Shown piece by piece: positions 1-64,000 of a stretch of 64,000 nucleotides of DNA. The stretch is from Oceanispirochaeta sp. (GTDB lineage: Bacteria > Spirochaetota > Spirochaetia > DSM-2461). Numbering within the stretch: the first letter of the stretch is position 1; the number at the start of each line of letters is the position of its first letter. The position numbers and the translations under genes were made by a program. The notes under the pieces were generated by a model. That model worked only from the letters and a program-made list of their open reading frames with translations. It was not told the origin of the DNA and searched no databases. Where the stretch lies: NCBI GenBank assembly GCA_963663385.2, contig CAXXXD010000003.1:416001-480000 (forward strand), written 5' to 3'.

Positions 1-26
1 AATAGTATTACTCTTGTTTTTCTCAT
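1..26 (-). CDS. 5' end of a CDS running off the window (MRKTRVIL...)
   Basis: ATG at 26 on the minus strand, preceded by TGTTATAAT and a 5-nt spacer; only 8 codons visible. Confidence 0.35.
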
Positions 27-69
27 ACAGTATTATAACAAGCTTACCCTGCAGAACTGTTACTTTATC

Positions 70-115
70 AAAAAAGGCGGATACCCGCACCTGTTCCGGT
101 ACAGACATCCGCCTC
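70..115 (-). terminator. Intrinsic terminator after the serA-like gene
   Basis: AGGCGGAT...ATCCGCCT stem followed by a T-run on the minus strand. Confidence 0.65.
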
Positions 116-145
116 AAATGGATTGTCGTTTCAGGATAAATGAAT

Positions 146-1333
146 TTATTTCATAGCAATCTGAATAATATTTTCAGTGCCTCGGATTTTATCCAGAACA
201 GATGTTTCAGGTTTGGCATCCAGTTTCAGGGTGCAGACAGCTGCTTTTCCGCCGGAAAAAATGGCATTTTCCATCTCTTCAATATTGATTCCGGCTGTTC
301 TGAGCTCATCCAGTACGGATGCCAGAACTCCCACTTTATTGAAGTGACGGACAACCAGGTTGATAACGGCTGAACTCTTGTCCTGATGATTAACCTGATG
401 GAGAGGTTTTCCCGTTTCCATATAGGCTTTTACAATATTGACGACTTCTCCGGCAATAGCTTCGGACGCCTGATCCGTAGAGGCTCCGATATGATGGGTT
501 CCGGTTACCGCAGCAGCCAGTTCCGTATCGGCAAAATCCTTGTCTGTGGCACCGGGCTCATTTTCATAAACGTCCAGGGCTACTTTGAGGCCTTTATTCT
601 TAATGGCCTCCTTCAGGGCTGTCGTATCGATAACTTCACCTCTTGAGGTATTAATCAGAATCGCGCCCTCTTTCATGGCATCCAGCATCTCTTTTCCCAC
701 AAAGTGGACTGTTTCCTTTCCTGCGGCCAGGTGAATGGAAAGAGCATCAGCTTTTGAGGCGGCTTCCAAGGGTGTGGCACAGTATTCCACACCCCAGGCT
801 TTGGCTTTTTCCGGAGTCAAGCTGCGGGACCAGGCCGCTACGTTCATACCAAACGCTCTGGCTCTGTCTGCGGTTCCCTGTCCGATGGACCCCATACCGA
901 TGATGGAAAGGGTTCTTCCTTTCAGACCGGCTGCCTTGCCATAGAGTTTTTTGTTCCATACGCCGTTGCGCAGGTCCATTGTTCCGTCCGCAATACGCCG
1001 GTCGGCAGCAATCATCAATCCCATGGCCAGTTCGGCAACGGCATCGGCATTTTTACCGGGGCAGTTTGCCACATGGATCCCGCAGGAGGATGCCTTATCC
1101 AGGTCTATTGTGTTTACTCCGGCCCCTGCTCTGATAATCAGAGAAAGATCGGATCCATTTTCAATCGTTTCAGCGTTTACTTTTGTAGACCGTACTATCA
1201 GTATTTCCGCATCAGCGATGGCACCGGGAAGATCTCCGGCGGTTAGACCGGGTTCCAGAGTGATTTCCGCTCCGAGAGATTTCAGGTCTTTCAGAGCCGT
1301 ATCGGATAATTTGTCAGCTATAAGTATTTTCAT
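146..1333 (-). CDS. serA: D-3-phosphoglycerate dehydrogenase / D-2-hydroxyacid dehydrogenase with C-terminal ACT domain
   Basis: RAGAGVNTID, GMGSIG NAD-binding motif, INTSRG, LDVYENEP, HIGAST; ACT-like C-terminus (HFNKVGVLA). Confidence 0.8.
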   Translation of the reverse strand: MKILIADKLSDTALKDLKSLGAEITLEPGLTAGDLPGAIADAEILIVRSTKVNAETIENGSDLSLIIRAGAGVNTIDLDKASSCGIHVANCPGKNADAVAELAMGLMIAADRRIADGTMDLRNGVWNKKLYGKAAGLKGRTLSIIGMGSIGQGTADRARAFGMNVAAWSRSLTPEKAKAWGVEYCATPLEAASKADALSIHLAAGKETVHFVGKEMLDAMKEGAILINTSRGEVIDTTALKEAIKNKGLKVALDVYENEPGATDKDFADTELAAAVTGTHHIGASTDQASEAIAGEVVNIVKAYMETGKPLHQVNHQDKSSAVINLVVRHFNKVGVLASVLDELRTAGINIEEMENAIFSGGKAAVCTLKLDAKPETSVLDKIRGTENIIQIAMK

Positions 1334-1410
1334 AATTTCAGAATAGCCTTGAATTTTTTTGTTGTAAAGTTTTAATTACTCAATTTTAATGTTAGTAATT
1401 GATTAAAACA

Positions 1411-1438
1411 TCAAAACTGACTAAATAGTCAGTTTTGA
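1411..1438. promoter_or_regulatory. Perfect palindrome with 13-bp arms, putative TetR-type operator
   Basis: TCAAAACTGACTA-AA-TAGTCAGTTTTGA between divergent genes. Confidence 0.6.
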
Positions 1439-1498
1439 GCGCGTATTGTCACTATAAGAAGGGAAGAGTATAGTTTCCAAAAGACCAAGGAGATTCTG

Positions 1499-2167
1499 AT
1501 GAAATCAATCGGACAGTGGCTGGAGGCCCATATTACACTTCATAATCATGACAGCCGGCAGGAGGAGGCGGTCAATAGTATCACCCATGCAGTGGGAGCT
1601 CTCCTTTCTCTTGCGGGACTGGTGTTTATGCTGATCAAAACTGTTCCTTCTGCTGTTTCCCGATCGGTCATGGGCGCAGTAGTTTTCGGCTCTGCCATGA
1701 TCCTGATGTATACTTCCTCCTCTATCTACCATATTATACCGCCATCCAACTGGAAGCGTTTTCTCCGGATTATGGATCATGTGAATATTTATCTTCTGAT
1801 TGCCGGCACCTATACTCCTATCTGTCTGGCCATGAACAGTCCTGCGGGTAATCAGCTCCTCCTGCTGGTCTGGGTTATCGCTTTTCTGGGTGTTATTTTC
1901 AAACTGGTTTTCTGGGGAAGGATAAAACCTCTTCATACAATCATCTATATACTGATGGGCTGGCTTGTCGTTTTCTATTTTGAAGAACTGAAAACGCATA
2001 TTCCTTCAGGATTCCTGCCCTGGATACTTAGCGGCGGGATTGCCTATACTGTAGGAACCATTTTTTACGGGATAAAAAAGATTCCTCACTATCATGCTAT
2101 CTGGCACAGTTTTGTTATTCTGGGAAGCGCCTGTTTCTATTTTGGAGTCTACCTGCATATACTGTAG
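1499..2167 (+). CDS. Hemolysin III / PAQR family membrane protein (TrhA-like)
   Basis: EEAVNSITH, SSSIYH, DHVNIYLLIAGTYTP, HAIWHSFV motifs; AGGAG RBS. Confidence 0.9.
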   Translation: MKSIGQWLEAHITLHNHDSRQEEAVNSITHAVGALLSLAGLVFMLIKTVPSAVSRSVMGAVVFGSAMILMYTSSSIYHIIPPSNWKRFLRIMDHVNIYLLIAGTYTPICLAMNSPAGNQLLLLVWVIAFLGVIFKLVFWGRIKPLHTIIYILMGWLVVFYFEELKTHIPSGFLPWILSGGIAYTVGTIFYGIKKIPHYHAIWHSFVILGSACFYFGVYLHIL

Positions 2168-2176
2168 AAGCCGTAT

Positions 2177-2488
2177 TCAGAAAGCTGTATTCCTGAAAAT
2201 CATCAGGGCATTCATCATTCTGGGAAATCCGGCTGTCGGAGCGATCAGAAGGATGGCGTGTTCTATTTCTTCCCGTGTGCAACCGGCTTTTCGAGCTTTT
2301 TCAATATGGGTCTGCAGGGCAAACTCGTATTGAGAGGCAGCGGAGACCGCAATTTTAATAAGCCAGCGGGATTTTTCATCCAGCGGACCGCCTTTGTCAT
2401 GCAGATTTCTGCCAAACTCCTCATAGGATTTATAGATTTCCCGGTGATTTTCCTTAAAATATTTCAGATTTTCATGACGTTCATTCAT
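2177..2488 (-). CDS. Carboxymuconolactone decarboxylase (CMD/AhpD-like) family protein
   Basis: GPLDEKSRWLIKIAVS...HIEKARKAGCTREEI...TAGFP; start reassigned to MNERHE (GGGAG RBS). Confidence 0.8.
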   Translation of the reverse strand: MNERHENLKYFKENHREIYKSYEEFGRNLHDKGGPLDEKSRWLIKIAVSAASQYEFALQTHIEKARKAGCTREEIEHAILLIAPTAGFPRMMNALMIFRNTAF

Positions 2489-2568
2489 GGCTCGCTCCCT
2501 TGCACTAATAGTGTTATAGTTAAGTCTTGATAATGAACTGAAAGAATGCAAGAGGATATCCGTTAACC

Positions 2569-4059
2569 ATGTTTTCAATCGCAAAGAACTCCAGATTTAC
2601 TGCCATTACAGTTTCTTTACTGCTCCTCTGGGGAGTCTCGTCCCTTTCCGCGGAAAAACGGGTTCGGGATAACTTCCCCGAACTCCTGCCTGGGGTACCC
2701 CGGAGAGGGGCGATCAGAATACAGAGCAATGCCTGGTACGATACCTACCGCATCAGAATCCCCCAGGATGCGGTTGGTGTAACCCTCCGTTTAAACGGAG
2801 CCGGGGCGGATCTGGACCTTTATCTGCGTTTCGGTTCACCCATGCAGGATTACAGTGAAGCCGATGTATACAGCGAGCAGGATCTTTTCAATGAAGTGAT
2901 GCAGATCTACCGTTATGACGAGATTGGTCTTGAAAACGGCTACGCCTATGTGGATGTCGCCTATATGCTGGAAAAACCGCCTGTATCCGATCAGAAAGTG
3001 ATGAAAACCATTCCCTATACTATCAGCTTCGAACTGGTAACAGGAGAGCAGGAAGAGGCGCTGGAGCCTGGGGATCCTGTTTCGGGTGTTTTGCAGCCTG
3101 AGAGTTTTATGCAGAAAATCTATCCTGTAAGGATTCCGGGAGATGCGGATAAACTGAGGGTTGACCTTTATAACAGCAGCGGAGATCTTGATGTAATGGT
3201 TACGGATTCTCCTGTTGCTCCGGCGGATGCACATCCTATCTATTTGGCGGAGACTGTGGCGGGGAATGAGAGCTTTGTCATGGATATTGCATCAGTCTAT
3301 AGGGGCGAAACCCTTTACCTTACCGTATTTGACAGTATTGCCTCCGACAGGGAACAGACCTTTTCCCTTGTCGCCGGATTTGAAGAAGCTGCCCCGGAAT
3401 TCCTGAACGTTCTCCCCGCTCTTCCCGTCCCGCGGAATCCCTTTGAAAATGCCCTGTATTCCACCGTCGAAATTCTCACTCCCGAAAGCGGCGGATCCGG
3501 TGCTGTTCTATCCGACAGGGGTGTCATCCTGACAAACTACCATGTTCTGGCAGCTTCAGACGGGGGCTATTATAACGAGGTGACCGTTGCTGTTGTGCAG
3601 AAGACCTATGCTCCTGCGGTGGAATCCTATACAGCCCGGGTCCTGGCTGTCTCTGAAGATCTTGACTGCGCCATTCTTCAGATTGTCAGGGGCTACTACG
3701 GGCAGGAAATCCCGGACGATTACGTTTTTCCCTATTTCTCCCTGGTCGGGGAAGAGGAGCTGAGTATGGGGGATGAGATCAATATCCTCGGCTTCCCGAC
3801 TATCGGCGGTTCCGGATCCCGGGCGACCATAAATTTATCCAGGGGTATTCTGGCGGGTGGAGAGAATATCAGCCGCATCCATGTCCTGAAAACCGATGCC
3901 ATGATAAGCGGAGGGAATTCCGGTGGTGCTGCCATGGACAGTTCCTGGCGTCTTCTGGGCATCCCCTCCTTTGTAATAGAGGAGGATACGGAAAGCATGG
4001 GGTATATCATTCCTCTCAGCACTGTTCCGGCTGAGTGGTTTGAGCGCTACCTTCCATGA
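2569..4059 (+). CDS. Secreted trypsin-like (S1) serine protease with N-terminal PPC-like domains
   Basis: Signal peptide; two ADLDLY/GDLDV repeats; triad motifs LTNYHV, DCAIL, GGNSGG. Confidence 0.8.
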   Translation: MFSIAKNSRFTAITVSLLLLWGVSSLSAEKRVRDNFPELLPGVPRRGAIRIQSNAWYDTYRIRIPQDAVGVTLRLNGAGADLDLYLRFGSPMQDYSEADVYSEQDLFNEVMQIYRYDEIGLENGYAYVDVAYMLEKPPVSDQKVMKTIPYTISFELVTGEQEEALEPGDPVSGVLQPESFMQKIYPVRIPGDADKLRVDLYNSSGDLDVMVTDSPVAPADAHPIYLAETVAGNESFVMDIASVYRGETLYLTVFDSIASDREQTFSLVAGFEEAAPEFLNVLPALPVPRNPFENALYSTVEILTPESGGSGAVLSDRGVILTNYHVLAASDGGYYNEVTVAVVQKTYAPAVESYTARVLAVSEDLDCAILQIVRGYYGQEIPDDYVFPYFSLVGEEELSMGDEINILGFPTIGGSGSRATINLSRGILAGGENISRIHVLKTDAMISGGNSGGAAMDSSWRLLGIPSFVIEEDTESMGYIIPLSTVPAEWFERYLP

Positions 4060-4118
4060 CATACTATCTTACCTGCGGTTAATTCCGATTTATTGACTTG
4101 CTAATCTATATCCTTCCC

Positions 4119-4247
4119 GGCCCCTCTCGATCTCCCCGAAGGGGAGAGGTGGGAAAGACGCTAAAGCTGACTTCACCCCTCCTTTGGAGGGGCCGGTTGC
4201 ACACCCGAGAAATGGAGCGAAGCGGAATGGCCAGTGGCCGGGGGAGG
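4119..4247. repeat. Pair of GC-rich palindromic REP-like repeats upstream of the DUF559 gene
   Basis: TCTCCCC-GAA-GGGGAGA and CCCCTCC-TTT-GGAGGGG hairpins; a 39-nt segment flanked by GGCCGG direct repeats. Confidence 0.6.
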
Positions 4248-4261
4248 CTCGTGAGGAGGCA

Positions 4262-4642
4262 ATGAGACCGGGGTACATGACAGCAAACGAGTCTATCTAT
4301 AAAAAAATAAAAGAGATGCAGATTCATCAGAAAAATCACCCTACAAAAACAGAGATACTAATGTGGGAATATTTAAGGAATCAAAAAACTGGATATAAAA
4401 TAAGACGCCAGCATATTATAGAATGTTTTATTACAGATTTTGTATGTTTAAAAAAGAAAGTTGTGATTGAAATAGATGGAGGGATTCATATAAAGCAAAA
4501 AGAATACGATAAATATCGAACTGAGATCCTGACTAGCTCAGGATTTGAAGTCATCCGCTTTTCAAATGAAGAGGTACTTAAAGACCCGGCAGCTGTTGCC
4601 TTACAAATAAAGGGTAAACTGGACAGTATTATACCTTTCTAA
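4262..4642 (+). CDS. DUF559 / Vsr-like endonuclease domain protein
   Basis: PTKTEILMWEYLR, RRQHII, DFVC, VIEIDGGIH, DKYRTEIL..GFEVIRFSN; start at MRPGYMTAN after GAGGAGG; visibly AT-richer than its neighbours. Confidence 0.85.
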   Translation: MRPGYMTANESIYKKIKEMQIHQKNHPTKTEILMWEYLRNQKTGYKIRRQHIIECFITDFVCLKKKVVIEIDGGIHIKQKEYDKYRTEILTSSGFEVIRFSNEEVLKDPAAVALQIKGKLDSIIPF

Positions 4643-4736
4643 CTACAGGATCGGGTATATTGAGGAGTTCTTTATAGACTCTCTGTCACGGGGTATTTAC
4701 CCGTTAAGCCGAATAAGGCTATTCTGTCTTTCCGGG

Positions 4737-5108
4737 ATGATACGAAAATTGCCATATAGAATAATTCTGTTTTTCCTTCTCTTTTTCCTCTTTCAGTGGG
4801 GAGGGCAGTATGCTGCCTTTCAGGTGTCTCAAGGAGGTCGGGAGTTGATTTTTCTGCCTCTTTTATACGGCTGTTTTATCCTCAGGGGATTTATCTGGCT
4901 TTTTATTCTGAGGGATATGGAACTCGGTCTGGCTTATTCTCTTTCCAGTCTGGGGTACCTGATCATCCCTCTATTGTCCCTGATTGTTCTGGGGGAACCT
5001 TTTAGAGAAAATTTTGTCCCGGGAGGGTTGTTAATCCTGGCGGGTATAACCCTTTACGGCCGGGCCGAACAGCGCTTATCCGTGAACCATGGGGAGAACA
5101 CTTTATGA
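4737..5108 (+). CDS. SMR/EamA-like small membrane protein (ArnE/ArnF-like flippase subunit)
   Basis: Four hydrophobic segments; WLFILRDMELGLAYSLSSL, LGE, GGLLILAG. Confidence 0.65.
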   Translation: MIRKLPYRIILFFLLFFLFQWGGQYAAFQVSQGGRELIFLPLLYGCFILRGFIWLFILRDMELGLAYSLSSLGYLIIPLLSLIVLGEPFRENFVPGGLLILAGITLYGRAEQRLSVNHGENTL

Positions 5109-5464
5109 GTCCTTTTGTGAAGGCTTTCCTGTTAATGGTTCTGATGGGAGTTATGACTGCGGGAGGGCAGATCTTTCTCAAGCTGGGGATGAAGGGCCGG
5201 GAACGCCCCTCCGGTTTATGGAGGATGCTCCTTTTCTGTTTGAATATCCGGATACTGTCCGGTCTCTTTCTGGCTTTGACCGCTCCCCTTGTATATATAA
5301 GGGCCCTTGTTTTTCTGGGACTGAGCGGTACGTACGGTCTAAACGGTCTAAGCTACTTTTTTGTCTTTGCCTTCTCCAGGCTGTTTCTGAAAGAGAAGGG
5401 GAGCCTGCTGCATCTGGCCGGTCTTATGCTGATTGCCGGAGGGATAGCCCTCTGGTCAATCTGA
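5105..5464 (+). CDS. SMR/EamA-like small membrane protein (second flippase subunit)
   Basis: GQIFLKLGM, FLKEK, GLMLIAGG; ATGA overlap with the previous gene. Confidence 0.65.
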   Translation: MSPFVKAFLLMVLMGVMTAGGQIFLKLGMKGRERPSGLWRMLLFCLNIRILSGLFLALTAPLVYIRALVFLGLSGTYGLNGLSYFFVFAFSRLFLKEKGSLLHLAGLMLIAGGIALWSI

Positions 5465-6186
5465 GTGTCGTTATCCCCGTCTACAACGGGGCTTCCCATC
5501 TGGAGAGTTTTCTGGACAATCTGGTTACCTGTCTAGAGAAGACGGATCATACCTGGGAGGTTTTTCTGGTCGATGATCACAGCGGGGACGGGACCTTTCA
5601 TACCATTCGGAAAATGAATGGAAAGGACAGCCGGATCAGGGGCTGCCGTCTGTCCGAGAACCGGGGTCAGCAGAATGCCATCTACTGCGGGCTGCTGTCC
5701 AGCCGGGGCAGGTACATTGTAACAATGGATGACGACGGGCAGCACCCTCTCTCCCGTCTGACCGATCTGATAGAGACTCTGGAAAAGGGGTGGGATGCTG
5801 TCTATATGGTTAACCGGACAGGGAAGCGAAGCGGAATCCAGCGCTTTGGTACGGGGCTAACGGATCTGTTTTTCAGGCTCTTCTGCGGTAAACCGGCGGG
5901 AGTGGAAATCGGCAGCTACCGAATCATGAAAAGAACCCTTGTGGAACGGTTTGAAAAGACCCCGTCCCGTTTTGTCTATATCTCGGCTCTTATCTTCCGA
6001 AGCATGCCTGAAGCGGCCGTCTGTTCCCTGCGTTATGAGCCGGAAAAATCAGAAGCAATGCGGAGCAGCCGCTTTTCCCTGAAACGCAGAGCCGGCGTAT
6101 TCCTCCGTTTGTTTATCCATTACGGACCATTTCGCAAACTGATTCCCTTCAGGGGAGAACCTTACACCATTGAGGATATGTTATGA
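5452..6186 (+). CDS. Glycosyltransferase family 2, ArnC/polyprenol-phosphate glycosyltransferase-like
   Basis: LSVVIPVYN, VDDHSGD, NRGQQNA, TMDDDGQHP; probable CTG start at 5452 after GGAGG. Confidence 0.8.
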   Translation: MVNLSVVIPVYNGASHLESFLDNLVTCLEKTDHTWEVFLVDDHSGDGTFHTIRKMNGKDSRIRGCRLSENRGQQNAIYCGLLSSRGRYIVTMDDDGQHPLSRLTDLIETLEKGWDAVYMVNRTGKRSGIQRFGTGLTDLFFRLFCGKPAGVEIGSYRIMKRTLVERFEKTPSRFVYISALIFRSMPEAAVCSLRYEPEKSEAMRSSRFSLKRRAGVFLRLFIHYGPFRKLIPFRGEPYTIEDML

Positions 6187-7442
6187 TTTTGCACGTGCTC
6201 GGAGGCGGTCCCGCCCAATTAGGCCTGATCAGAAGGGCGAAGGAACTGGGATTTCAGGTAGCCGTTTCCGACAGGAACCCGGAAGCCCCCGGTTTAAAAG
6301 AGGCTGATCATATATCTCTGGCCAGTTCCTTCGACAGGGAAGCTGTCCTGAAGGATGCCGCGGAAATCGGATCGGATTTTTTAATAACCAGCGGGACGGA
6401 CCAGCCGGTTCTGACGGCGGCAGAGGTTTCCGCCGAACTGAATCTGCCCTATTTTCTCTCTCCCCGTCAGGCTCTGACTGTAACAAATAAAAAGGTTATG
6501 AAGAAGGTTTTTCGTTCCGCAGGAATCCCCACTGTGGATTTTACTTTCCTTAAGGAAGATTTTTCAGACAGCGAACTGGAACATCTGACTTTTCCCCTTG
6601 TTATCAAACCCCTGGACAGCCAGGGGCAGCGGGGAGTTTTGAAGGTGAAGACCTCCGATGATATCAGAAAAAACTTTGCGGAAGTTCTCAGCTACTCCCG
6701 GGAGAGTGAAATCCTGGCGGAAGAGTATTACCCTTCCACGGAACTGACCGTCAGCGGCTGGGTGGAAGGAGGGGCCCCGTACATTTTTTCCATTACAGAC
6801 CGTGTTACCGTTGATAATGGCCCCCACCTGGGAGTCTGTGTTTCTCATCGTTACCCCTCTGTCTGTCACAGCGACTGGGAGGAACTGGAACATCTGACCG
6901 GGAAACTGGCTTCCATGATCGGCCTGCAGTACGGTCCCCTCTATTTCCAGATTCTCTACGGCAGGGACGGCTACAGGGTAAACGAGATAGCCTGCCGCCT
7001 GGGCGGAGCGTATGAGGATGAGTTCCTGCCATGGCTCTGCGGGGTTCCCCTGCTTGATCTGATGATTGAAATGACCGTCCGCAGAGATTATAATGCGGAT
7101 TATCTGAATCGGCTTTCAACCTGCCGGAGAGGTAAATACCTTTCCCTGCAGATGTTTTTCTGCCGCCCCGGAACTATCCGGGAGCAATCGGGCATGGAAG
7201 ACGTTCTGAGTCAGGAGGGCATATTAAACGGACGCTTTCTGCTGAATGAGGGTACAGTGGTCGGATGCAGGGAAAATTCTACCCAGCGGGCGGGTTATTA
7301 TATTGCCTCAGGCCGGAACCCCTGCGAACTGAATACCCTTATCAGCCAGTCCTGCGGGAAACTCCATATAGGGGATCCCCAGGGGCGTAATATGATTCAA
7401 TGGTACGAAAGGATGATGTTTCCCCATGACGAGAGTAATTAA
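6183..7442 (+). CDS. ATP-grasp domain protein (carboxylate-amine ligase-like)
   Basis: LGGGPAQ, NKKVMK, FPLVIKPLDSQGQRGV, EEY, NEIACRLGG. Confidence 0.8.
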   Translation: MILHVLGGGPAQLGLIRRAKELGFQVAVSDRNPEAPGLKEADHISLASSFDREAVLKDAAEIGSDFLITSGTDQPVLTAAEVSAELNLPYFLSPRQALTVTNKKVMKKVFRSAGIPTVDFTFLKEDFSDSELEHLTFPLVIKPLDSQGQRGVLKVKTSDDIRKNFAEVLSYSRESEILAEEYYPSTELTVSGWVEGGAPYIFSITDRVTVDNGPHLGVCVSHRYPSVCHSDWEELEHLTGKLASMIGLQYGPLYFQILYGRDGYRVNEIACRLGGAYEDEFLPWLCGVPLLDLMIEMTVRRDYNADYLNRLSTCRRGKYLSLQMFFCRPGTIREQSGMEDVLSQEGILNGRFLLNEGTVVGCRENSTQRAGYYIASGRNPCELNTLISQSCGKLHIGDPQGRNMIQWYERMMFPHDESN

Positions 7443-8361
7443 AGTAATTCTGCTGCTGTGTATAGTTTTATGTCTGAATGTATCCTGTCATAATAAAAAG
7501 GATGTTTCCTCCATAACCATCGCCGAACAGTACGGACTGGCCTATGCCCCCCTTCAGATAATGAAAGCAAAAAAGTATCTGGAGGAACTGCAGCCTGATG
7601 CAAAGGTTACCTGGGTCAAACTGGCCAATACCGCGGCAATCCGGGAAGCCGTATTAAGCGGAGATGTTGATACGGGATTCCTGGGAATCCCCCCCTTTCT
7701 GATTGCCTGTGATCAGAAAATGCCCTGGAAAATAGCCACCGGTCTCAGCCAGGCCCCGCTGGGGCTTGTTGTCTCCGATGCGGATATTCGCAAGGTGGAA
7801 GATTTTGGCCCCCATACGAAACTGGCGCTGCCGCAGCCGGGCAGCATACAGCATATACTGCTGGGAATGGCCCTTCAGAATATGTTCGGTGATTACAGCA
7901 TGCTGGATAACAGGCTGGTCTCCATGAAACATCCCGACGGGATGAATGCTCTTCTTGGCGGTTCCATAGAGGGACACTTCACTTCTCCCCCCTATATATT
8001 TCAGGAGTCTGACCAGGAGGGCTTTTCGGTTCTTATAAGCGGAGAACAGGCTATGGGAGAACCCTTCACATTTATTGTCGGTATGGCAACGGAGGAGTTC
8101 TTTGAAAAGGAACCGGAGCTTTACAGAGATTATTTGTCCGCCCTGGATAAGGCTGTGGATTTTATCAACACCAACAGGAGTGAAAGCGTCCGGATCCTGG
8201 CGGAAGCCTATGGTATGGAGGAAGATATCCTTGCGGATTACCTGTACCGGCCGGGTATGGTTTTCGAAACGGAAATACGGGGACTGGACAGGTTCCTCGG
8301 TTTTATGAAAGAGCAGAATATTGTAAAAAATCTGGAAAACAGCGGGGATGTGGTTTTTTGA
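7426..8361 (+). CDS. NitT/TauT-family ABC transporter substrate-binding lipoprotein
   Basis: Signal peptide with NVSC lipobox-like site; QYGLAYAP, LALPQPGSIQH, HFTSPP. Confidence 0.8.
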   Translation: MTRVIKVILLLCIVLCLNVSCHNKKDVSSITIAEQYGLAYAPLQIMKAKKYLEELQPDAKVTWVKLANTAAIREAVLSGDVDTGFLGIPPFLIACDQKMPWKIATGLSQAPLGLVVSDADIRKVEDFGPHTKLALPQPGSIQHILLGMALQNMFGDYSMLDNRLVSMKHPDGMNALLGGSIEGHFTSPPYIFQESDQEGFSVLISGEQAMGEPFTFIVGMATEEFFEKEPELYRDYLSALDKAVDFINTNRSESVRILAEAYGMEEDILADYLYRPGMVFETEIRGLDRFLGFMKEQNIVKNLENSGDVVF

Positions 8362-9122
8362 AACGTATCCCCCGCCTGTTATGGCTCCTGCTGTTCCTTA
8401 TCCTCTGGGGAGGGGTCCACTCTCTTCATCTCTTCCATCCTCTTGTGCTGCCTTCCCCCGGCGAGGTGGGGTTGAAGATTCTGACAGATATTAGGAACAA
8501 GGAGATTCCGGCGGGTCTTTTTCACTCTTTCTATATTATTTTCGCAGCGCTCCTGCCGGCTGTTGCAACGGCTTTTATTATGGCTGTCGGCGCCAGGCGC
8601 TTCCCCCGGCTGGATCAGCTCTGGGAAGCCCTCTCCGCTCTGGCTCATCCGCTGCCGGGTATTGCCCTGCTCCCTGTACTGGTATTATGGACCGGTTTGG
8701 GGACCCATATAATTGTCCTTATCGTTTTTCACTCTGTTCTCTGGCCTTTCTATATTAACCTGAGGAGCGGGTTCCGGGAAATCTCTCCCCTCTGGCTTGA
8801 TCTGGGACGGAACAATCAGTTAAACAGCCGGGAGGTCTTTATCCATATACTCCTCCCCGGTGCCTGGCCCTCCCTCCTGGCGGGATTGAAGATCAGCTGG
8901 GCAAGGGCCTGGAGGGCTGTTATCGGAGCGGAAATGATATTCGGGACCATAGGCAGTGCGGGGGGACTGGGGTGGTATATCTTCAACAAACGTATCTTTA
9001 TGGATACCCCCGGCATGTACGGCGGGATTGTCATTCTTATGTTTATCGGTCTGCTTGTGGATGATCTGCTTTTCCGGAAACTGGAACAGAGGATGAACCT
9101 CCGATGGGGTGGTACTCTATGA
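8358..9122 (+). CDS. NitT/TauT-family ABC transporter permease
   Basis: LPSP, HPLPGIALLP, LLPGAWP, AWRAVIGAEM; TTG start overlapping the upstream stop. Confidence 0.85.
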   Translation: MKRIPRLLWLLLFLILWGGVHSLHLFHPLVLPSPGEVGLKILTDIRNKEIPAGLFHSFYIIFAALLPAVATAFIMAVGARRFPRLDQLWEALSALAHPLPGIALLPVLVLWTGLGTHIIVLIVFHSVLWPFYINLRSGFREISPLWLDLGRNNQLNSREVFIHILLPGAWPSLLAGLKISWARAWRAVIGAEMIFGTIGSAGGLGWYIFNKRIFMDTPGMYGGIVILMFIGLLVDDLLFRKLEQRMNLRWGGTL

Positions 9123-9898
9123 GTGTACTGCGGGCAGAGAGCCTTGGCTTCTCCTACTATCCCGCCGGGAACAGAAAACTGGAAATATTCAGTAACCTGA
9201 ACCTTCAGATACGGGAGGGGGAAATCTTCTGTATTCTGGGGCCCTCCGGCTGCGGCAAGAGTACTCTGCTTAAAATCCTGGCGGGGTTTCTGCCTCCCGG
9301 TCGGGGAGAGGTCCTTTATCGGGATCATCCTGTCCGCGCTCCCTTTATCAAGGGGCAGATGGTTTTTCAGGATACGGCCCAGCTGCTCCCCTGGCTTACG
9401 GTTAAAGAGAATATTTTCTTTCCCCTTAAAAGAAAGAGATGGGGTATCTTTCCATCCGCGGGAAACCGATCCGTATCCGATCTTCCGGATGAGTTACTGA
9501 AACTGACAGGGCTGTCAGACTTTCAGAATTTCTATCCCGCGCAGCTTTCGGGGGGGATGAAACAGCGTTGTGCCCTGGCAAGAGCTCTTTTTGCCGGGCC
9601 TGATCTGTTATTTATGGATGAACCATTTGTCAGTCTGGATGCTCCCTCCAGGAGCGCTCTTCAGAAGGTTGTTCTGGAACTCTGGACGACCGGAGGAAAA
9701 ACCATCCTCTTTGTCACCCATGATATTCCCGAAGCATTGCTTCTGTCGGACCGTCTGATGGTGATAACAGAGATGAACAGAGAACCCAGGATCCTGGACA
9801 ACCCGCTTCCCCGTCCACGTCGCAGGATGGATGAAGAGTTCCTTAGGGAAGAGAACAGGATGTACTCCTATCTGGAGTCTTCCGGGATGACTTTGTAA
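9119..9898 (+). CDS. NitT/TauT-family ABC transporter ATP-binding protein
   Basis: GPSGCGKST, LSGGMKQR, MDEPF, VTHD. Confidence 0.9.
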   Translation: MSVLRAESLGFSYYPAGNRKLEIFSNLNLQIREGEIFCILGPSGCGKSTLLKILAGFLPPGRGEVLYRDHPVRAPFIKGQMVFQDTAQLLPWLTVKENIFFPLKRKRWGIFPSAGNRSVSDLPDELLKLTGLSDFQNFYPAQLSGGMKQRCALARALFAGPDLLFMDEPFVSLDAPSRSALQKVVLELWTTGGKTILFVTHDIPEALLLSDRLMVITEMNREPRILDNPLPRPRRRMDEEFLREENRMYSYLESSGMTL

Positions 9899-11451
9899 AT
9901 TTTAACCGGCCACTCCCTGCTGTTCCGGAAAGAGGCGATCCTTATGCCGTAGCCGGGACTGGGGAACTCGGCTTCCAGACGGCACTCTTCCTCAAGGAAC
10001 TGTTCCAGTTGAGGGTACCAGTGGGCAGGGTTTCCGTATAGAACATTCCATACAGGGCGGCTGCGGTAAATATAGAGAATTTCAGCAGGTACGACAATCC
10101 GGTTGATTCCTCTGGATCGGATATAGCCGGACAGGGGAGAATCCCCGTCAGTATCCCCTTTGTCCGGCAGATTCTCCAGGTTCCTCCAATGATACAGATT
10201 TCCGTTTTCAAGATAATACTCCAGAGTCAGATTTCCCAGGCAGACACTATCCGGCGGAAGGGTTTCTGAAATCTGACTGATATAGTCGGCATAATTTTCG
10301 TTACTCCGATTAAGCTCCTTCCTGAGTTCCATTGAAGTAAAAAGGATCGTTACTCCTGTCAGCAGGATAGGAAGCAGGCGGGTCAGTGGGCCCGACAGGA
10401 ATTTCAATCTGACAATTCCCGCAGCCGCAGCCCCGTAATAGAAGGGGAAGAGAAAGATGATGGAAGGCTGACTGTATTTCCCCAGGATCATCAGCCCGAT
10501 GTTGATTCCGATCAGACCGCAGAAAATAAGGGTCCTTTGAGAGCGGCCGGGAAGCAGCAGCATAAGGAGAAAGAAGGGCAGGCTGATATACTGCCAGCGT
10601 ATGTCGGGCAGATAGTAGGTTCCGCCTTTCTGGGTAAACAGTTTCTGATGAAATCCGGGCCACCTGAGAAGTTTTATATCAGGAGTCTCTGTTACGCCGA
10701 GGGAGCTGCCGTATGTCAGATAATCCCGGATGAAATGGGAGTTGAAACAAAAGCTCAGCCAGAGGAAAAAGGCAGCTGCTCCTGCCGCAATTATCAGGAA
10801 AACAGCTCCGCAGGCTGCAGATCTTCTCCTTCTGATTATTTCAGTCAGCAGATAAAGCCCCGCTGGCCAGGCAACCAGAAAAGCATTGGGATGGAACCCT
10901 ATGGCTATCCCTGTCAGCAGAGCCGAAACAGCTGCAGGTAAATATCCTTTTCCTTTCTGCAGTACCACACAGCTTAGAATCATCAGAAGCAACAGGAATA
11001 TCTCCTGTCGCGCCGTATGGGAAGCATAGATAAATTGAATATCCAGTGAGAACCATATGGTCATAACAAGAGAAAACCATTCTGATTTTTCCGAACCTGT
11101 CAGATTCCTGAAAAAGGAATTGATCCCTATCAGGCAGAGAAATCCTCCTGTGAGTGAGAAGAATCTTACTGAGTAAAGAGAGTAGCCCAGTATTTTTATA
11201 AAGACAATCTGACCCAGATGAAAGAGTATTTTTATGGCATGAGGATGCCTCTTGTGAAGATCGTAGAAGGGTTCGGTTACATCCAGTCTCCCTTCAGACA
11301 TGATCTGACGGCTTAACCCGCTTAACCAGGGTTCGTCACTGTGCATAAAGGGGTAGTCTGCTAGTATAAGGAGATTGAGCATAAACCAGACAAAACAGTA
11401 GAGGAGCAGAAGGAGTCCGGGTGTAAGGAGTCTTCTTTTAACAGCGATCAT
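9868..11451 (-). CDS. ArnT/PMT-like GT-C glycosyltransferase
   Basis: Multi-TM; HSDEPW motif after TM1, GYSLYSVRFFS, SHTARQE, HPN; soluble C-terminal domain. Confidence 0.75.
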   Translation of the reverse strand: MIAVKRRLLTPGLLLLLYCFVWFMLNLLILADYPFMHSDEPWLSGLSRQIMSEGRLDVTEPFYDLHKRHPHAIKILFHLGQIVFIKILGYSLYSVRFFSLTGGFLCLIGINSFFRNLTGSEKSEWFSLVMTIWFSLDIQFIYASHTARQEIFLLLLMILSCVVLQKGKGYLPAAVSALLTGIAIGFHPNAFLVAWPAGLYLLTEIIRRRRSAACGAVFLIIAAGAAAFFLWLSFCFNSHFIRDYLTYGSSLGVTETPDIKLLRWPGFHQKLFTQKGGTYYLPDIRWQYISLPFFLLMLLLPGRSQRTLIFCGLIGINIGLMILGKYSQPSIIFLFPFYYGAAAAGIVRLKFLSGPLTRLLPILLTGVTILFTSMELRKELNRSNENYADYISQISETLPPDSVCLGNLTLEYYLENGNLYHWRNLENLPDKGDTDGDSPLSGYIRSRGINRIVVPAEILYIYRSRPVWNVLYGNPAHWYPQLEQFLEEECRLEAEFPSPGYGIRIASFRNSREWPVKIYKVIPEDSR

Positions 11452-11478
11452 TTAATATCCCATTTTGGCAGGAAAATG

Positions 11479-11523
11479 AAAAATCCCCCGGAGAAAACAG
11501 GAAATGTTTCTGCCGGGGGATTA
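11479..11523 (-). terminator. Intrinsic terminator after the rhodanese gene
   Basis: AAATCCCCCGG...CCGGGGGATTT stem. Confidence 0.65.
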
Positions 11524-11544
11524 CTGCAATTGAATTAATATATC

Positions 11545-12471
11545 TTACTGAACAGTGGGGAGACCTTCGTTGCTCCAGCCGGTAGCGCCTGTTCCAGTGG
11601 TTCCGAAACCACTCTTTACGGAGGCGGCATCAATTCCCAGCAGTCTCATGATACCAACAGTCTGACCGGCTGTCTGACCGGAGTAGCAGTATACAAATAC
11701 TTTTTCGTCCCGGGGCAGATCGGCAAAAGCTTCCTGCATATTGTTACCGAAGGGGATATTGATAGCACTTTCGATATGACCTTTTGCATAGTCTTCGGAG
11801 GATCTCACAGAGACTATTGTCATCTCTTCATCCGCATCCAGTTTCTCTTTCAGTTTGGCAGCAGCAATAAGGTTGCTGGGTGTTTCGGGATCGGATTTCA
11901 GGTTATTAAAGTAGTTTTCAGCAGCTGCCCTGATTTCCGCATCAATTTTAACACCCGATGCTTCGGGGGCCAGATTCTCTTCTGTTTCCACGTAATTTTC
12001 ATAACCTTCGGTTTTGGCAATACCCAGTTTCCATCCGTATTTAATGGATGTGGCATCAAAACCGGCTACATTAAGCACGGCTATAGTCTGACCGGCTGTC
12101 TGGCCGGAATAGCAGTTTACATAGACAGGTTCATCATCGGGAAGCCAGTTCAGGGCATCTGCCAGAGCAGGAGTTCCCCAGGCCGCATTAACCGCACCCT
12201 TAAGGTGACCGGCTGCATAATCGTCTGCACTTCTGATATCCAGAATAAAGGGTTCGGAACCGCCGTCAATCAGCTCGAAAATCTTGGAAGCAGGTACAAT
12301 CCGGGATCCGGGATATTCACCGAAGTAGGCGTTGGCAGCTTCTTCAAGGGGGCTGACAGTTACAACAGTTTTGACAGTTTCTTTGGTTTCTGTTGTTTTA
12401 ACAGGAGCCTCGGTTTTCTGACATCCCGCAAAAAGAGCCACTACCATAAACAATGCTAGAAATCTTTTCAT
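11545..12471 (-). CDS. Tandem rhodanese-domain lipoprotein
   Basis: LFAGC lipobox; two domains, each with GH(L/I)xxA(V/I)N and CYSGQTAGQT. Confidence 0.85.
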   Translation of the reverse strand: MKRFLALFMVVALFAGCQKTEAPVKTTETKETVKTVVTVSPLEEAANAYFGEYPGSRIVPASKIFELIDGGSEPFILDIRSADDYAAGHLKGAVNAAWGTPALADALNWLPDDEPVYVNCYSGQTAGQTIAVLNVAGFDATSIKYGWKLGIAKTEGYENYVETEENLAPEASGVKIDAEIRAAAENYFNNLKSDPETPSNLIAAAKLKEKLDADEEMTIVSVRSSEDYAKGHIESAINIPFGNNMQEAFADLPRDEKVFVYCYSGQTAGQTVGIMRLLGIDAASVKSGFGTTGTGATGWSNEGLPTVQ

Positions 12472-12858
12472 TTCATTTTCTCCTTATGTTCGGGGAATTG
12501 AACTCTCCCGATACTTGACTCAGTCTCAAATTTTAATAGGAACCAAGTCATATTTCACATAAATCATACGGTAAAAAACTATAAATATTTTTTTACCTAT
12601 TTCCTTTTTAAACCTTAATCTTCAAATACATGCTATGTCAACTAAAATTGTGTAAATTTAGCAATACAGTATCGGGTGTTTACATGTCTTAAATATATTG
12701 AAAAATATATATTAAAATATAATATTGTTTTGTAAGGAAATATTTTTAAGGATAATTATTGCTTTGATAGTCATGTAAATAGTATAAGTGTACGAATAGT
12801 CTTTTAATAGGTCTGGTTTTCCGGATTTTATTTTGTGTTTTTCTTGTGTGAATACAAT

Positions 12859-12896
12859 AAAAAGCTGCTGATCCCAAGGGGAAGCAGCAGCTTTTT
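12859..12896. terminator. Intrinsic (bidirectional-type) terminator after lacZ
   Basis: AAAAAGCTGCTG...CAGCAGCTTTTT. Confidence 0.7.
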
Positions 12897-12919
12897 CTGC
12901 CTTTCGCTACACTGAAAAA

Positions 12920-16093
<3,174 letters not shown>

Positions 16094-16166
16094 TTATTCT
16101 ATAACCCATATATACCATGGGAAAGTACTTTTCAAAATGAGTGTTCTGGTATATATCATATGTTAA

Positions 16167-17042
16167 ATGGTATATCCTGGCATTGATAAAATCAAGGAAC
16201 AGCTCATTTTTCGCTCACTGGGAGGGCTGGAATCCCGTCAGCGCGTGGGCTGCGGATTCATGCATAAGGATGGGATACGTATTGATGAAAAAGATACCCG
16301 TCTATCCACTTATGCTCTGGTTTATGTTATCCGGGGAGAGGGTGAATATGTGGATGAGGATGGAAACCGGTATCCTCTGAAAGCGGGAAGCCTTTTTCAG
16401 CGGATACCTGAGCGAAATCATTCAACGATTCTTGACCCCGGCAGTCGGTGGGCGGAATGTTTCATTGATCTGGGAGCAGAGCTCTACAGAGCTCTTGTGG
16501 CCATGCGTATTGTGGAACCTGATAAGTATGTTTACTGGCTTCCTCCGGATAAGGGGCTTGAAAAAGAGTTCTATCATTATAAAAGATCTCTCGAAACCGT
16601 AAAGGAGAGGGAACTTTCCCTTTTCGGTCTGGAAATGCTTCAGTTCTGCGCTTCAATCCTTCAACGGGCCAAATCGGAGGCCGGAGACCCTCTCTGGATT
16701 ATGGTGGAAAAGAGCTGCCGGGATTTATCGGGGCGTTGTGCAGAACGGTTTGATCTGAAGGAATACTGCCGTGAGAACGGCTGGGGGTACGAGTCCTTCC
16801 GGAAAGCCTTTGTCAGAAGGATGGGGATCTCCCCCGGTCAGTATCTGATACAGAGGCGGATGGATGAAGCCTGCCGGCTGCTCCGGACAGGAAGGCTTAC
16901 TGTTAAAGAGATAGCTTTGCAGCTTGGCTACCACAGTCCCTATGAGTTTTCGGCTCAATTCCGCCGGATTACCGGATGGTCTCCCAGTGCTTATAAAGGT
17001 GCGGGGCAGACAAAACCGGGTCCGGATACCCCTTTCGGATAA
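16167..17042 (+). CDS. AraC-family transcriptional regulator
   Basis: C-terminal GISPGQY...LTVKEIALQLGY...FSAQFRRITGWSP; divergent from lacZ. Confidence 0.9.
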   Translation: MVYPGIDKIKEQLIFRSLGGLESRQRVGCGFMHKDGIRIDEKDTRLSTYALVYVIRGEGEYVDEDGNRYPLKAGSLFQRIPERNHSTILDPGSRWAECFIDLGAELYRALVAMRIVEPDKYVYWLPPDKGLEKEFYHYKRSLETVKERELSLFGLEMLQFCASILQRAKSEAGDPLWIMVEKSCRDLSGRCAERFDLKEYCRENGWGYESFRKAFVRRMGISPGQYLIQRRMDEACRLLRTGRLTVKEIALQLGYHSPYEFSAQFRRITGWSPSAYKGAGQTKPGPDTPFG

Positions 17043-17067
17043 ATAGTAAAAAAGATAAAAATTTCCC

Positions 17068-17114
17068 TTTACAAATTAACGATGTCCTATTATCATACAA
17101 TACGACAATAAGAA
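17068..17114 (+). promoter_or_regulatory. Sigma70 promoter with overlapping FadR/GntR-type operator for the transaldolase operon
   Basis: TTTACA-17-TATCAT; TATTATCATACAATA at 17088-17102 recurs upstream of gntR and, in variant form, upstream of iolB. Confidence 0.65.
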
Positions 17115-17159
17115 AATATTACTGTACTTAATGATAGAAAATTCTAAGGAGATTAAGAA

Positions 17160-18236
17160 ATGAGTTTATCAAGCCCACTGAAAAAATCAGTTGATTTATG
17201 CAAAATGGAAGTATGGAACGATTCCTGTTCAGTTGAAGAATTGAACTATGCTATAAGCCACGGCGCTTCCGGTGCGACAACCAACCCCGTAATCGTACTG
17301 AATGTACTAAAACAGGAAATGCACCTCTGGAAAGACAGAATCCTTGAAATCATTAAAGAGATGCCTACCGCATCAGAAGTTGAAATCTCCTGGAAACTTA
17401 TTGAGGAAATGGCAGTTAAAGGCGCTTCCATCCTTAAACCTGTTTTTGATGAAACCAATGGCAAGAAGGGCCGGATCTCCATCCAGACAAATGCTCAGCT
17501 CTACCGCAATGCGGAGGCCATGACAGCTCAGGCTGTAGAATTCAACAAACTGGCCGAGAACATGATGGTTAAGATGCCAACTACCGAAGCGGGTATCAAA
17601 GCTTTCGAAGAAGCAACCTATCATGGCGTTAATATCAATGCTACCGTAAGTTTTACTGTTCCCCAGGCTGTTCAGGTAGCCGAAGCTGTAGAAAGAGGTC
17701 TTAAAAGAAGAGAAGCCGAGGGGAAAGATGTTTCCAATATGACGCCTGTCTGTACAATCATGGTTGGTCGTCTGGATGACTGGCTGAAAGTTGTTGCTGC
17801 CAGGGAAAAAATTGCCGTAACCCCCGGAGTCCTTGACTGGGCCGGTGTGGCAGCTTTCAAGAATGCCTACAGAATTTTCAAAGAGAAAGGCTACAGAACA
17901 AGACTTCTCTCTGCTGCTTACAGAAGTCATCTGCACTGGTCTCAGCTGATTGGTGACGATATTGTTCAGACTATCCCCAGCAAGTGGCAGAAACTGTACA
18001 ACGAAAGTGGTATCGAGCCGGAAGTAACAATTGACAAGCCTGTTGATCCTGCCATTATGGATGAGCTGACAAGACTTTTCCCGGACTTCGTAAGAGCTTA
18101 CGAACCAGATGGTATGACTCCTGCCGAGTTTGATTCCTATGGAGCCACTGCCAGAACCCTCCGTGGATTCCTGGCCGGTTATGCCGAGCTGCTCAGTGTT
18201 GTACGGGATCTGATGGTTCCCAATCCCGACGCATAA
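17160..18236 (+). CDS. Transaldolase-family protein (non-canonical active site)
   Basis: WNDS, GATTNP, GRISIQ, VKMP (Schiff-base Lys), NATVSF, MVGRLDD. Confidence 0.85.
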   Translation: MSLSSPLKKSVDLCKMEVWNDSCSVEELNYAISHGASGATTNPVIVLNVLKQEMHLWKDRILEIIKEMPTASEVEISWKLIEEMAVKGASILKPVFDETNGKKGRISIQTNAQLYRNAEAMTAQAVEFNKLAENMMVKMPTTEAGIKAFEEATYHGVNINATVSFTVPQAVQVAEAVERGLKRREAEGKDVSNMTPVCTIMVGRLDDWLKVVAAREKIAVTPGVLDWAGVAAFKNAYRIFKEKGYRTRLLSAAYRSHLHWSQLIGDDIVQTIPSKWQKLYNESGIEPEVTIDKPVDPAIMDELTRLFPDFVRAYEPDGMTPAEFDSYGATARTLRGFLAGYAELLSVVRDLMVPNPDA

Positions 18237-18257
18237 GCTGAAAGGGTGTATAACCGG

Positions 18258-18289
18258 AAAGGGCGTTTTATGGTAAAGGCGCCCTTTTA
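18258..18289 (+). terminator. Hairpin/terminator between transaldolase and aldehyde dehydrogenase genes
   Basis: AAAGGGCG...CGCCCTTTT. Confidence 0.5.
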
Positions 18290-18349
18290 TCAATCAGGGT
18301 GTAAGTCTACCCTTGAGAAGAGGCTTGAAAAGTAAATTGAGGAGTTAAA

Positions 18350-19729
18350 ATGTCTGACTATATTACCGGATTGATAAGCCGGGCCCGCAAGGCCCAGGCG
18401 GAAATAGAATTCCTGTCCCAGGAAAAAGTGGATGAGATCTGCGAAAGCATCGCCTGGGCTGCCATTCAGGAACCCTTTGTCACAGAACTGTGCAAACTGG
18501 CCGTGGAAGAAACCCGTATGGGCGACTTCCAGAGCAAATACGGAAAAATGATGAACAAGACCCGCGGTGGCTGGTTCGATATGAAAGGCCAGAAGTCCGC
18601 TGGTGTTATCGAAGAAGACGAAGCGCTGGGACTGATCAAAATCGCCAAGCCCGTAGGTGTTATCGGGGCCATGGTTCCGTGTACCAACTGCGAGGCCACT
18701 CAGGTTCTTAAATCCATGAGCGCCATCAAGGGCCGGAATGCCATTATCCTGGCCCCCCATCCCCGTGCCATCAAAACCAATAAAATGGTGATCGATATGA
18801 TGCGCGGCATTCTGAAAGGGCTTGGGTACCCCGAAGACCTGATCATCCATATGGATGAGGTTACCATGGACAACTCACAGGAGCTGATGAAACAGTGCGA
18901 CCTGATCCTGGCAACAGGAGGCGGCGGTCTTGTGAAAGCGGCTTACTCCAGCGGAACCCCCGCCTACGGAGTTGGAGCAGGTAATGCGGTAACTATTGTA
19001 GACGATACGCAGGACCCCAAGGTTGTGGCAGACAAAATCAAACGGTCCAAAACCTTCGATCTGGCCACCAGCTGTTCCGCCGAGAACTCCTGCCTGTTTC
19101 AGAAAGAGATTTATGAAGACATGTGCGCCGCACTGGAAGCCGAAGGGGGTTACAGGGTTAAGGCGGATGAAAAGGATAAACTCCAGAAAGCCATGTGGCC
19201 CGACGGACATACCCTGAACCGGGACATCGTGGCCCAGCCTGCCGAAAAGATTGCCTCCATTGCCGGAATCGATCTGCCCGAAGGAAAGTGTTTTCTCTTT
19301 GTGGAAGAAACGGGAATCGGCGCGGACTATCCTTTCTCGGGAGAGAAACTGTCTGTTGTCACCACCCTGTACAAATGGGACACCTTCGATCAGGCCGTTC
19401 AGATGGTAAATGATATCACCAACTACTCCGGAGCAGGCCACTCCTGCGGTATTCATACAACAAAGAAAGAGAGAATCCTCCAGCTTTCGGAGAGGGTTCA
19501 TGTATCACGGGTTATGGTTAACCAGCCCCAGTGTCTGGCCAACAGCGGTTCCTGGACCAATGCCATGCCCACCACCCTGACTCTGGGATGCGGTTCCTGG
19601 GGAGGAAATATTGCCAGTGAGAACATCACCTGGAAGCATTTGATCAACACAACCTGGGTTTCTTCTCCCATCGCCAACCGACAGCCTTCGGATGAGGAGT
19701 TATTCAGTGAAAGCGTTAGAAAAGGCTAA
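18350..19729 (+). CDS. CoA-acylating aldehyde dehydrogenase (SauS/AdhE-N/EutE-like)
   Basis: KPVGVIGA, ATGGGGLVKAAYSSGTPAYGVGAGN, SKTFDLATSCSAENS, EKLS, GHSCGIH, LTLGCGSWGGN. Confidence 0.85.
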   Translation: MSDYITGLISRARKAQAEIEFLSQEKVDEICESIAWAAIQEPFVTELCKLAVEETRMGDFQSKYGKMMNKTRGGWFDMKGQKSAGVIEEDEALGLIKIAKPVGVIGAMVPCTNCEATQVLKSMSAIKGRNAIILAPHPRAIKTNKMVIDMMRGILKGLGYPEDLIIHMDEVTMDNSQELMKQCDLILATGGGGLVKAAYSSGTPAYGVGAGNAVTIVDDTQDPKVVADKIKRSKTFDLATSCSAENSCLFQKEIYEDMCAALEAEGGYRVKADEKDKLQKAMWPDGHTLNRDIVAQPAEKIASIAGIDLPEGKCFLFVEETGIGADYPFSGEKLSVVTTLYKWDTFDQAVQMVNDITNYSGAGHSCGIHTTKKERILQLSERVHVSRVMVNQPQCLANSGSWTNAMPTTLTLGCGSWGGNIASENITWKHLINTTWVSSPIANRQPSDEELFSESVRKG

Positions 19730-19730
19730 T

Positions 19731-21341
19731 ATGAAAAAACGTTCCAGAGGCGGGGACTCAGTCCCGGAAGAAGAGAAAAGGGAAATCCCCAAAGCTCACA
19801 GGGAAGCGGTCTCCCATCTGGACAGGAGAAAAGCCACCATGCTGGCCGGCGGAGGCGAGTCCCGCCAGGCTCAGCAGAGGGCCAAGGGCAAGAAGACGGC
19901 CCGGGAGAGAATCCATTTTCTTACCGATGAAGGCAGTTTTGTTGAAAACCAGCCCTACATTACCACCCGGAGCGATGACTTCGGCATGGATAAGAAGAAG
20001 TTTGCCGGAGACGGTGTTATTGCCGGAAGCGCTCTTCTGGACGGTCGTCAGATCTGGCTGACCTCCCAGGACTTCACCGTACTGGGCGGGTCACTGGGCG
20101 AGCAGCATGCCGCCAAGATCGCCGGGGCGCAGATGAATGCCCTGAAAACAGGCAAGCCCTTTGTGCAGATCAACGATTCCGGCGGAGCCCGCATTCAGGA
20201 AGGGGTCATGTCCCTTGAAGGGTACGGCAGTATCTTCCGGGCCAACACGCTGGCCTCGGGTGTGATTCCCCAGATCTCCCTGATTATGGGTCCCTGTGCG
20301 GGAGGAGCCGCGTACTCGCCGGCTTTGACTGACTTTGTTTTTATGGTCGACAAGACCAGCCAGATGTATATAACCGGTCCCGACGTGATCAAAGCTGTGA
20401 CCGGAGAGAATGTGACCGGCGAAGGTCTGGGCGGGGCAGTAGCCCATAACAGCAAAAGCGGTAATGCCCATTTCCGCTGCGCCTCCGAAGAAGAGTGCCT
20501 GACCACTCTTAAAAGGCTGCTGTCCTACCTGCCTTCCTCCAACAGGGAAGCGCCTCCGCGGATTGAGTGTACGGACGATCCGAACAGGGATACGGGAGAG
20601 ATCCTCCATATCCTTCCGGATAAGGCGAACAAGCCCTATGATATAAGGGAAGTGATTGATCTGATCTTTGATCAGGAGAGCTTTCTGGAGGTGCATAAAG
20701 AGTTTGCCACCAGCATGGTCGTAGGATTTGCCCGCCTGGCCGGCCGGACGGTCGGTGTATACGGTAATCAGCCCAGGGTGTTTGCGGGATCCCTGGATAA
20801 GGACTCCTCGGACAAGGCGGCCCGGTTTATCCGCTTCTGCGATGCCTTCGGTATCCCCGTGATTTCCCTGGTGGATGTTCCGGGGTATATGCCGGGTACG
20901 GTTCAGGAATTCGGCGGTATTATCCGCCACGGAGCCAAGCTGCTGTACGCGGTCGCCGAGGCTACGGTTCCTAAAATTGCCCTTGTCCTGCGGAAAGCCT
21001 ACGGCGGCGCCTATATCGGTATGGCCTCAAAGGCTCTTGGTTATGACAGGGTGCTGGCCCTTCCCACGGCGGAGATTGCCGTAATGGGAGCTGCCGGTGC
21101 GGCGAATATTATTTTCCGGAACGATATCAACGCCGCCAGGGACCCCGATCTTATCCGTGAGATCAAGATCCACGAGTACCAGGAGAAGTTTATGAACCCC
21201 TTTGCGGCGGCTTCCCAGGGTATTGTGGACGATGTTATCGCACCGGAAGCCATCCGGAAGGAACTGATCCGGTCTGTAGAGATGATGGCGGATAAGATGG
21301 AAGATCTGCCTAGAAAGAAACACGGGAATATTCCCCTTTAG
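19731..21341 (+). CDS. Acyl-CoA carboxylase/decarboxylase carboxyltransferase subunit (PccB/MmdA-like)
   Basis: GDGVIAG, DFTVLGGSLGE, DSGGARIQEG, GPCAGGAAYSPA, DVPGY, RKAYGGAY, KKHGNIPL. Confidence 0.9.
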   Translation: MKKRSRGGDSVPEEEKREIPKAHREAVSHLDRRKATMLAGGGESRQAQQRAKGKKTARERIHFLTDEGSFVENQPYITTRSDDFGMDKKKFAGDGVIAGSALLDGRQIWLTSQDFTVLGGSLGEQHAAKIAGAQMNALKTGKPFVQINDSGGARIQEGVMSLEGYGSIFRANTLASGVIPQISLIMGPCAGGAAYSPALTDFVFMVDKTSQMYITGPDVIKAVTGENVTGEGLGGAVAHNSKSGNAHFRCASEEECLTTLKRLLSYLPSSNREAPPRIECTDDPNRDTGEILHILPDKANKPYDIREVIDLIFDQESFLEVHKEFATSMVVGFARLAGRTVGVYGNQPRVFAGSLDKDSSDKAARFIRFCDAFGIPVISLVDVPGYMPGTVQEFGGIIRHGAKLLYAVAEATVPKIALVLRKAYGGAYIGMASKALGYDRVLALPTAEIAVMGAAGAANIIFRNDINAARDPDLIREIKIHEYQEKFMNPFAAASQGIVDDVIAPEAIRKELIRSVEMMADKMEDLPRKKHGNIPL

Positions 21342-21370
21342 TGTTTGACTTATGATAAGGAAGAGGTCGC

Positions 21371-21529
21371 ATGATGAAAAGATTATTTGGTAGAAAAAAA
21401 CAGGAAGCCTTAAAGGCTCGGGAGGTTAAAGCTCCTGTAGATTATACTCCCGGTGTGTACAGCGATGCCATGATCTGGGCTGCGAGCAAGCTGAATCAGT
21501 TGCAGCTGCAGTCGAATCCCGGCTTCTGA
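21371..21529 (+). CDS. 52-aa small protein absent from the ORF track; possible carboxylase accessory subunit
   Basis: GAGGT RBS; MMKRLFGRKKQEALKAREVKAPVDYTPGVYSDAMIWAASKLNQLQLQSNPGF; lies before the operon terminator. Confidence 0.6.
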   Translation: MMKRLFGRKKQEALKAREVKAPVDYTPGVYSDAMIWAASKLNQLQLQSNPGF

Positions 21530-21563
21530 CTCATAAATACTATTTAAAAAATGTTCGGTTTTC

Positions 21564-21617
21564 ACCGGTATCAGCCCCAACTGCAGAGAGATCCTTCCGG
21601 GCTGGTACCGGTTTTTT
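21564..21617 (+). terminator. Intrinsic terminator of the ALDH-carboxyltransferase operon
   Basis: ACCGGTATCAGCCC...GGGCTGGTACCGGT followed by a T-run. Confidence 0.7.
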
Positions 21618-21714
21618 ATGTGTTTTACCAGTATACGCCGGATCAGAAGTTAAAACAGGGTCTGAATGAAGAAGCTCAGGGTTCATCATTCAGACTCAGT
21701 TTTTGATGGCCGTG

Positions 21715-22425
21715 TCACTTGTTGATCTGCAGTCTGTTCTTGATATTTTCAATATGGGAACTGAAGGTATCCACCGAGTTGGATACTTCGCCTGTTCCGA
21801 TAGTATCGATTATCTGTTGATGCTCGCTGACAATCAGGGCCGGGTCGTTGTAATCGCTCTGGGACTGGTCAATCTCTTCGAACATAAAAGACTTAAGGGT
21901 TTTATAGATAGAGTAGAAGAGGGTATTCCCTGTGCTTTTCACAATGATATTGTGAAAATTATAATCCGCCTCAATCATGTTTTCCCGCTGCCCCGCGTCC
22001 AGGCTCATCTTCATATGGTCCACCTGTTTCTGCAGTTCTTTTATTATACCGGCTACTTTATCAGGATCTTCGTTCTGCAGATGGGTGAGGGTGATAATAC
22101 TCCAAAGCTCAATGGCCCCTCTTGTTTCGATCAGTTCCTGCTGTTCCTCTTTACCCAGAAGGATGGACCAGGAAAGGGCTTCCGCGGAGATATTGGCTCT
22201 GTCCGAGAGAAATGTACCCTTGGCCGCCTTGGATTCCAGCACGCCAAGGTAGTTAAAAATTTTAATGGCCTCCCGAATGGAGGAACGGCCGATACCGAAC
22301 CGCTCTGCCAGCTCATTTTCTGTCGGGATTTTATCTCCCGGTTTATATTTTCCGGAGGCTATCAGATCTTTGATATGCTCCATTACCTGTTCCACTACCG
22401 TTTTCTGTTTTATCTTCTGAACCAT
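21715..22425 (-). CDS. GntR-family regulator, FadR subfamily (FCD domain)
   Basis: PGDKIPTENELAERFGIGRSSIREA...GTF; ADYNFH, EHQQI. Confidence 0.92.
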   Translation of the reverse strand: MVQKIKQKTVVEQVMEHIKDLIASGKYKPGDKIPTENELAERFGIGRSSIREAIKIFNYLGVLESKAAKGTFLSDRANISAEALSWSILLGKEEQQELIETRGAIELWSIITLTHLQNEDPDKVAGIIKELQKQVDHMKMSLDAGQRENMIEADYNFHNIIVKSTGNTLFYSIYKTLKSFMFEEIDQSQSDYNDPALIVSEHQQIIDTIGTGEVSNSVDTFSSHIENIKNRLQINK

Positions 22426-22437
22426 TTTTTATGCTCC

Positions 22438-22472
22438 TATTGTATGATAATATAACATTAATACAAATTCAA
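22438..22472 (-). promoter_or_regulatory. gntR promoter with putative autoregulatory operator
   Basis: TTGAAT-17-TATCAT on the minus strand; 22438-22452 reads TATTATCATACAATA, identical to the tal-upstream site. Confidence 0.65.
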
Positions 22473-22560
22473 CAACAGAATTATTCTGTTTATCTGTTTT
22501 ATATTTATTTATAAATAAAACAGTGTTTTTTGTATAGAATACTGTTGAAAAAGATTACTG

Positions 22561-22574
22561 GCGCAAACGTTTGA
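22561..22574. promoter_or_regulatory. LacI-family operator-like site (distal)
   Basis: GCGCAAACGTTTGA with palindromic core CAAACGTTTG. Confidence 0.55.
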
Positions 22575-22640
22575 TATTTAAGTGATTTTTTTATCGATAT
22601 TTATTTAATGATTTTTTAAAGGAATATAATATTCAAATTG

Positions 22641-22655
22641 TAATGTCTGATAATA
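22641..22655 (-). promoter_or_regulatory. Additional GntR-type operator copy
   Basis: Reverse complement TATTATCAGACATTA, 13/15 match to the tal site. Confidence 0.5.
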
Positions 22656-22722
22656 TGTAAATAGGCTAAGTTGTTTTAATATAATGAATAAAAATGAAAA
22701 AATAAAATATATCAGAAAAAAC

Positions 22723-22777
22723 TTGACAGAAAATCAAACTAGGAGTGATAATGATTAAGTATCGGAAACGTTTGCGT
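22723..22777 (+). promoter_or_regulatory. Promoter of the inositol ABC operon with proximal LacI operator
   Basis: TTGACA-18-GATAAT followed by GGAAACGTTTGCG (22764-22776). Confidence 0.6.
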
Positions 22778-22853
22778 AAATGTAATGTATTCCGTAAAAA
22801 AAAAGAACCGGCAGGGGAATGCCGGTATATGCCGAGAGGCAGGAGGAGAATTT

Positions 22854-23792
22854 ATGAGAAAGCTTTTAGTAGCGCTGATGATGATGGCTCTGTTGACAGG
22901 GGCTGTATTCGCAAATGGACAGCAGGAAGATGAGGGTTATAAAGTAGGTTATGTATGTAACAACTTTAATGATACCTTTCAGACTTATGTAATGGATGCG
23001 GCAGAAGCCTACTTCAATAATGTAGCTGATGTGGAAATCGTTCTTCAGGACTCCGTTGAGGATGTTATTCGTCAGCAGGACCTTGTTAATACACTGATTG
23101 CACAGAAAGTTGATGCACTGATTGTTGTGCCTGTTGATACAAGCGCTATGGAACCCATTGTAAAAGCAGCTGACGAAGCAGGAATTCCCCTTTGCTTCGT
23201 AAACAGAAACCCCTATGCAGGAAAATCCCTTCCTGAAAATGTTTTCTACGTAGGTTCTCAGGAAATCATCGCCGGACAGCAGCAGATGGAATACATGGGA
23301 GAACTCATGGGCGGAAAAGGCGGTGTCGGTATCCTGATGGGTAAACTGGACAACGAAGGCGCTCTGAAAAGAACAGAAGGAAACGAAGCTGTTATTGCAG
23401 ATAAGTTTCCCGGCATTAAGATTCTTGCAAAAGAGACCGGTAACTGGCAGAGAGACCAGGGCATGACTCTGACAGAAAACTGGCTGACCGCTTACGGTTC
23501 CGATCTGAATGGAATCCTGGCTAACAACGATGAAATGGCACTTGGTGCTGTAGAAGCTCTGAAAGCTGCCGGAAGAGAAGATATCTTCGTAATGGGTGTT
23601 GATGCCATTCCCGATGCAAAAGAAGCTGTCGGAAACGGATCTCTGGCTGCTACTGTACTTCAGGATGCTGTTGGACAGGGAGAAGGCGGAGCAAAAGTTA
23701 TCCACAGTGTGCTTCAGGGAAAAACTCCCGAGCCGATTACCTGGGTACCCTTTGTACTTATTACACCGGAAAACCTGGCTGATTTTCAGTAA
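22854..23792 (+). CDS. Sugar (probably inositol) ABC transporter substrate-binding protein, RbsB/IbpA-like
   Basis: VDALIVVPVD, FVNR, YVGSQE, GNWQRD, ANNDEMALGA; start MRKLL after AGGAGG; iol context. Confidence 0.85.
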   Translation: MRKLLVALMMMALLTGAVFANGQQEDEGYKVGYVCNNFNDTFQTYVMDAAEAYFNNVADVEIVLQDSVEDVIRQQDLVNTLIAQKVDALIVVPVDTSAMEPIVKAADEAGIPLCFVNRNPYAGKSLPENVFYVGSQEIIAGQQQMEYMGELMGGKGGVGILMGKLDNEGALKRTEGNEAVIADKFPGIKILAKETGNWQRDQGMTLTENWLTAYGSDLNGILANNDEMALGAVEALKAAGREDIFVMGVDAIPDAKEAVGNGSLAATVLQDAVGQGEGGAKVIHSVLQGKTPEPITWVPFVLITPENLADFQ

Positions 23793-23803
23793 TTGAATAG
23801 CCG

Positions 23804-23835
23804 AGGGGAAAAGCCGGAGGTTTTTCCCCTTTTTT
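23804..23835 (+). terminator. Hairpin after the substrate-binding protein gene
   Basis: AGGGGAAAAGCC-GGA-GGTTTTTCCCCT followed by a T-run. Confidence 0.55.
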
Positions 23836-23847
23836 ATGGAGGGATTT

Positions 23848-25365
23848 ATGGCAGAGGAAAAATATATCCTGGAAATGACGGATATTGTAAAGACCTTTCC
23901 CGGCGTACAGGCACTCAAGGGTGTTCAGCTGAAGGTCAAACCGGGTGAGATCCATGCTCTGATGGGGGAGAATGGCGCCGGTAAATCTACACTTATGAAC
24001 TGTCTGGCAGGAGTTCATGGACAAACTTCAGGAACCATTTTATATGATGGTAAAGTAAGAGAAAATTATAATACAATTCAGGCTCTTGAAATGGGTATCT
24101 CTATGATACACCAGGAATTGAGTCCTGTTCTTCACAGACCGATCATGGAAAACATCTGGTTAGGCAGAGAACCTTTAAACAAATTCGGTCTTGTTGATCA
24201 CCAGAAAATGTATGAGATGAGCGTGGAAGTTCTGAAAGAGATCGATCTTGATGTCGATCCCAGAACAGAGATGGTAAATCTGACTGTAGCAAAAATGCAG
24301 ATGATAGAAATAGCCAAAGCTGTTTCTTTTGATTCCAAACTGATTATTATGGATGAACCCACATCTGCCCTGGCTGACAAAGAGATAAATCAGCTTTTTA
24401 CCATTATGCGGAAGCTGAAAGAAAGCGGTAAAAGCATTATATATATCTCTCATAAACTGGATGAGGTTTATGAGATTACTGATCGTATTTCCGTTTTTCG
24501 GGACGGTATTTATATCGGAACGGAGGATACTGACAAGCTGTCAGAGGATCAGCTCATTAAGATGATGGTAGGACGGGAAGTCAATGAACTCTTTCCCAAG
24601 GAACCCTGTCCTATCGGCGATGTAAAGATGGAAGTAAGGGGTCTGACCCACAGCAGGCATTTCAGGGATGTGTCCTTTACAGTCAGGAAAGGCGAGATCC
24701 TGGGGGTCGCCGGTTTGATTGGAGCGGGCCGAACGGAAGTTATTGAAACAATTTTCGGAATTCGGGAAAAAGTCAGCGGTGAAGTATTGATCGACGGGAA
24801 ACCCGTTGAAATCAACTCTCCCAGGGATGCTATTGCCAATCATATGGCTCTATTGACAGAAGACCGCCGTCATTCGGGGATCTTCCCCATGCTGTCGGTC
24901 CGCTTGAATATGGCCATTACCAACTTTCCGAAATTCCTGAATAAATTCGGACTGATCCGGGACAGGGATGTAAAGAAAGAGTGTGATGAATATGTTAAAA
25001 AAATCCAGGTGAAAACACCCAGTCTGCAGCAGCGGGTAGAGAATCTATCCGGTGGAAATCAGCAGAAAGTACTGGTTTCCCGCTGGTTGATGACCAATCC
25101 GGATATCCTTTTTCTGGATGAACCGACACGTGGTATCGATGTAGGAGCAAAATCAGAGATCCATCGTCTGATAACCAGGTTGGCCGGAGAGGGAAAATCT
25201 ATTGTCATGGTTTCTTCCGAACTACCGGAAGTAATGGGGATGAGTGACCGCATTATGATAATGCATGAAGGGAAAGTAACCGGTATCGTTGATAACCGGG
25301 ACGACCTCACTCAAGAGGAATTAATGACCTATGCTACTGGAAAAGCTGGGAAGAAGGGGGCGTAA
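23848..25365 (+). CDS. Sugar ABC transporter ATP-binding protein (tandem NBD, RbsA/MglA-like)
   Basis: GENGAGKST, MDEPT, LSGGNQQK, LDEPTRGIDVGAK. Confidence 0.92.
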   Translation: MAEEKYILEMTDIVKTFPGVQALKGVQLKVKPGEIHALMGENGAGKSTLMNCLAGVHGQTSGTILYDGKVRENYNTIQALEMGISMIHQELSPVLHRPIMENIWLGREPLNKFGLVDHQKMYEMSVEVLKEIDLDVDPRTEMVNLTVAKMQMIEIAKAVSFDSKLIIMDEPTSALADKEINQLFTIMRKLKESGKSIIYISHKLDEVYEITDRISVFRDGIYIGTEDTDKLSEDQLIKMMVGREVNELFPKEPCPIGDVKMEVRGLTHSRHFRDVSFTVRKGEILGVAGLIGAGRTEVIETIFGIREKVSGEVLIDGKPVEINSPRDAIANHMALLTEDRRHSGIFPMLSVRLNMAITNFPKFLNKFGLIRDRDVKKECDEYVKKIQVKTPSLQQRVENLSGGNQQKVLVSRWLMTNPDILFLDEPTRGIDVGAKSEIHRLITRLAGEGKSIVMVSSELPEVMGMSDRIMIMHEGKVTGIVDNRDDLTQEELMTYATGKAGKKGA

Positions 25366-25368
25366 ATT

Positions 25369-26376
25369 ATGTCTGCAGCAGAAAATATTTTAAAATTAAA
25401 GAAAACAGGGTCCAAAGAGATCCTGCAGAAATACGGTATTGTATTTGTTCTTATTCTGATGGTAATCGGAATAAGTGTCCTGGAACCGGCCTTCCTGAGC
25501 AGTTCCAATATCTTTAATGTTCTGACACAGTCCGCCATATTCGGGATTATGGCATTGGGACTGACATTTGTTATTATCTCCAAGGGAATTGACCTGTCTG
25601 TCGGTTCTATTCTGGCTTTTGCCGGTGTTGTCGCAGCCAGTCTGGCTCAGACGGCTGAAGCTACCGGAAAATACTATCCCAACCTGGCTGAAATGCCTGT
25701 TCTGGTTCCCATTCTGGCAGCTCTGGGTGTAGGTGCGGCCTGTGGTGCGGTTACGGGTATCCTTATCGCTAAAACCAATATCCCCGCTTTTATCTCTTCT
25801 TTAGGTATGATGACTGTGGCGAGAGGTTTTGCCCTGATTTACTCGGATGGTAAACCTGTCAGTACCCTGATTCCATCCATGACACGTCTCGGCGGCAAAC
25901 TGTGGGGCTTCCTTCCTATTCCCGTACTGATCTATTTTGTCATGATTATTATCAGTTCCGTCCTGCTGAATAAAACAAGATTCGGTAAGAGCGTTTATGC
26001 GGTCGGCGGTAATATCAAGGCTGCCGAGGTATCCGGTGTTAATGTAAGCAAAACCCTGATTGCCATCTATTCATTCTGTGGATTGCTGGCCGGTCTGGCA
26101 GCAATCGTATTTGCCGGCCGTGTCGGTTCTGTTCATCCCGGTGCTGCCTTCGGATATGAATTGACTGCCATTGCAGCAACCACAATCGGTGGAACAAGCC
26201 ATTCAGGCGGTATCGGAACAATCTGGGGCGCTTTTGTAGGTGCCATGGTACTGGCTGTACTCAGAAACGGACTGACTCTTCTTGGTGTTGATGCCTACTG
26301 GCAGCAGGTAACCGAAGGTGTCATCATCGTTGTTGCTGTTATCATCGATATGCGTAAAAACGCTAAAAAAGACTGA
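25369..26376 (+). CDS. Sugar ABC transporter permease (RbsC-like)
   Basis: GIDLSVGS, IPAFI, TRFGKSVYAVGGN, GYELTAIAA. Confidence 0.92.
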   Translation: MSAAENILKLKKTGSKEILQKYGIVFVLILMVIGISVLEPAFLSSSNIFNVLTQSAIFGIMALGLTFVIISKGIDLSVGSILAFAGVVAASLAQTAEATGKYYPNLAEMPVLVPILAALGVGAACGAVTGILIAKTNIPAFISSLGMMTVARGFALIYSDGKPVSTLIPSMTRLGGKLWGFLPIPVLIYFVMIIISSVLLNKTRFGKSVYAVGGNIKAAEVSGVNVSKTLIAIYSFCGLLAGLAAIVFAGRVGSVHPGAAFGYELTAIAATTIGGTSHSGGIGTIWGAFVGAMVLAVLRNGLTLLGVDAYWQQVTEGVIIVVAVIIDMRKNAKKD

Positions 26377-26397
26377 TAAGAGGAAAGAACAGAAGCT

Positions 26398-27411
26398 ATG
26401 AAAAAAATTAAAATCGGTTCAGTCGGTCTGGGACGTCTGGGCCTGCAGCATGCGGAAAATATAGCCACAAGGGTCATGAATGCCGAACTGACGGCCCTGT
26501 GTGATTTGAATGAATCCCTTTTAAATGAAACCGCGGACAGACTGGGAGTAACCCACCGCTGTAAAAGTTTTGAGGAATTGATTGCTATTGAAGAGCTGGA
26601 TGCCATATCCATTGTCTCTCCTTCGCATCTTCATACAGGTCAGATTTCAGCTGCCCTGGCAGCAGGGAAGCATGTGTTTTCGGAAAAACCTCTTGGTGTA
26701 ACTGTAGAGGAGTGCAAAGAAGCGGAAAAGGCTGTGGAAAAGTACTCCGATAAGGTTTTTATGCTGGGCTTTATGCGCCGCTTTGATCCTTCCTATGTGT
26801 ACGCTCATGAAAAAGTGATGGCCGGAGAGATCGGTAAGCCGGTTCTTTTCCGCTCCTACAGTCAGGACCCCGAAAAATTTATTGACGGAGCTATTGCTTT
26901 TGCCGGTCATAGCGGCGGGCAGTTTCTGGATATGGCTGTGCATGATATTGATTTGGCTCGCTGGTTTCTCCAGTCAGAGCCGGAAAGCGTTACAGCCATG
27001 GGAGGCTGCTATGCGCATCCTGAATTCGCTGAATATAAGGACGGGGATAATGTTTCCTGTTTGATGAAGTTCAGGAATGATGCTATGGTTTTTCTGTTTG
27101 CAGGCCGGACGGCTCCCCATGGTTACAATGTGGAGACTGAAATCATTGGAACAAAAGGAATCCTGAGAATCGCTTCTGTTCCGCAGAAAAATCTGGTGGA
27201 AGTCCTTGATAACAGTGGTGTGCGCCGGGAATGCAGCGAAAACTTTCTGGAACGATTTGAAAGTTCCTATGTAAATGAAATGCAGGAATTCGTGGACTGT
27301 ATCCTGGAAGGCCGGAAACCGAAAGTAACCGTATATGACGGGACCAAAGTATCCGAAATCGCCTACAGGTGCAAAGAGTCTTTCGAGACCGGCAATCAAT
27401 TGAGGTTTTAA
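26398..27411 (+). CDS. Gfo/Idh/MocA oxidoreductase, inositol dehydrogenase-like
   Basis: GLGRLG, SEKP, GFMRRFD, SGGQFLDMAVHDID. Confidence 0.85.
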   Translation: MKKIKIGSVGLGRLGLQHAENIATRVMNAELTALCDLNESLLNETADRLGVTHRCKSFEELIAIEELDAISIVSPSHLHTGQISAALAAGKHVFSEKPLGVTVEECKEAEKAVEKYSDKVFMLGFMRRFDPSYVYAHEKVMAGEIGKPVLFRSYSQDPEKFIDGAIAFAGHSGGQFLDMAVHDIDLARWFLQSEPESVTAMGGCYAHPEFAEYKDGDNVSCLMKFRNDAMVFLFAGRTAPHGYNVETEIIGTKGILRIASVPQKNLVEVLDNSGVRRECSENFLERFESSYVNEMQEFVDCILEGRKPKVTVYDGTKVSEIAYRCKESFETGNQLRF

Positions 27412-28436
27412 TGAAAAATACCCAGGTTACCATAAAGGATATTGCGGAAATCGCCGGAGTCAGCTTTTCGACGGTTTCCCGTTCCCTGAACGACAGTTCC
27501 GGAGTTTCGGAAAAAACAAAAAAGAGGATTTGTCAGATTGCGGAAGACCTGGGTTTTGAATTTAATGCCGGCGCGAGGAGTATGATTACGAGCCGTGCCG
27601 GAACCGTGGGGATTGTTCTGCCCGAACAATATACCCTTGTAAATGTTAATGTGTACCACGGGATGCTGATGAACAGCCTCCGAACCTACCTGGAAAAAGC
27701 GGATGTGGATCTGATTGTCACCTATCAGAATAACCATTTCAGCAAGCAGAATAATATAAAACGGCTTATAACACGGAAAAAGGTCGATGGTCTGATTCTT
27801 CTGGATGAGTACATCTCCCCGGAATCTCTGGACTTCATGAAAAACCGGGATTTTCCTTTTGTCTGTACCCATTACCCGCCCGGACCTGCAATCAAAGATC
27901 AGGATGTGATTTTTACGGATCATTATATCGGCGGTCAGCTTGTGGCAGAACATCTGCTTGAAAGGGGACGTACATCATTCCTTCTGCTGGCAATGGCAGT
28001 GGAGCATGACGAGTTTCTCTTGAGAGAGCGGGGATTTATAGAAACCGTTGAGAGGGCCGGTCACAAGGTAAAACGGATTACCAGTGATTCAACATTTGAT
28101 TCGGCCAAAGAGGTAATGAAAGAGCATCTGGCTGCTGCCAGATCCAGTGATGCCCTTTTCGCCATTAATGACCTGATGGCGCTGGGCGCTATGCGGACTT
28201 TGAAGGATAAGGGATTTGACATACCCGACGATATCGCTATCGTCGGGTATGATGACAGTGAATTCGCCCGTTACAGTAACCCCTCCCTTACCTCTATTCA
28301 TCAGCCTCGAGAAGAGCTGGCGCATATTTCCTGCGACCGTCTATTTCTTCAGATGGAAAAGAAGAGGCAGGACGAGGAGTTTATTAAAAAGAGAATCAGC
28401 ATACAGCCGGTTCTTCTGGAGCGGGAGTCGACATAA
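27411..28436 (+). CDS. LacI-family transcriptional regulator
   Basis: VTIKDIAEIAGVSFSTVSRSLN; IPDDIAIVGYDD, PSLTSIHQP. Confidence 0.92.
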   Translation: MKNTQVTIKDIAEIAGVSFSTVSRSLNDSSGVSEKTKKRICQIAEDLGFEFNAGARSMITSRAGTVGIVLPEQYTLVNVNVYHGMLMNSLRTYLEKADVDLIVTYQNNHFSKQNNIKRLITRKKVDGLILLDEYISPESLDFMKNRDFPFVCTHYPPGPAIKDQDVIFTDHYIGGQLVAEHLLERGRTSFLLLAMAVEHDEFLLRERGFIETVERAGHKVKRITSDSTFDSAKEVMKEHLAAARSSDALFAINDLMALGAMRTLKDKGFDIPDDIAIVGYDDSEFARYSNPSLTSIHQPREELAHISCDRLFLQMEKKRQDEEFIKKRISIQPVLLEREST

Positions 28437-28451
28437 ATATGAAAATAAAGC

Positions 28452-28503
28452 TTCACAATATTTAATACTGCTGATACTATATCAGACAATAATACAATAA
28501 GAA
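28452..28503 (+). promoter_or_regulatory. iolB promoter with GntR-type operator
   Basis: TTCACA-17-TACTAT; 28480-28503 TATCAGACAATAATACAATAAGAA matches 17091-17114 at 21/24. Confidence 0.6.
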
Positions 28504-28523
28504 GATACGACAAGGAGGTTGAG

Positions 28524-29339
28524 TTGGTAGTTCGAAATGAAAAAAACATGAAATCCGGGTACACGGCTATAACCGAAGAGAACGGGAAACATTCCGAAAT
28601 GCTTCTGGATTTTGGACTTCTCAATCTGAAAGCTGGTGAGGAATGGACCTGTGAAGAACAAAAAGAACGAGCCTGGCTGCTGATCAGGGGCAACGCCGTA
28701 TTTGAATGGGAAGGAAAATCCGAAGAAGTGACAAGAAGATCCTGCTTTGATGAAAATCCTTCTGTATTACATGTACCCCAGGGTGTCAAAGTGAAAATCA
28801 GAGCGGTTGAGGACACTGAATTCGGAGTTGAAAAGAAGTTAAACGACAAGGATTTTGATTGTAAGCTCTATAAACCGGAGGATGTCCGCTGCGACATATT
28901 CGGCGGAGGGATTATGCATGATGCCGCCAAGAGGACCGTTCGTACCGTATTTGACGGAGAGATAGCTCCCTATTCCAATATGGTAATGGGAGAAGTGATC
29001 AATCACCCCGGGCGCTGGTCCAGCTACCCTCCACACGATCATCCCCAGCCGGAAATCTATCACTACAGACATTTTCCCGAGCAGGGATTTGGTGTCTCCC
29101 TTATAGATGAAGAACCTTACTATGTGAAAAACGGGGATACAACACTGATTTTACCCGATAGAACACACTCTCAGGTGGCTGGTGCCGGATATGCCATGTA
29201 TTACATCTGGATGATTCCTCATCTGGAAAACGACCGTTGGCTGCCTACCACACGGTACTTTCGGAAGGAGCATGAATGGCTCAAGGAACCGGATGTCAAA
29301 ATCTGGCCAGAATTAAAATACGGGGAGGAACAGAAATAA
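28524..29339 (+). CDS. iolB: 5-deoxy-glucuronate isomerase
   Basis: [42 protein letters not shown] start after AAGGAGG. Confidence 0.85.
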
Positions 29340-31273
29340 TGGGAACAATCAGAATGACAGTCGCTCAGGCGCTGGTAAAATTCCTGAATCAGCAGTATCT
29401 GGAATTTGACGGGAAGGAACATAAATTTGTAGAAGGTATTTTTACCATATTCGGACATGGAAATGTAGTTGGTCTGGGACAGGCTCTGGAAGAAGACCCC
29501 GGGACACTCAAAGTCCATCAGGGAAGAAACGAACAGGGAATGGCTGCGGCTGCCATGGGTTTTGCCAAACAGAATCACAGGCGTAAAATTTATGCGGCTA
29601 CTTCTTCTGTCGGACCCGGCGCTGCCAATATGGTGACTGCGGCCGCAACCGCTACCGCCAACAGGATCCCTGTGCTTCTGCTGCCCGGAGATACCTATGC
29701 TACAAGACAGCCGGACCCGGTTCTCCAGCAGATGGAGCAGTTTCATGATCTGACTCTGACTACGAACGATGCTTTCCGTCCGGTCAGTAAATTCTGGGAC
29801 AGGGTAAACCGTCCCGAACAGCTCATGTCTGCCATGATCAATGCCATGCGGACCCTTACCGATCCGGCCAATACCGGTGCTGTAACGGTTTGTCTTCCCC
29901 AGGATGTTCAGGGGGAAGCCTATGACTACCCCGAATATTTCTTTCAGAAACGGGTTCACCGACTGGAAAGAACAGCGCCGACGGATGCGATGGTGGCAGA
30001 AGCGGCAGCCATGATTAAATCAAAGAAAAAGCCCATGCTGATCTGCGGCGGTGGGGTTCGTTATTCCGAAGCAGGACAGGAACTGATAAAATTCGCCGAG
30101 GAGTTCAATATCCCCTATGCGGAAACCCAGGCCGGTAAGAGTGCTACCCTGCATTCCCATCCCCTGAATATCGGCGGTGTCGGTACAACAGGTTGTCTGG
30201 CAGCCAATACACTGGGACAGGAGACAGATCTTGTAATAGGTGTAGGAACCAGGTATACCGATTTTACCACAGCGTCAAAATGGCTGTATCAGAATCCCGA
30301 TGTGGATTTTATCAATATAAATGTTGCCGGTTTCGACTCCTATAAACTGGATGCCGTGCGCGTCACATCGGATGCAAAAATGGCCCTTGCCGCTCTAAGG
30401 GAAGCTCTTGTGAAAGAGGGATATAAATCTGCCTATACCACTGAGATCAAGGCCGCCAAGGATGAATGGGACAGGGAACTGAACCGGCTTTTCAATCTGA
30501 AATATACTGGATCCGGATTTCAGCCGGAAATCAGGGACGGTCTGAAAGAAAAACTGGAAGAGTACAGCAAATTTCTGGGATCTGAACTGACCCAGACCAG
30601 GGTACTGGGAATCCTTGACGAAGTTCTGGGTGAAAACTCTATCTGTGTTGGAGCCGCCGGTTCTCTTCCGGGAGACCTGCAGAGGGTTTACCGGGCAAAA
30701 AGCGAACGGTCCTATCATATGGAATACGGTTACTCCTGTATGGGGTATGAAATCGCCGCGGCTCTGGGGGCCAAGCTGGCGGAGCCGGAACGTGAAGTCT
30801 ATGCCCATCTGGGTGACGGTTCCTTTATGATGCTCCACTCCGAACTGGCGACATCTATACAGGAGGGAATGAAGATCAACTGTCTGGTATTTGACAATGT
30901 TGAATTCGGCTGTATCAACAACCTGCAGATGGAAAGGGGACAGGGCAGCTTCGGTACTGAATTCCGTCACAGGGATCCCGCATCCGGTAAACTGGCAGGT
31001 CCTCTGGTTTCTGTGGATTTTGCCAAAATCGGTGAAGGATACGGCTGTAAAACCTATACGGTCAAGAACGAAGAAGAGCTTAAAGCTGCCATTGAGGATG
31101 CAAAAAAACAGACTGTATCCACAGTGATTGATATAAAGGTTCTACCTAAAACAATGACCGGCGGATACAAGGGATTCTGGCGCTGCGGGCAGGCGGAAGT
31201 TGCTGAAAGCAAATCCGTTGTTGAAAAGACGGAAGAGATGAAAAACGAGCTGAAAAGAGCCCGACAGTACTGA
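29339..31273 (+). CDS. iolD: 3D-(3,5/4)-trihydroxycyclohexane-1,2-dione acylhydrolase (ThDP-dependent)
   Basis: [59 protein letters not shown]. Confidence 0.95.
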
Positions 31274-31344
31274 TTCCGGTAAGGTTCAATTTTATTTCCC
31301 GGAGGGATACTTACTCCGGGAAACTGAATATATAAGGGAAAATT

Positions 31345-32238
31345 ATGAACAAAGAGAATGTTAAATTGGCCATGGCTCCCATTGGTTGGACCAATGATGA
31401 TATGCCTGATCTGGGGGCTGAAAACACTTTTGAACAGTGTGTGAGCGAGATGGCTCTGGCGGGGTATACCGGTTCGGAAGTAGGGAACAAGTATCCGAAA
31501 GATCCGGCGGTTCTGAAAGAGTATCTGGATATCCGCGGGATCCAGATCTGTAACCAGTGGTTTAGTTCCTTTCTGGCTTCCCAGCCTTTTGAACAGGTCG
31601 AAAAGGATTTCAGAAATCAGTTGATGTTCCTGAAAGCCATGGGGGCGGACGTTATCGGTCCTTCCGAGCAGACCCGGTCCTGCCAGGGGCAGCTGGATGT
31701 TCCCATTTTTTCTGGAAAGGCGGAATTCAATACGGAAGAATTCAAAAGATTGACAGACGGCATGAACAAGCTGGGGCATATTGCCAGAGAAGAAGGTCTG
31801 ACCCTGGCTTATCATCACCACATGGGTACTGCCGTACAGACCATGGAAGAAACGGAACGTTTCCTCAATGATACGGATCCGGATAAGGTTACCCTTCTGT
31901 ATGACTGCGGTCACTTCTCTTTTGCCGGAGAGGATCCTGTTAAAGCCCTTGAAAAATTCATCAGCCGGGTTGGTCATGTACACCTTAAGGATATGCGTAA
32001 AAGTGTATACTCAGAAGTCCAGAGGAAAAACTCATCCTTCCTGGATGCGGTAAGAGACGGAGTTTTCACTGTTCCCGGCGACGGGGATGTGGATTTCCCT
32101 TCCATCTTTAAAATCCTAGAAGAAAATAACTACAAGGGATGGATGGTTGTAGAAGCGGAACAGGATCCGGCCAAGGCCAATCCTTTTGCCTATGCCAAGA
32201 TGGCACGCGAGTATATCCGGAAACATACGGATATTTAA
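31345..32238 (+). CDS. iolE: Myo-inosose-2 dehydratase
   Basis: APIGWTNDDMPDLG, YHHHMGT, HVHLKD, FTVPGDG, VVEAEQDP. Confidence 0.95.
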   Translation: MNKENVKLAMAPIGWTNDDMPDLGAENTFEQCVSEMALAGYTGSEVGNKYPKDPAVLKEYLDIRGIQICNQWFSSFLASQPFEQVEKDFRNQLMFLKAMGADVIGPSEQTRSCQGQLDVPIFSGKAEFNTEEFKRLTDGMNKLGHIAREEGLTLAYHHHMGTAVQTMEETERFLNDTDPDKVTLLYDCGHFSFAGEDPVKALEKFISRVGHVHLKDMRKSVYSEVQRKNSSFLDAVRDGVFTVPGDGDVDFPSIFKILEENNYKGWMVVEAEQDPAKANPFAYAKMAREYIRKHTDI

Positions 32239-32244
32239 TATAAG

Positions 32245-32312
32245 TATCCCTCTCCTTTATACTTTTCCATCGATCCCCGAGCGGAGTCGAGGGGGTTAAG
32301 GGGGGAGGGATA
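32245..32312. repeat. Nested hairpin / REP-like element between iolE and iolG
   Basis: Outer arms TATCCCTCTCCTTTA / TAAGGGGGGAGGGATA enclosing CCCCGAGCGGAGTCGAGGGG. Confidence 0.5.
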
Positions 32313-32346
32313 GAATAAAATGAATAGAATCCTGGAGAATAATGAT

Positions 32347-33360
32347 ATGAAAAAACAGTTAGTTATGGGAATTATCGGAGCCGGCCGGATTGGCAAGGTT
32401 CATGTAGAGAGTATCTGTACAAAGATTCCGGGAGCCCGGGTAAAGACTCTGGCTGATCCTTTTATGAATGCAGAGACCGAAGAGTGGGCTTCCGGCATGG
32501 GTGTGGAAAGAACAACAAAGGATTACAAAGAGATCCTGAATGACAGTGAAATAGAAGCGGTTCTGATTTGTACTCCCACCGATACCCATGCTCATATTAC
32601 ACAGGAAGCGGCCAAAGCGGGCAAGCATATTTTCTGTGAAAAACCCATCGACCTGGATGTGGAACGAATCAGGGAAACCCTTAAAATTGTTGAAGAGTCC
32701 GGTGTAAAGTTCCAGATCGGTTTCAACAGACGTTTTGATCATAACTTCAGAGCAATCAGAAATGCAGTGGATGCCGGTAAAGTAGGTGATCCTCAGATTA
32801 TTAAAGTTGTTTCCAGAGATCCCGGTCCTCCCCCCATTGAATATGTCAAAGTTTCAGGTGGAATCTTTGTGGATATGACCATTCATGACTTCGATATGGT
32901 TCGTTACCTCAGCGGCAGCGAAGTGGAAGAAGTATATGTACAGGGAGCCGTTCTGGTTGATCCCGCCATTGGTGAAGCCGGAGATATCGATACTGCCCTG
33001 ATCAGCTTGAAATTTGCCAACGGTGCAATCGGTATGATTGATAACTCCAGAAAAGCTGCTTACGGATATGACCAGAGAGCTGAAGTTTTTGGAAGTAAAG
33101 GGTCCGTGGCGACAGCTAATGATAATCCGTCCACAGCTATTATCAGCACCGAAGACGGTATAACCACAGAGAAACCTTTCCATTTCTTCCTGGAACGCTA
33201 TATGGATTCCTTTGTACAGGAAATGAGAGAGTTTATTGATGCCATTCAGAATGATGCGAAAACTCCCCTTGGCGGAATTGATGCCATAAGGCCAGTGCAG
33301 ATTGCCATGGCTGCAGGAGAATCTCTGAAAACCGGTAAACCTGTGAAAGTTGAATATTAA
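32347..33360 (+). CDS. iolG: Inositol 2-dehydrogenase
   Basis: GAGRIGKVH, CEKPI, GFNRRFDHNF, SRDP, SGGIFVDMTIHDFD, YGYDQRAEVFG. Confidence 0.92.
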   Translation: MKKQLVMGIIGAGRIGKVHVESICTKIPGARVKTLADPFMNAETEEWASGMGVERTTKDYKEILNDSEIEAVLICTPTDTHAHITQEAAKAGKHIFCEKPIDLDVERIRETLKIVEESGVKFQIGFNRRFDHNFRAIRNAVDAGKVGDPQIIKVVSRDPGPPPIEYVKVSGGIFVDMTIHDFDMVRYLSGSEVEEVYVQGAVLVDPAIGEAGDIDTALISLKFANGAIGMIDNSRKAAYGYDQRAEVFGSKGSVATANDNPSTAIISTEDGITTEKPFHFFLERYMDSFVQEMREFIDAIQNDAKTPLGGIDAIRPVQIAMAAGESLKTGKPVKVEY

Positions 33361-33399
33361 TCGACAATTAATAAGTGATAGTTTCTAATTAACTCCTTT

Positions 33400-33435
33400 G
33401 GGGTCCTCCTGGCAACAGGGGGGCCCTTCTTTTTA
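33400..33435 (+). terminator. Terminator of the iol operon
   Basis: GGGTCCTCCTG-GCAA-CAGGGGGGCCC followed by TTCTTTTT. Confidence 0.7.
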
Positions 33436-33506
33436 ATAGGAAATAAGTCGGGATTCTTGCAATATAACAGCTTTGTACTATAGAAAACTCAGAGGGACCT
33501 TTCAGA

Positions 33507-33716
33507 GGCGTAGCCGTAAGCGGACTGGAGATGGGTCTGAACAGTATGCGGTTGAAGTGGACCCGGGAAGAGGTTAATGAAAAACTGAAGCGGATTATGA
33601 AAGATATCCATCAAAGCTGCCGGGATGCGGCGGATATGGTCGGAACCCCCGGGAATTTTGTAAACGGGTCCAATATAGCCGGGTTTCCAAAAGTAGCGGA
33701 TTCCATGATTGATCAG
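33507..33716 (+). pseudogene. gdhA: C-terminal fragment of NADP-specific glutamate dehydrogenase
   Basis: GVAVSGLEMGLNSMRLKWTREEVNEKL...NFVNGSNIAGFPKVADSMIDQ with no N-terminal domains upstream. Confidence 0.75.
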
Positions 33717-33753
33717 GAGTTTGTGTCGTTTGGAAGAGTACCGCATAGGGTAT

Positions 33754-34401
33754 TCATAAATACACTTTCCCGAACCGGTCCTTGTAATCGCTTAAAAACT
33801 GATAGTAGAGATTTTTCCAGGTGGAGAGACGGAATGTGCCTTTCCGGGGATTCATAACCGAGCAGATGGAGGCATCGGTTCCTTTAACCTGAAATTCCCA
33901 GGTGCTCATGGTTTCCCCTTCATGGGTGAATTCAGGGCCGTTCCGCCCTCCCATGGTAGGGATCCTGTCAAAAACCTCCTGACTGAAAATAACGATAATA
34001 TCCGGTTCCAGCGAGGCAACCACATGTTTGAAAATCTCCTGGGACTCTTTCCACATCTGTCTGGAGGGAACCGAGTAGGGTTCTTCCAGTATCCCCTGGA
34101 GAAACTGATGATAGGCCGTGCTGTTCCAGAATTTCTTCCGGTCCAGACCGGACTTTCCCAGAAGGGACTGCTTCCAGTGCTGTTTTTCAGAAACGATTGA
34201 TTCCATGGCATTGAAAAGAGGGTCTTCCCTGCCGCTCTTTATTAGGGAAGAAATATACGAGGGAATTGTATGGTTCCCGTAACGGGCATCGAAATAGCTT
34301 CTGCCTACAAGGAGGGTTTTTCTGCTGTTGTTGTTTCCGTAATCCCTGCCGATCCAGGGGGGATAATTGACAGCCTCTCTAAAAGAGTATTTTCCCATCA
34401 C
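33754..34401 (-). CDS. Hypothetical protein (possible uracil-DNA-glycosylase-like fold)
   Basis: PWIGRDY, LLVGRSY, FWNSTAYHQF, LEPDIIVIF; GGAG RBS. Confidence 0.55.
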   Translation of the reverse strand: MMGKYSFREAVNYPPWIGRDYGNNNSRKTLLVGRSYFDARYGNHTIPSYISSLIKSGREDPLFNAMESIVSEKQHWKQSLLGKSGLDRKKFWNSTAYHQFLQGILEEPYSVPSRQMWKESQEIFKHVVASLEPDIIVIFSQEVFDRIPTMGGRNGPEFTHEGETMSTWEFQVKGTDASICSVMNPRKGTFRLSTWKNLYYQFLSDYKDRFGKVYL

Positions 34402-34459
34402 ATATATCTCCTATGCCGTAAATTCTAATCCGGCATAGGGATATGTCAATTCATTTTTT

Positions 34460-34864
34460 CTATTTCCTTTCTCCCACGCTCCACAGGGACAGCAAAATCA
34501 CAAGCTGGGGAGACAGGGCCGCCAGCCAGCGCAGAAGATCGGGTTTCAGCAGATTGGACATAAAAAAGTTCATCACAATGCTGATCAGCCAGAAAACACA
34601 GATAATGATATGGAGGATTCTGAAAAGGTTGCCGGGAATGGGAGCGAATAGTTCCGCCGCCAGGAAAAAACCGGCTAAAAGCTGGACAATCCCGAAAACA
34701 ATGGGGAATACATTACCGGATTTGCCGAACATTTTATTCACCCCCCGCAGGAGTTCCGCTCCGGTTGAATTGTATCCGTTTACAGCCAGCAGGCCGAAGG
34801 TGATAAGAACCAGAGCCAGAGCGATCTGGAGAAAAAAACTGGTATTGATGGATCTGTTTGCCAT
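34460..34864 (-). CDS. Hypothetical 4-TM membrane protein
   Basis: Start MANRS after AAGGAG; four hydrophobic helices. Confidence 0.65.
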   Translation of the reverse strand: MANRSINTSFFLQIALALVLITFGLLAVNGYNSTGAELLRGVNKMFGKSGNVFPIVFGIVQLLAGFFLAAELFAPIPGNLFRILHIIICVFWLISIVMNFFMSNLLKPDLLRWLAALSPQLVILLSLWSVGERK

Positions 34865-34976
34865 TGAAGACTCCTTCTTGTTTATAATAATACTATAAGG
34901 CAGTTTCCTTTTAATCTCAAAACTTTCATAGACGATTATCATTCCTGTTACTATATTATTCACTGGAGGCTTTATA

Positions 34977-35588
34977 ATGAATAAAGGTAAAAGAACGGGA
35001 CTGATTGTCCTGATAGTTATCGTACTGCTGGGAATGATGGGGTTTTCCTCTTTTTCCCGGACATATAATTCCATGGTAGGGATGGATGAATCGGTAAAGG
35101 CATCCTGGAGTCAGGTTGAGAATGTCTATCAGAGAAGAATGGACCTTATCCCCAACCTGGTTGAAACGGTGAAAGGTTATGCTTCCCATGAACAGGAAAC
35201 TTTTACACAGATTGCCGATGCCCGGTCCAAAGCCGGAGGTACCATGCAGATATCGGATGAGGTCCTGAACAATCCGGAAAGCTTTAAACGATTTCAGCAG
35301 GCCCAGAGTGAGCTGGGCAGCGCCCTGCAGAGGCTGCTGGTGGTTACGGAAAACTATCCCCAGCTGAAGGCTGATCAGAACTTCCTGGCTCTGCAGGACC
35401 AGCTGGAAGGTACGGAAAACCGGATTGCTGTTGAACGGAAACGTTTTAATGAATCGGTCAAAACCTATAATACCTATATAAAGCAGTTCCCGCGGGTTAT
35501 TATGGCCAATATGACAGGATTCCGGGAGAAGAGTTACTTTCAGGCTGCCGAGGGAGCTGAACAGGCTCCTGCTGTTTCCTTTGACTGA
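34977..35588 (+). CDS. lemA: LemA family protein
   Basis: WSQVENVYQRRMDLIPNLVETVKGYA, ENYPQLKA, LEGTENRIAVER. Confidence 0.95.
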   Translation: MNKGKRTGLIVLIVIVLLGMMGFSSFSRTYNSMVGMDESVKASWSQVENVYQRRMDLIPNLVETVKGYASHEQETFTQIADARSKAGGTMQISDEVLNNPESFKRFQQAQSELGSALQRLLVVTENYPQLKADQNFLALQDQLEGTENRIAVERKRFNESVKTYNTYIKQFPRVIMANMTGFREKSYFQAAEGAEQAPAVSFD

Positions 35589-35618
35589 CCCCTTTAAGCA
35601 AAACAGAAAGGAGAAGAT

Positions 35619-36308
35619 ATGTCTCAACTTGTAAGATCGAAATACCCTTTAAGCGATGATGATAAGAACCGTATAGCAAAAGCCGTGGAACTGGCTGAAA
35701 AAAAAACTTCAGGAGAGATAGCTACCGCTCTTATTAAAGAGAGTTCGGATTATGCGGTTTATGAGCTGTCTTTTTCGCTGATGGCGGGTTTTATTTATTT
35801 CTCAATTCTGCTGATTTTCTATCCTGCCGTTTCTTCCTGGGTGGAAAATCTCTTCTGGAGCTCTCAGAGCTGGTATGTTACGGCTCTCTACGGTTTGACA
35901 ACAATTCTGCTTATCGGTCTGACCTACTTTTTCAGCAATCTGCCCTTTGTGGACCGTTTGATTGTTCCCCGCAGGATCATGGAAGAGAAAGTTCGCAGCA
36001 GGGCCATGCAGCACTTTGCAGAATCCGGTGTGTATTCTACCAGAGACCATACGGGTATCCTAATTTTTATCTCCCTCCTGGAACGGCGGGTAGAGGTCCT
36101 GGCAGATAAAGGCATTAGCGAAAAAATCCCGCAGGACCAGTGGGACAGTCTGGTGGCTGACCTGTCCGCCGCAATAAAAGCCGGCGCCATGGCAGACGGG
36201 CTGTGTCAGGCCGTTGAGAGCTGCGGAAAGAAACTCTCCGGGCACTTTCCCATCAAAGCGGATGATACCAACGAGCTTTCAAACAGTGTGGACATACTGG
36301 AGTCATGA
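35619..36308 (+). CDS. TPM-domain membrane protein
   Basis: AEKKTSGEI, TGILIFISLLERRVEVLADKGI, NELSN. Confidence 0.85.
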   Translation: MSQLVRSKYPLSDDDKNRIAKAVELAEKKTSGEIATALIKESSDYAVYELSFSLMAGFIYFSILLIFYPAVSSWVENLFWSSQSWYVTALYGLTTILLIGLTYFFSNLPFVDRLIVPRRIMEEKVRSRAMQHFAESGVYSTRDHTGILIFISLLERRVEVLADKGISEKIPQDQWDSLVADLSAAIKAGAMADGLCQAVESCGKKLSGHFPIKADDTNELSNSVDILES

Positions 36309-37087
36309 TGATGAAAAAAAACAAACTGCTGATAATTCTTCTTGTAATGTCTTTTCTGACAGTCTCATTGAATGCCCTGTCTGTTCCTTCCCTGACAGGG
36401 CGGGTTGTGGATAACGCCGGGGTTCTGAGTACTTCCGCAGAGAAGGAACTCAACCGTTACCTGGAATCCCTTGAACAGTCTACGGGATCGCAGCTTGCTG
36501 TACTTACCATTCCCTCCCTGAAGGGCGACTCTCTGGAGGATTATTCCATCCGGGTAACGGATGAGTGGAAACTCGGGCAGTCCGGCAAAGACAATGGCGT
36601 TCTGCTGCTTGTCGCTCTGGAAGAGAGAAAAATCCGGATAGAGGTCGGATACGGTCTGGAAGGGCAGCTGACGGATGCCAAAAGCGGCTATATCATCCGG
36701 AACCTGATAGCGCCCTATTTTAAGGAAGGAGACTATGCCTCGGGTATTATGGTCGGTATCCAGTCCATCGGAGGTGTTATAAGCGGCGGCGAAGATATTA
36801 CTCCTTCCCGGATACAGGAAAGCCGGACGGAGCATTCATCCCGGTCGCTTCCCCTGAACTTTATAATCATTCTGTTTGTCATTTTTCTGAACTCCTTCGG
36901 CAGGATTGGGAGACGGGGCGGATTGCTCCGTATGCTGTTCTGGGGCAGCCTTTTCAGTAACGCCTCCCGTTCCAGAGGGGGATTCGGCGGCGGCTGGTCT
37001 TCCGGCGGAGGCGGCTTCGGCGGCGGAGGAGGGTTTTCCGGCGGGGGAGGCGGCTTTGGCGGAGGCGGCGCCTCCGGAGGATGGTAA
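36305..37087 (+). CDS. TPM-domain (YgcG-like) protein with Gly-rich tail
   Basis: GRVVDNAGVL, DNGVLLLV, RIEVGYGLEG, GGGGFGGGGASGGW. Confidence 0.9.
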   Translation: MMMKKNKLLIILLVMSFLTVSLNALSVPSLTGRVVDNAGVLSTSAEKELNRYLESLEQSTGSQLAVLTIPSLKGDSLEDYSIRVTDEWKLGQSGKDNGVLLLVALEERKIRIEVGYGLEGQLTDAKSGYIIRNLIAPYFKEGDYASGIMVGIQSIGGVISGGEDITPSRIQESRTEHSSRSLPLNFIIILFVIFLNSFGRIGRRGGLLRMLFWGSLFSNASRSRGGFGGGWSSGGGGFGGGGGFSGGGGGFGGGGASGGW

Positions 37088-37106
37088 CCCGGTAACCGGA
37101 CCTGTT

Positions 37107-37544
37107 CTACCAGCCGTATTCGCTGTAGAAAATGCCCTGTCCTATGCAGTCCAGGGCATCCTTTATGTAGGGAATGATTTTTTCCGGCAGATCATTCAGG
37201 AAAAACCAGGACAGGTCGCTGCATTTTCCGGGTTCCCTGTTCCGGATATTCCCTTCCCATTTACGGGCTGTGAAAAAAACATCTGTCCGGACCGAATCAT
37301 CCGAATTCCTGTGCATTATATGGGAGGCTGTGAGATCCTCAGGTTTTAACAGAATTCCCGCCTCTTCTTCAGCCTCTCTGATTATCGCCTGGGTATAGGA
37401 CTCTCCCTTATCCACATGACCCGCAATATAACTGTACCAGCCGTCCATAAAACCTGTGTTCTGTCTCTGCAGGAGCAGCACCTTCCCCTCATTGATAAGA
37501 ACAAGATAACTGGCGGGTATATTGGTATTTCTCTCTTTTTTCAC
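37107..37544 (-). CDS. NUDIX hydrolase
   Basis: AGHVDKGESYTQAIIREAEEEAGI Nudix box; NREPGKC. Confidence 0.9.
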   Translation of the reverse strand: MKKERNTNIPASYLVLINEGKVLLLQRQNTGFMDGWYSYIAGHVDKGESYTQAIIREAEEEAGILLKPEDLTASHIMHRNSDDSVRTDVFFTARKWEGNIRNREPGKCSDLSWFFLNDLPEKIIPYIKDALDCIGQGIFYSEYGW

Positions 37545-37558
37545 TCTGACACTCCTTT

Positions 37559-38119
37559 TTACAGAAACAGAATTCCCAGTGCAGCTCCCCCTGCAATATA
37601 GAGGGCCGGGTGCTTTTTGAAGACCAGATAGGTCGTCAGGATAAAAGCGAATATCCCCAGCCTGGCGGGATCAATCAGGTCGCTGATAATGCCGCTGCTC
37701 CGGTAGACAGGCCAGGGGATAACCGCCACAGTCAGAACATTGAAGGCTGCTGTCGCAATTAGACCCGTTACAGCGGGCCGCAGCCCCTGAAAGGCTGAGC
37801 GGACAAGGGGGGCTTCATTAAAATGAAAAAAGAATTTAGCCACAAGTACAATGATTATTATTGAGGGGGCAACCAGCCCTGCAGTGGCAACAACAGCCCC
37901 CGGGATGCCTGCCGATTCAAATCCCACATAGGTTGCCATATTGATTCCTATGGGACCGGGGGTGGACTGGGATACCGCTACCATATGAAAGAATTGCTCC
38001 AGGCTGAACCACCCGTTTGACAGAGCTGCATCCTGCAGGAGCGGTAGGGTCGCCAGACCGCCGCCTATGGTGAACAGTCCAATTTTGAAGAACTCCGCAA
38101 AGAGGGTAATCAGACTCAT
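37559..38119 (-). CDS. Short-chain chromate transporter (CHR family) subunit
   Basis: FFKIGLFTIGGG, SQSTPGPIGINMATYVG. Confidence 0.9.
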   Translation of the reverse strand: MSLITLFAEFFKIGLFTIGGGLATLPLLQDAALSNGWFSLEQFFHMVAVSQSTPGPIGINMATYVGFESAGIPGAVVATAGLVAPSIIIIVLVAKFFFHFNEAPLVRSAFQGLRPAVTGLIATAAFNVLTVAVIPWPVYRSSGIISDLIDPARLGIFAFILTTYLVFKKHPALYIAGGAALGILFL

Positions 38120-38676
38120 GCCTTTATCCCCTTACGGATGAGGTGGACAACTATCCCCGCCGAGATGGACAGTACCACAATCGGGATGGGAGACCACCCG
38201 CACAGAACTACCAGGGAGAAAGCCAGGAGGCAGATCACAAGCCCGGCTTTACCGGTCACGGATTTTATCCCGAATTTATAGACCGAGTGAATCAGAAGAA
38301 CGGCAACTGTGATATTGACGCCCCTCAGGGCTTTCTGAACATAGCTGTTATCACTGAAGGTTTTCAGAAACGCAGCTATAAAAGTTATAATGATCAGGGA
38401 AGGGGCGACCATGCCGGCTGTGGCCGCCAGGGCTCCGGGAATCCCGGCTGTCCGGTAACCCACAAATGTGGCCGTATTTACGGCAATAATACCGGGTGTT
38501 GACTGGCCGATGGCATAAAAATCCAGCAGTTCCTCTTCCGTAACCCACCTGCGGGTCTCTGCCAGTTCCCTCTGCATAATGGGGAGGATGGCATAGCCTC
38601 CTCCGAATGTAATGGCTCCCATCTTGAAAAAAATGGAAAAAAGCTCTCTTAAACGGGGTTTATCCTGTTTTTTCAT
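38116..38676 (-). CDS. Short-chain chromate transporter (CHR family) subunit
   Basis: FFKMGAITFGGG, GQSTPGIIAVNTATFVG; start MKKQDK. Confidence 0.9.
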   Translation of the reverse strand: MKKQDKPRLRELFSIFFKMGAITFGGGYAILPIMQRELAETRRWVTEEELLDFYAIGQSTPGIIAVNTATFVGYRTAGIPGALAATAGMVAPSLIIITFIAAFLKTFSDNSYVQKALRGVNITVAVLLIHSVYKFGIKSVTGKAGLVICLLAFSLVVLCGWSPIPIVVLSISAGIVVHLIRKGIKA

Positions 38677-38751
38677 AATTTTCCTAAAATAGATTAGTTC
38701 TTTTTTACTAGGATAACCCAAGGGTGATTTTCTGTAAATGGATGGAATCCC

Positions 38752-39369
38752 TTAAGTCGTACCGGCCAGCTTCAAAAGCCTGAAGGCAATAATCCACATA
38801 ATCATTCCAATCAGAGTATCCAGTACCTGCCAGGTCCGGGGGGTCCTGAAGAATGGAGCCAGTTTGCCCGCTCCAAGGCTGAGCCCGAAAAACCAGAGAA
38901 ATGACATGGTCAGGGCACCGGCGCCAAAGTAGTAGCGGCCCATCCCGGGGAAAGTCCCGCTCATACTGCCCAGCAGTACAACCGTATCCAGGTAAACGTG
39001 AGGATTCAGCAGGGTAACGGCCAGGGTCATCAAAACAACCTGCTGCCGGCTCTGTTCCCCGGATTCCTTCTTGTTCAGTCCGCCTGTATTTTTCCAGGCG
39101 GAAATAAAATTCCGGGTTCCACAGAAAAAAAGGAAGGCGGCGCCTCCCCAGGAAGCGGCCTTTATCAGTAGGGGAGACCGCTCAATTAAGGCCCCCATTC
39201 CGGCGACTCCTGCAATTATAAGCAGGGTATCGCATAAGGCACAGATAAGAGGAACCGTAAAAATATATCTCTTCCGTATCCCCTGGCTGAGAACGAAAGC
39301 GTTCTGGGCTCCTATGGCTATAATCAGTCCGGCACCTGTCCCCAGTCCGGTTATATAGGTTGTAAACAT
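38752..39369 (-). CDS. argO: LysE/ArgO amino-acid exporter
   Basis: LIIAIGAQNAFVLSQG, TLLNPHVYLDT; divergent from argP. Confidence 0.85.
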   Translation of the reverse strand: MFTTYITGLGTGAGLIIAIGAQNAFVLSQGIRKRYIFTVPLICALCDTLLIIAGVAGMGALIERSPLLIKAASWGGAAFLFFCGTRNFISAWKNTGGLNKKESGEQSRQQVVLMTLAVTLLNPHVYLDTVVLLGSMSGTFPGMGRYYFGAGALTMSFLWFFGLSLGAGKLAPFFRTPRTWQVLDTLIGMIMWIIAFRLLKLAGTT

Positions 39370-39447
39370 GCCTGTATGATAGGATATATGTTGTAATTAG
39401 TATAATTAATTATTATAAATAATCATAAGTAATGCTAATATTAAATT

Positions 39448-40341
39448 ATGCTGGATTATAAACAATTGGAAGCCCTTGCGGCTGTTGTGGAGGAAGGGGG
39501 GTTTGAACGGGCCGGTCAGAAGCTGCACATATCCCAGTCTGCGGTAACCCAGAGGATCAGGCAGCTTGAAGAACTGACGGGACAGATCCTTCTTGTGAGG
39601 AGTCAGCCGCCGGATGTAACCGGTCCGGGCAGTGTTCTTCTGGAGCACTTCCGGAAGGTAAAGCTTCTGGAGCAGGAGCTGGCCGAAAAGAATGAGCAGA
39701 ACTGTGAAAACCCTGTAATTCCTCTTGCCATAAATGCGGACAGCCTGGTTACCTGGTTTGCAGATGTAATGGCTTTGTATTTGAAGGAGGGCACCGGACT
39801 GCTGGACATTGTCAGCGCCGATCAGGATGTCACTCATAAACTGCTGGCAGAGGGTAAGGTTATGGGTTGTGTCAGTGCGTCAGCTTCGCCGGTGAGAGCC
39901 TGTCAAACAGTATTCCTGGGGGAGATGGTTTACCGTTTTGTCTGTACGGAAGAGTATAAACGCAGATTCTTTCCGGAAGGGGTAGATCTGGAGAGTCTCA
40001 ACCGGGCGCCGAAACTGAATTTCAACCGGGATGATCAGTTGATTAACAATTGGGCGGAAAATCTGTTTCCCGGAGCAAAGGGATTTGCAAACAGCCATTT
40101 TGCTCCATCTTCCAAACTGTTTCTTCCCCTGATCGGCAGGGGAGATGTGTGCGGGATGGTTCCGGATGAGCAGTTTTCGAGTTATCGAGGCGGGAAGAGA
40201 CTGGTTGATCTGTCACTGGGGCAGCCGGTAATGGTTCCCCTCTATTGGCACCGGTGGTCCATTGAGTCGGTGGAACTGGATTATTTAAGCCGCCTTATTA
40301 TCCGCACAGCCGGAGAGGAACTTCAGAATACAAAGAGTTGA
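39448..40341 (+). CDS. argP: LysR-family regulator ArgP/LysG
   Basis: MLDYKQLEAL...FERAGQKLHISQSAVTQRI, LAINADSLVTWF, PLYWHRW. Confidence 0.88.
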   Translation: MLDYKQLEALAAVVEEGGFERAGQKLHISQSAVTQRIRQLEELTGQILLVRSQPPDVTGPGSVLLEHFRKVKLLEQELAEKNEQNCENPVIPLAINADSLVTWFADVMALYLKEGTGLLDIVSADQDVTHKLLAEGKVMGCVSASASPVRACQTVFLGEMVYRFVCTEEYKRRFFPEGVDLESLNRAPKLNFNRDDQLINNWAENLFPGAKGFANSHFAPSSKLFLPLIGRGDVCGMVPDEQFSSYRGGKRLVDLSLGQPVMVPLYWHRWSIESVELDYLSRLIIRTAGEELQNTKS

Positions 40342-40369
40342 ACTGATATTCGTTATAGGAGTCATATCT

Positions 40370-40740
40370 GTGAATATCCGTTTCTGGCACTATGGATTGC
40401 TGTTCGGGGTGCTGATTTCCGCTCTGGCGGGTATTTTTTTCATTTCAGCTCGTGCAGTGCTCTGAAAATCAAAAATGTACAACTCGATCTCTCCAGTCTG
40501 ACTCCCCGGGAGATCGCAGAACCCCACGCCCTTCAGGGGGAATGGGAGTTCTATCCTGATCTGTTTCTTCTGCCGGGAGAGTCTGTATCGCAGGAAACTG
40601 AGAAATACCTGCTGCAGGTTGCCGGGATAGCGGAATGGTCAAAGGGTGAATTCATTGAAAATCTGGTTAAGCGGGCGGACCAGGCTTTGCTGAGATCCAA
40701 AGCCCGGGGAAAGAACTGTTACAGTCTCGGTATTCGTTAG
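40370..40740 (+). pseudogene. Frameshifted, internally deleted sensor diguanylate cyclase remnant
   Basis: GTG-started hydrophobic N-terminus; second frame has LQGEWEFYPDLFLLP joined directly to a GGDEF C-terminus (GIAE...LVKRADQALLRSKARGKNC). Confidence 0.65.
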
Positions 40741-40800
40741 CCCGGGGCTGAAAATTAATCCTTATTGATGCCATCGGAGGTTAAAGGGTTAACCGCAGAA

Positions 40801-41838
40801 TCAGAACCGGTGCGAATAGGAGAGGGCGATCCGCTCCAGTTTGGCATAGGTTGAATCATAATCCCGGGTTAGAAAATAGTTATTGTGGATGGTTTCATCC
40901 GTATAGCGTTTTTGGGTTTTCATCTGTACAAGAACGGTCAGGTTATCACTATTACTCAATGCCAGATTTATCAGGGGGCCAAAGGTGATTTCCACAAAGT
41001 CGGAACCCCATCCGCCGCCGGTCCCCATGGGAGACAAGTCTGCCGTTTCTCCAAGGTATTGCTCTGTCTCCACCATAAACCCGGCGAGATTCATTTTCAG
41101 GGGCATCTGGTAACCCAGTACATAACTTCCCAGGTACTGGAATCCGTTGAAATTTTCTCCGGCATCAGCCTTGTACAGCCAGGGCTCCTCTTTCCCGGCA
41201 GCAGAAAAATTCCTGTAACGGAACTGGGCTGTTGCCACGGTTACAAGATGATTCCATTCTCCCGGCAGAACCGCCGCCAGATCAAACTGAAAAATCCCGC
41301 TCAACCAGAGGGATGAAACGATACCCTGAAACGGATCCGTATCGGCTATCCCGCTCCCGTCATTGTTTATTCCCAGTCCGTTGAACCCCAGGGTCCACCC
41401 GGTCCCCGCAGAAGCGCCGGTTTCAAATTTTAAAAAGGCTATGGGGGTCAGTACGGCCTTTATCTCCCCTTCCAGAATAACAGGAGCCAGGTTTGTTTTA
41501 AAACTGACGGCCAGATTATTGTCTTTTGTCAGGGGAGGCTCCCCTGTCGGAAAGGGGAATATGATCCGGTGTTCCAGGGATAGCAGCAGCTTGGCGCCGC
41601 CCCAGCCGTTTCCAAGATTCCGGCCTTCATCTTCGCCCCGGGGATAATCCTCTTCGGGACAATCTATGGGGGAGTAGGAGGGCCAGATCCATCCGGCGGA
41701 AGAATCGCCCCCCTTATTATCATCAAAATAGCAGGCTGACTGAACGGTTATGGAAGTCTTATGCTGTGTTCCGCTTTCTGCGAACAGGGGTATTATCAGA
41801 AAAGTAAATATTGGGGACAGGAAAAATACTCGTTTCAC
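40801..41838 (-). CDS. Hypothetical exported protein, probable outer-membrane beta-barrel
   Basis: Signal peptide; alternating aromatic/Gly strands; C-terminal ...LSYSHRF. Confidence 0.6.
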   Translation of the reverse strand: MKRVFFLSPIFTFLIIPLFAESGTQHKTSITVQSACYFDDNKGGDSSAGWIWPSYSPIDCPEEDYPRGEDEGRNLGNGWGGAKLLLSLEHRIIFPFPTGEPPLTKDNNLAVSFKTNLAPVILEGEIKAVLTPIAFLKFETGASAGTGWTLGFNGLGINNDGSGIADTDPFQGIVSSLWLSGIFQFDLAAVLPGEWNHLVTVATAQFRYRNFSAAGKEEPWLYKADAGENFNGFQYLGSYVLGYQMPLKMNLAGFMVETEQYLGETADLSPMGTGGGWGSDFVEITFGPLINLALSNSDNLTVLVQMKTQKRYTDETIHNNYFLTRDYDSTYAKLERIALSYSHRF

Positions 41839-42002
41839 TTCTTGCTCCTTCTGGCCTATAATAAAAATAAACTTAATCGTTCATCAGGTATACAACTTAT
41901 CTTCAAATTCATCTGCTATTTATTGTTACGCCTGGTACTATTAGGGGTTATTAAGAAAAAAGCTGAAAAAACATCAATATGAAGCTTAACAAGGATATAT
42001 AA

Positions 42003-43094
42003 ATGCAGTTTGAACCTCCGGATGACAGGATTACAGATAATACAGGCAGTACGGAACAGTTGAATGATCTGGTCAAACTCTCTTTTTTCACAAACATAGG
42101 CAAAGCAATCAGTTCTGCAAAAACGGTCAGACAAACCCTTGATGCTGTAATGGAGCAGGTCGGTATTATATTTGCCCCCACATACTGGTCTCTCCTCCTC
42201 AGGAATCCCCGGACAGGCGATCTGACTTTCTCAATCGTTGTCGGGAGCGGTGTGGATAAATTGAAAGGTGTAACAATACCCAGGGGACAGGGAATCGCAG
42301 GCTGGATAGCAGAAGAGGGGAAGTCTCTGATAATTGAAGATGTCAGCAAGGATTCCCGCTTCTCTCCCGAGATGGATAAAATGAACAGTTTTAAAACGGA
42401 GTCCATAATAGGGGTCCCCCTTATGAACGGCCATAAGGTATTCGGGGTTATCGAGCTGATAAATAAGCTGGACGGGCAGCCGTTTACATCGCTGGAACTG
42501 AACCTGTTAAAGACAATTGCCGATTTTGCCGCAATTGCCATTGAAAAGGCCTACTATCTAAGGGCGCTTAAAAAGATTGCAACGGTGGATCCGTTGACCG
42601 GTTTAAACAACCGGCGTGCCTTTATGGGGTATTACAAAAAAGAGGCCGTCCGGTGCAAAAGGAATAATCATCCGTTTTCCATTATGATGATTGATCTGGA
42701 CGGTTTCAAAAAGATTAATGATCAGTATGGGCATCAGGCGGGGGATGACGCTCTGAAAAGGGTGGCCGGTCTTTTAACGGATAATTTACGGGCTTCCGAT
42801 TTTGCTTCCCGCTATGGAGGGGATGAGTTTGCCATTCTGCTACCAGAGACAAACCGGGCCGAAGCTGAGAATCTGAAAGAACGTATTCAAAAGGAGCTGG
42901 GGAAGCAGAATAAGGTTCAGGATATTCGGGTGGAGTTGAGCATCGGGATTCAGGAATCCGACGGGAGCTGTTTCAACGATCTTATGAGCAGGGCTGATAC
43001 AGAGATGTATCAGGAAAAAAGTCTGAAGAATGAGATGAATATTTCCGATATGGCTGAAAATCTGCAGAGCCTGATGGAGGATGCGGCGGAGTAA
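42003..43094 (+). CDS. GAF-GGDEF diguanylate cyclase
   Basis: GQGIAGW, FSPEMD, IGVPL (GAF); DPLTGL, DLDGFKKINDQYGH, RASD..RYGGDEF. Confidence 0.92.
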   Translation: MQFEPPDDRITDNTGSTEQLNDLVKLSFFTNIGKAISSAKTVRQTLDAVMEQVGIIFAPTYWSLLLRNPRTGDLTFSIVVGSGVDKLKGVTIPRGQGIAGWIAEEGKSLIIEDVSKDSRFSPEMDKMNSFKTESIIGVPLMNGHKVFGVIELINKLDGQPFTSLELNLLKTIADFAAIAIEKAYYLRALKKIATVDPLTGLNNRRAFMGYYKKEAVRCKRNNHPFSIMMIDLDGFKKINDQYGHQAGDDALKRVAGLLTDNLRASDFASRYGGDEFAILLPETNRAEAENLKERIQKELGKQNKVQDIRVELSIGIQESDGSCFNDLMSRADTEMYQEKSLKNEMNISDMAENLQSLMEDAAE

Positions 43095-43184
43095 GCCTTC
43101 CGGTTATTTCGCGGAGACAGGGAATTCTATTTTTATATAAGAGTAATTATGTCATAAATGGAGGGGATGCTGTATACTTAAGGC

Positions 43185-43823
43185 ATGAATCGATGCACCT
43201 GTACCTGCGGAAAGACAAAAACCAGTGTCATCTACGACTACTACGTACCCCGTTTAAGTGATGGGGAAAAGGATCATGAGAAACTGGGTTGGGAGAGCCG
43301 GGAAGCCCAATACCGCCGTTTCGATATCCTCCTGGATAATACGGCATTTCCCGGAATGTCTGTACTGGATGTCGGGTGCGGACTGGGGAATCTGCTGGAT
43401 GCCTTTCAGGAAATTAATATCCCTGTTGAATACAGCGGTATTGATTTAATCCCCCATATGGTTGAACAGGCCCGGGAGCGATACCCCGATGCCCGGTGGT
43501 TCTGTTGTGATATCTTCAGTCATTCTCCCTTCCGGGAGAAAGAGTTTGATGTCGTCTATGCTTCTGGAATATTCAATATTAATCTTGGAAACAATATGGG
43601 GTTTCTGATGAGAGCTTTGAACCTTTTCTTTTCCCTGTCAAAAAAGTATGTTGTATTTAACCTTCTCAGCGATCATTCCAGGAATCAGGAAGAGGGGTAC
43701 TTCTATTACAACGGGGAGAGGGTGAGGCAGTCCATCTCCCGGCAGTTCCATCTGGAAGAGAACCGGATTCATATTATCAGCGATTACCTTGATAACGATT
43801 TTACCGTCATATTGGAGGCATAA
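43185..43823 (+). CDS. Class I SAM-dependent methyltransferase
   Basis: LGWESREAQYRRF, VLDVGCGLG, YSGID, FDVVYASGIFN. Confidence 0.85.
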   Translation: MNRCTCTCGKTKTSVIYDYYVPRLSDGEKDHEKLGWESREAQYRRFDILLDNTAFPGMSVLDVGCGLGNLLDAFQEINIPVEYSGIDLIPHMVEQARERYPDARWFCCDIFSHSPFREKEFDVVYASGIFNINLGNNMGFLMRALNLFFSLSKKYVVFNLLSDHSRNQEEGYFYYNGERVRQSISRQFHLEENRIHIISDYLDNDFTVILEA

Positions 43824-43862
43824 GGTTCCTTTCAGTTATTTCTCTTTATGCATAATTTATAC

Positions 43863-43918
43863 TTGACAGTTAACGCTATTAATTATATTAACAATGTTAA
43901 TAATATTAACACTATTAA
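43863..43918 (+). promoter_or_regulatory. TetR promoter with three tandem palindromic operators
   Basis: TTGACA at 43863; TTAAC-N3-RTTAA at 43870, 43888 and 43906. Confidence 0.6.
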
Positions 43919-43933
43919 TATGTGAGGAATAGG

Positions 43934-44536
43934 ATGAGTAAAAATAAAAAAATGGAAGAGAGAACCCGTGCTCTGTTTGTAGAAGCTGCCAAGGAAATCC
44001 TTATGGGGGAGGGAATCAGCTGTATAAGCGCAAGGAATGTCGCCGAACGGGCCGGATACTCCTATGCAACCCTGTACAATTATTTCAGGGATATGGGCGA
44101 CCTGGTTATTGTCTGCCTTGATGAATTTTCCGTTGATACGCTCAGGTTTGTGGAAAAAGATACTGAAATGGCCCACAGAATCAACCCTGTGAACGGTATA
44201 AAGGTAAAACTGAATTCCCTGGTTAAGTATTTTATCCAGTACCCGGGAATCTATGATCTTTTTTATCTGGAAAAAATCGGAACATCGAAGAACAGGGCGC
44301 AGAGCAGTTCTACCGTCACCTCTCTGGTCGGGAGACTGATTGAAAAAGAGTGGGAGGAATTCTGTTCGAATGAAAATCTGGAACAACGGGAAATAAACCT
44401 GCGGAAAGATCAGCTGCTGTTTGTATTTTCAGGACTGATGCTTCTCTATCAGAACAGGAACTACCCGGGAGGTTATGCTGAACTGACAGAGAAGCTGGAC
44501 GAGCAGATTGATCTTGTTATGAATCAGGCTGTATAG
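43934..44536 (+). CDS. TetR/AcrR-family regulator
   Basis: ISARNVAERAGYSYATLYNYF. Confidence 0.9.
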   Translation: MSKNKKMEERTRALFVEAAKEILMGEGISCISARNVAERAGYSYATLYNYFRDMGDLVIVCLDEFSVDTLRFVEKDTEMAHRINPVNGIKVKLNSLVKYFIQYPGIYDLFYLEKIGTSKNRAQSSSTVTSLVGRLIEKEWEEFCSNENLEQREINLRKDQLLFVFSGLMLLYQNRNYPGGYAELTEKLDEQIDLVMNQAV

Positions 44537-45147
44537 TTTCTAACCGGTTTTCCCTGACCGCTTGGATGGAAAATTTCTGTCAGTCTATAATGCCCCTCTG
44601 TCAGAGTAAAGTGCATCAGGGTACCGGGAAAGAGATGAGGATCGTCCCAGAGGTTCTTCAGTTCCCTCTTCTCCAGTATTTTCAGCAGCATTTTAATAAT
44701 AACGGTATGTGTCACGAACAGGATCGGTCCTTCCTGATCCCGGATTTCATCCAGAAGACTGGAGGCCCTTTTTTCCAGGGATTCAAAGGTTTCCGCTCCT
44801 TCCAGATCGAAATTATCGGGATCTTCCCAGAAAATCTTCTGCTGGTCCTGATGATGCTCCGGTACCTGATCATGGGTTTTTCCCTGGAGAACACCCAGGT
44901 GAAATTCCATAAGCCTGTCGTCAAAATCCACTATAACTGTTTCAGGAGACAGCAGTTCGAGGGTTTGCCGGCAGCGTCCGAGGGGGCTGCAGTATACCCG
45001 GGAAAAGGATAAATCCCTCAAAAGTCCTTTCTGCTCTTCTATTTTGGAGCGCCCTTTTTCCGTCAGGGGAGAGTCAAGCTGTCCCTGATAGCGCCTTTGT
45101 GTATTCCATTCCGTTTCGCCGTGGCGAATAACATATAAATCTTTCAT
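44524..45147 (-). CDS. Histidine phosphatase family protein
   Basis: RHGETEWN, QGQLDSPLT, SPLGRC, VTH. Confidence 0.9.
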   Translation of the reverse strand: MKDLYVIRHGETEWNTQRRYQGQLDSPLTEKGRSKIEEQKGLLRDLSFSRVYCSPLGRCRQTLELLSPETVIVDFDDRLMEFHLGVLQGKTHDQVPEHHQDQQKIFWEDPDNFDLEGAETFESLEKRASSLLDEIRDQEGPILFVTHTVIIKMLLKILEKRELKNLWDDPHLFPGTLMHFTLTEGHYRLTEIFHPSGQGKPVRNYTA

Positions 45148-45238
45148 TTCCCGTATATCCTATCACAGGGGCGGGAAAATATCAGGGGGGAGATATTTTT
45201 TTGTGGTAAGACCATAAACTCTGCCCCTATAATAAGGT

Positions 45239-46363
45239 ATGAGTATACGTATATTTTCAGGACTCTACCCGGTACAACCCGGAATGGAGAAAGCCTATCA
45301 GGCGGAACGGAACAGCTATAATTCCCAGCAGATAAAATATGGCGGTCTTATAGCCATATTTATTTCCCTGGTGCTGATGCTCCGGTATTTATTAAGTGGA
45401 GGAGACTCAAAGGAAGGATTTATCTCTCTTCTCTACCCTTTCCTACTGGCCGGGATTGTGGTAAACGCCCTTATATATTATACCTTCAACAGAACTTTTC
45501 GAAAAAGGCTCAGCCTCTCTTCCTACAGTTCTTTTCAGCTGATCCTCATTACTATGTTCTTCTTTTTTCTGACAGGTTTATCGATAATCGGTGTTCTGCT
45601 CTCTGGAGGATTGAATGTCTACCTGATTCTGGTTCTTTTTATCAGTCTAGTAATCTGGATGAAATCCTCACAGTACTGTCTTTTTTCAATTCTCTCCTTT
45701 CTGCTTATTCTCTTTTTTATGTATATAGGAGCCGGGAGTAGGGAACAACTGATAAGCAGTGTCATTCAGGGTTTTTTTTATTTTACTGTGGGATGGTTTC
45801 TCTATTTAAGCATGACTTCTCTTCTGATGGAGAATTTTTATAATCGGGTCTCCCTCGAAGAACAGTATACGCAGCTGGCTACAGAGAGTATTACCGATCC
45901 TCTTACGGGGTTGTATAACAGACGGTCTTTGAATGATGATCTGAATAAGGAGTGGGCTTTAAGCAAACGGAAAGGGGCGCCCTTCTGTATAATGATGATT
46001 GATATCGACAATTTTCATGATATTAACGATATCTTTGGTCATACCGCAGGAGATCAGCTTATTCGGGATGTATCGGCCATACTGCGGAATGCGGTGCGGC
46101 TGTCCGATAAAGTCTACCGTTTCGGCGGGGAGGAATTCCTTATTATTGTACCGGAGACACCTCTGGATGTAGCAGCCTCAGTTTCAGAACGTATCAGAAA
46201 AAATGTAGAAAAAAACAGTTTTAAGGGTATTAATAAAACCGTTACCCTCAGCCTTGGTCTGGCTCAGAGCCAGGAGGATATAAACGTGGATATCCTTGTC
46301 AACCGGGTTGAACAGAAGCTGCTGCTTGCCAAGGAAAACGGCCGGAACCGAATAGAATACTAG
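45239..46363 (+). CDS. Membrane-bound GGDEF diguanylate cyclase
   Basis: About 6 TM segments; TDPLTGLYNRR, RLSD..RFGGEEF, GRNR. Confidence 0.9.
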   Translation: MSIRIFSGLYPVQPGMEKAYQAERNSYNSQQIKYGGLIAIFISLVLMLRYLLSGGDSKEGFISLLYPFLLAGIVVNALIYYTFNRTFRKRLSLSSYSSFQLILITMFFFFLTGLSIIGVLLSGGLNVYLILVLFISLVIWMKSSQYCLFSILSFLLILFFMYIGAGSREQLISSVIQGFFYFTVGWFLYLSMTSLLMENFYNRVSLEEQYTQLATESITDPLTGLYNRRSLNDDLNKEWALSKRKGAPFCIMMIDIDNFHDINDIFGHTAGDQLIRDVSAILRNAVRLSDKVYRFGGEEFLIIVPETPLDVAASVSERIRKNVEKNSFKGINKTVTLSLGLAQSQEDINVDILVNRVEQKLLLAKENGRNRIEY

Positions 46364-46382
46364 TATTCGGCCTTGGTTTCAT

Positions 46383-47756
46383 CTATTGCGGAGGGGCTGT
46401 CTTTTCCGCTCCATACCACTCTATCTTCCTGGTCAGGATCATCACCAGGCTGATCAGGAAAAAGAGTCCTGCAGAACCCATCAGCAGGGCGTAATCTTCC
46501 GATTGAAGAACAAAATACAGGAATCCATAGGAAAGGGCTGATACGGGAAAGAGAATCAATCCCGCCTTATGGGCCTGCAATACGGATACAGCATAAAAAG
46601 TCAGCATTACAGTAACCGCTGCGGAAGCACAGAAGTAGGCCCCGTTAAAGGAAATATGTTCGGAAAGAGAAAGCAGAAGCAGATAAAACATCATGTTTCC
46701 TGCTCCTGACAGAATATACTGAACAGGGTGGATACGGTGCTTCCGGATGACTTCAAACAGAAAGAAGGTCAAAAAAGGAAGCATTAAAAAGAGCAGCCTG
46801 TATTTCAGGGTTCTGTTTATTTTGTCATAGGAGGTGACAACAGGGAAAAAGCGGACCCCGAAGGCTGTCTGTCTGATATCTTCCATTGTTGCGGAATCCG
46901 GACTGGTCCAGGACTGAGGAATATTACGACTAAGGTAATTGATCTCCCATTCCGCCGTAAAGCCTGTATCGCTTAGTGTGCTTGCATGAGGCAGGTAGTA
47001 ACCATTAAAGGAGGGAGATGCCCAGTCCGAATCCAGGGAAATCTTCGTTTCTCTGGCAAGAGGAAGAAAGCTGATGGATTCTCCCCCCTGTATTTCCTGT
47101 CTGAACAGAAAGGTGCAGGCGGTATTCTGAGCTTTATCGAGTTTAACCGGTACGGATATTACACCGGGGTAGATGGACTCGCCCTGGCCGCCGGGTTGGA
47201 AAACCTGTTCTGTTCCGTTCCATAAAAAAGGGTCTATCCTTTTCATTCCCTTGAGCAGGGGATAGCTTATCTGAACCCTGATGCTGTCCCATTGGATTTC
47301 ATCCGGGTTGTATTGTGAAAGGGTTTCTTCGGGATTGAACACTCCTTTCCCTTCCAGAAGGAGAGTATATACGGGTACCGAATAGATTCCCCGGGATTTG
47401 ATTTCACTGCTTCCATGCCCTTCTATATTGAGGGAATCGGGGAGGAGGAATATGTCTTCCCTTTTCATACGGACCCCCGCAATCCTACCTTCTTCATCAA
47501 GGGCCGTTTCTTTCCACTCCCGGGGAATTACCAGCACAGGACCTCCCAGACAGACTTCTCCACCCCGAGAATTGATTATCTCATCCTGCGTTTCTATTCT
47601 GCGCCACTGTCTTTCCTGTACGGTTGTGCGGATCATCCCCATGGGAAGCTGAAAGCAGAGGAGTATCAGGCAGATAAGAGAGATTTTTAATCCGAAAGAG
47701 TGTGAACTAAGAGGGGGAACCTTTATTCGTTTCTTGTCTGTAATCGTGTTTTTCAT
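46383..47756 (-). CDS. creD: Cell envelope integrity inner-membrane protein CreD
   Basis: RGIYSVPVY, SDWASPSFNG, GFTAEW, IHPVQY, FYLLLLSLSEHI, LQSEDYALLMGS. Confidence 0.9.
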   Translation of the reverse strand: MKNTITDKKRIKVPPLSSHSFGLKISLICLILLCFQLPMGMIRTTVQERQWRRIETQDEIINSRGGEVCLGGPVLVIPREWKETALDEEGRIAGVRMKREDIFLLPDSLNIEGHGSSEIKSRGIYSVPVYTLLLEGKGVFNPEETLSQYNPDEIQWDSIRVQISYPLLKGMKRIDPFLWNGTEQVFQPGGQGESIYPGVISVPVKLDKAQNTACTFLFRQEIQGGESISFLPLARETKISLDSDWASPSFNGYYLPHASTLSDTGFTAEWEINYLSRNIPQSWTSPDSATMEDIRQTAFGVRFFPVVTSYDKINRTLKYRLLFLMLPFLTFFLFEVIRKHRIHPVQYILSGAGNMMFYLLLLSLSEHISFNGAYFCASAAVTVMLTFYAVSVLQAHKAGLILFPVSALSYGFLYFVLQSEDYALLMGSAGLFFLISLVMILTRKIEWYGAEKTAPPQ

Positions 47757-47822
47757 GGAATTCTCCTTTGTATTATCAGGTTTTTCAGAGAATACCCCGG
47801 CAATCCGGCAGGGATGAGTCAT

Positions 47823-47842
47823 AAATATGGCGGAAATATGGC
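47823..47842. promoter_or_regulatory. Direct repeat with 11-bp period (OmpR-family binding-site-like)
   Basis: AAATATGGC-GG-AAATATGGC between creD and the response regulator. Confidence 0.55.
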
Positions 47843-47892
47843 AAAAGAGTCTCCAGTCTGTTAAATATACCTATCTGTGATACATTGAAAAC

Positions 47893-48582
47893 ATGGCAAG
47901 GATTGCAGTCGTAGATGATGAAGCGGGAATACGGGAAACCCTGACATACGCTTTGAAGAAAGAGGGGCATCAGGTCCTCTGTTTCAGAAACGGAGAAGAC
48001 GCCTGGAACGGATTCTGTGAAAAACCGGCGGATCTTATGATCCTGGATATTATGATGCCCCGGATGGACGGTCTGGAACTCTGCCGTAGAATCCGCAGCA
48101 GAAACGAATCCCTCCCTCTTCTGTTTTTATCCTCCCGGGACGAGGAGTTTGATCGTATCCTCGGTCTTGAGATCGGGGGAGATGACTACCTGTGCAAGCC
48201 CTTTTCAATCAGAGAGTTAATCACCCGGGTAAAAGTGCTTCTCCGTCGAACCTCTCCTGTCCGGACCACTGTATCGGAAGATATCCTCCGGCAGGGAGAA
48301 CTGCACCTTGACGACTCCCGTTACGAAGCTCTCTGGAAGGGCAAACTCCTGCCCCTGACCATCAGTGAGTATCGTATCCTGCGGGATCTATGCCATATGC
48401 CCGGAGTCGTCCGGTCCCGGGAGCAGTTGATGCAGGCGGCTTTCCCGCAGGATAGTTATGTGTCAGACAGATCCGTTGACAGCCATATAAAAAGACTCCG
48501 CCGTAAAATCAGTGCCGCAGACAGTAGTTTCGAGGGGATCGAAACAGTGTACGGACTGGGATACAGGTTCCGGGAGAGCTGA
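47893..48582 (+). CDS. OmpR-family response regulator, ChvI-like
   Basis: VVDDE, LDIMMPRMDG, DDYLCKPF, DRSVDSHIKRLRRK, IETVYGLGYRF. Confidence 0.9.
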   Translation: MARIAVVDDEAGIRETLTYALKKEGHQVLCFRNGEDAWNGFCEKPADLMILDIMMPRMDGLELCRRIRSRNESLPLLFLSSRDEEFDRILGLEIGGDDYLCKPFSIRELITRVKVLLRRTSPVRTTVSEDILRQGELHLDDSRYEALWKGKLLPLTISEYRILRDLCHMPGVVRSREQLMQAAFPQDSYVSDRSVDSHIKRLRRKISAADSSFEGIETVYGLGYRFRES

Positions 48583-50189
48583 TGCGCAGTCTTACCCTCA
48601 GGCTTCTGTTCTTCAATATTCTGCTGGTGTTCTTTCCGGTGGGAGGAATGCTGATCCTCGATACCTACGAAAAGCAGCTTCTGGACGGGATGGAGCGGTC
48701 CATGGTGCAGCAGGGGCGGGTGTTAAGCGCCGCCCTGAGCGGACGGGATATTGAGAAGGAGGGACTCCGTATTCTGAAGAATCTGGAGGGCCGGCTGGAT
48801 TCCCGCATACGGATTGTGAATGCATCGGGGGAGCTCCTGGCTGATTCCAGTGACCCCCGTCTGTCCCTCTCCTCCGGGGATCAGGGGCTTTTGGGAAACG
48901 CTCCGGTTAAACGGGTCGGCTCTGCTGCAGATTACTATGAGGATATACAGGGCGCTGCCCCGGAAAGCCTGCGTGAAAAATGGCTGTATCAGATAGCCGT
49001 CTACCCTCTGAATATTCTGCGCAGCCTTCTGCTGCCACAGGCAGTTCCTCTGGGATCCGCCGAGTATTACAGTAATGCCAGAGTCCTGGACGGTCCGGAG
49101 ATTCAGGCCGCTCTGGAAGGACGATACGGTGCCTGGACCAGGTACTCTTCGGGCGGACAGCGATCGGTAAACCTCTACTCGGCCATACCTGTCCGTCAGG
49201 GTGAAAGCGTATCAGGAGCTGTCCTTGTTTCCCGTTCAACCTACAGAATCCTAACAGACCTGTACAGCCTCCGTCTGGATATGGTGCGGATATTCCTGTT
49301 TTCACTGGGAGCTGCGGCAGTTCTCTCCCTTCTGCTGGCCCGTACCATTACAATCCCCGTAAAGAAGCTTAAAATTCAGGCAGAATCTTTTCTGGTTCAC
49401 AACGGGCAGTTGAAGGGGGAATTCAAACAGCTGAAAACCCGGGATGAAATAGGCGACCTCTCCCGCTCTCTCTACTCACTCTCGGGAAAGCTTGAGGAGC
49501 ATATCAAGTTTATCAGCGGTTTTGCTTCGGATGTTTCTCATGAAATGAAGAACCCTGTGGCGGTACTCCGCAATGCGGTGGAACTGGCAGAACAGGAAAA
49601 ATGTGAGGATCAGGATCCGCTGTTTGTCCTGATGAAACAGGAAATTACCAGGATTCAGAAACTTCTGGATGATCTGAGGGATATCTCCCGTCTGGATGTA
49701 ACCCTGGAATCCGAACCAAGGCAGATCATCCCGCTGAATGATTTTCTATATAACCTGGTCGATGAGAGGAATACGGGGAATGCCGGCAGGGGAATGGTCT
49801 TCGGTTTTACAGGCTGTTCCGAAGGGAATCCACGGATCGAAATTTCGACGGAACGTCTGCATCAATGTATGGTTAATCTTCTGGATAATGCTGCCGGGTT
49901 TACACCCGTTCCGGGAGAAATCCAGGTCGAACTTCTGTATAAGGCCGGTATGGTTTTTATCCGGGTGCTTGATCAGGGACCGGGTATTCCTGCCGGGATG
50001 GAAGAGAAGATTTTTGACCGTTTCTATTCGGATAGACCGGAAGATCAGAGACGCCTCCATTCGGGGTTGGGACTGTCCATTGTCAAATACATTGTCGAGG
50101 GATACGGCGGAACCGTCCGGGCAGCCAACAGGAGAGAGGGGGGAGCCTGTTTTCAGATTGAGCTACCCGCCGGGATCACTCCTCTCTGA
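48582..50189 (+). CDS. Sensor histidine kinase (HAMP-HisKA-HATPase), ChvG/CreC-like
   Basis: Two TM segments, RDEIGDLSRS, DVSHEMKNP, NLLDNA, DQGPGI, SGLGLSI. Confidence 0.9.
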   Translation: MRSLTLRLLFFNILLVFFPVGGMLILDTYEKQLLDGMERSMVQQGRVLSAALSGRDIEKEGLRILKNLEGRLDSRIRIVNASGELLADSSDPRLSLSSGDQGLLGNAPVKRVGSAADYYEDIQGAAPESLREKWLYQIAVYPLNILRSLLLPQAVPLGSAEYYSNARVLDGPEIQAALEGRYGAWTRYSSGGQRSVNLYSAIPVRQGESVSGAVLVSRSTYRILTDLYSLRLDMVRIFLFSLGAAAVLSLLLARTITIPVKKLKIQAESFLVHNGQLKGEFKQLKTRDEIGDLSRSLYSLSGKLEEHIKFISGFASDVSHEMKNPVAVLRNAVELAEQEKCEDQDPLFVLMKQEITRIQKLLDDLRDISRLDVTLESEPRQIIPLNDFLYNLVDERNTGNAGRGMVFGFTGCSEGNPRIEISTERLHQCMVNLLDNAAGFTPVPGEIQVELLYKAGMVFIRVLDQGPGIPAGMEEKIFDRFYSDRPEDQRRLHSGLGLSIVKYIVEGYGGTVRAANRREGGACFQIELPAGITPL

Positions 50190-51381
50190 TCTTTTCCTTC
50201 AATTCTTCAATAATTCCGAATATCTGATGATCCGCGGAAAATACCCTGCTGAACGCGCCCCGGGCCAGTTCAAGCTGCTCCTCTGCCAGATCCTCTTTTC
50301 CGGTTAGAAGGGAGACCACCCCCTGATGGTAGTAGAGGTTCCCCAACGCTTCGGGCCTGTCTGAGTAAAGAGGAATCTGTTTTTCAAAAAAAGGAACCAG
50401 CTCATTCAGCCGGTTGAAGGCATTGTAATGATTCATTATGGTCTGACAGCTTTCGGGGCTTTCCGGGTGCAGATCGAAGAAGTAAACGGCGTTTTCCAGG
50501 GCCTCATCCCTTTTCCCCTCTACCAGATATACCTGAATCAGCCTTTCGGGAAAGCGGTAATCCCCCGGACAGAGGGTTCGGCCCTCTTTCAGATAGGCCA
50601 GGGTCTCTTCTGCATTATCCTGCATCAGGGCAATGGTGGATCCCAGAAAAAGGGCATCCGCTCTGGATTTATCCGAGTGATAGAGGGGGAGGGCCAGGCG
50701 TATCTTCCTGTCAGCCTCCTCCAGCTGATTGTCCCGCATACAGGCGGTTGCTCCCTGGTAGTGGTAGGCCGGGTTGTGCGGATTCAGGTGTGAGGCTTTC
50801 TCGAAGTGCAGGGCGGCCGAGGACCACTCGCCGAGGGTCATCTCCGTATAGGCAAGATTGGCATAGAGGTTTTCATCCTCCCATCCCCCGTCCAGGGCCA
50901 GACGGTAGCTGATGATAATACGGTAACCGAGTTCCCCTTCTCCCAGACCGCTTTCGGTGCCGAAGAGGTGCAGGAGTCCGAAATAGTACTCCCCCAGCCA
51001 GTAGGGGATTTCACTGTTTCCGGGGTTCTCCCTGAGCAGGGTTTCCAGAGCTTCACCCGGGTTGAACAGCTTCATATCCTCCATGGAGTTCCTGCGGCGG
51101 ATGTCATTCAGAGTTTCCCCGGGAGCCAGGTCTGCAAAGGCAAACATCTGATGCAGATTGGTTGTGGCATAATAGCGGATACAGAGCTCGGATTTACAGA
51201 TAATCATCCGGGAAAGTTCAATCTCTTCGGCATATTGATGCAGATAGGTCCAGGCGGACTTATACTGCCCTTCATCCATCAGGTTCCTGACTTCTTTCAT
51301 ATGCTCGTCGGAACTCAGGGCGTATAGATTCAGCTGCGGAAAAAGGCTGGCCAGCAGCAGGATTGCAAGGATTCTTTTCAT
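50176..51381 (-). CDS. Exported TPR-repeat protein
   Basis: Signal peptide; repeated helical TPR-like motifs (YANLAY, YYHQGV). Confidence 0.7.
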   Translation of the reverse strand: MKRILAILLLASLFPQLNLYALSSDEHMKEVRNLMDEGQYKSAWTYLHQYAEEIELSRMIICKSELCIRYYATTNLHQMFAFADLAPGETLNDIRRRNSMEDMKLFNPGEALETLLRENPGNSEIPYWLGEYYFGLLHLFGTESGLGEGELGYRIIISYRLALDGGWEDENLYANLAYTEMTLGEWSSAALHFEKASHLNPHNPAYHYQGATACMRDNQLEEADRKIRLALPLYHSDKSRADALFLGSTIALMQDNAEETLAYLKEGRTLCPGDYRFPERLIQVYLVEGKRDEALENAVYFFDLHPESPESCQTIMNHYNAFNRLNELVPFFEKQIPLYSDRPEALGNLYYHQGVVSLLTGKEDLAEEQLELARGAFSRVFSADHQIFGIIEELKEKIREE

Positions 51382-51536
51382 ATTGTACTCCGGATTCAGT
51401 ATACTGAACCCTGTCTGTTGGGGCCAGTCCCGTATCGAACTTCCGGTTTTGAGCGGTTAACCTTTCTTTTCTGCCTTACTGAAGCCGAATTTACCTTGTA
51501 TTTCGGTATTCTGGTTATGATTCTGCAATTATCCCT

Positions 51537-53963
51537 TTAGGAAGACTCGGAAAGAGACTGAATCTTCCGGCGGATTTCCGGTATAAAAACCGGATCGATG
51601 GAAAAACGCCGGCACCCGTTCTTAAGCAGATCCTCAGTATATTCCCCGTTCTGCGCCAGGTCCCCGCAGAGTGAACAGGTCTTCCCTTCCGCCTTTGTTC
51701 TGGTGCTGATCTCCCTTATATACTCCTGGATCATCCTGTTCCCCTGTTCAAAGTACTGACTCACATTCAGCTTTTCCCGGTCCGCCGCCATGGTATACTG
51801 GATCAGATCGTTGGAGCCGATACTGATAAAGTCGGACTCCTTCAGAATGTCTTTAAAGGAAATGACGGCAGCCGGGGTTTCTATCATGGTTCCTATAGGC
51901 AGTTCAGTTTGAATATTCATGACATTTCTCAGATTCTTGTACAGCTCTTTAACATAAAGAATATCCTCCACCAGGGTGACCATGGGAATCAGAACCCGCA
52001 GATTATAGCGTCTGGAAAGCTTCAGGCAGACACGCAGCTGGGTTTCCAGCAGCTGCGGGTATTTTATCAGCAGCCGGATACCCCGAACCCCCAGAAATGA
52101 GTTATACCTTTCGGAAATATCCAGATAGGAGAGGGTTTTGTCTCCCCCTATATCCAGAAGACGGATGGTTATCTCTTTATTTTCAAAGGGTTCAAGGATT
52201 TTTTCAAGCTGTTTATACAGCCAGGCTTCATCGGGCACGCTGTCCCGGGAGAGATAGAGCATTTCCAACCTGAAAAGACCGACTCCGTCGGATCCTGCGG
52301 CAGCGCCTTCCCGGGCATCATCAAGATTCGATACTACGCTATGGAGTTCTACCGTTTCTCCTTTATAGATCAGCCGGTTATGATTTCGGGCGTTCCTTTT
52401 CTGATCTTCCCTGAGTTTTATGAATTCTTCTACGCTTTTTTCAAGCTGGGCTCTTTCTGTACCTTCCGGATTCAGAATAATCCGGCCGCTCGTACCGTCG
52501 AGGTAGGTCGGGGAACCGCTCTGAATTGCTGTCAGATCCATATTTTCCACTACAACCATGGGAATATTCATGGCCTTGGCAATTATAGCGGTATGAGAGA
52601 AGCGGCCTCCCTCTCTGGTTACGATGGCCCGTACATTCTTTTTGTCTATATGCACCGTATCCGATGGAAGAAGGCGTGTGGAAAAAATAAGGGAATCCTC
52701 CGGAACATCCTCCAGAATGTGTCTTTCAATTCCCTGAAGTTCCGTAAGAACCCTCCGGGAAATATCGGCGATATCCTGGGATTTATTCCGGAATATCTCA
52801 TCATCAAATGCCAGAAAGCGTTTCTCCCAGCGTTTGAACACATCCCGGATAACCTCTTCCGCATTAATCTTCCGTTCAAAAAGCTGTGTTTTGATCTCCT
52901 CCAGAATTTCGTGGTCATTCAGTATAAGCCGGTGGGCCTGGAATATTACGGCATGTTCGCTGCTGAGCTCCCGGTCTACAGCTTTTTCCATCTGTTCCAG
53001 ATCTTTTTCAACCTCGTGGATAGCCCGTTTTATTCTGTCATACTCCTCATCAAGGGCATCATCGCTGATATCATAGCTCTCCAGCTCATGGGACATCAGA
53101 TCGTTGTATACAAAGGCTCGTCCCATGGCGAGTCCCCTGTTAATGGGAGTCCCCTTCATCTCCATTCTTTCCCGGCTGCTGTTTAGTGGACCGGCCGATT
53201 CATACTCCTCATTGACATCCAGAATATCCTTGCCGTGGTAGAGGCATATAGATTCACTGCTGCACTGCAGGGCTTTTTCAAGGGCTTTATCTGCCGCTGT
53301 AAGAAGCTTGTAATCCGTATCGATATGAAACAGACCGAAAGAAGCAATGCCAATGCGGTAATCAAGGTCGTTAAATCTCTCCTTCAGAGGGTTCAGTATT
53401 AGGTGTATAAGGTTGAAAGCCGCCTGTATGGCCGCATTCACATTTGTCTCGGTCAGAAGGAAGAGAAAGCGGTTCCTGTCATAGGTATAAACGGAGTCGG
53501 TCAGCCTGACATGGCTGCTGAAACTGGATACGAGACTGCCAAGAATAGCTTCTGTCCGGGGAGAATTCTTCAGGATGGGATCCAGCAGAAGAAGGGAGAA
53601 GGGGGCTCCGTAGCGGTGGGCCCGTTCTATCTCTATCTGGATATCCCGTGATAGAACCGACGCGTCATAAGCCCTGGGATGATTGGTCGGCGGTCCCTGA
53701 TGCACCAGCCTGCGGATATCCGCACTGTTCAGGATATCGGGTATATGCACATGGCTGTTGATATTCTTCATATAATCAACCATGGCCACTTCAATTCCCG
53801 CATCCCTTCCCAGTTTACGGTCCAGGAGTATTTTATGGTGGATTATCTCCCGGCAGACGGAATTTTCATCATCTTCATCGTCGAAGCATATATTGTCCAG
53901 GATATAGTCACAGTAGTTCTTATAGGATTCATCAGAAACGAGACGGTCTTTCTTCATATTCAA
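51537..53963 (-). CDS. PEP-protein phosphotransferase (PTS enzyme I) with N-terminal degenerate GGDEF-like domain
   Basis: EI motifs GGRFSHTAIIAK, GVGLFRLE, IRLLDIGGDK, SIGSNDLIQY, LCGD; N-terminal EIERAHRYGAPFSLLLLD...RLTD..YDRNRF...ADKAL. Confidence 0.85.
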   Translation of the reverse strand: MNMKKDRLVSDESYKNYCDYILDNICFDDEDDENSVCREIIHHKILLDRKLGRDAGIEVAMVDYMKNINSHVHIPDILNSADIRRLVHQGPPTNHPRAYDASVLSRDIQIEIERAHRYGAPFSLLLLDPILKNSPRTEAILGSLVSSFSSHVRLTDSVYTYDRNRFLFLLTETNVNAAIQAAFNLIHLILNPLKERFNDLDYRIGIASFGLFHIDTDYKLLTAADKALEKALQCSSESICLYHGKDILDVNEEYESAGPLNSSRERMEMKGTPINRGLAMGRAFVYNDLMSHELESYDISDDALDEEYDRIKRAIHEVEKDLEQMEKAVDRELSSEHAVIFQAHRLILNDHEILEEIKTQLFERKINAEEVIRDVFKRWEKRFLAFDDEIFRNKSQDIADISRRVLTELQGIERHILEDVPEDSLIFSTRLLPSDTVHIDKKNVRAIVTREGGRFSHTAIIAKAMNIPMVVVENMDLTAIQSGSPTYLDGTSGRIILNPEGTERAQLEKSVEEFIKLREDQKRNARNHNRLIYKGETVELHSVVSNLDDAREGAAAGSDGVGLFRLEMLYLSRDSVPDEAWLYKQLEKILEPFENKEITIRLLDIGGDKTLSYLDISERYNSFLGVRGIRLLIKYPQLLETQLRVCLKLSRRYNLRVLIPMVTLVEDILYVKELYKNLRNVMNIQTELPIGTMIETPAAVISFKDILKESDFISIGSNDLIQYTMAADREKLNVSQYFEQGNRMIQEYIREISTRTKAEGKTCSLCGDLAQNGEYTEDLLKNGCRRFSIDPVFIPEIRRKIQSLSESS

Positions 53964-54043
53964 ATCCTTTCATTGCTGTCTCTTAAATTATAGTATCATC
54001 TAACAGGTCACAGGGGGATAAAATAATAATTGTTTATATTCCG

Positions 54044-54059
54044 TTCACGATTTGTTTAC
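54044..54059 (+). promoter_or_regulatory. TTCAC-N6-TTTAC direct repeat (cre-tag-like)
   Basis: TTCACGATTTGTTTAC upstream of the 4Fe-4S gene. Confidence 0.35.
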
Positions 54060-54122
54060 AGGTTCAGGAAATACTATATTTGAATTCATACATTACTTTC
54101 CAAATACTGAAGGAGTTGTTTC

Positions 54123-54956
54123 ATGAAGAAGAAACCGCGGACAAGGTTTATCATTCAGATTCTGTTTCTTGTTTTTATTGCTCTTATTGCAGTAAACCAT
54201 ACATTGGCGGAAACCGGGGGGGGAATCCCTTTTATCTCAGAGGCTTCCCTTCATGCCGTGTGCCCCTTCGGCGGGGTCGTCAGTATTTATCAGCTATTAA
54301 CAGCCGGAACATTTGTCAGGAAAATACACGAATCCAGCCTGGTGCTTATGTATATCGTTTTTGCGGCGGCTTTGCTGATGGGACCCCTTTTCTGCGGGTG
54401 GATCTGTCCTTTCGGAACCTTCCAGGAGTTGATCAGCCGGATCGGGAAAAGGATCTTCGGGAAAAAACATAACCGCTTTATTCCCTACAGGTACGACCGG
54501 TATCTGCGGTATCTCCGCTATGTTGTTCTGGTATGGGTATTGTTTATGACCGCCCGTTCCGGAGAGATCCTTTTTGCAAATGTTGATCCCTATTACGCCC
54601 TGTTTCAGTTCTGGACGGGGGAGGTCGCCCTTTCGGGAATTATCATGCTTTTTGCTGTAATGATCGCCTCCTTTTTTGTGGAACGCCCCTTCTGCAAATA
54701 CTTCTGTCCCTACGGCGCTGTACTGGGAATCTTCAATCTGTTCCGGATCATTCCCCTCCGCAGGAATTCCAAAACCTGTATCAGCTGCAGAAAATGCGAT
54801 AGAAGCTGTCCCATGAATATTCCCGTATCATCCCTGGGGACGGTAAGGAATCATCAGTGCATCAGCTGTTATCAGTGTACTTCAGGTGATGGTGAGTGTC
54901 CCGTCGCGGATACGCTGGAATTCAGAACAAACCGTTTTGAGGAGGTCCGGAAATGA
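54123..54956 (+). CDS. 4Fe-4S-binding membrane protein (NapH/MauN/YccM-like)
   Basis: CPFG, FCGWICPFG, FCKYFCPYG, CISCRKCDRSCP, CISCYQC. Confidence 0.88.
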   Translation: MKKKPRTRFIIQILFLVFIALIAVNHTLAETGGGIPFISEASLHAVCPFGGVVSIYQLLTAGTFVRKIHESSLVLMYIVFAAALLMGPLFCGWICPFGTFQELISRIGKRIFGKKHNRFIPYRYDRYLRYLRYVVLVWVLFMTARSGEILFANVDPYYALFQFWTGEVALSGIIMLFAVMIASFFVERPFCKYFCPYGAVLGIFNLFRIIPLRRNSKTCISCRKCDRSCPMNIPVSSLGTVRNHQCISCYQCTSGDGECPVADTLEFRTNRFEEVRK

Positions 54957-55684
54957 AAATAACAGCAAAACAGGCTGCTCTGATTCTACCCTTGTTTTTC
55001 TTCATCGGGATTCTGGTGACCATGATGACCGGTTACTGGAAAACAGAAAGTTCAAAGCAGCCCGCAAAATATGCAACAGGCGCTCTGGCCGGTGAAAACG
55101 ATCCGGGCGATATCAGGGGATCCTACTCTCTGGAAGATCTGGAGAATGCTTTTGGTATTCCTGTGGATACTCTGGCCAAAGCGTTCGGTCTTTCAGAAGT
55201 AGAAAACCCCGCTGCCGCACAGATTAAAATCCTGGAAGAGGTTTTTGGAGAGCTCGACGGCATGGAGGTGGGAACCGACAGCGTGAGGCTGTTCATTGCT
55301 CTCTATCTTGACCGCCCCCATACGCCGGAACCGACTACTGCCCTGCCGCAGCCGGCCTACAATATTCTTAAAAAAGAGGGAGCCTCCAGTGAAGAGCAGC
55401 TGGCCGTGTATGCCGGGCGGATTGTATCCCTGGACGGGGTTCGTATCAGTGAAATCAATTCGGAAGAAAGCCATGATGAGGAATCGGAGGAAATGCTGGT
55501 AAAAGGCAAGACTACTTTTGCGGATCTTCTGGACTGGGGACTGGAATCCGGGCAGATTGAGGAGGCTCTGGGTGGTTTACGTATGGGAACCCGGGCCATG
55601 ACTGTCCGGGATTACTGCAGTGAACAGGGAATCGAATTTTCCGAAGTCAAAACAAAACTGCAGGAGATGCTGGACCGGAACTGA
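54953..55684 (+). CDS. Hypothetical membrane-anchored protein coupled to the 4Fe-4S gene
   Basis: ATGA overlap; N-terminal TM; DIRGSYSL..FGI and KGKTTF..WGL segments. Confidence 0.7.
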   Translation: MKITAKQAALILPLFFFIGILVTMMTGYWKTESSKQPAKYATGALAGENDPGDIRGSYSLEDLENAFGIPVDTLAKAFGLSEVENPAAAQIKILEEVFGELDGMEVGTDSVRLFIALYLDRPHTPEPTTALPQPAYNILKKEGASSEEQLAVYAGRIVSLDGVRISEINSEESHDEESEEMLVKGKTTFADLLDWGLESGQIEEALGGLRMGTRAMTVRDYCSEQGIEFSEVKTKLQEMLDRN

Positions 55685-55693
55685 GCCGCTTAG

Positions 55694-56005
55694 TTATTGG
55701 AAAATCAGGATCAGCCAGGTTAAACCGATTGAAGCCAGGACCGGAAGAACCAGGCTGCCCCTGAGAACCCAGGAAATAAGGGCGGCTGCCCCGATGGAGA
55801 TCAGTCCGGCCCACGGGACTTCCGGCAGGGCCTGAAACGTTCCGGGAAAGATCAGGGCCCCCAGTGCGGCCACGGGCATCATTTTAAGAATATTTTTGAC
55901 GGGATCGGGGAGTCTCTTTACTCCCTCCGACAGGAAGGGCAGGACCCTTATACCGTAAGTGAGGGCGGCTGTTCCAAACAGAATGACAGCCAGATAGGTA
56001 CTCAA
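55694..56005 (-). CDS. azlD: AzlD-family branched-chain amino-acid export subunit
   Basis: TYGIRVLPF, MPVAALGALIFP. Confidence 0.8.
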   Translation of the reverse strand: MSTYLAVILFGTAALTYGIRVLPFLSEGVKRLPDPVKNILKMMPVAALGALIFPGTFQALPEVPWAGLISIGAAALISWVLRGSLVLPVLASIGLTWLILIFQ

Positions 56006-56709
56006 GCGTATGCCTCCTCAGAGGAAGATGGTGGCAGAATCAGACTGGCAGCCGCTGCCGTGATCAGCATGGCAGCAACAAAAGACCATCCGGCCGGCCA
56101 GTTAAGAAGCAGATTGAACAGGCAATTCAATCCCCCCGCGGTGAGGGCAACCAAAAGGTTTTTCCTCTCCTTTTGCACTTCGGGAACAAGCAACGCTGTA
56201 AACAGGGCAAAAAGGGCAATCCCGGTGGCCTCCTGAAAGGTTCGGGGCAGCACTGACCCGCCCAGCGCTCCCGCAAGGGTTCCCAGGGCCCAGCCGGCGT
56301 AGGCTGTTATCTGTACTCCGTATACAAAGGAGATAGGAACCTTTCCCTCCTGAGCGCTTATAACAGAAAAGTTTTCATCGGTTATGCAATAGGCTGCCAG
56401 AAAACGGTCGATTCTCCGGGGAAAATCAATTTTAAGGGAGAGGGACATACTCATAAGCATATAGCGGAAATTCAGCAGAAAAACCGAGAATACGGCCTCC
56501 GCCGGGGATACGCCCAGGATCATAAGGTTGATGGACATGAACTGACCGGCTCCTGTCGTACTAACCAGTGAAAAGAGGGTCGCCTCCCGGATACTGAGCC
56601 CGGCTGATACGGCAAGCAGGCCGAAAGCAATAGATGCCGAGAAATATCCGATAAATACAGGGATCCCCGATCGGACCCCTCTTAAAAAAGCAGTTTTCCT
56701 GTTTTCCAC
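56002..56709 (-). CDS. azlC: AzlC-family branched-chain amino-acid export permease
   Basis: IPVFIGY, GAGQF, LLNFRYMLMS, ITDENF; probable GTG start at 56709. Confidence 0.85.
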   Translation of the reverse strand: MENRKTAFLRGVRSGIPVFIGYFSASIAFGLLAVSAGLSIREATLFSLVSTTGAGQFMSINLMILGVSPAEAVFSVFLLNFRYMLMSMSLSLKIDFPRRIDRFLAAYCITDENFSVISAQEGKVPISFVYGVQITAYAGWALGTLAGALGGSVLPRTFQEATGIALFALFTALLVPEVQKERKNLLVALTAGGLNCLFNLLLNWPAGWSFVAAMLITAAAASLILPPSSSEEAYA

Positions 56710-57037
56710 AGCTTTTTTATACTGTTTTGTTCTGCTCTGATCAATACACAGAGGGAATTTCAAGAGTTTTCTTTTCTCATTTACCAAGGGAATTAAGCAA
56801 ACGGATTTACTATAACTTGCAGAAAGGAAGGCAGTGTTCGGAGGTATCAGTGGAGAAAGACTCAGCATAAGAAGCGGTTTCGGGTATCTGTAACTTTTTA
56901 TCGTTTCTGGAATAGTCGAAATATGACCTCCCTTTTCAGCTGATGAGTTTTATAGAAAATAAAGGCAATGATTAGTTTCGCATCCGCTGTTTTCAGATTA
57001 TACTTTAATAAGAAAAAAACTATTAAACGGATGCTTC

Positions 57038-58594
57038 ATGGATGCTGATATTTGGGATGTTTTTACTTCCGAAACCCTGGAAATTACTAATACTCTGGAA
57101 AACTCCATTCTCAACTACGAGAGAGGCCGTGATCCGGAGGTTCTGGATCACGCCTACCATCAGATTCATTCCATAAAAGGGAGTCTGGGGATTATCTGCT
57201 TTGACCGCCTGGGATCCATGGTTCATAAAACAGAAGATCTGTTTCATGAATGCCGGAAAAAACCTTTTACACAGATTAAGACATTTGTCCGTATCGTCTT
57301 TGTCATTATTGACTATGTTCGTCAGGTCATTGCTGAGGAGAGTGAAAAATCAATTAATGATGAGGTCATCCGGGATTTTCAGGAACTCCTGGATCAGGAT
57401 CTCTATAAGGGCGATCCTGGTGGACCGATTGCTCCGTTTGTTCATCAAACCGCAAGTGTCGAGACAAATCTGCTGAGGATTGATTCGGGCAAACTGGATG
57501 AACTGCTGAATCTTACAGGGGAACTGATTACGGCCGGTGATTCTTTTCGCCAGCTCTCTGAGGAAATAACGGATTCCCGTCTGGGAAACAGAACTTCGCA
57601 GCTACTGAATCTGATAGAACAGCTCAGCGAAAAAACACTCGAGATGCGAATGATTCCTCTTGCCTCAGTTATGAACAGGTTCAGCCGAACCGTACATGAT
57701 CTTGCCGAAAACACGGGGAAACAGGTCAATCTGGAAATCAGCGGAGAACAGACAGAGGTAGACAAGACTATTGCCGAAAAGATTGCCGATCCTCTTACCC
57801 ATCTGCTTCGCAATTGTATCGATCATGGAATTGATCTGCCTGAAGTCAGACTGGAAAAAGGGAAGCCGGCTTATGGTACTGTTCGTTTGAATGCCCGTTA
57901 TGATAATGATTCCATCCTTATAACTATGAGTGATGACGGGAAGGGGCTGGATTATAATAAAATCCGGCAGAAGGCGGTTCTCATTCCCGGGTGGTCTGGA
58001 ACCGATTCGGAGGAAGAGCTGGCTAACCTGATTTTCGAACCCGGATTTTCCACGGCCGACTCGGTTTCCAATATCAGTGGACGAGGCATGGGAATGTCCG
58101 CCGTCAGGGATAGTATTCAGAATTTAAGGGGTTCGTTGTCTGTTATATCCAGAGAAGGGGAGGGTACGGAATTCCATATGAAATTCCCTCTGTCCCTGGC
58201 GCTTATAGAGGGGCTTCTGATTAAGATGAGTGATAATTTCTATATTATTCCTTCCGAGGATGTACAGGAGTGTATCGCCATAGATAGAAATGATATTGAT
58301 CAGAGTCTGGAGACAACATCCATGAGCTGGAATAATAAAGTGCTTCCTCTGATCAATCTGAAACGGGTTATGAAACAAACGGGAGATGCCTGGAATATCG
58401 TGGTTGTGAACAATCAGAACGATAAAATAGGAATTCTCTGTGATGAAGTGGTCAGTACCATTCAGACTGTGGCAAAACCTCTTCATCCTTTTCTGAAAAA
58501 GGAGGCATGGCTTCAGGGATCTTCCGTTCTTGGCTCGGGAGAGCCTGTTCTCATAATGAATATGGCCGGTCTACTGGATCAGTTCCGGGGATAG
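57038..58594 (+). CDS. cheA: Compact CheA-like histidine kinase (Hpt, dimerization, HATPase, CheW domains)
   Basis: HSIKGS, LDELLNLTGELI, DPLTHLLRNCIDHG, DDGKG, IFEPGFSTA, SGRGMGM, FPLSLA. Confidence 0.88.
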   Translation: MDADIWDVFTSETLEITNTLENSILNYERGRDPEVLDHAYHQIHSIKGSLGIICFDRLGSMVHKTEDLFHECRKKPFTQIKTFVRIVFVIIDYVRQVIAEESEKSINDEVIRDFQELLDQDLYKGDPGGPIAPFVHQTASVETNLLRIDSGKLDELLNLTGELITAGDSFRQLSEEITDSRLGNRTSQLLNLIEQLSEKTLEMRMIPLASVMNRFSRTVHDLAENTGKQVNLEISGEQTEVDKTIAEKIADPLTHLLRNCIDHGIDLPEVRLEKGKPAYGTVRLNARYDNDSILITMSDDGKGLDYNKIRQKAVLIPGWSGTDSEEELANLIFEPGFSTADSVSNISGRGMGMSAVRDSIQNLRGSLSVISREGEGTEFHMKFPLSLALIEGLLIKMSDNFYIIPSEDVQECIAIDRNDIDQSLETTSMSWNNKVLPLINLKRVMKQTGDAWNIVVVNNQNDKIGILCDEVVSTIQTVAKPLHPFLKKEAWLQGSSVLGSGEPVLIMNMAGLLDQFRG

Positions 58595-59557
58595 GACAAC
58601 ACAGTTCTTTCCTTTATCCTTGCCTTTATAAAGAGCTTCATCCGCTTTATTGATCATACTGATCAGACTGGTTACTCCCTCAAAGCAGCTTACACCGAAT
58701 GTCATGGTAACCTTATGGGCAATCCCGTTAAAACTGAAAGGATACTTCTCTACGGTTTTCCGGATCCTTTCCGCCAGCTTGCCTGCTTCTTTAGTTTCTG
58801 TTTCGGGTAAAAGGAACAGGAACTCCTCTCCCCCCCAGCGGCAGGTTTCATCGATAGGACGGACTATCTTAAGGAAAATCTCACCCAATGTGGATAATAG
58901 ATAGTCCCCGCAGGCATGACCGTATTTATCATTATACTTCTTGAAATCATCGATATCTGTCAGTAGTATGGAGAAATTCGTTTTATAGCGGTTATACCTC
59001 TCCACCTCTTTTTCAAGAGAAAACATCATGGATCGTCTGTTGGACAAACGGGTTAATGGATCGGTACTGGCCGCCCTCTGCAACTCCTCATTGGTCATCC
59101 GGAGTTCTTCTTCGGTAACTTTCATCTGTTCCACAAGTTTTAAAACCTGATCTTTCACATCCTTGTTCTGTTTAATCTGCTGTATAAGACCGCTTATATT
59201 CTGCAGGTAAAACACAGCATTATATTCTTCCTTGTTATCAGGAGAACGGGTACGTGTAACCTGGGTCTGAATATAGAGGGGTTCTCCATTCTTCTGTGTT
59301 ATGGGGAACAGTTTTTTATGGAGCTGATAGGAAAATACAGCGGTAGATCCTGTTTCCAGAACCTGCCTGATCATCAGCTGATAAAATTTCTTTTTCAGGG
59401 AAGTGAATATTTCACAAAGATCCCTTCCTGTGACCTCTTCTTTTTTTATTCCTGTCCAGACTTCAATAATCTGATTCCAGAATACTATTTTCATAGCGGA
59501 GTCGGTGCAGATGATACCCTCGGGAAGGGCATCCAGTACTTCGTAATTCTCTATCAT
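58571..59557 (-). CDS. PAS-GGDEF diguanylate cyclase
   Basis: LDALPEGI...FWN (PAS), coiled coil, TDPLTRL, RPID..RWGGEEF. Confidence 0.9.
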   Translation of the reverse strand: MIENYEVLDALPEGIICTDSAMKIVFWNQIIEVWTGIKKEEVTGRDLCEIFTSLKKKFYQLMIRQVLETGSTAVFSYQLHKKLFPITQKNGEPLYIQTQVTRTRSPDNKEEYNAVFYLQNISGLIQQIKQNKDVKDQVLKLVEQMKVTEEELRMTNEELQRAASTDPLTRLSNRRSMMFSLEKEVERYNRYKTNFSILLTDIDDFKKYNDKYGHACGDYLLSTLGEIFLKIVRPIDETCRWGGEEFLFLLPETETKEAGKLAERIRKTVEKYPFSFNGIAHKVTMTFGVSCFEGVTSLISMINKADEALYKGKDKGKNCVVLSPELIQ

Positions 59558-60171
59558 AATTCATTCAGATGGGAATCCATCAAAGATGTCAGATACTCTA
59601 CGGATTTAAGTGAAAAAAGAAGGGCGATATCCCCTTCAATGCTTATATCCTCCGCTGTAAAATGCGTATTGGCCAGGAGAATCATGTTATTCGGATCATC
59701 CCGATCAGAGGAAGGGTCCTGTTTGAACTGATTCTGGTAAACCGGAATCAGATAATCAAACCGGATTTTCATAAAGTTTGAAATAGTCCCCATTATGGAG
59801 TTGAGCACAATATTTCCCACTTCAGTCAGAACTCCTATCTTTGCACTGTCAAAATCCTCGTCCTCATCCTGTTCCAGAAGGATATTTCCCAGCAGCCGGG
59901 CGCTCTTCTGAGGGAATATAAGCATACTGTCCCCGTTGATTTCCCCCTTGAACTGCAGGTCCACAAGGGATATCTGATTGTCTTTCAGATCCGAAAAATG
60001 ATCGGAAACTTCATGTACGGTAAGCTGCTGTATCAAGGGGATACTCAGCTGTATATGAGTCCCCAGCATCTCACTCAGTATTTCCGAACTCTTACCGGCG
60101 CCGATAGTGAACAGTTCTTTTAAAAAATCGAGGTGATCATCATTCAGCTTGAGATTGTTATCCCCGGTCAT
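59554..60171 (-). CDS. cheC: CheC-family phosphatase
   Basis: DFLKELFTIGAGK, LSEML, LTEVGNIVLN. Confidence 0.8.
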   Translation of the reverse strand: MTGDNNLKLNDDHLDFLKELFTIGAGKSSEILSEMLGTHIQLSIPLIQQLTVHEVSDHFSDLKDNQISLVDLQFKGEINGDSMLIFPQKSARLLGNILLEQDEDEDFDSAKIGVLTEVGNIVLNSIMGTISNFMKIRFDYLIPVYQNQFKQDPSSDRDDPNNMILLANTHFTAEDISIEGDIALLFSLKSVEYLTSLMDSHLNEL

Positions 60172-60533
60172 AGGATTTTGAGTTCCTCCAGGGTTTGCTG
60201 CAATAGATCCCTTTTAACCGGTTTATTGAGAAAGCCGTTGGCTCCGGACTGGAGGCAGCGATTTTTCGTGGTCTCCTGAATATCCGCCGAAATCATTACA
60301 ACCGCCGTGTCATATCCATTTTTCCGGATTTCTTTCAGAAGGTCCATTCCGTTCTGTCCGGGCATCAGTATATCCATCAGAATAAGGGAATATTCCTTTT
60401 GCTCAAGCTGTTCAAGAACTCTGCTGCCATCTGCCAGTTCATCAATCTGTGTAATTCCCAAAGAGTAAAGGTTCTTCCTTACACTCAGACGTCCAAGCTT
60501 TGTATCGTCAATTATCAGGATTAGAGGGTCCAT
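60168..60533 (-). CDS. Single-domain CheY-like response regulator
   Basis: LIIDD, LMDILMPGQNG, ISAD, FLNKP. Confidence 0.9.
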   Translation of the reverse strand: MDPLILIIDDTKLGRLSVRKNLYSLGITQIDELADGSRVLEQLEQKEYSLILMDILMPGQNGMDLLKEIRKNGYDTAVVMISADIQETTKNRCLQSGANGFLNKPVKRDLLQQTLEELKIL

Positions 60534-60660
60534 TTGATTCCTCCGGAATACATTATTAAATTCTTCCCATAATAAAAAGGTTAGTTCAAATGCTTCTAAA
60601 AAGCAAAGCTGATGAGGAATTATAATTTGTTGAAACAGGCTGACCTGTGGTTCTGATCTT

Positions 60661-61761
60661 TTATTTTCGGGCCATAAAAATCCGGTAATGCTTGTTCTGA
60701 GCTATAATTATGACTCCCTCAAATACCTTCTCCAGTTCCTTCAGATAACCCAGGTGGCGGTTGGCTACCAGAAAAAGCTGTCCCCCATCCTTCAATACGC
60801 GGGCTGACTCCCTGATAAAACGGAGCCCAGTCTCAATGGATACTTTCTGCTGCTGATGAAAGGGCGGATTGCATATCACCAGGTCGGCGGAAGCCGAATC
60901 AATTCCAGTCAGTATATCTGTATGGATGACTTTGATCCTGTCACTGAATCCATTGGCTTTAGCCGATAACCTGGTGCTTTCCACAGCCAGAATCGAATCA
61001 TCCGTAGCCGTTATTTGTGCATCCGGCCATTTTCCGGCTGCAGCCAGAGAAAGGGTCCCGGCTCCGCAGCCGGGATCAATAATTGTACGGGGGGCCTCTA
61101 CCCGGGGAAAGTGATCCAGCAGAAACTGTGTGCCCGGATCAATCCGGCTGCCGGAAAAAACACCCGGGATGACCGTAATGTTCAAACCTTTCCATTTCTG
61201 GGGCTGGGCGGCTTTATCAATCTCCCCGGATGGGGGCAGGCTCTTTCCTGTATAAAATCTGGCTTTTTTCCAGATCCGGGAATAGGATGCATCTGAACAC
61301 CCGGATTTGAAGCATTCAAAAAAGGAGGGGGGCAGATTCCGGGAGTGGGAAGCTGCCAGAATAACTGTTCCCGGAGGAATCCTGGATTGAATACTCTTTA
61401 ACAGGTTCTCAAACTGTCCAAGGGATTTTGGTATTTTCATCAATACAAGATCTGTTTCCAGAGATGATGTTTCTATTGAATTGGTAAAGGACGAGAGGGG
61501 AAGATCATTTTCTTTCTGATTATCCTCAATACTGACTCTGCTGCAACAGGAGTCAACCCACAAAGCTGTGACTTTATCTTTCAGGGCACAGGCCAGAGCG
61601 CCGTAGCTGTCATTTATTATCAGAATTCTTGAGGCTTCCGGATAATCCGCTGATTGCTGCAGCAGGTATTCGTCTGCAGCATCCCAGGGCCGCAGGGAGT
61701 TGTCCCGGGTGTCTATGTTCAGTTTCCGTTCGCCGAAAGGGGATTGCCATATATATTTCAT
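60661..61761 (-). CDS. rlmG: 23S rRNA m2G1835 methyltransferase RlmG-like (RsmC/RlmG family)
   Basis: LRPWDAADEYLL, INDSYGAL, MKIPKS, WKKAR, DPGCGAG, CNPPFHQQ, VANRHL. Confidence 0.8.
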   Translation of the reverse strand: MKYIWQSPFGERKLNIDTRDNSLRPWDAADEYLLQQSADYPEASRILIINDSYGALACALKDKVTALWVDSCCSRVSIEDNQKENDLPLSSFTNSIETSSLETDLVLMKIPKSLGQFENLLKSIQSRIPPGTVILAASHSRNLPPSFFECFKSGCSDASYSRIWKKARFYTGKSLPPSGEIDKAAQPQKWKGLNITVIPGVFSGSRIDPGTQFLLDHFPRVEAPRTIIDPGCGAGTLSLAAAGKWPDAQITATDDSILAVESTRLSAKANGFSDRIKVIHTDILTGIDSASADLVICNPPFHQQQKVSIETGLRFIRESARVLKDGGQLFLVANRHLGYLKELEKVFEGVIIIAQNKHYRIFMARK

Positions 61762-61839
61762 AACTTATTATAGACGGTTATTCTTTCAGGTTCTATGGAA
61801 TTCCGCCGTCTTTGGTGTTATGATCCTGCATGAGGATTT

Positions 61840-63369
61840 ATGTATAAGCTGAAAATTCCAATCGACAACGTATCCCTCCGTGCCTTTCTCTATCTGTCTG
61901 ATCTGCGCAACCTGAAAAAGGAATTGAGTAATACGACCATATGCGATTACATCCTGGAAACTTTCAGGGACACATTTACACCCCGCTACAAGGATATGAA
62001 ATCTTTCCGTTCCGGTTATGCGGGGAACCTGGCTCTTATTTTTGATTCGGATGAAGCCCTTTCGGGTAATATGAATAAATTCTCAAAAGTGCTGGATCCT
62101 GTCCTGAAAAATACACTGCTGAATTTAAAAACAGTCCGGATCCGTTTTGATGCGGACTACTGCTATATCTCCCGCATCCCGTATGAAGAGGATTTTCAGC
62201 TGCTTTCTGTTTTTTTCAATCTTAAGCCTGTCAATGCCATGATAAACAGGAAGGTGAATCTTCAGGATGCCGAAAAGGGCTGGCTGGCAGAAATATGCCG
62301 GAAATTCAGCCTGGTGCTGGAAGAACTTCCCCCCCATCCGGCTCTGGAAACAGGCCGGGGACAAACTGGATCACAGGCTATACTCAACCGTTATACCATC
62401 TATAACCGGGGAAATATCTGGTTTGATGTGTTGAAACCCAACTATTATAACTTCAAGAATCTTCGTTATAAACTGTATCTCCGGAGTCTTCTGATTGAGC
62501 AGGATAACCTTTTTTACTGTATCCTGAGGAACAGGGCGTTTGATTTTGATTATAAGACCGTTTTCAACACGGGAATCCTTCTGGATGATGACAGACCTGT
62601 ATTAAAAAATGGCGCTATAAACAGCCTGCTGGAGATGGAGGATATTATTCTTATTAACAAGGATAAGCTTAAGCCTCTTATTCTGGATCATGTGGAAACA
62701 CCCCTGAACTATCAGTATATGTTTACCCTGCTGGATAATTTCCTAGTTTTTCAGGATGGCACAATGATTGATATTTCCGATATCGCCGTTAAGGAGGCTT
62801 CCGAATTTCTGGACCTGGCCAATTTCAATCCCAATCTGACCTTTCACACCCAAACGGAAGAAGCCGTGAAAAAGCAGCTTTCCAGCCGGGTAAAAAGGGA
62901 TGTTGACTTTAAACTGCGGCGTATAAGCCATGGCGGAGAAGAAAGCCATACGGTAATGAAATTCATAGAGAAGAGCAACAAGGGGACCCTTCAGGTGCGT
63001 GACTATAAAAGAACCTCCGAAGGGTTTATTGAGTATGGAGCAGAGAAAACCTGTCTGATTGTTTTTAACGGTACAAAATATCCGGATTTTCTCTGTATCT
63101 TCCTGGAGGATGCAGAGAAAGTTGAAAAGAGGGGGGGGCGGTCCTTTTTCGAGTACACCTCTTTTATCCTTTCAGAAAGTCCCCGGTTCAGGCACCTTTT
63201 CTTTGAGGTGGAGGCGGAGTATAATCAGTCCTCCTTCAAGTCCCATGATACTTCCGTTGAGAGTCTGATGAAGTGCAAGTATATATTCTGTGAAAATAAA
63301 ACATCCGATCTGTATCAGTCCCGGTTCAAGGTAGCCATTCCCGTAATCGGTATAAGGGAGATAGCATGA
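61840..63369 (+). CDS. Hypothetical protein (509 aa)
   Basis: Long ORF with GAGGA RBS; no recognised motif; ATGA-coupled to the next gene. Confidence 0.7.
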   Translation: MYKLKIPIDNVSLRAFLYLSDLRNLKKELSNTTICDYILETFRDTFTPRYKDMKSFRSGYAGNLALIFDSDEALSGNMNKFSKVLDPVLKNTLLNLKTVRIRFDADYCYISRIPYEEDFQLLSVFFNLKPVNAMINRKVNLQDAEKGWLAEICRKFSLVLEELPPHPALETGRGQTGSQAILNRYTIYNRGNIWFDVLKPNYYNFKNLRYKLYLRSLLIEQDNLFYCILRNRAFDFDYKTVFNTGILLDDDRPVLKNGAINSLLEMEDIILINKDKLKPLILDHVETPLNYQYMFTLLDNFLVFQDGTMIDISDIAVKEASEFLDLANFNPNLTFHTQTEEAVKKQLSSRVKRDVDFKLRRISHGGEESHTVMKFIEKSNKGTLQVRDYKRTSEGFIEYGAEKTCLIVFNGTKYPDFLCIFLEDAEKVEKRGGRSFFEYTSFILSESPRFRHLFFEVEAEYNQSSFKSHDTSVESLMKCKYIFCENKTSDLYQSRFKVAIPVIGIREIA

Positions 63370-64000
63370 GTCCTGATGATCCTTATCTTAGCCGTCAGAT
63401 TATCGCTTACATCGGGAATAAGAGAAAACTGCTGAACCTGATTGCCAGAGCCATAGACTCTCTCGGCCTGAAAAAAAAGGACGGTCTGGTATTTCTGGAT
63501 GTATTTGCCGGAAGCGGTGTAGTCTCCCGTCTGGCAAAATATCTGAATATGGAAGTCCACTCCAACGACTGGGAGTATTACTCCTATATTCTCAACAGGG
63601 GATTTATCCTGAATAACCGTTCCGACATTACCCGCCTTTTCGGCAGCGAAGAGGCCTTTGGTGCAGAGTTGGATAGACTGAATTCCCTGCCGGATCCGCG
63701 CGAAGCGGATACATATATTGCCCGATATTATTCTCCTGCTACTTTTGATCTGCAGGATGTGGATTATAAAACCCAGCGTCTGTTCTACACGCGTCACAAT
63801 GCCCTGGTTATTGATAAAATCCGGAATGAAATAGACAGACTCTACCCGGCAGGTTCCGGGATACCCGAACAGGAACAGAAGCGGGATCTCCTGATAAGTC
63901 TTCTTATATATGAAGCTGCTACCCATACCAATACATCCGGTGTTTTCAAAGCCTTCCATAAGGGGTTCGGCGGTCATAGCCGTGATGCCTTAACCCGTAT
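63366..64000 (+). CDS. N6-adenine DNA methyltransferase (D12 class), 5' part, runs off the window
   Basis: Manual translation MSPDDPYLSRQIIAYIGNKRKLL...FLDVFAGSGVVSRLAK...NDWEYYS; absent from the ORF track because no stop is in the window. Confidence 0.85.
   Translation, partial: MSPDDPYLSRQIIAYIGNKRKLLNLIARAIDSLGLKKKDGLVFLDVFAGSGVVSRLAKYLNMEVHSNDWEYYSYILNRGFILNNRSDITRLFGSEEAFGAELDRLNSLPDPREADTYIARYYSPATFDLQDVDYKTQRLFYTRHNALVIDKIRNEIDRLYPAGSGIPEQEQKRDLLISLLIYEAATHTNTSGVFKAFHKGFGGHSRDALTR

Follow-up and report, generated by a model that had tools for sequence, protein, structure and literature searches.

The canonical route of myo-inositol degradation in Bacillus subtilis and Salmonella comprises IolG, IolE, IolD, IolB, IolC, IolJ and IolA, and passes through 5-dehydro-2-deoxy-D-gluconate (DKG) and malonate semialdehyde (MSA). 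Departures from this scheme have been described. In the passages of the GapMind study cited here (PMC9007349), a fusion of IolC with DUF2090 serves as an alternative DKG-6-phosphate aldolase, replacing IolJ non-orthologously in inositol clusters, with DKG still being phosphorylated. A housekeeping aldolase has been proposed in the role of IolJ in Dysosmobacter (PMC13311982, cited in part). Sulfoquinovose breakdown supplies a precedent for transaldolase logic: in the part of PMC7491151 used here, a transaldolase-family enzyme takes a C3 ketol from a ketose with a non-phosphate anion at its far end, leaving an anionic aldehyde and feeding fructose 6-phosphate.

The locus described here lies in a window (the whole stretch of DNA analysed, 64,000 nt) from Oceanispirochaeta sp. 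It shares the upper part of the canonical route, with two IolG copies, IolE and IolD above their curated cut-offs and an IolB-family isomerase, and the same two intermediates are expected. In place of IolC, the IolJ-type aldolase and IolA, it carries a transaldolase-family (TAL) enzyme, a CoA-acylating aldehyde dehydrogenase (ALDH) and an acyl-CoA carboxyltransferase (CT). We put at about 50% the probability that its three operons form an inositol regulon finishing the pathway without IolC, IolJ and IolA, by the TAL enzyme and then by ALDH and CT via malonyl-CoA.

Gene content of the locus and the shared motif

Profile searches of the window confirmed, by family-model scores and coordinates, all the genes that the first-pass annotation had named. 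Their order is TAL, ALDH, CT, GntR, ABC importer, IolG, LacI, IolB-like, IolD, IolE, IolG.

17068-17118, plus: promoter-like site 5' of the TAL operon, TTTACA-17-TATCAT, which overlaps the operator-like motif TATCATACAATA (17091-17102)
17160-18236, plus: transaldolase/FSA-family enzyme, Gln type (PF00923, 147.6 bits)
18350-19729, plus: CoA-acylating ALDH of the SauS/SucD/EutE type (NF047625 SauS, 520.9 bits; cut-off 600)
19731-21341, plus: acyl-CoA CT of the MmdA/PccB/12S type (PF01039, 607.7; TIGR01117 mmdA, 746.2, cut-off 998.8)
21371-21529, plus: small conserved ORF of 52 aa, 3' of CT (no Pfam match)
21715-22425, minus: GntR/FCD-family regulator (PF00392, 64 bits; PF07729, 52.8 bits)
22438-22652, minus: two operator-like motif copies between the GntR and importer genes (exact at 22438-22449, one mismatch at 22641-22652)
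22785-26376, plus: sugar-type ABC importer, whole (binding protein, ATPase and permease family models)
22785-23792, plus: importer binding protein
23836-25365, plus: importer ATPase
25369-26376, plus: importer permease
26398-27411, plus: inositol 2-dehydrogenase IolG, copy 1 (TIGR04380, 374.4 bits; cut-off 355)
27369-28436, plus: LacI-family regulator (PF00356, PF13377)
28480-28491, plus: operator-like motif TATCAGACAATA, 5' of the IolB operon
28524-29339, plus: divergent IolB-like 5-deoxyglucuronate isomerase (PF04962, 177.5 bits; TIGR04378, 92.4, below the cut-off of 205)
29276-31273, plus: IolD, trihydroxycyclohexanedione acylhydrolase (TIGR04377, 941.7 bits; cut-off 715)
31345-32238, plus: IolE, inosose dehydratase (TIGR04379, 416.1 bits; cut-off 290)
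32320-33360, plus: IolG, copy 2 (TIGR04380, 487.7 bits; cut-off 355)
33400-33427, plus: terminator-like hairpin closing the iol operon (12-pair stem with 8 G-C pairs, T tail)

According to these family models, the ABC system imports the substrate, and IolG, IolE, IolD and the IolB-like isomerase take myo-inositol to DKG. The CT reading frame opens at 19692 (19692-21341), its likely start being 19731, 2 nt past the ALDH stop, and no plus-strand terminator was found between TAL, ALDH and CT. The importer adjoins the trio in four related loci (L015, L024, L028 and L031; 77-92% identity). The 52-aa ORF has homologues in L015, L024 and L028, where they overlap the stop codon of the CT gene and share a conserved PGVYSDAxxW motif; none was found in L031. 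GntR homologues (84-85% identity) occur in L015 and L031 and are absent from L024 and L028; the LacI regulator, which sits between IolG copy 1 and the IolB-like gene (a correction to the first reading), is kept in related loci. A plus-strand ORF overlapping the GntR gene was rejected: it matches no family, and the real gene is the minus-strand GntR/FCD regulator between the trio and the importer. An AraC gene (16167-17042) was likewise discarded as a partner of the trio; its divergent partner is lacZ, and its presence beside the trio is not conserved.

The promoter motif said to be shared by the operons proved to be real. The 12-nt sequence TATCAKACAATA is found exactly at 17091 (plus), 22438 (minus) and 28480 (plus), and with one mismatch at 22641 (minus), so that four matches stand against 0.44 expected, a number reached in 0 of 100 shuffles. 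Similarity extends for 28-34 nt around the core, the copy before the IolB operon being 86% identical to the TAL promoter over 28 nt. The motif thus stands 5' of the TAL, importer and IolB operons, and the same three promoters carry it in related loci; in seven related spirochaete loci it is kept 60-80 nt 5' of the TAL gene. Genome-wide there are six exact copies against 1.85 expected, three of them at this locus. The GntR/FCD regulator, divergent from the importer operon and with the 22438-22449 copy just upstream of its start, is a candidate binder.

The reported lack of IolC, IolJ and IolA in the window was confirmed, and it extends to the whole genome (98.1% complete), where nothing rose above the cut-offs: the best match to IolC reached 117.8 bits (cut-off 300) and that to MMSDH/IolA 82.2 bits (cut-off 448.5). 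The genome has a single class II aldolase, with no second, IolJ-type copy, and no DUF2090, which sets it apart from the phosphorylating fusion route.

The transaldolase-like enzyme and its clade

The TAL-like protein belongs to the same Pfam family as E. coli TalB and FsaA, to which it is 28% and 24% identical, and the alignment pairs the Schiff-base Lys, an Asp, an Asn, a Thr and two Arg residues. Lys138 corresponds to the Schiff-base Lys132 of TalB, and R204 and R255 match its anion-binding R181 and R228. Among the 87 clade members the catalytic residues D21, K138, N160, R204 and R255 are invariant, and T162 is found in 86. The catalytic Glu96 of TalB, however, is Gln109 here, aligned with Gln59 of FSA, and TalB Phe178 and FSA Tyr131 are replaced by Met201; all 87 members have both Gln109 and Met201. 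No NCBIfam equivalog model for transaldolase or FSA comes near its cut-off (FSA 49 bits; cut-off 245.95). From sulfofructose transaldolase the protein differs in subfamily (the solved enzyme, of a 226-residue type, gives a match of 36.3 bits), in substrate, and in having Gln for the catalytic Glu.

We infer that Lys138 would form a Schiff base with unphosphorylated DKG at its free CH2OH-CO end, and that the enzyme would cut the C3-C4 bond to give MSA and a C3 dihydroxyacetone unit. This unit could be passed to glyceraldehyde 3-phosphate (GAP), forming fructose 6-phosphate that a PPi-dependent phosphofructokinase would return to glycolysis without ATP; alternatively, it could be released as dihydroxyacetone. 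Both fates are considered because Gln109 replaces the catalytic Glu and Met201 the FSA Tyr. The acid-base chemistry of such an enzyme appears to be without precedent, and transfer is not assured; compared with true transaldolases, the enzyme keeps the lysine and lacks the Glu. The ATP saving had been made to depend on a PPi-dependent phosphofructokinase, and the genome encodes one (851.7 bits; cut-off 587.95).

An FSA-type lyase in place of a transferase, releasing free dihydroxyacetone and MSA from DKG, with the dihydroxyacetone then phosphorylated by DhaK/DhaL or glycerol kinase, is the rather unlikely alternative for this step. Gln109 substitutes for Glu exactly as Gln59 does in FSA, DhaK and DhaL are encoded in the genome, and a glycerol kinase gene lies close to TAL in three related spirochaete loci. 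Against this, the catalytic Tyr131 of FSA is Met in every clade member and the FSA equivalog score is low, DhaK/DhaL belong to a separate polyol operon, at a distance of 53 kb and with no exact copy of the motif, and no dihydroxyacetone kinase is conserved across the 62 TAL loci of relatives with enough flank to be counted.

Those 62 loci carry iol genes beside TAL in 53 cases and none nearby in nine. IolB is present in 46, IolD in 42 and IolA in 25, whereas IolC and IolJ occur in none (NCBIfam confirmation on four loci). The steps that are missing are precisely those that the locus encloses: the DKG-making IolB and the MSA-consuming IolA are kept in many or some of these TAL loci, IolC and IolJ in none. 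At least six gene orders keep TAL inside iol clusters, in Spirochaetota, Anaerolineae, Caldilineae, Terriglobia, Clostridia and Verrucomicrobiota. Different lineages have IolA, a SauS-like ALDH or an aldehyde:ferredoxin oxidoreductase after the TAL-iol genes, and the recurrence of three non-homologous aldehyde oxidisers argues for an aldehyde product. The expected co-occurrence of the clade with iolB, iolD and iolE was seen across at least eight phyla, but some TAL-positive genomes are without IolD (4 of 8 spirochaetes and 9 of 17 Chloroflexota, some being incomplete MAGs). The predicted exclusion of IolC likewise holds among 43 IolD-positive Chloroflexota (IolC in 12, TAL in eight, both in none), but there are exceptions: IolC and TAL are found together in two spirochaetes belonging to a single genus, one (G285) with a single IolJ-IolC-IolB-TAL-IolA cluster and the other (G293) with one TAL cluster and one IolC cluster. 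In 23 of the 43 Chloroflexota neither IolC above cut-off nor TAL was detected at the thresholds used, so other pathway endings must exist.

The acylating dehydrogenase and the carboxyltransferase

Several biotin decarboxylases pump sodium, among them the methylmalonyl-CoA decarboxylase MmdABCDE, the oxaloacetate decarboxylase OadGAB and the malonate decarboxylase of Malonomonas. The CT is likewise of the MmdA type, the only one in the genome, and most closely resembles propionyl-CoA carboxylase beta, MmdA and the 12S subunit (1vrg 625.9, 1x0u 612.7, 1on3 559.4 bits). In contrast to those systems, it stands apart from carrier and pump genes, joined into the TAL-ALDH operon; no biotin carrier or OadB gene is present at the locus. 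OadB and an OadA that carries a biotin domain are encoded elsewhere, with no motif copy found upstream of oadA.

The ALDH shares a subfamily with SauS and SucD, which reversibly oxidise short anionic-tailed aldehydes with CoA acylation; its closest solved chain is 8cei, an acylating succinate-semialdehyde dehydrogenase (312.8 bits). It falls below the SauS cut-off and lies in an inositol context, not a sulfonate or succinate one. Its proposed substrate, MSA, corresponds to the SauS substrate sulfoacetaldehyde with a carboxylate in place of the sulfonate. The ALDH would convert MSA, CoA and NAD(P)+ to malonyl-CoA, from which the CT would form acetyl-CoA, passing CO2 to biotin. It probably works via a biotin carrier, the OadA/OadB sodium pump being the likeliest partner, and sodium coupling is putative.

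The linkage of the trio to iol genes, as first claimed, is upheld for the ALDH, whose homologues adjoin TAL in G120 (59% identity) and in four Anaerolineae loci (about 50%), making three lineages. The CT is linked in this spirochaete lineage only, and the full trio, found in four closely related loci only, counts as one evolutionary event. This confinement, the affinities of the CT and the four Anaerolineae loci, with an ALDH after the iol genes and no CT nearby, speak for another division of labour, in which the TAL step is right, the ALDH decarboxylates on the enzyme to acetyl-CoA as an IolA analogue, and the CT serves another CoA ester, such as methylmalonyl-CoA or propionyl-CoA in succinate/propionate fermentation. 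We hold this to be unlikely: translation of the CT is coupled to that of the ALDH, both under an inositol-type operator, all five other genomes with TAL and such an ALDH have a single CT homologue in a CT-(OadG)-BCCP-OadB operon, and the related SauS and SucD do not decarboxylate (for SauS, in the passages cited of PMC10413351).

Unlikely readings (hidden canonical chemistry, sulfonates) and the meaning of the proposed route

It is very unlikely that a generic PfkB kinase and the housekeeping class II aldolase stand in for IolC and IolJ, the TAL-like gene being a pentose-phosphate transaldolase or acting on another sugar acid. The genome offers 12 PfkB-type matches, one of which could in principle phosphorylate DKG, besides its one aldolase; the precedent proposed for Dysosmobacter (PMC13311982, in part) is of this kind, there is no Glu-type transaldolase in the genome, and clade members of the family f16 spirochaetes are not linked to iol. 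But of the 301 spirochaete genomes sampled only 8 have the clade, which is thus not housekeeping; its iol linkage and the operator common to TAL and the iol operons also count against this scheme, which leaves MSA without IolA, and C23, N111 and Y254, invariant in 85 members, are replaced in the two that were examined outside iol contexts. That the trio belongs to sulfonate metabolism and merely neighbours the iol genes is most improbable: among NCBIfam models SauS fits the ALDH best and the sulfoquinovose precedent exists (PMC7491151, in part), but the SauS score is below cut-off, sulfofructose transaldolase 8bc3 matches over about 70 residues only, sulfoquinovosidase, sulfoquinovose isomerase and a sulfonate exporter are all absent from the window, a sulfonate route has no role for the carboxyltransferase, and TAL is iol-linked across phyla.

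The first-pass interpretation as a whole is partly supported. Text searches of the literature found no paper describing a kinase-free TAL/malonyl-CoA inositol route. A set of iol genes without kinase, aldolase and final dehydrogenase, co-regulated with the trio, points to an undescribed ending of a textbook pathway, and one that may be more energy-efficient.

Inositol genes of the locus and their shared motif

In the canonical inositol pathway, IolG, IolE, IolD and IolB yield 5-dehydro-2-deoxy-D-gluconate (DKG), and the standard ending is IolC/IolJ/IolA: IolC phosphorylates DKG, IolJ cleaves the phosphate to DHAP and malonate semialdehyde (MSA), and IolA forms acetyl-CoA. In the Oceanispirochaeta window, iol genes lie in two operons behind a third one that carries a transaldolase-family gene. 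The remainder of the 64-kb window holds genes unrelated to the pathway, according to the Pfam/NCBIfam scan.

Gene map of the locus (coordinates, strand, feature)
16167-17042, plus: AraC regulator, divergent from lacZ
17160-18236, plus: operon 1, TAL_FSA-family gene, hereafter TAL (Pfam/NCBIfam scans, ORF lists)
18350-19729, plus: operon 1, acylating aldehyde dehydrogenase, ALDH (Pfam/NCBIfam scans)
19692-21341, plus: operon 1, ORF of the carboxyltransferase, CT (Pfam/NCBIfam scans)
21371-21529, plus: operon 1, 52-codon ORF
21715-22425, minus: GntR/FCD regulator (Pfam)
22785-28436, plus: operon 2, binding protein, ATPase, permease, IolG and LacI regulator
28524-33360, plus: operon 3, IolB-like protein, IolD, IolE and IolG
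33400-33427, plus: strong terminator-like hairpin at the end of operon 3

Scores for IolD, IolE and the two IolG copies exceed the curated NCBIfam cut-offs. The IolB-like protein reaches 177.5 bits with the KduI/IolB Pfam model and 92.4 bits with TIGR04378, against a cut-off of 205; IolB in TAL loci of other phyla scores 313-343 bits (NCBIfam). In operon 1, no plus-strand terminator was found between TAL, ALDH and CT, and the CT ATG sits 2 nt 3' of the ALDH stop in the ORF list. The AraC gene was discarded as a regulator of this trio, being unconserved in relatives and paired divergently with lacZ. The plus-strand ORF at 21703-22455 was likewise dropped as a gene, as it belongs to no family and the GntR/FCD gene occupies the opposite strand.

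The first-pass annotation had described a promoter motif shared by these genes, and the motif is real. The operator-like 12-mer TATCAKACAATA occurs at 17091, overlapping the promoter-like site before TAL, at 22438 and 22641 in the intergenic region that separates the importer from the GntR gene, and ahead of IolB at 28480. These 4 matches compare with 0.44 expected, and none of 100 shuffles reached 4. Seven related spirochaete loci keep the motif, with at most one mismatch, 60-80 nt upstream of TAL, and it also precedes the importer and IolB wherever the fetched stretch includes those genes. It persists in two loci lacking the GntR gene (L024, L028) and in three lacking ALDH and CT (L016, L017, L026). 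The whole genome contains 6 exact copies (1.85 expected), half of them at the iol/TAL locus. Two others are at G000:C2:1837501 and C4:250712: one precedes a second GntR/FCD regulator, which is accompanied by LarA-like, altronate-dehydratase-like and GntP genes, and the other precedes an SNF-family sodium symporter; the sixth falls within coding DNA. These three outside copies add nothing to the pathway.

Two small features accompany the locus. The first is a small basic ORF at 21371-21529, also found in related spirochaete loci with the trio and the importer (L015:14189-14371, L024:4167-4313, L028:14047-14193). It conserves a PGVYSDAxxW motif and overlaps the CT stop codon in three relatives, and it is missing from L031, the closest relative. 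The 52-residue product found no Pfam match at E up to 10, and a predicted complex with CT scored 0.01, which gives no answer and counts neither way for binding. The second, at 33507-33857 directly 3' of the iol terminator, is a 3' fragment of a glutamate dehydrogenase gene (about 70 residues, 51% identity to E. coli GdhA 376-444). It looks like a relic at the locus edge; a full-length gdhA lies at C3:792995-794311.

The transaldolase-family enzyme and the cleavage of DKG

The window had appeared to lack iolC, iolJ and iolA, and a search of the 5.3-Mb assembly (4 contigs, 98.1% complete) extends this to the genome. Twelve PfkB-type matches were found, the best at 117.8 bits against the IolC cut-off of 300, and the best IolA/MMSDH match reached 82.2 bits against 448.5. 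The genome encodes only one class II fructose-bisphosphate aldolase, and the search did not find DUF2090, the alternative DKG-6-phosphate aldolase proposed in PMC9007349.

The TAL protein belongs to the TAL/FSA family by its PF00923 score (147.6 bits, cut-off 27), and on sequence criteria it can be filed neither as a transaldolase nor as a fructose-6-phosphate aldolase (FSA). Among curated NCBIfam transaldolase models the best match was PRK03343, with 123 bits against 367, and five others also stayed far under their cut-offs; the FSA equivalog TIGR00875 gave 49.2 bits against 245.95. The nearest solved structures are ordinary transaldolases of low similarity (3r5e, 69 bits; 3clm, 65 bits). Sulfofructose transaldolase 8bc3 reaches only 36.3 bits, across residues 105-175, and no sulfoquinovose genes were found within the window.

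The active site was compared in alignments with E. coli TalB and FsaA and with 86 other members of the clade (87 in all). Asp21, Thr40, Asn42, Lys138, Asn160, Arg204 and Arg255 correspond to TalB Asp17, Thr33, Asn35, Lys132, Asn154, Arg181 and Arg228, and all are invariant. Lys138, the Schiff-base residue, also aligns with FsaA Lys85 and is present in 87/87 members, while Arg204 and Arg255 match the anion (phosphate)-binding arginines of TalB. Thr162 (TalB Thr156) is kept in 86/87. The position of TalB Glu96 is Gln109 in all 87 sequences, as in FsaA (Gln59), and that of TalB Phe178 is Met201, also in 87/87. Met201 lies in the motif TIMVGR, against APYVNR in FsaA, and is matched to FsaA Tyr131 by motif only, MAFFT having left that FsaA block unaligned. 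The acid-base catalyst is reportedly a Glu in transaldolases and a Tyr in FSA; as read from the alignment, the clade has neither.

A further three residues, Cys23, Asn111 and Tyr254, are shared by 85/87 members. They differ in the two examined spirochaete proteins that have no iol linkage (G080 and G120), which suggests that these residues go with an inositol-linked substrate. The two divergent proteins (L106 in G080, L107 in G120:C109) belong to the clade at 61-64% identity, come from genomes without IolD, and carry Ala, Asp and Met/Phe at the three positions. In G120 the TAL gene is divergent from an acylating ALDH of 59% identity. These features suggest a sister module for another keto-sugar acid.

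The window genome has only one other TAL_FSA member, 160 kb away (G000:C3:270480-271520; L014:1450-2490). It is a Gln-type protein with 25% identity and 89 bits to PF00923, without equivalents of Asp21 and Arg204. Its gene is flanked by a LacI regulator and an SMP-30/gluconolactonase-like gene and may point to a further sugar-acid route with a Gln-type enzyme.

One scan of species genomes returned 411 relatives of TAL. The best 80 of the 411 come from Spirochaetota, Chloroflexota, Clostridia, Acidobacteriota, Verrucomicrobiota, Planctomycetota, Calditrichales and Polyangia. These 80 loci were screened by local tblastn (E 1e-15 or better, query cover at least 60%, minimum identity of 35-55% depending on the gene). 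Of the 62 with at least 8 kb of flank, 53 have one or more iol genes beside TAL and nine have none. IolB was found in 46, IolD in 42, IolG in 35, IolE in 33 and IolA in 25; the acylating ALDH occurs in eight and CT in four. IolC and IolJ were found in 0/62, with queries from one spirochaete cluster that very distant forms could escape. Four representative loci were confirmed with NCBIfam.

Gene orders in four TAL loci
Anaerolinea: LacI-IolB-TAL-IolD-IolG-IolE-IolG-ALDH (ALDH SauS-like, 569 bits)
Clostridiales: IolG-isomerase-IolD-IolE-TAL-IolB-like-IolA
Terriglobia: LacI-IolB-TAL-IolD-IolA-IolE
Caldilineaceae: LacI-TAL-IolB-IolD-IolA

Several independent gene orders thus keep TAL together with the steps on either side of the gap: IolB, which makes DKG, and IolA, which uses MSA.

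The chemistry of DKG would allow a transaldolase-type cut. Starting at C6, DKG has the form of a ketose: its CH2OH-CO end is free, and the two hydroxyls that follow are in the D-threo (3S,4R), fructose-like arrangement. Because of this arrangement IolJ, a homologue of fructose-bisphosphate aldolase, can cleave DKG 6-phosphate to DHAP and MSA. A Schiff-base TAL-family enzyme could make the same cut on unphosphorylated DKG and would retain the C3 unit as an enamine. If this unit is passed to glyceraldehyde 3-phosphate (GAP), fructose 6-phosphate (F6P) would result; alternatively, protonation and hydrolysis would release dihydroxyacetone. DhaK and DhaL are present in a separate polyol operon 53 kb off, with no positional link to the locus and no exact copy of the motif. 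The first-pass annotation had made a saving of ATP depend on a PPi-dependent phosphofructokinase; the gene is encoded in the genome (851.7 bits, cut-off 587.95), and the ATP that IolC spends could therefore be spared. Overall, the TAL-like enzyme probably acts on DKG, replacing IolC and IolJ, with a probability of roughly 0.75.

From malonate semialdehyde to acetyl-CoA

The nearest curated family of the ALDH is the acylating sulfoacetaldehyde dehydrogenase SauS (NF047625, 520.9 against a cut-off of 600, full-length alignment), and the nearest solved chain is the acylating succinate-semialdehyde dehydrogenase 8cei (312.8 bits). SauS enzymes convert sulfoacetaldehyde to sulfoacetyl-CoA and back, and the ligase SauCD takes malonate too (PMC10413351). 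MSA is the carboxylate analogue of sulfoacetaldehyde, and malonyl-CoA would by this analogy be the expected product of the ALDH. A SauS-like ALDH adjoins TAL in G120, as noted, and stands directly 3' of the last IolG in four Anaerolineae loci. In related Anaerolineaceae a tungsten-type aldehyde:ferredoxin oxidoreductase lies directly 3' of the TAL-iol genes (L025:15821-17821, L032, L038, L084), in the position that the SauS-like ALDH holds in sister loci. Three unrelated aldehyde oxidisers thus occur at this step, the ALDH, the oxidoreductase and, in 25 loci, IolA, which argues that an aldehyde leaves the TAL reaction.

The CT belongs to the MmdA/PccB/12S family and is the sole such gene in the genome, with 746.2 bits to TIGR01117 (MmdA) against a cut-off of 998.8. 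The trio of TAL, ALDH and CT is limited to four close relatives among the 62 loci. No BCCP or OadB was found in the locus, nor a separate biotin carrier near CT. Five other genomes combine TAL with a SauS-like ALDH; each has one CT homologue (51-55% identity), and in 5/5 it is part of a CT-(OadG)-BCCP-OadB operon. OadB occurs in 2/5 TAL genomes of the IolA type. The numbers in this comparison are small and the genomes related, and pumps of this kind are common in anaerobes. In the window genome, one OadB adjoins an OadA that carries a biotin domain, and a short frame resembling OadG seems to precede them. No copy of the motif was found upstream of oadA, or near oadGAB with up to 2 mismatches. 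Elsewhere in the genome, an 1837-codon open frame with carboxyltransferase and biotinyl domains (G000:C2:553872-559037) is probably a fused acyl-CoA carboxylase.

In the proposed scheme, the SauS-like ALDH would convert MSA to malonyl-CoA, which would be decarboxylated via the detached MmdA-like CT. Taken as a whole, with malonyl-CoA formed and then decarboxylated by CT, the scheme has about even odds. The CT might load the biotin of OadA, and decarboxylation would then drive sodium export by OadB; this is an attractive idea rather than a finding, and sodium coupling through OadAB is unlikely on present indications. If true, CT, OadA and OadB would form a hybrid decarboxylase assembled from parts of two systems. 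Equally doubtful is the full picture, in which anaerobic spirochaetes would ferment inositol without ATP activation by transferring the C3 unit to GAP, recycling F6P through the PPi-dependent phosphofructokinase and using the carboxyl energy of MSA to pump sodium via CT, OadA and OadB.

Distribution and known endings of the inositol pathway

Samples of 301 Spirochaetota and 251 Chloroflexota genomes were tallied. Among the Spirochaetota, IolD is above cut-off in 13, to which G239 can be added, with IolD cut by a contig end; IolC is above cut-off in 10, and the TAL clade occurs in 8, at 49-100% identity. The 13 IolD-positive genomes comprise seven with IolC only, one with TAL only (the window genome), two with both and three with neither, including G068, whose IolC match of 276.6 bits falls just short of the cut-off. 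In G239, TAL is present and IolC gave no match at E 1e-50 or better. The two spirochaetes with both belong to one genus: G293 has two clusters, one of each type, and G285 a single one (L102, G285:C368:4621-17297) ordered IolJ-IolC-IolB-TAL-IolA-ABC-IolD-IolE-IolG-IolG. With its endings side by side, L102 would be a natural test case for redundant routes or different inositol isomers.

In Chloroflexota, IolD occurs in 43 genomes, or 42 leaving out G536, which is flagged as unpublished. Twelve of the 43 have IolC, eight TAL (E 1e-80 or better), none both, and 23 neither, these last including G467 (IolC 294.7 bits) and G536. IolD is absent from 9/17 TAL-positive Chloroflexota (E 1e-150 or better) and, at the cut-off, from four TAL-positive spirochaetes (G080, G120 and G127 of one family, and G231). 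The first-pass annotation had suggested a test of whether this TAL clade occurs together with iolBDE and excludes iolC. Both hold in part: iol genes accompany TAL in most loci, but clade members also occur outside inositol clusters, and IolC and TAL are largely, although not strictly, alternative, as the two spirochaetes with both attest.

A sizeable set of IolD genomes must complete the pathway by some other route. In six loci from Chloroflexota that have IolD and neither IolC nor TAL, no TAL-like gene was found within 10 kb, with queries including TalB, FsaA and the paralogue from the window genome. A complete genome of a spirochaete of the same class, G250, has no IolC above cut-off and no TAL-clade match; its locus (L110, G250:C1:2512000-2531999), which lacks IolE, carries IolB-like-IolD-IolG, a HAD hydrolase, two unassigned proteins and an ABC importer.

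Phytate and lipids release inositol, a major source of carbon in soils, sediments and guts, and textbooks treat the biochemistry of its breakdown as settled. Besides the IolC/IolJ/IolA ending, a Thermotoga variant runs without IolD. Other endings are IolC-DUF2090 (PMC9007349), a housekeeping-type aldolase with an oxoacid dehydrogenase proposed in Dysosmobacter (PMC13311982) and a CoA-transferase route to propionate in Anaerostipes (PMC8355322). None of these has a TAL-family enzyme, whereas the window locus does, joining the inositol pathway to the logic of the sulfo-TAL route. In open-access literature and bioRxiv, no paper was found that ties a transaldolase-family enzyme to inositol catabolism, nor one with an MSA-to-malonyl-CoA step in it; a report of either in a subscription journal is possible.

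A large survey treated clusters missing one of four core genes, iolC among them, as possibly reflecting incomplete genomes, assembly errors or frameshifts (PMC9430895). Since iolC-less clusters are thus counted as possibly defective, a kinase-free ending would, if true, correct pathway predictions for hundreds of species (411 TAL relatives, at least 8 phyla). The transaldolase family would gain a new substrate class and an unusual Gln/Met active site of interest for biocatalysis. In this lineage, the pathway would also gain an oxidative branch from MSA through malonyl-CoA to acetyl-CoA, which could couple inositol fermentation to a sodium gradient.
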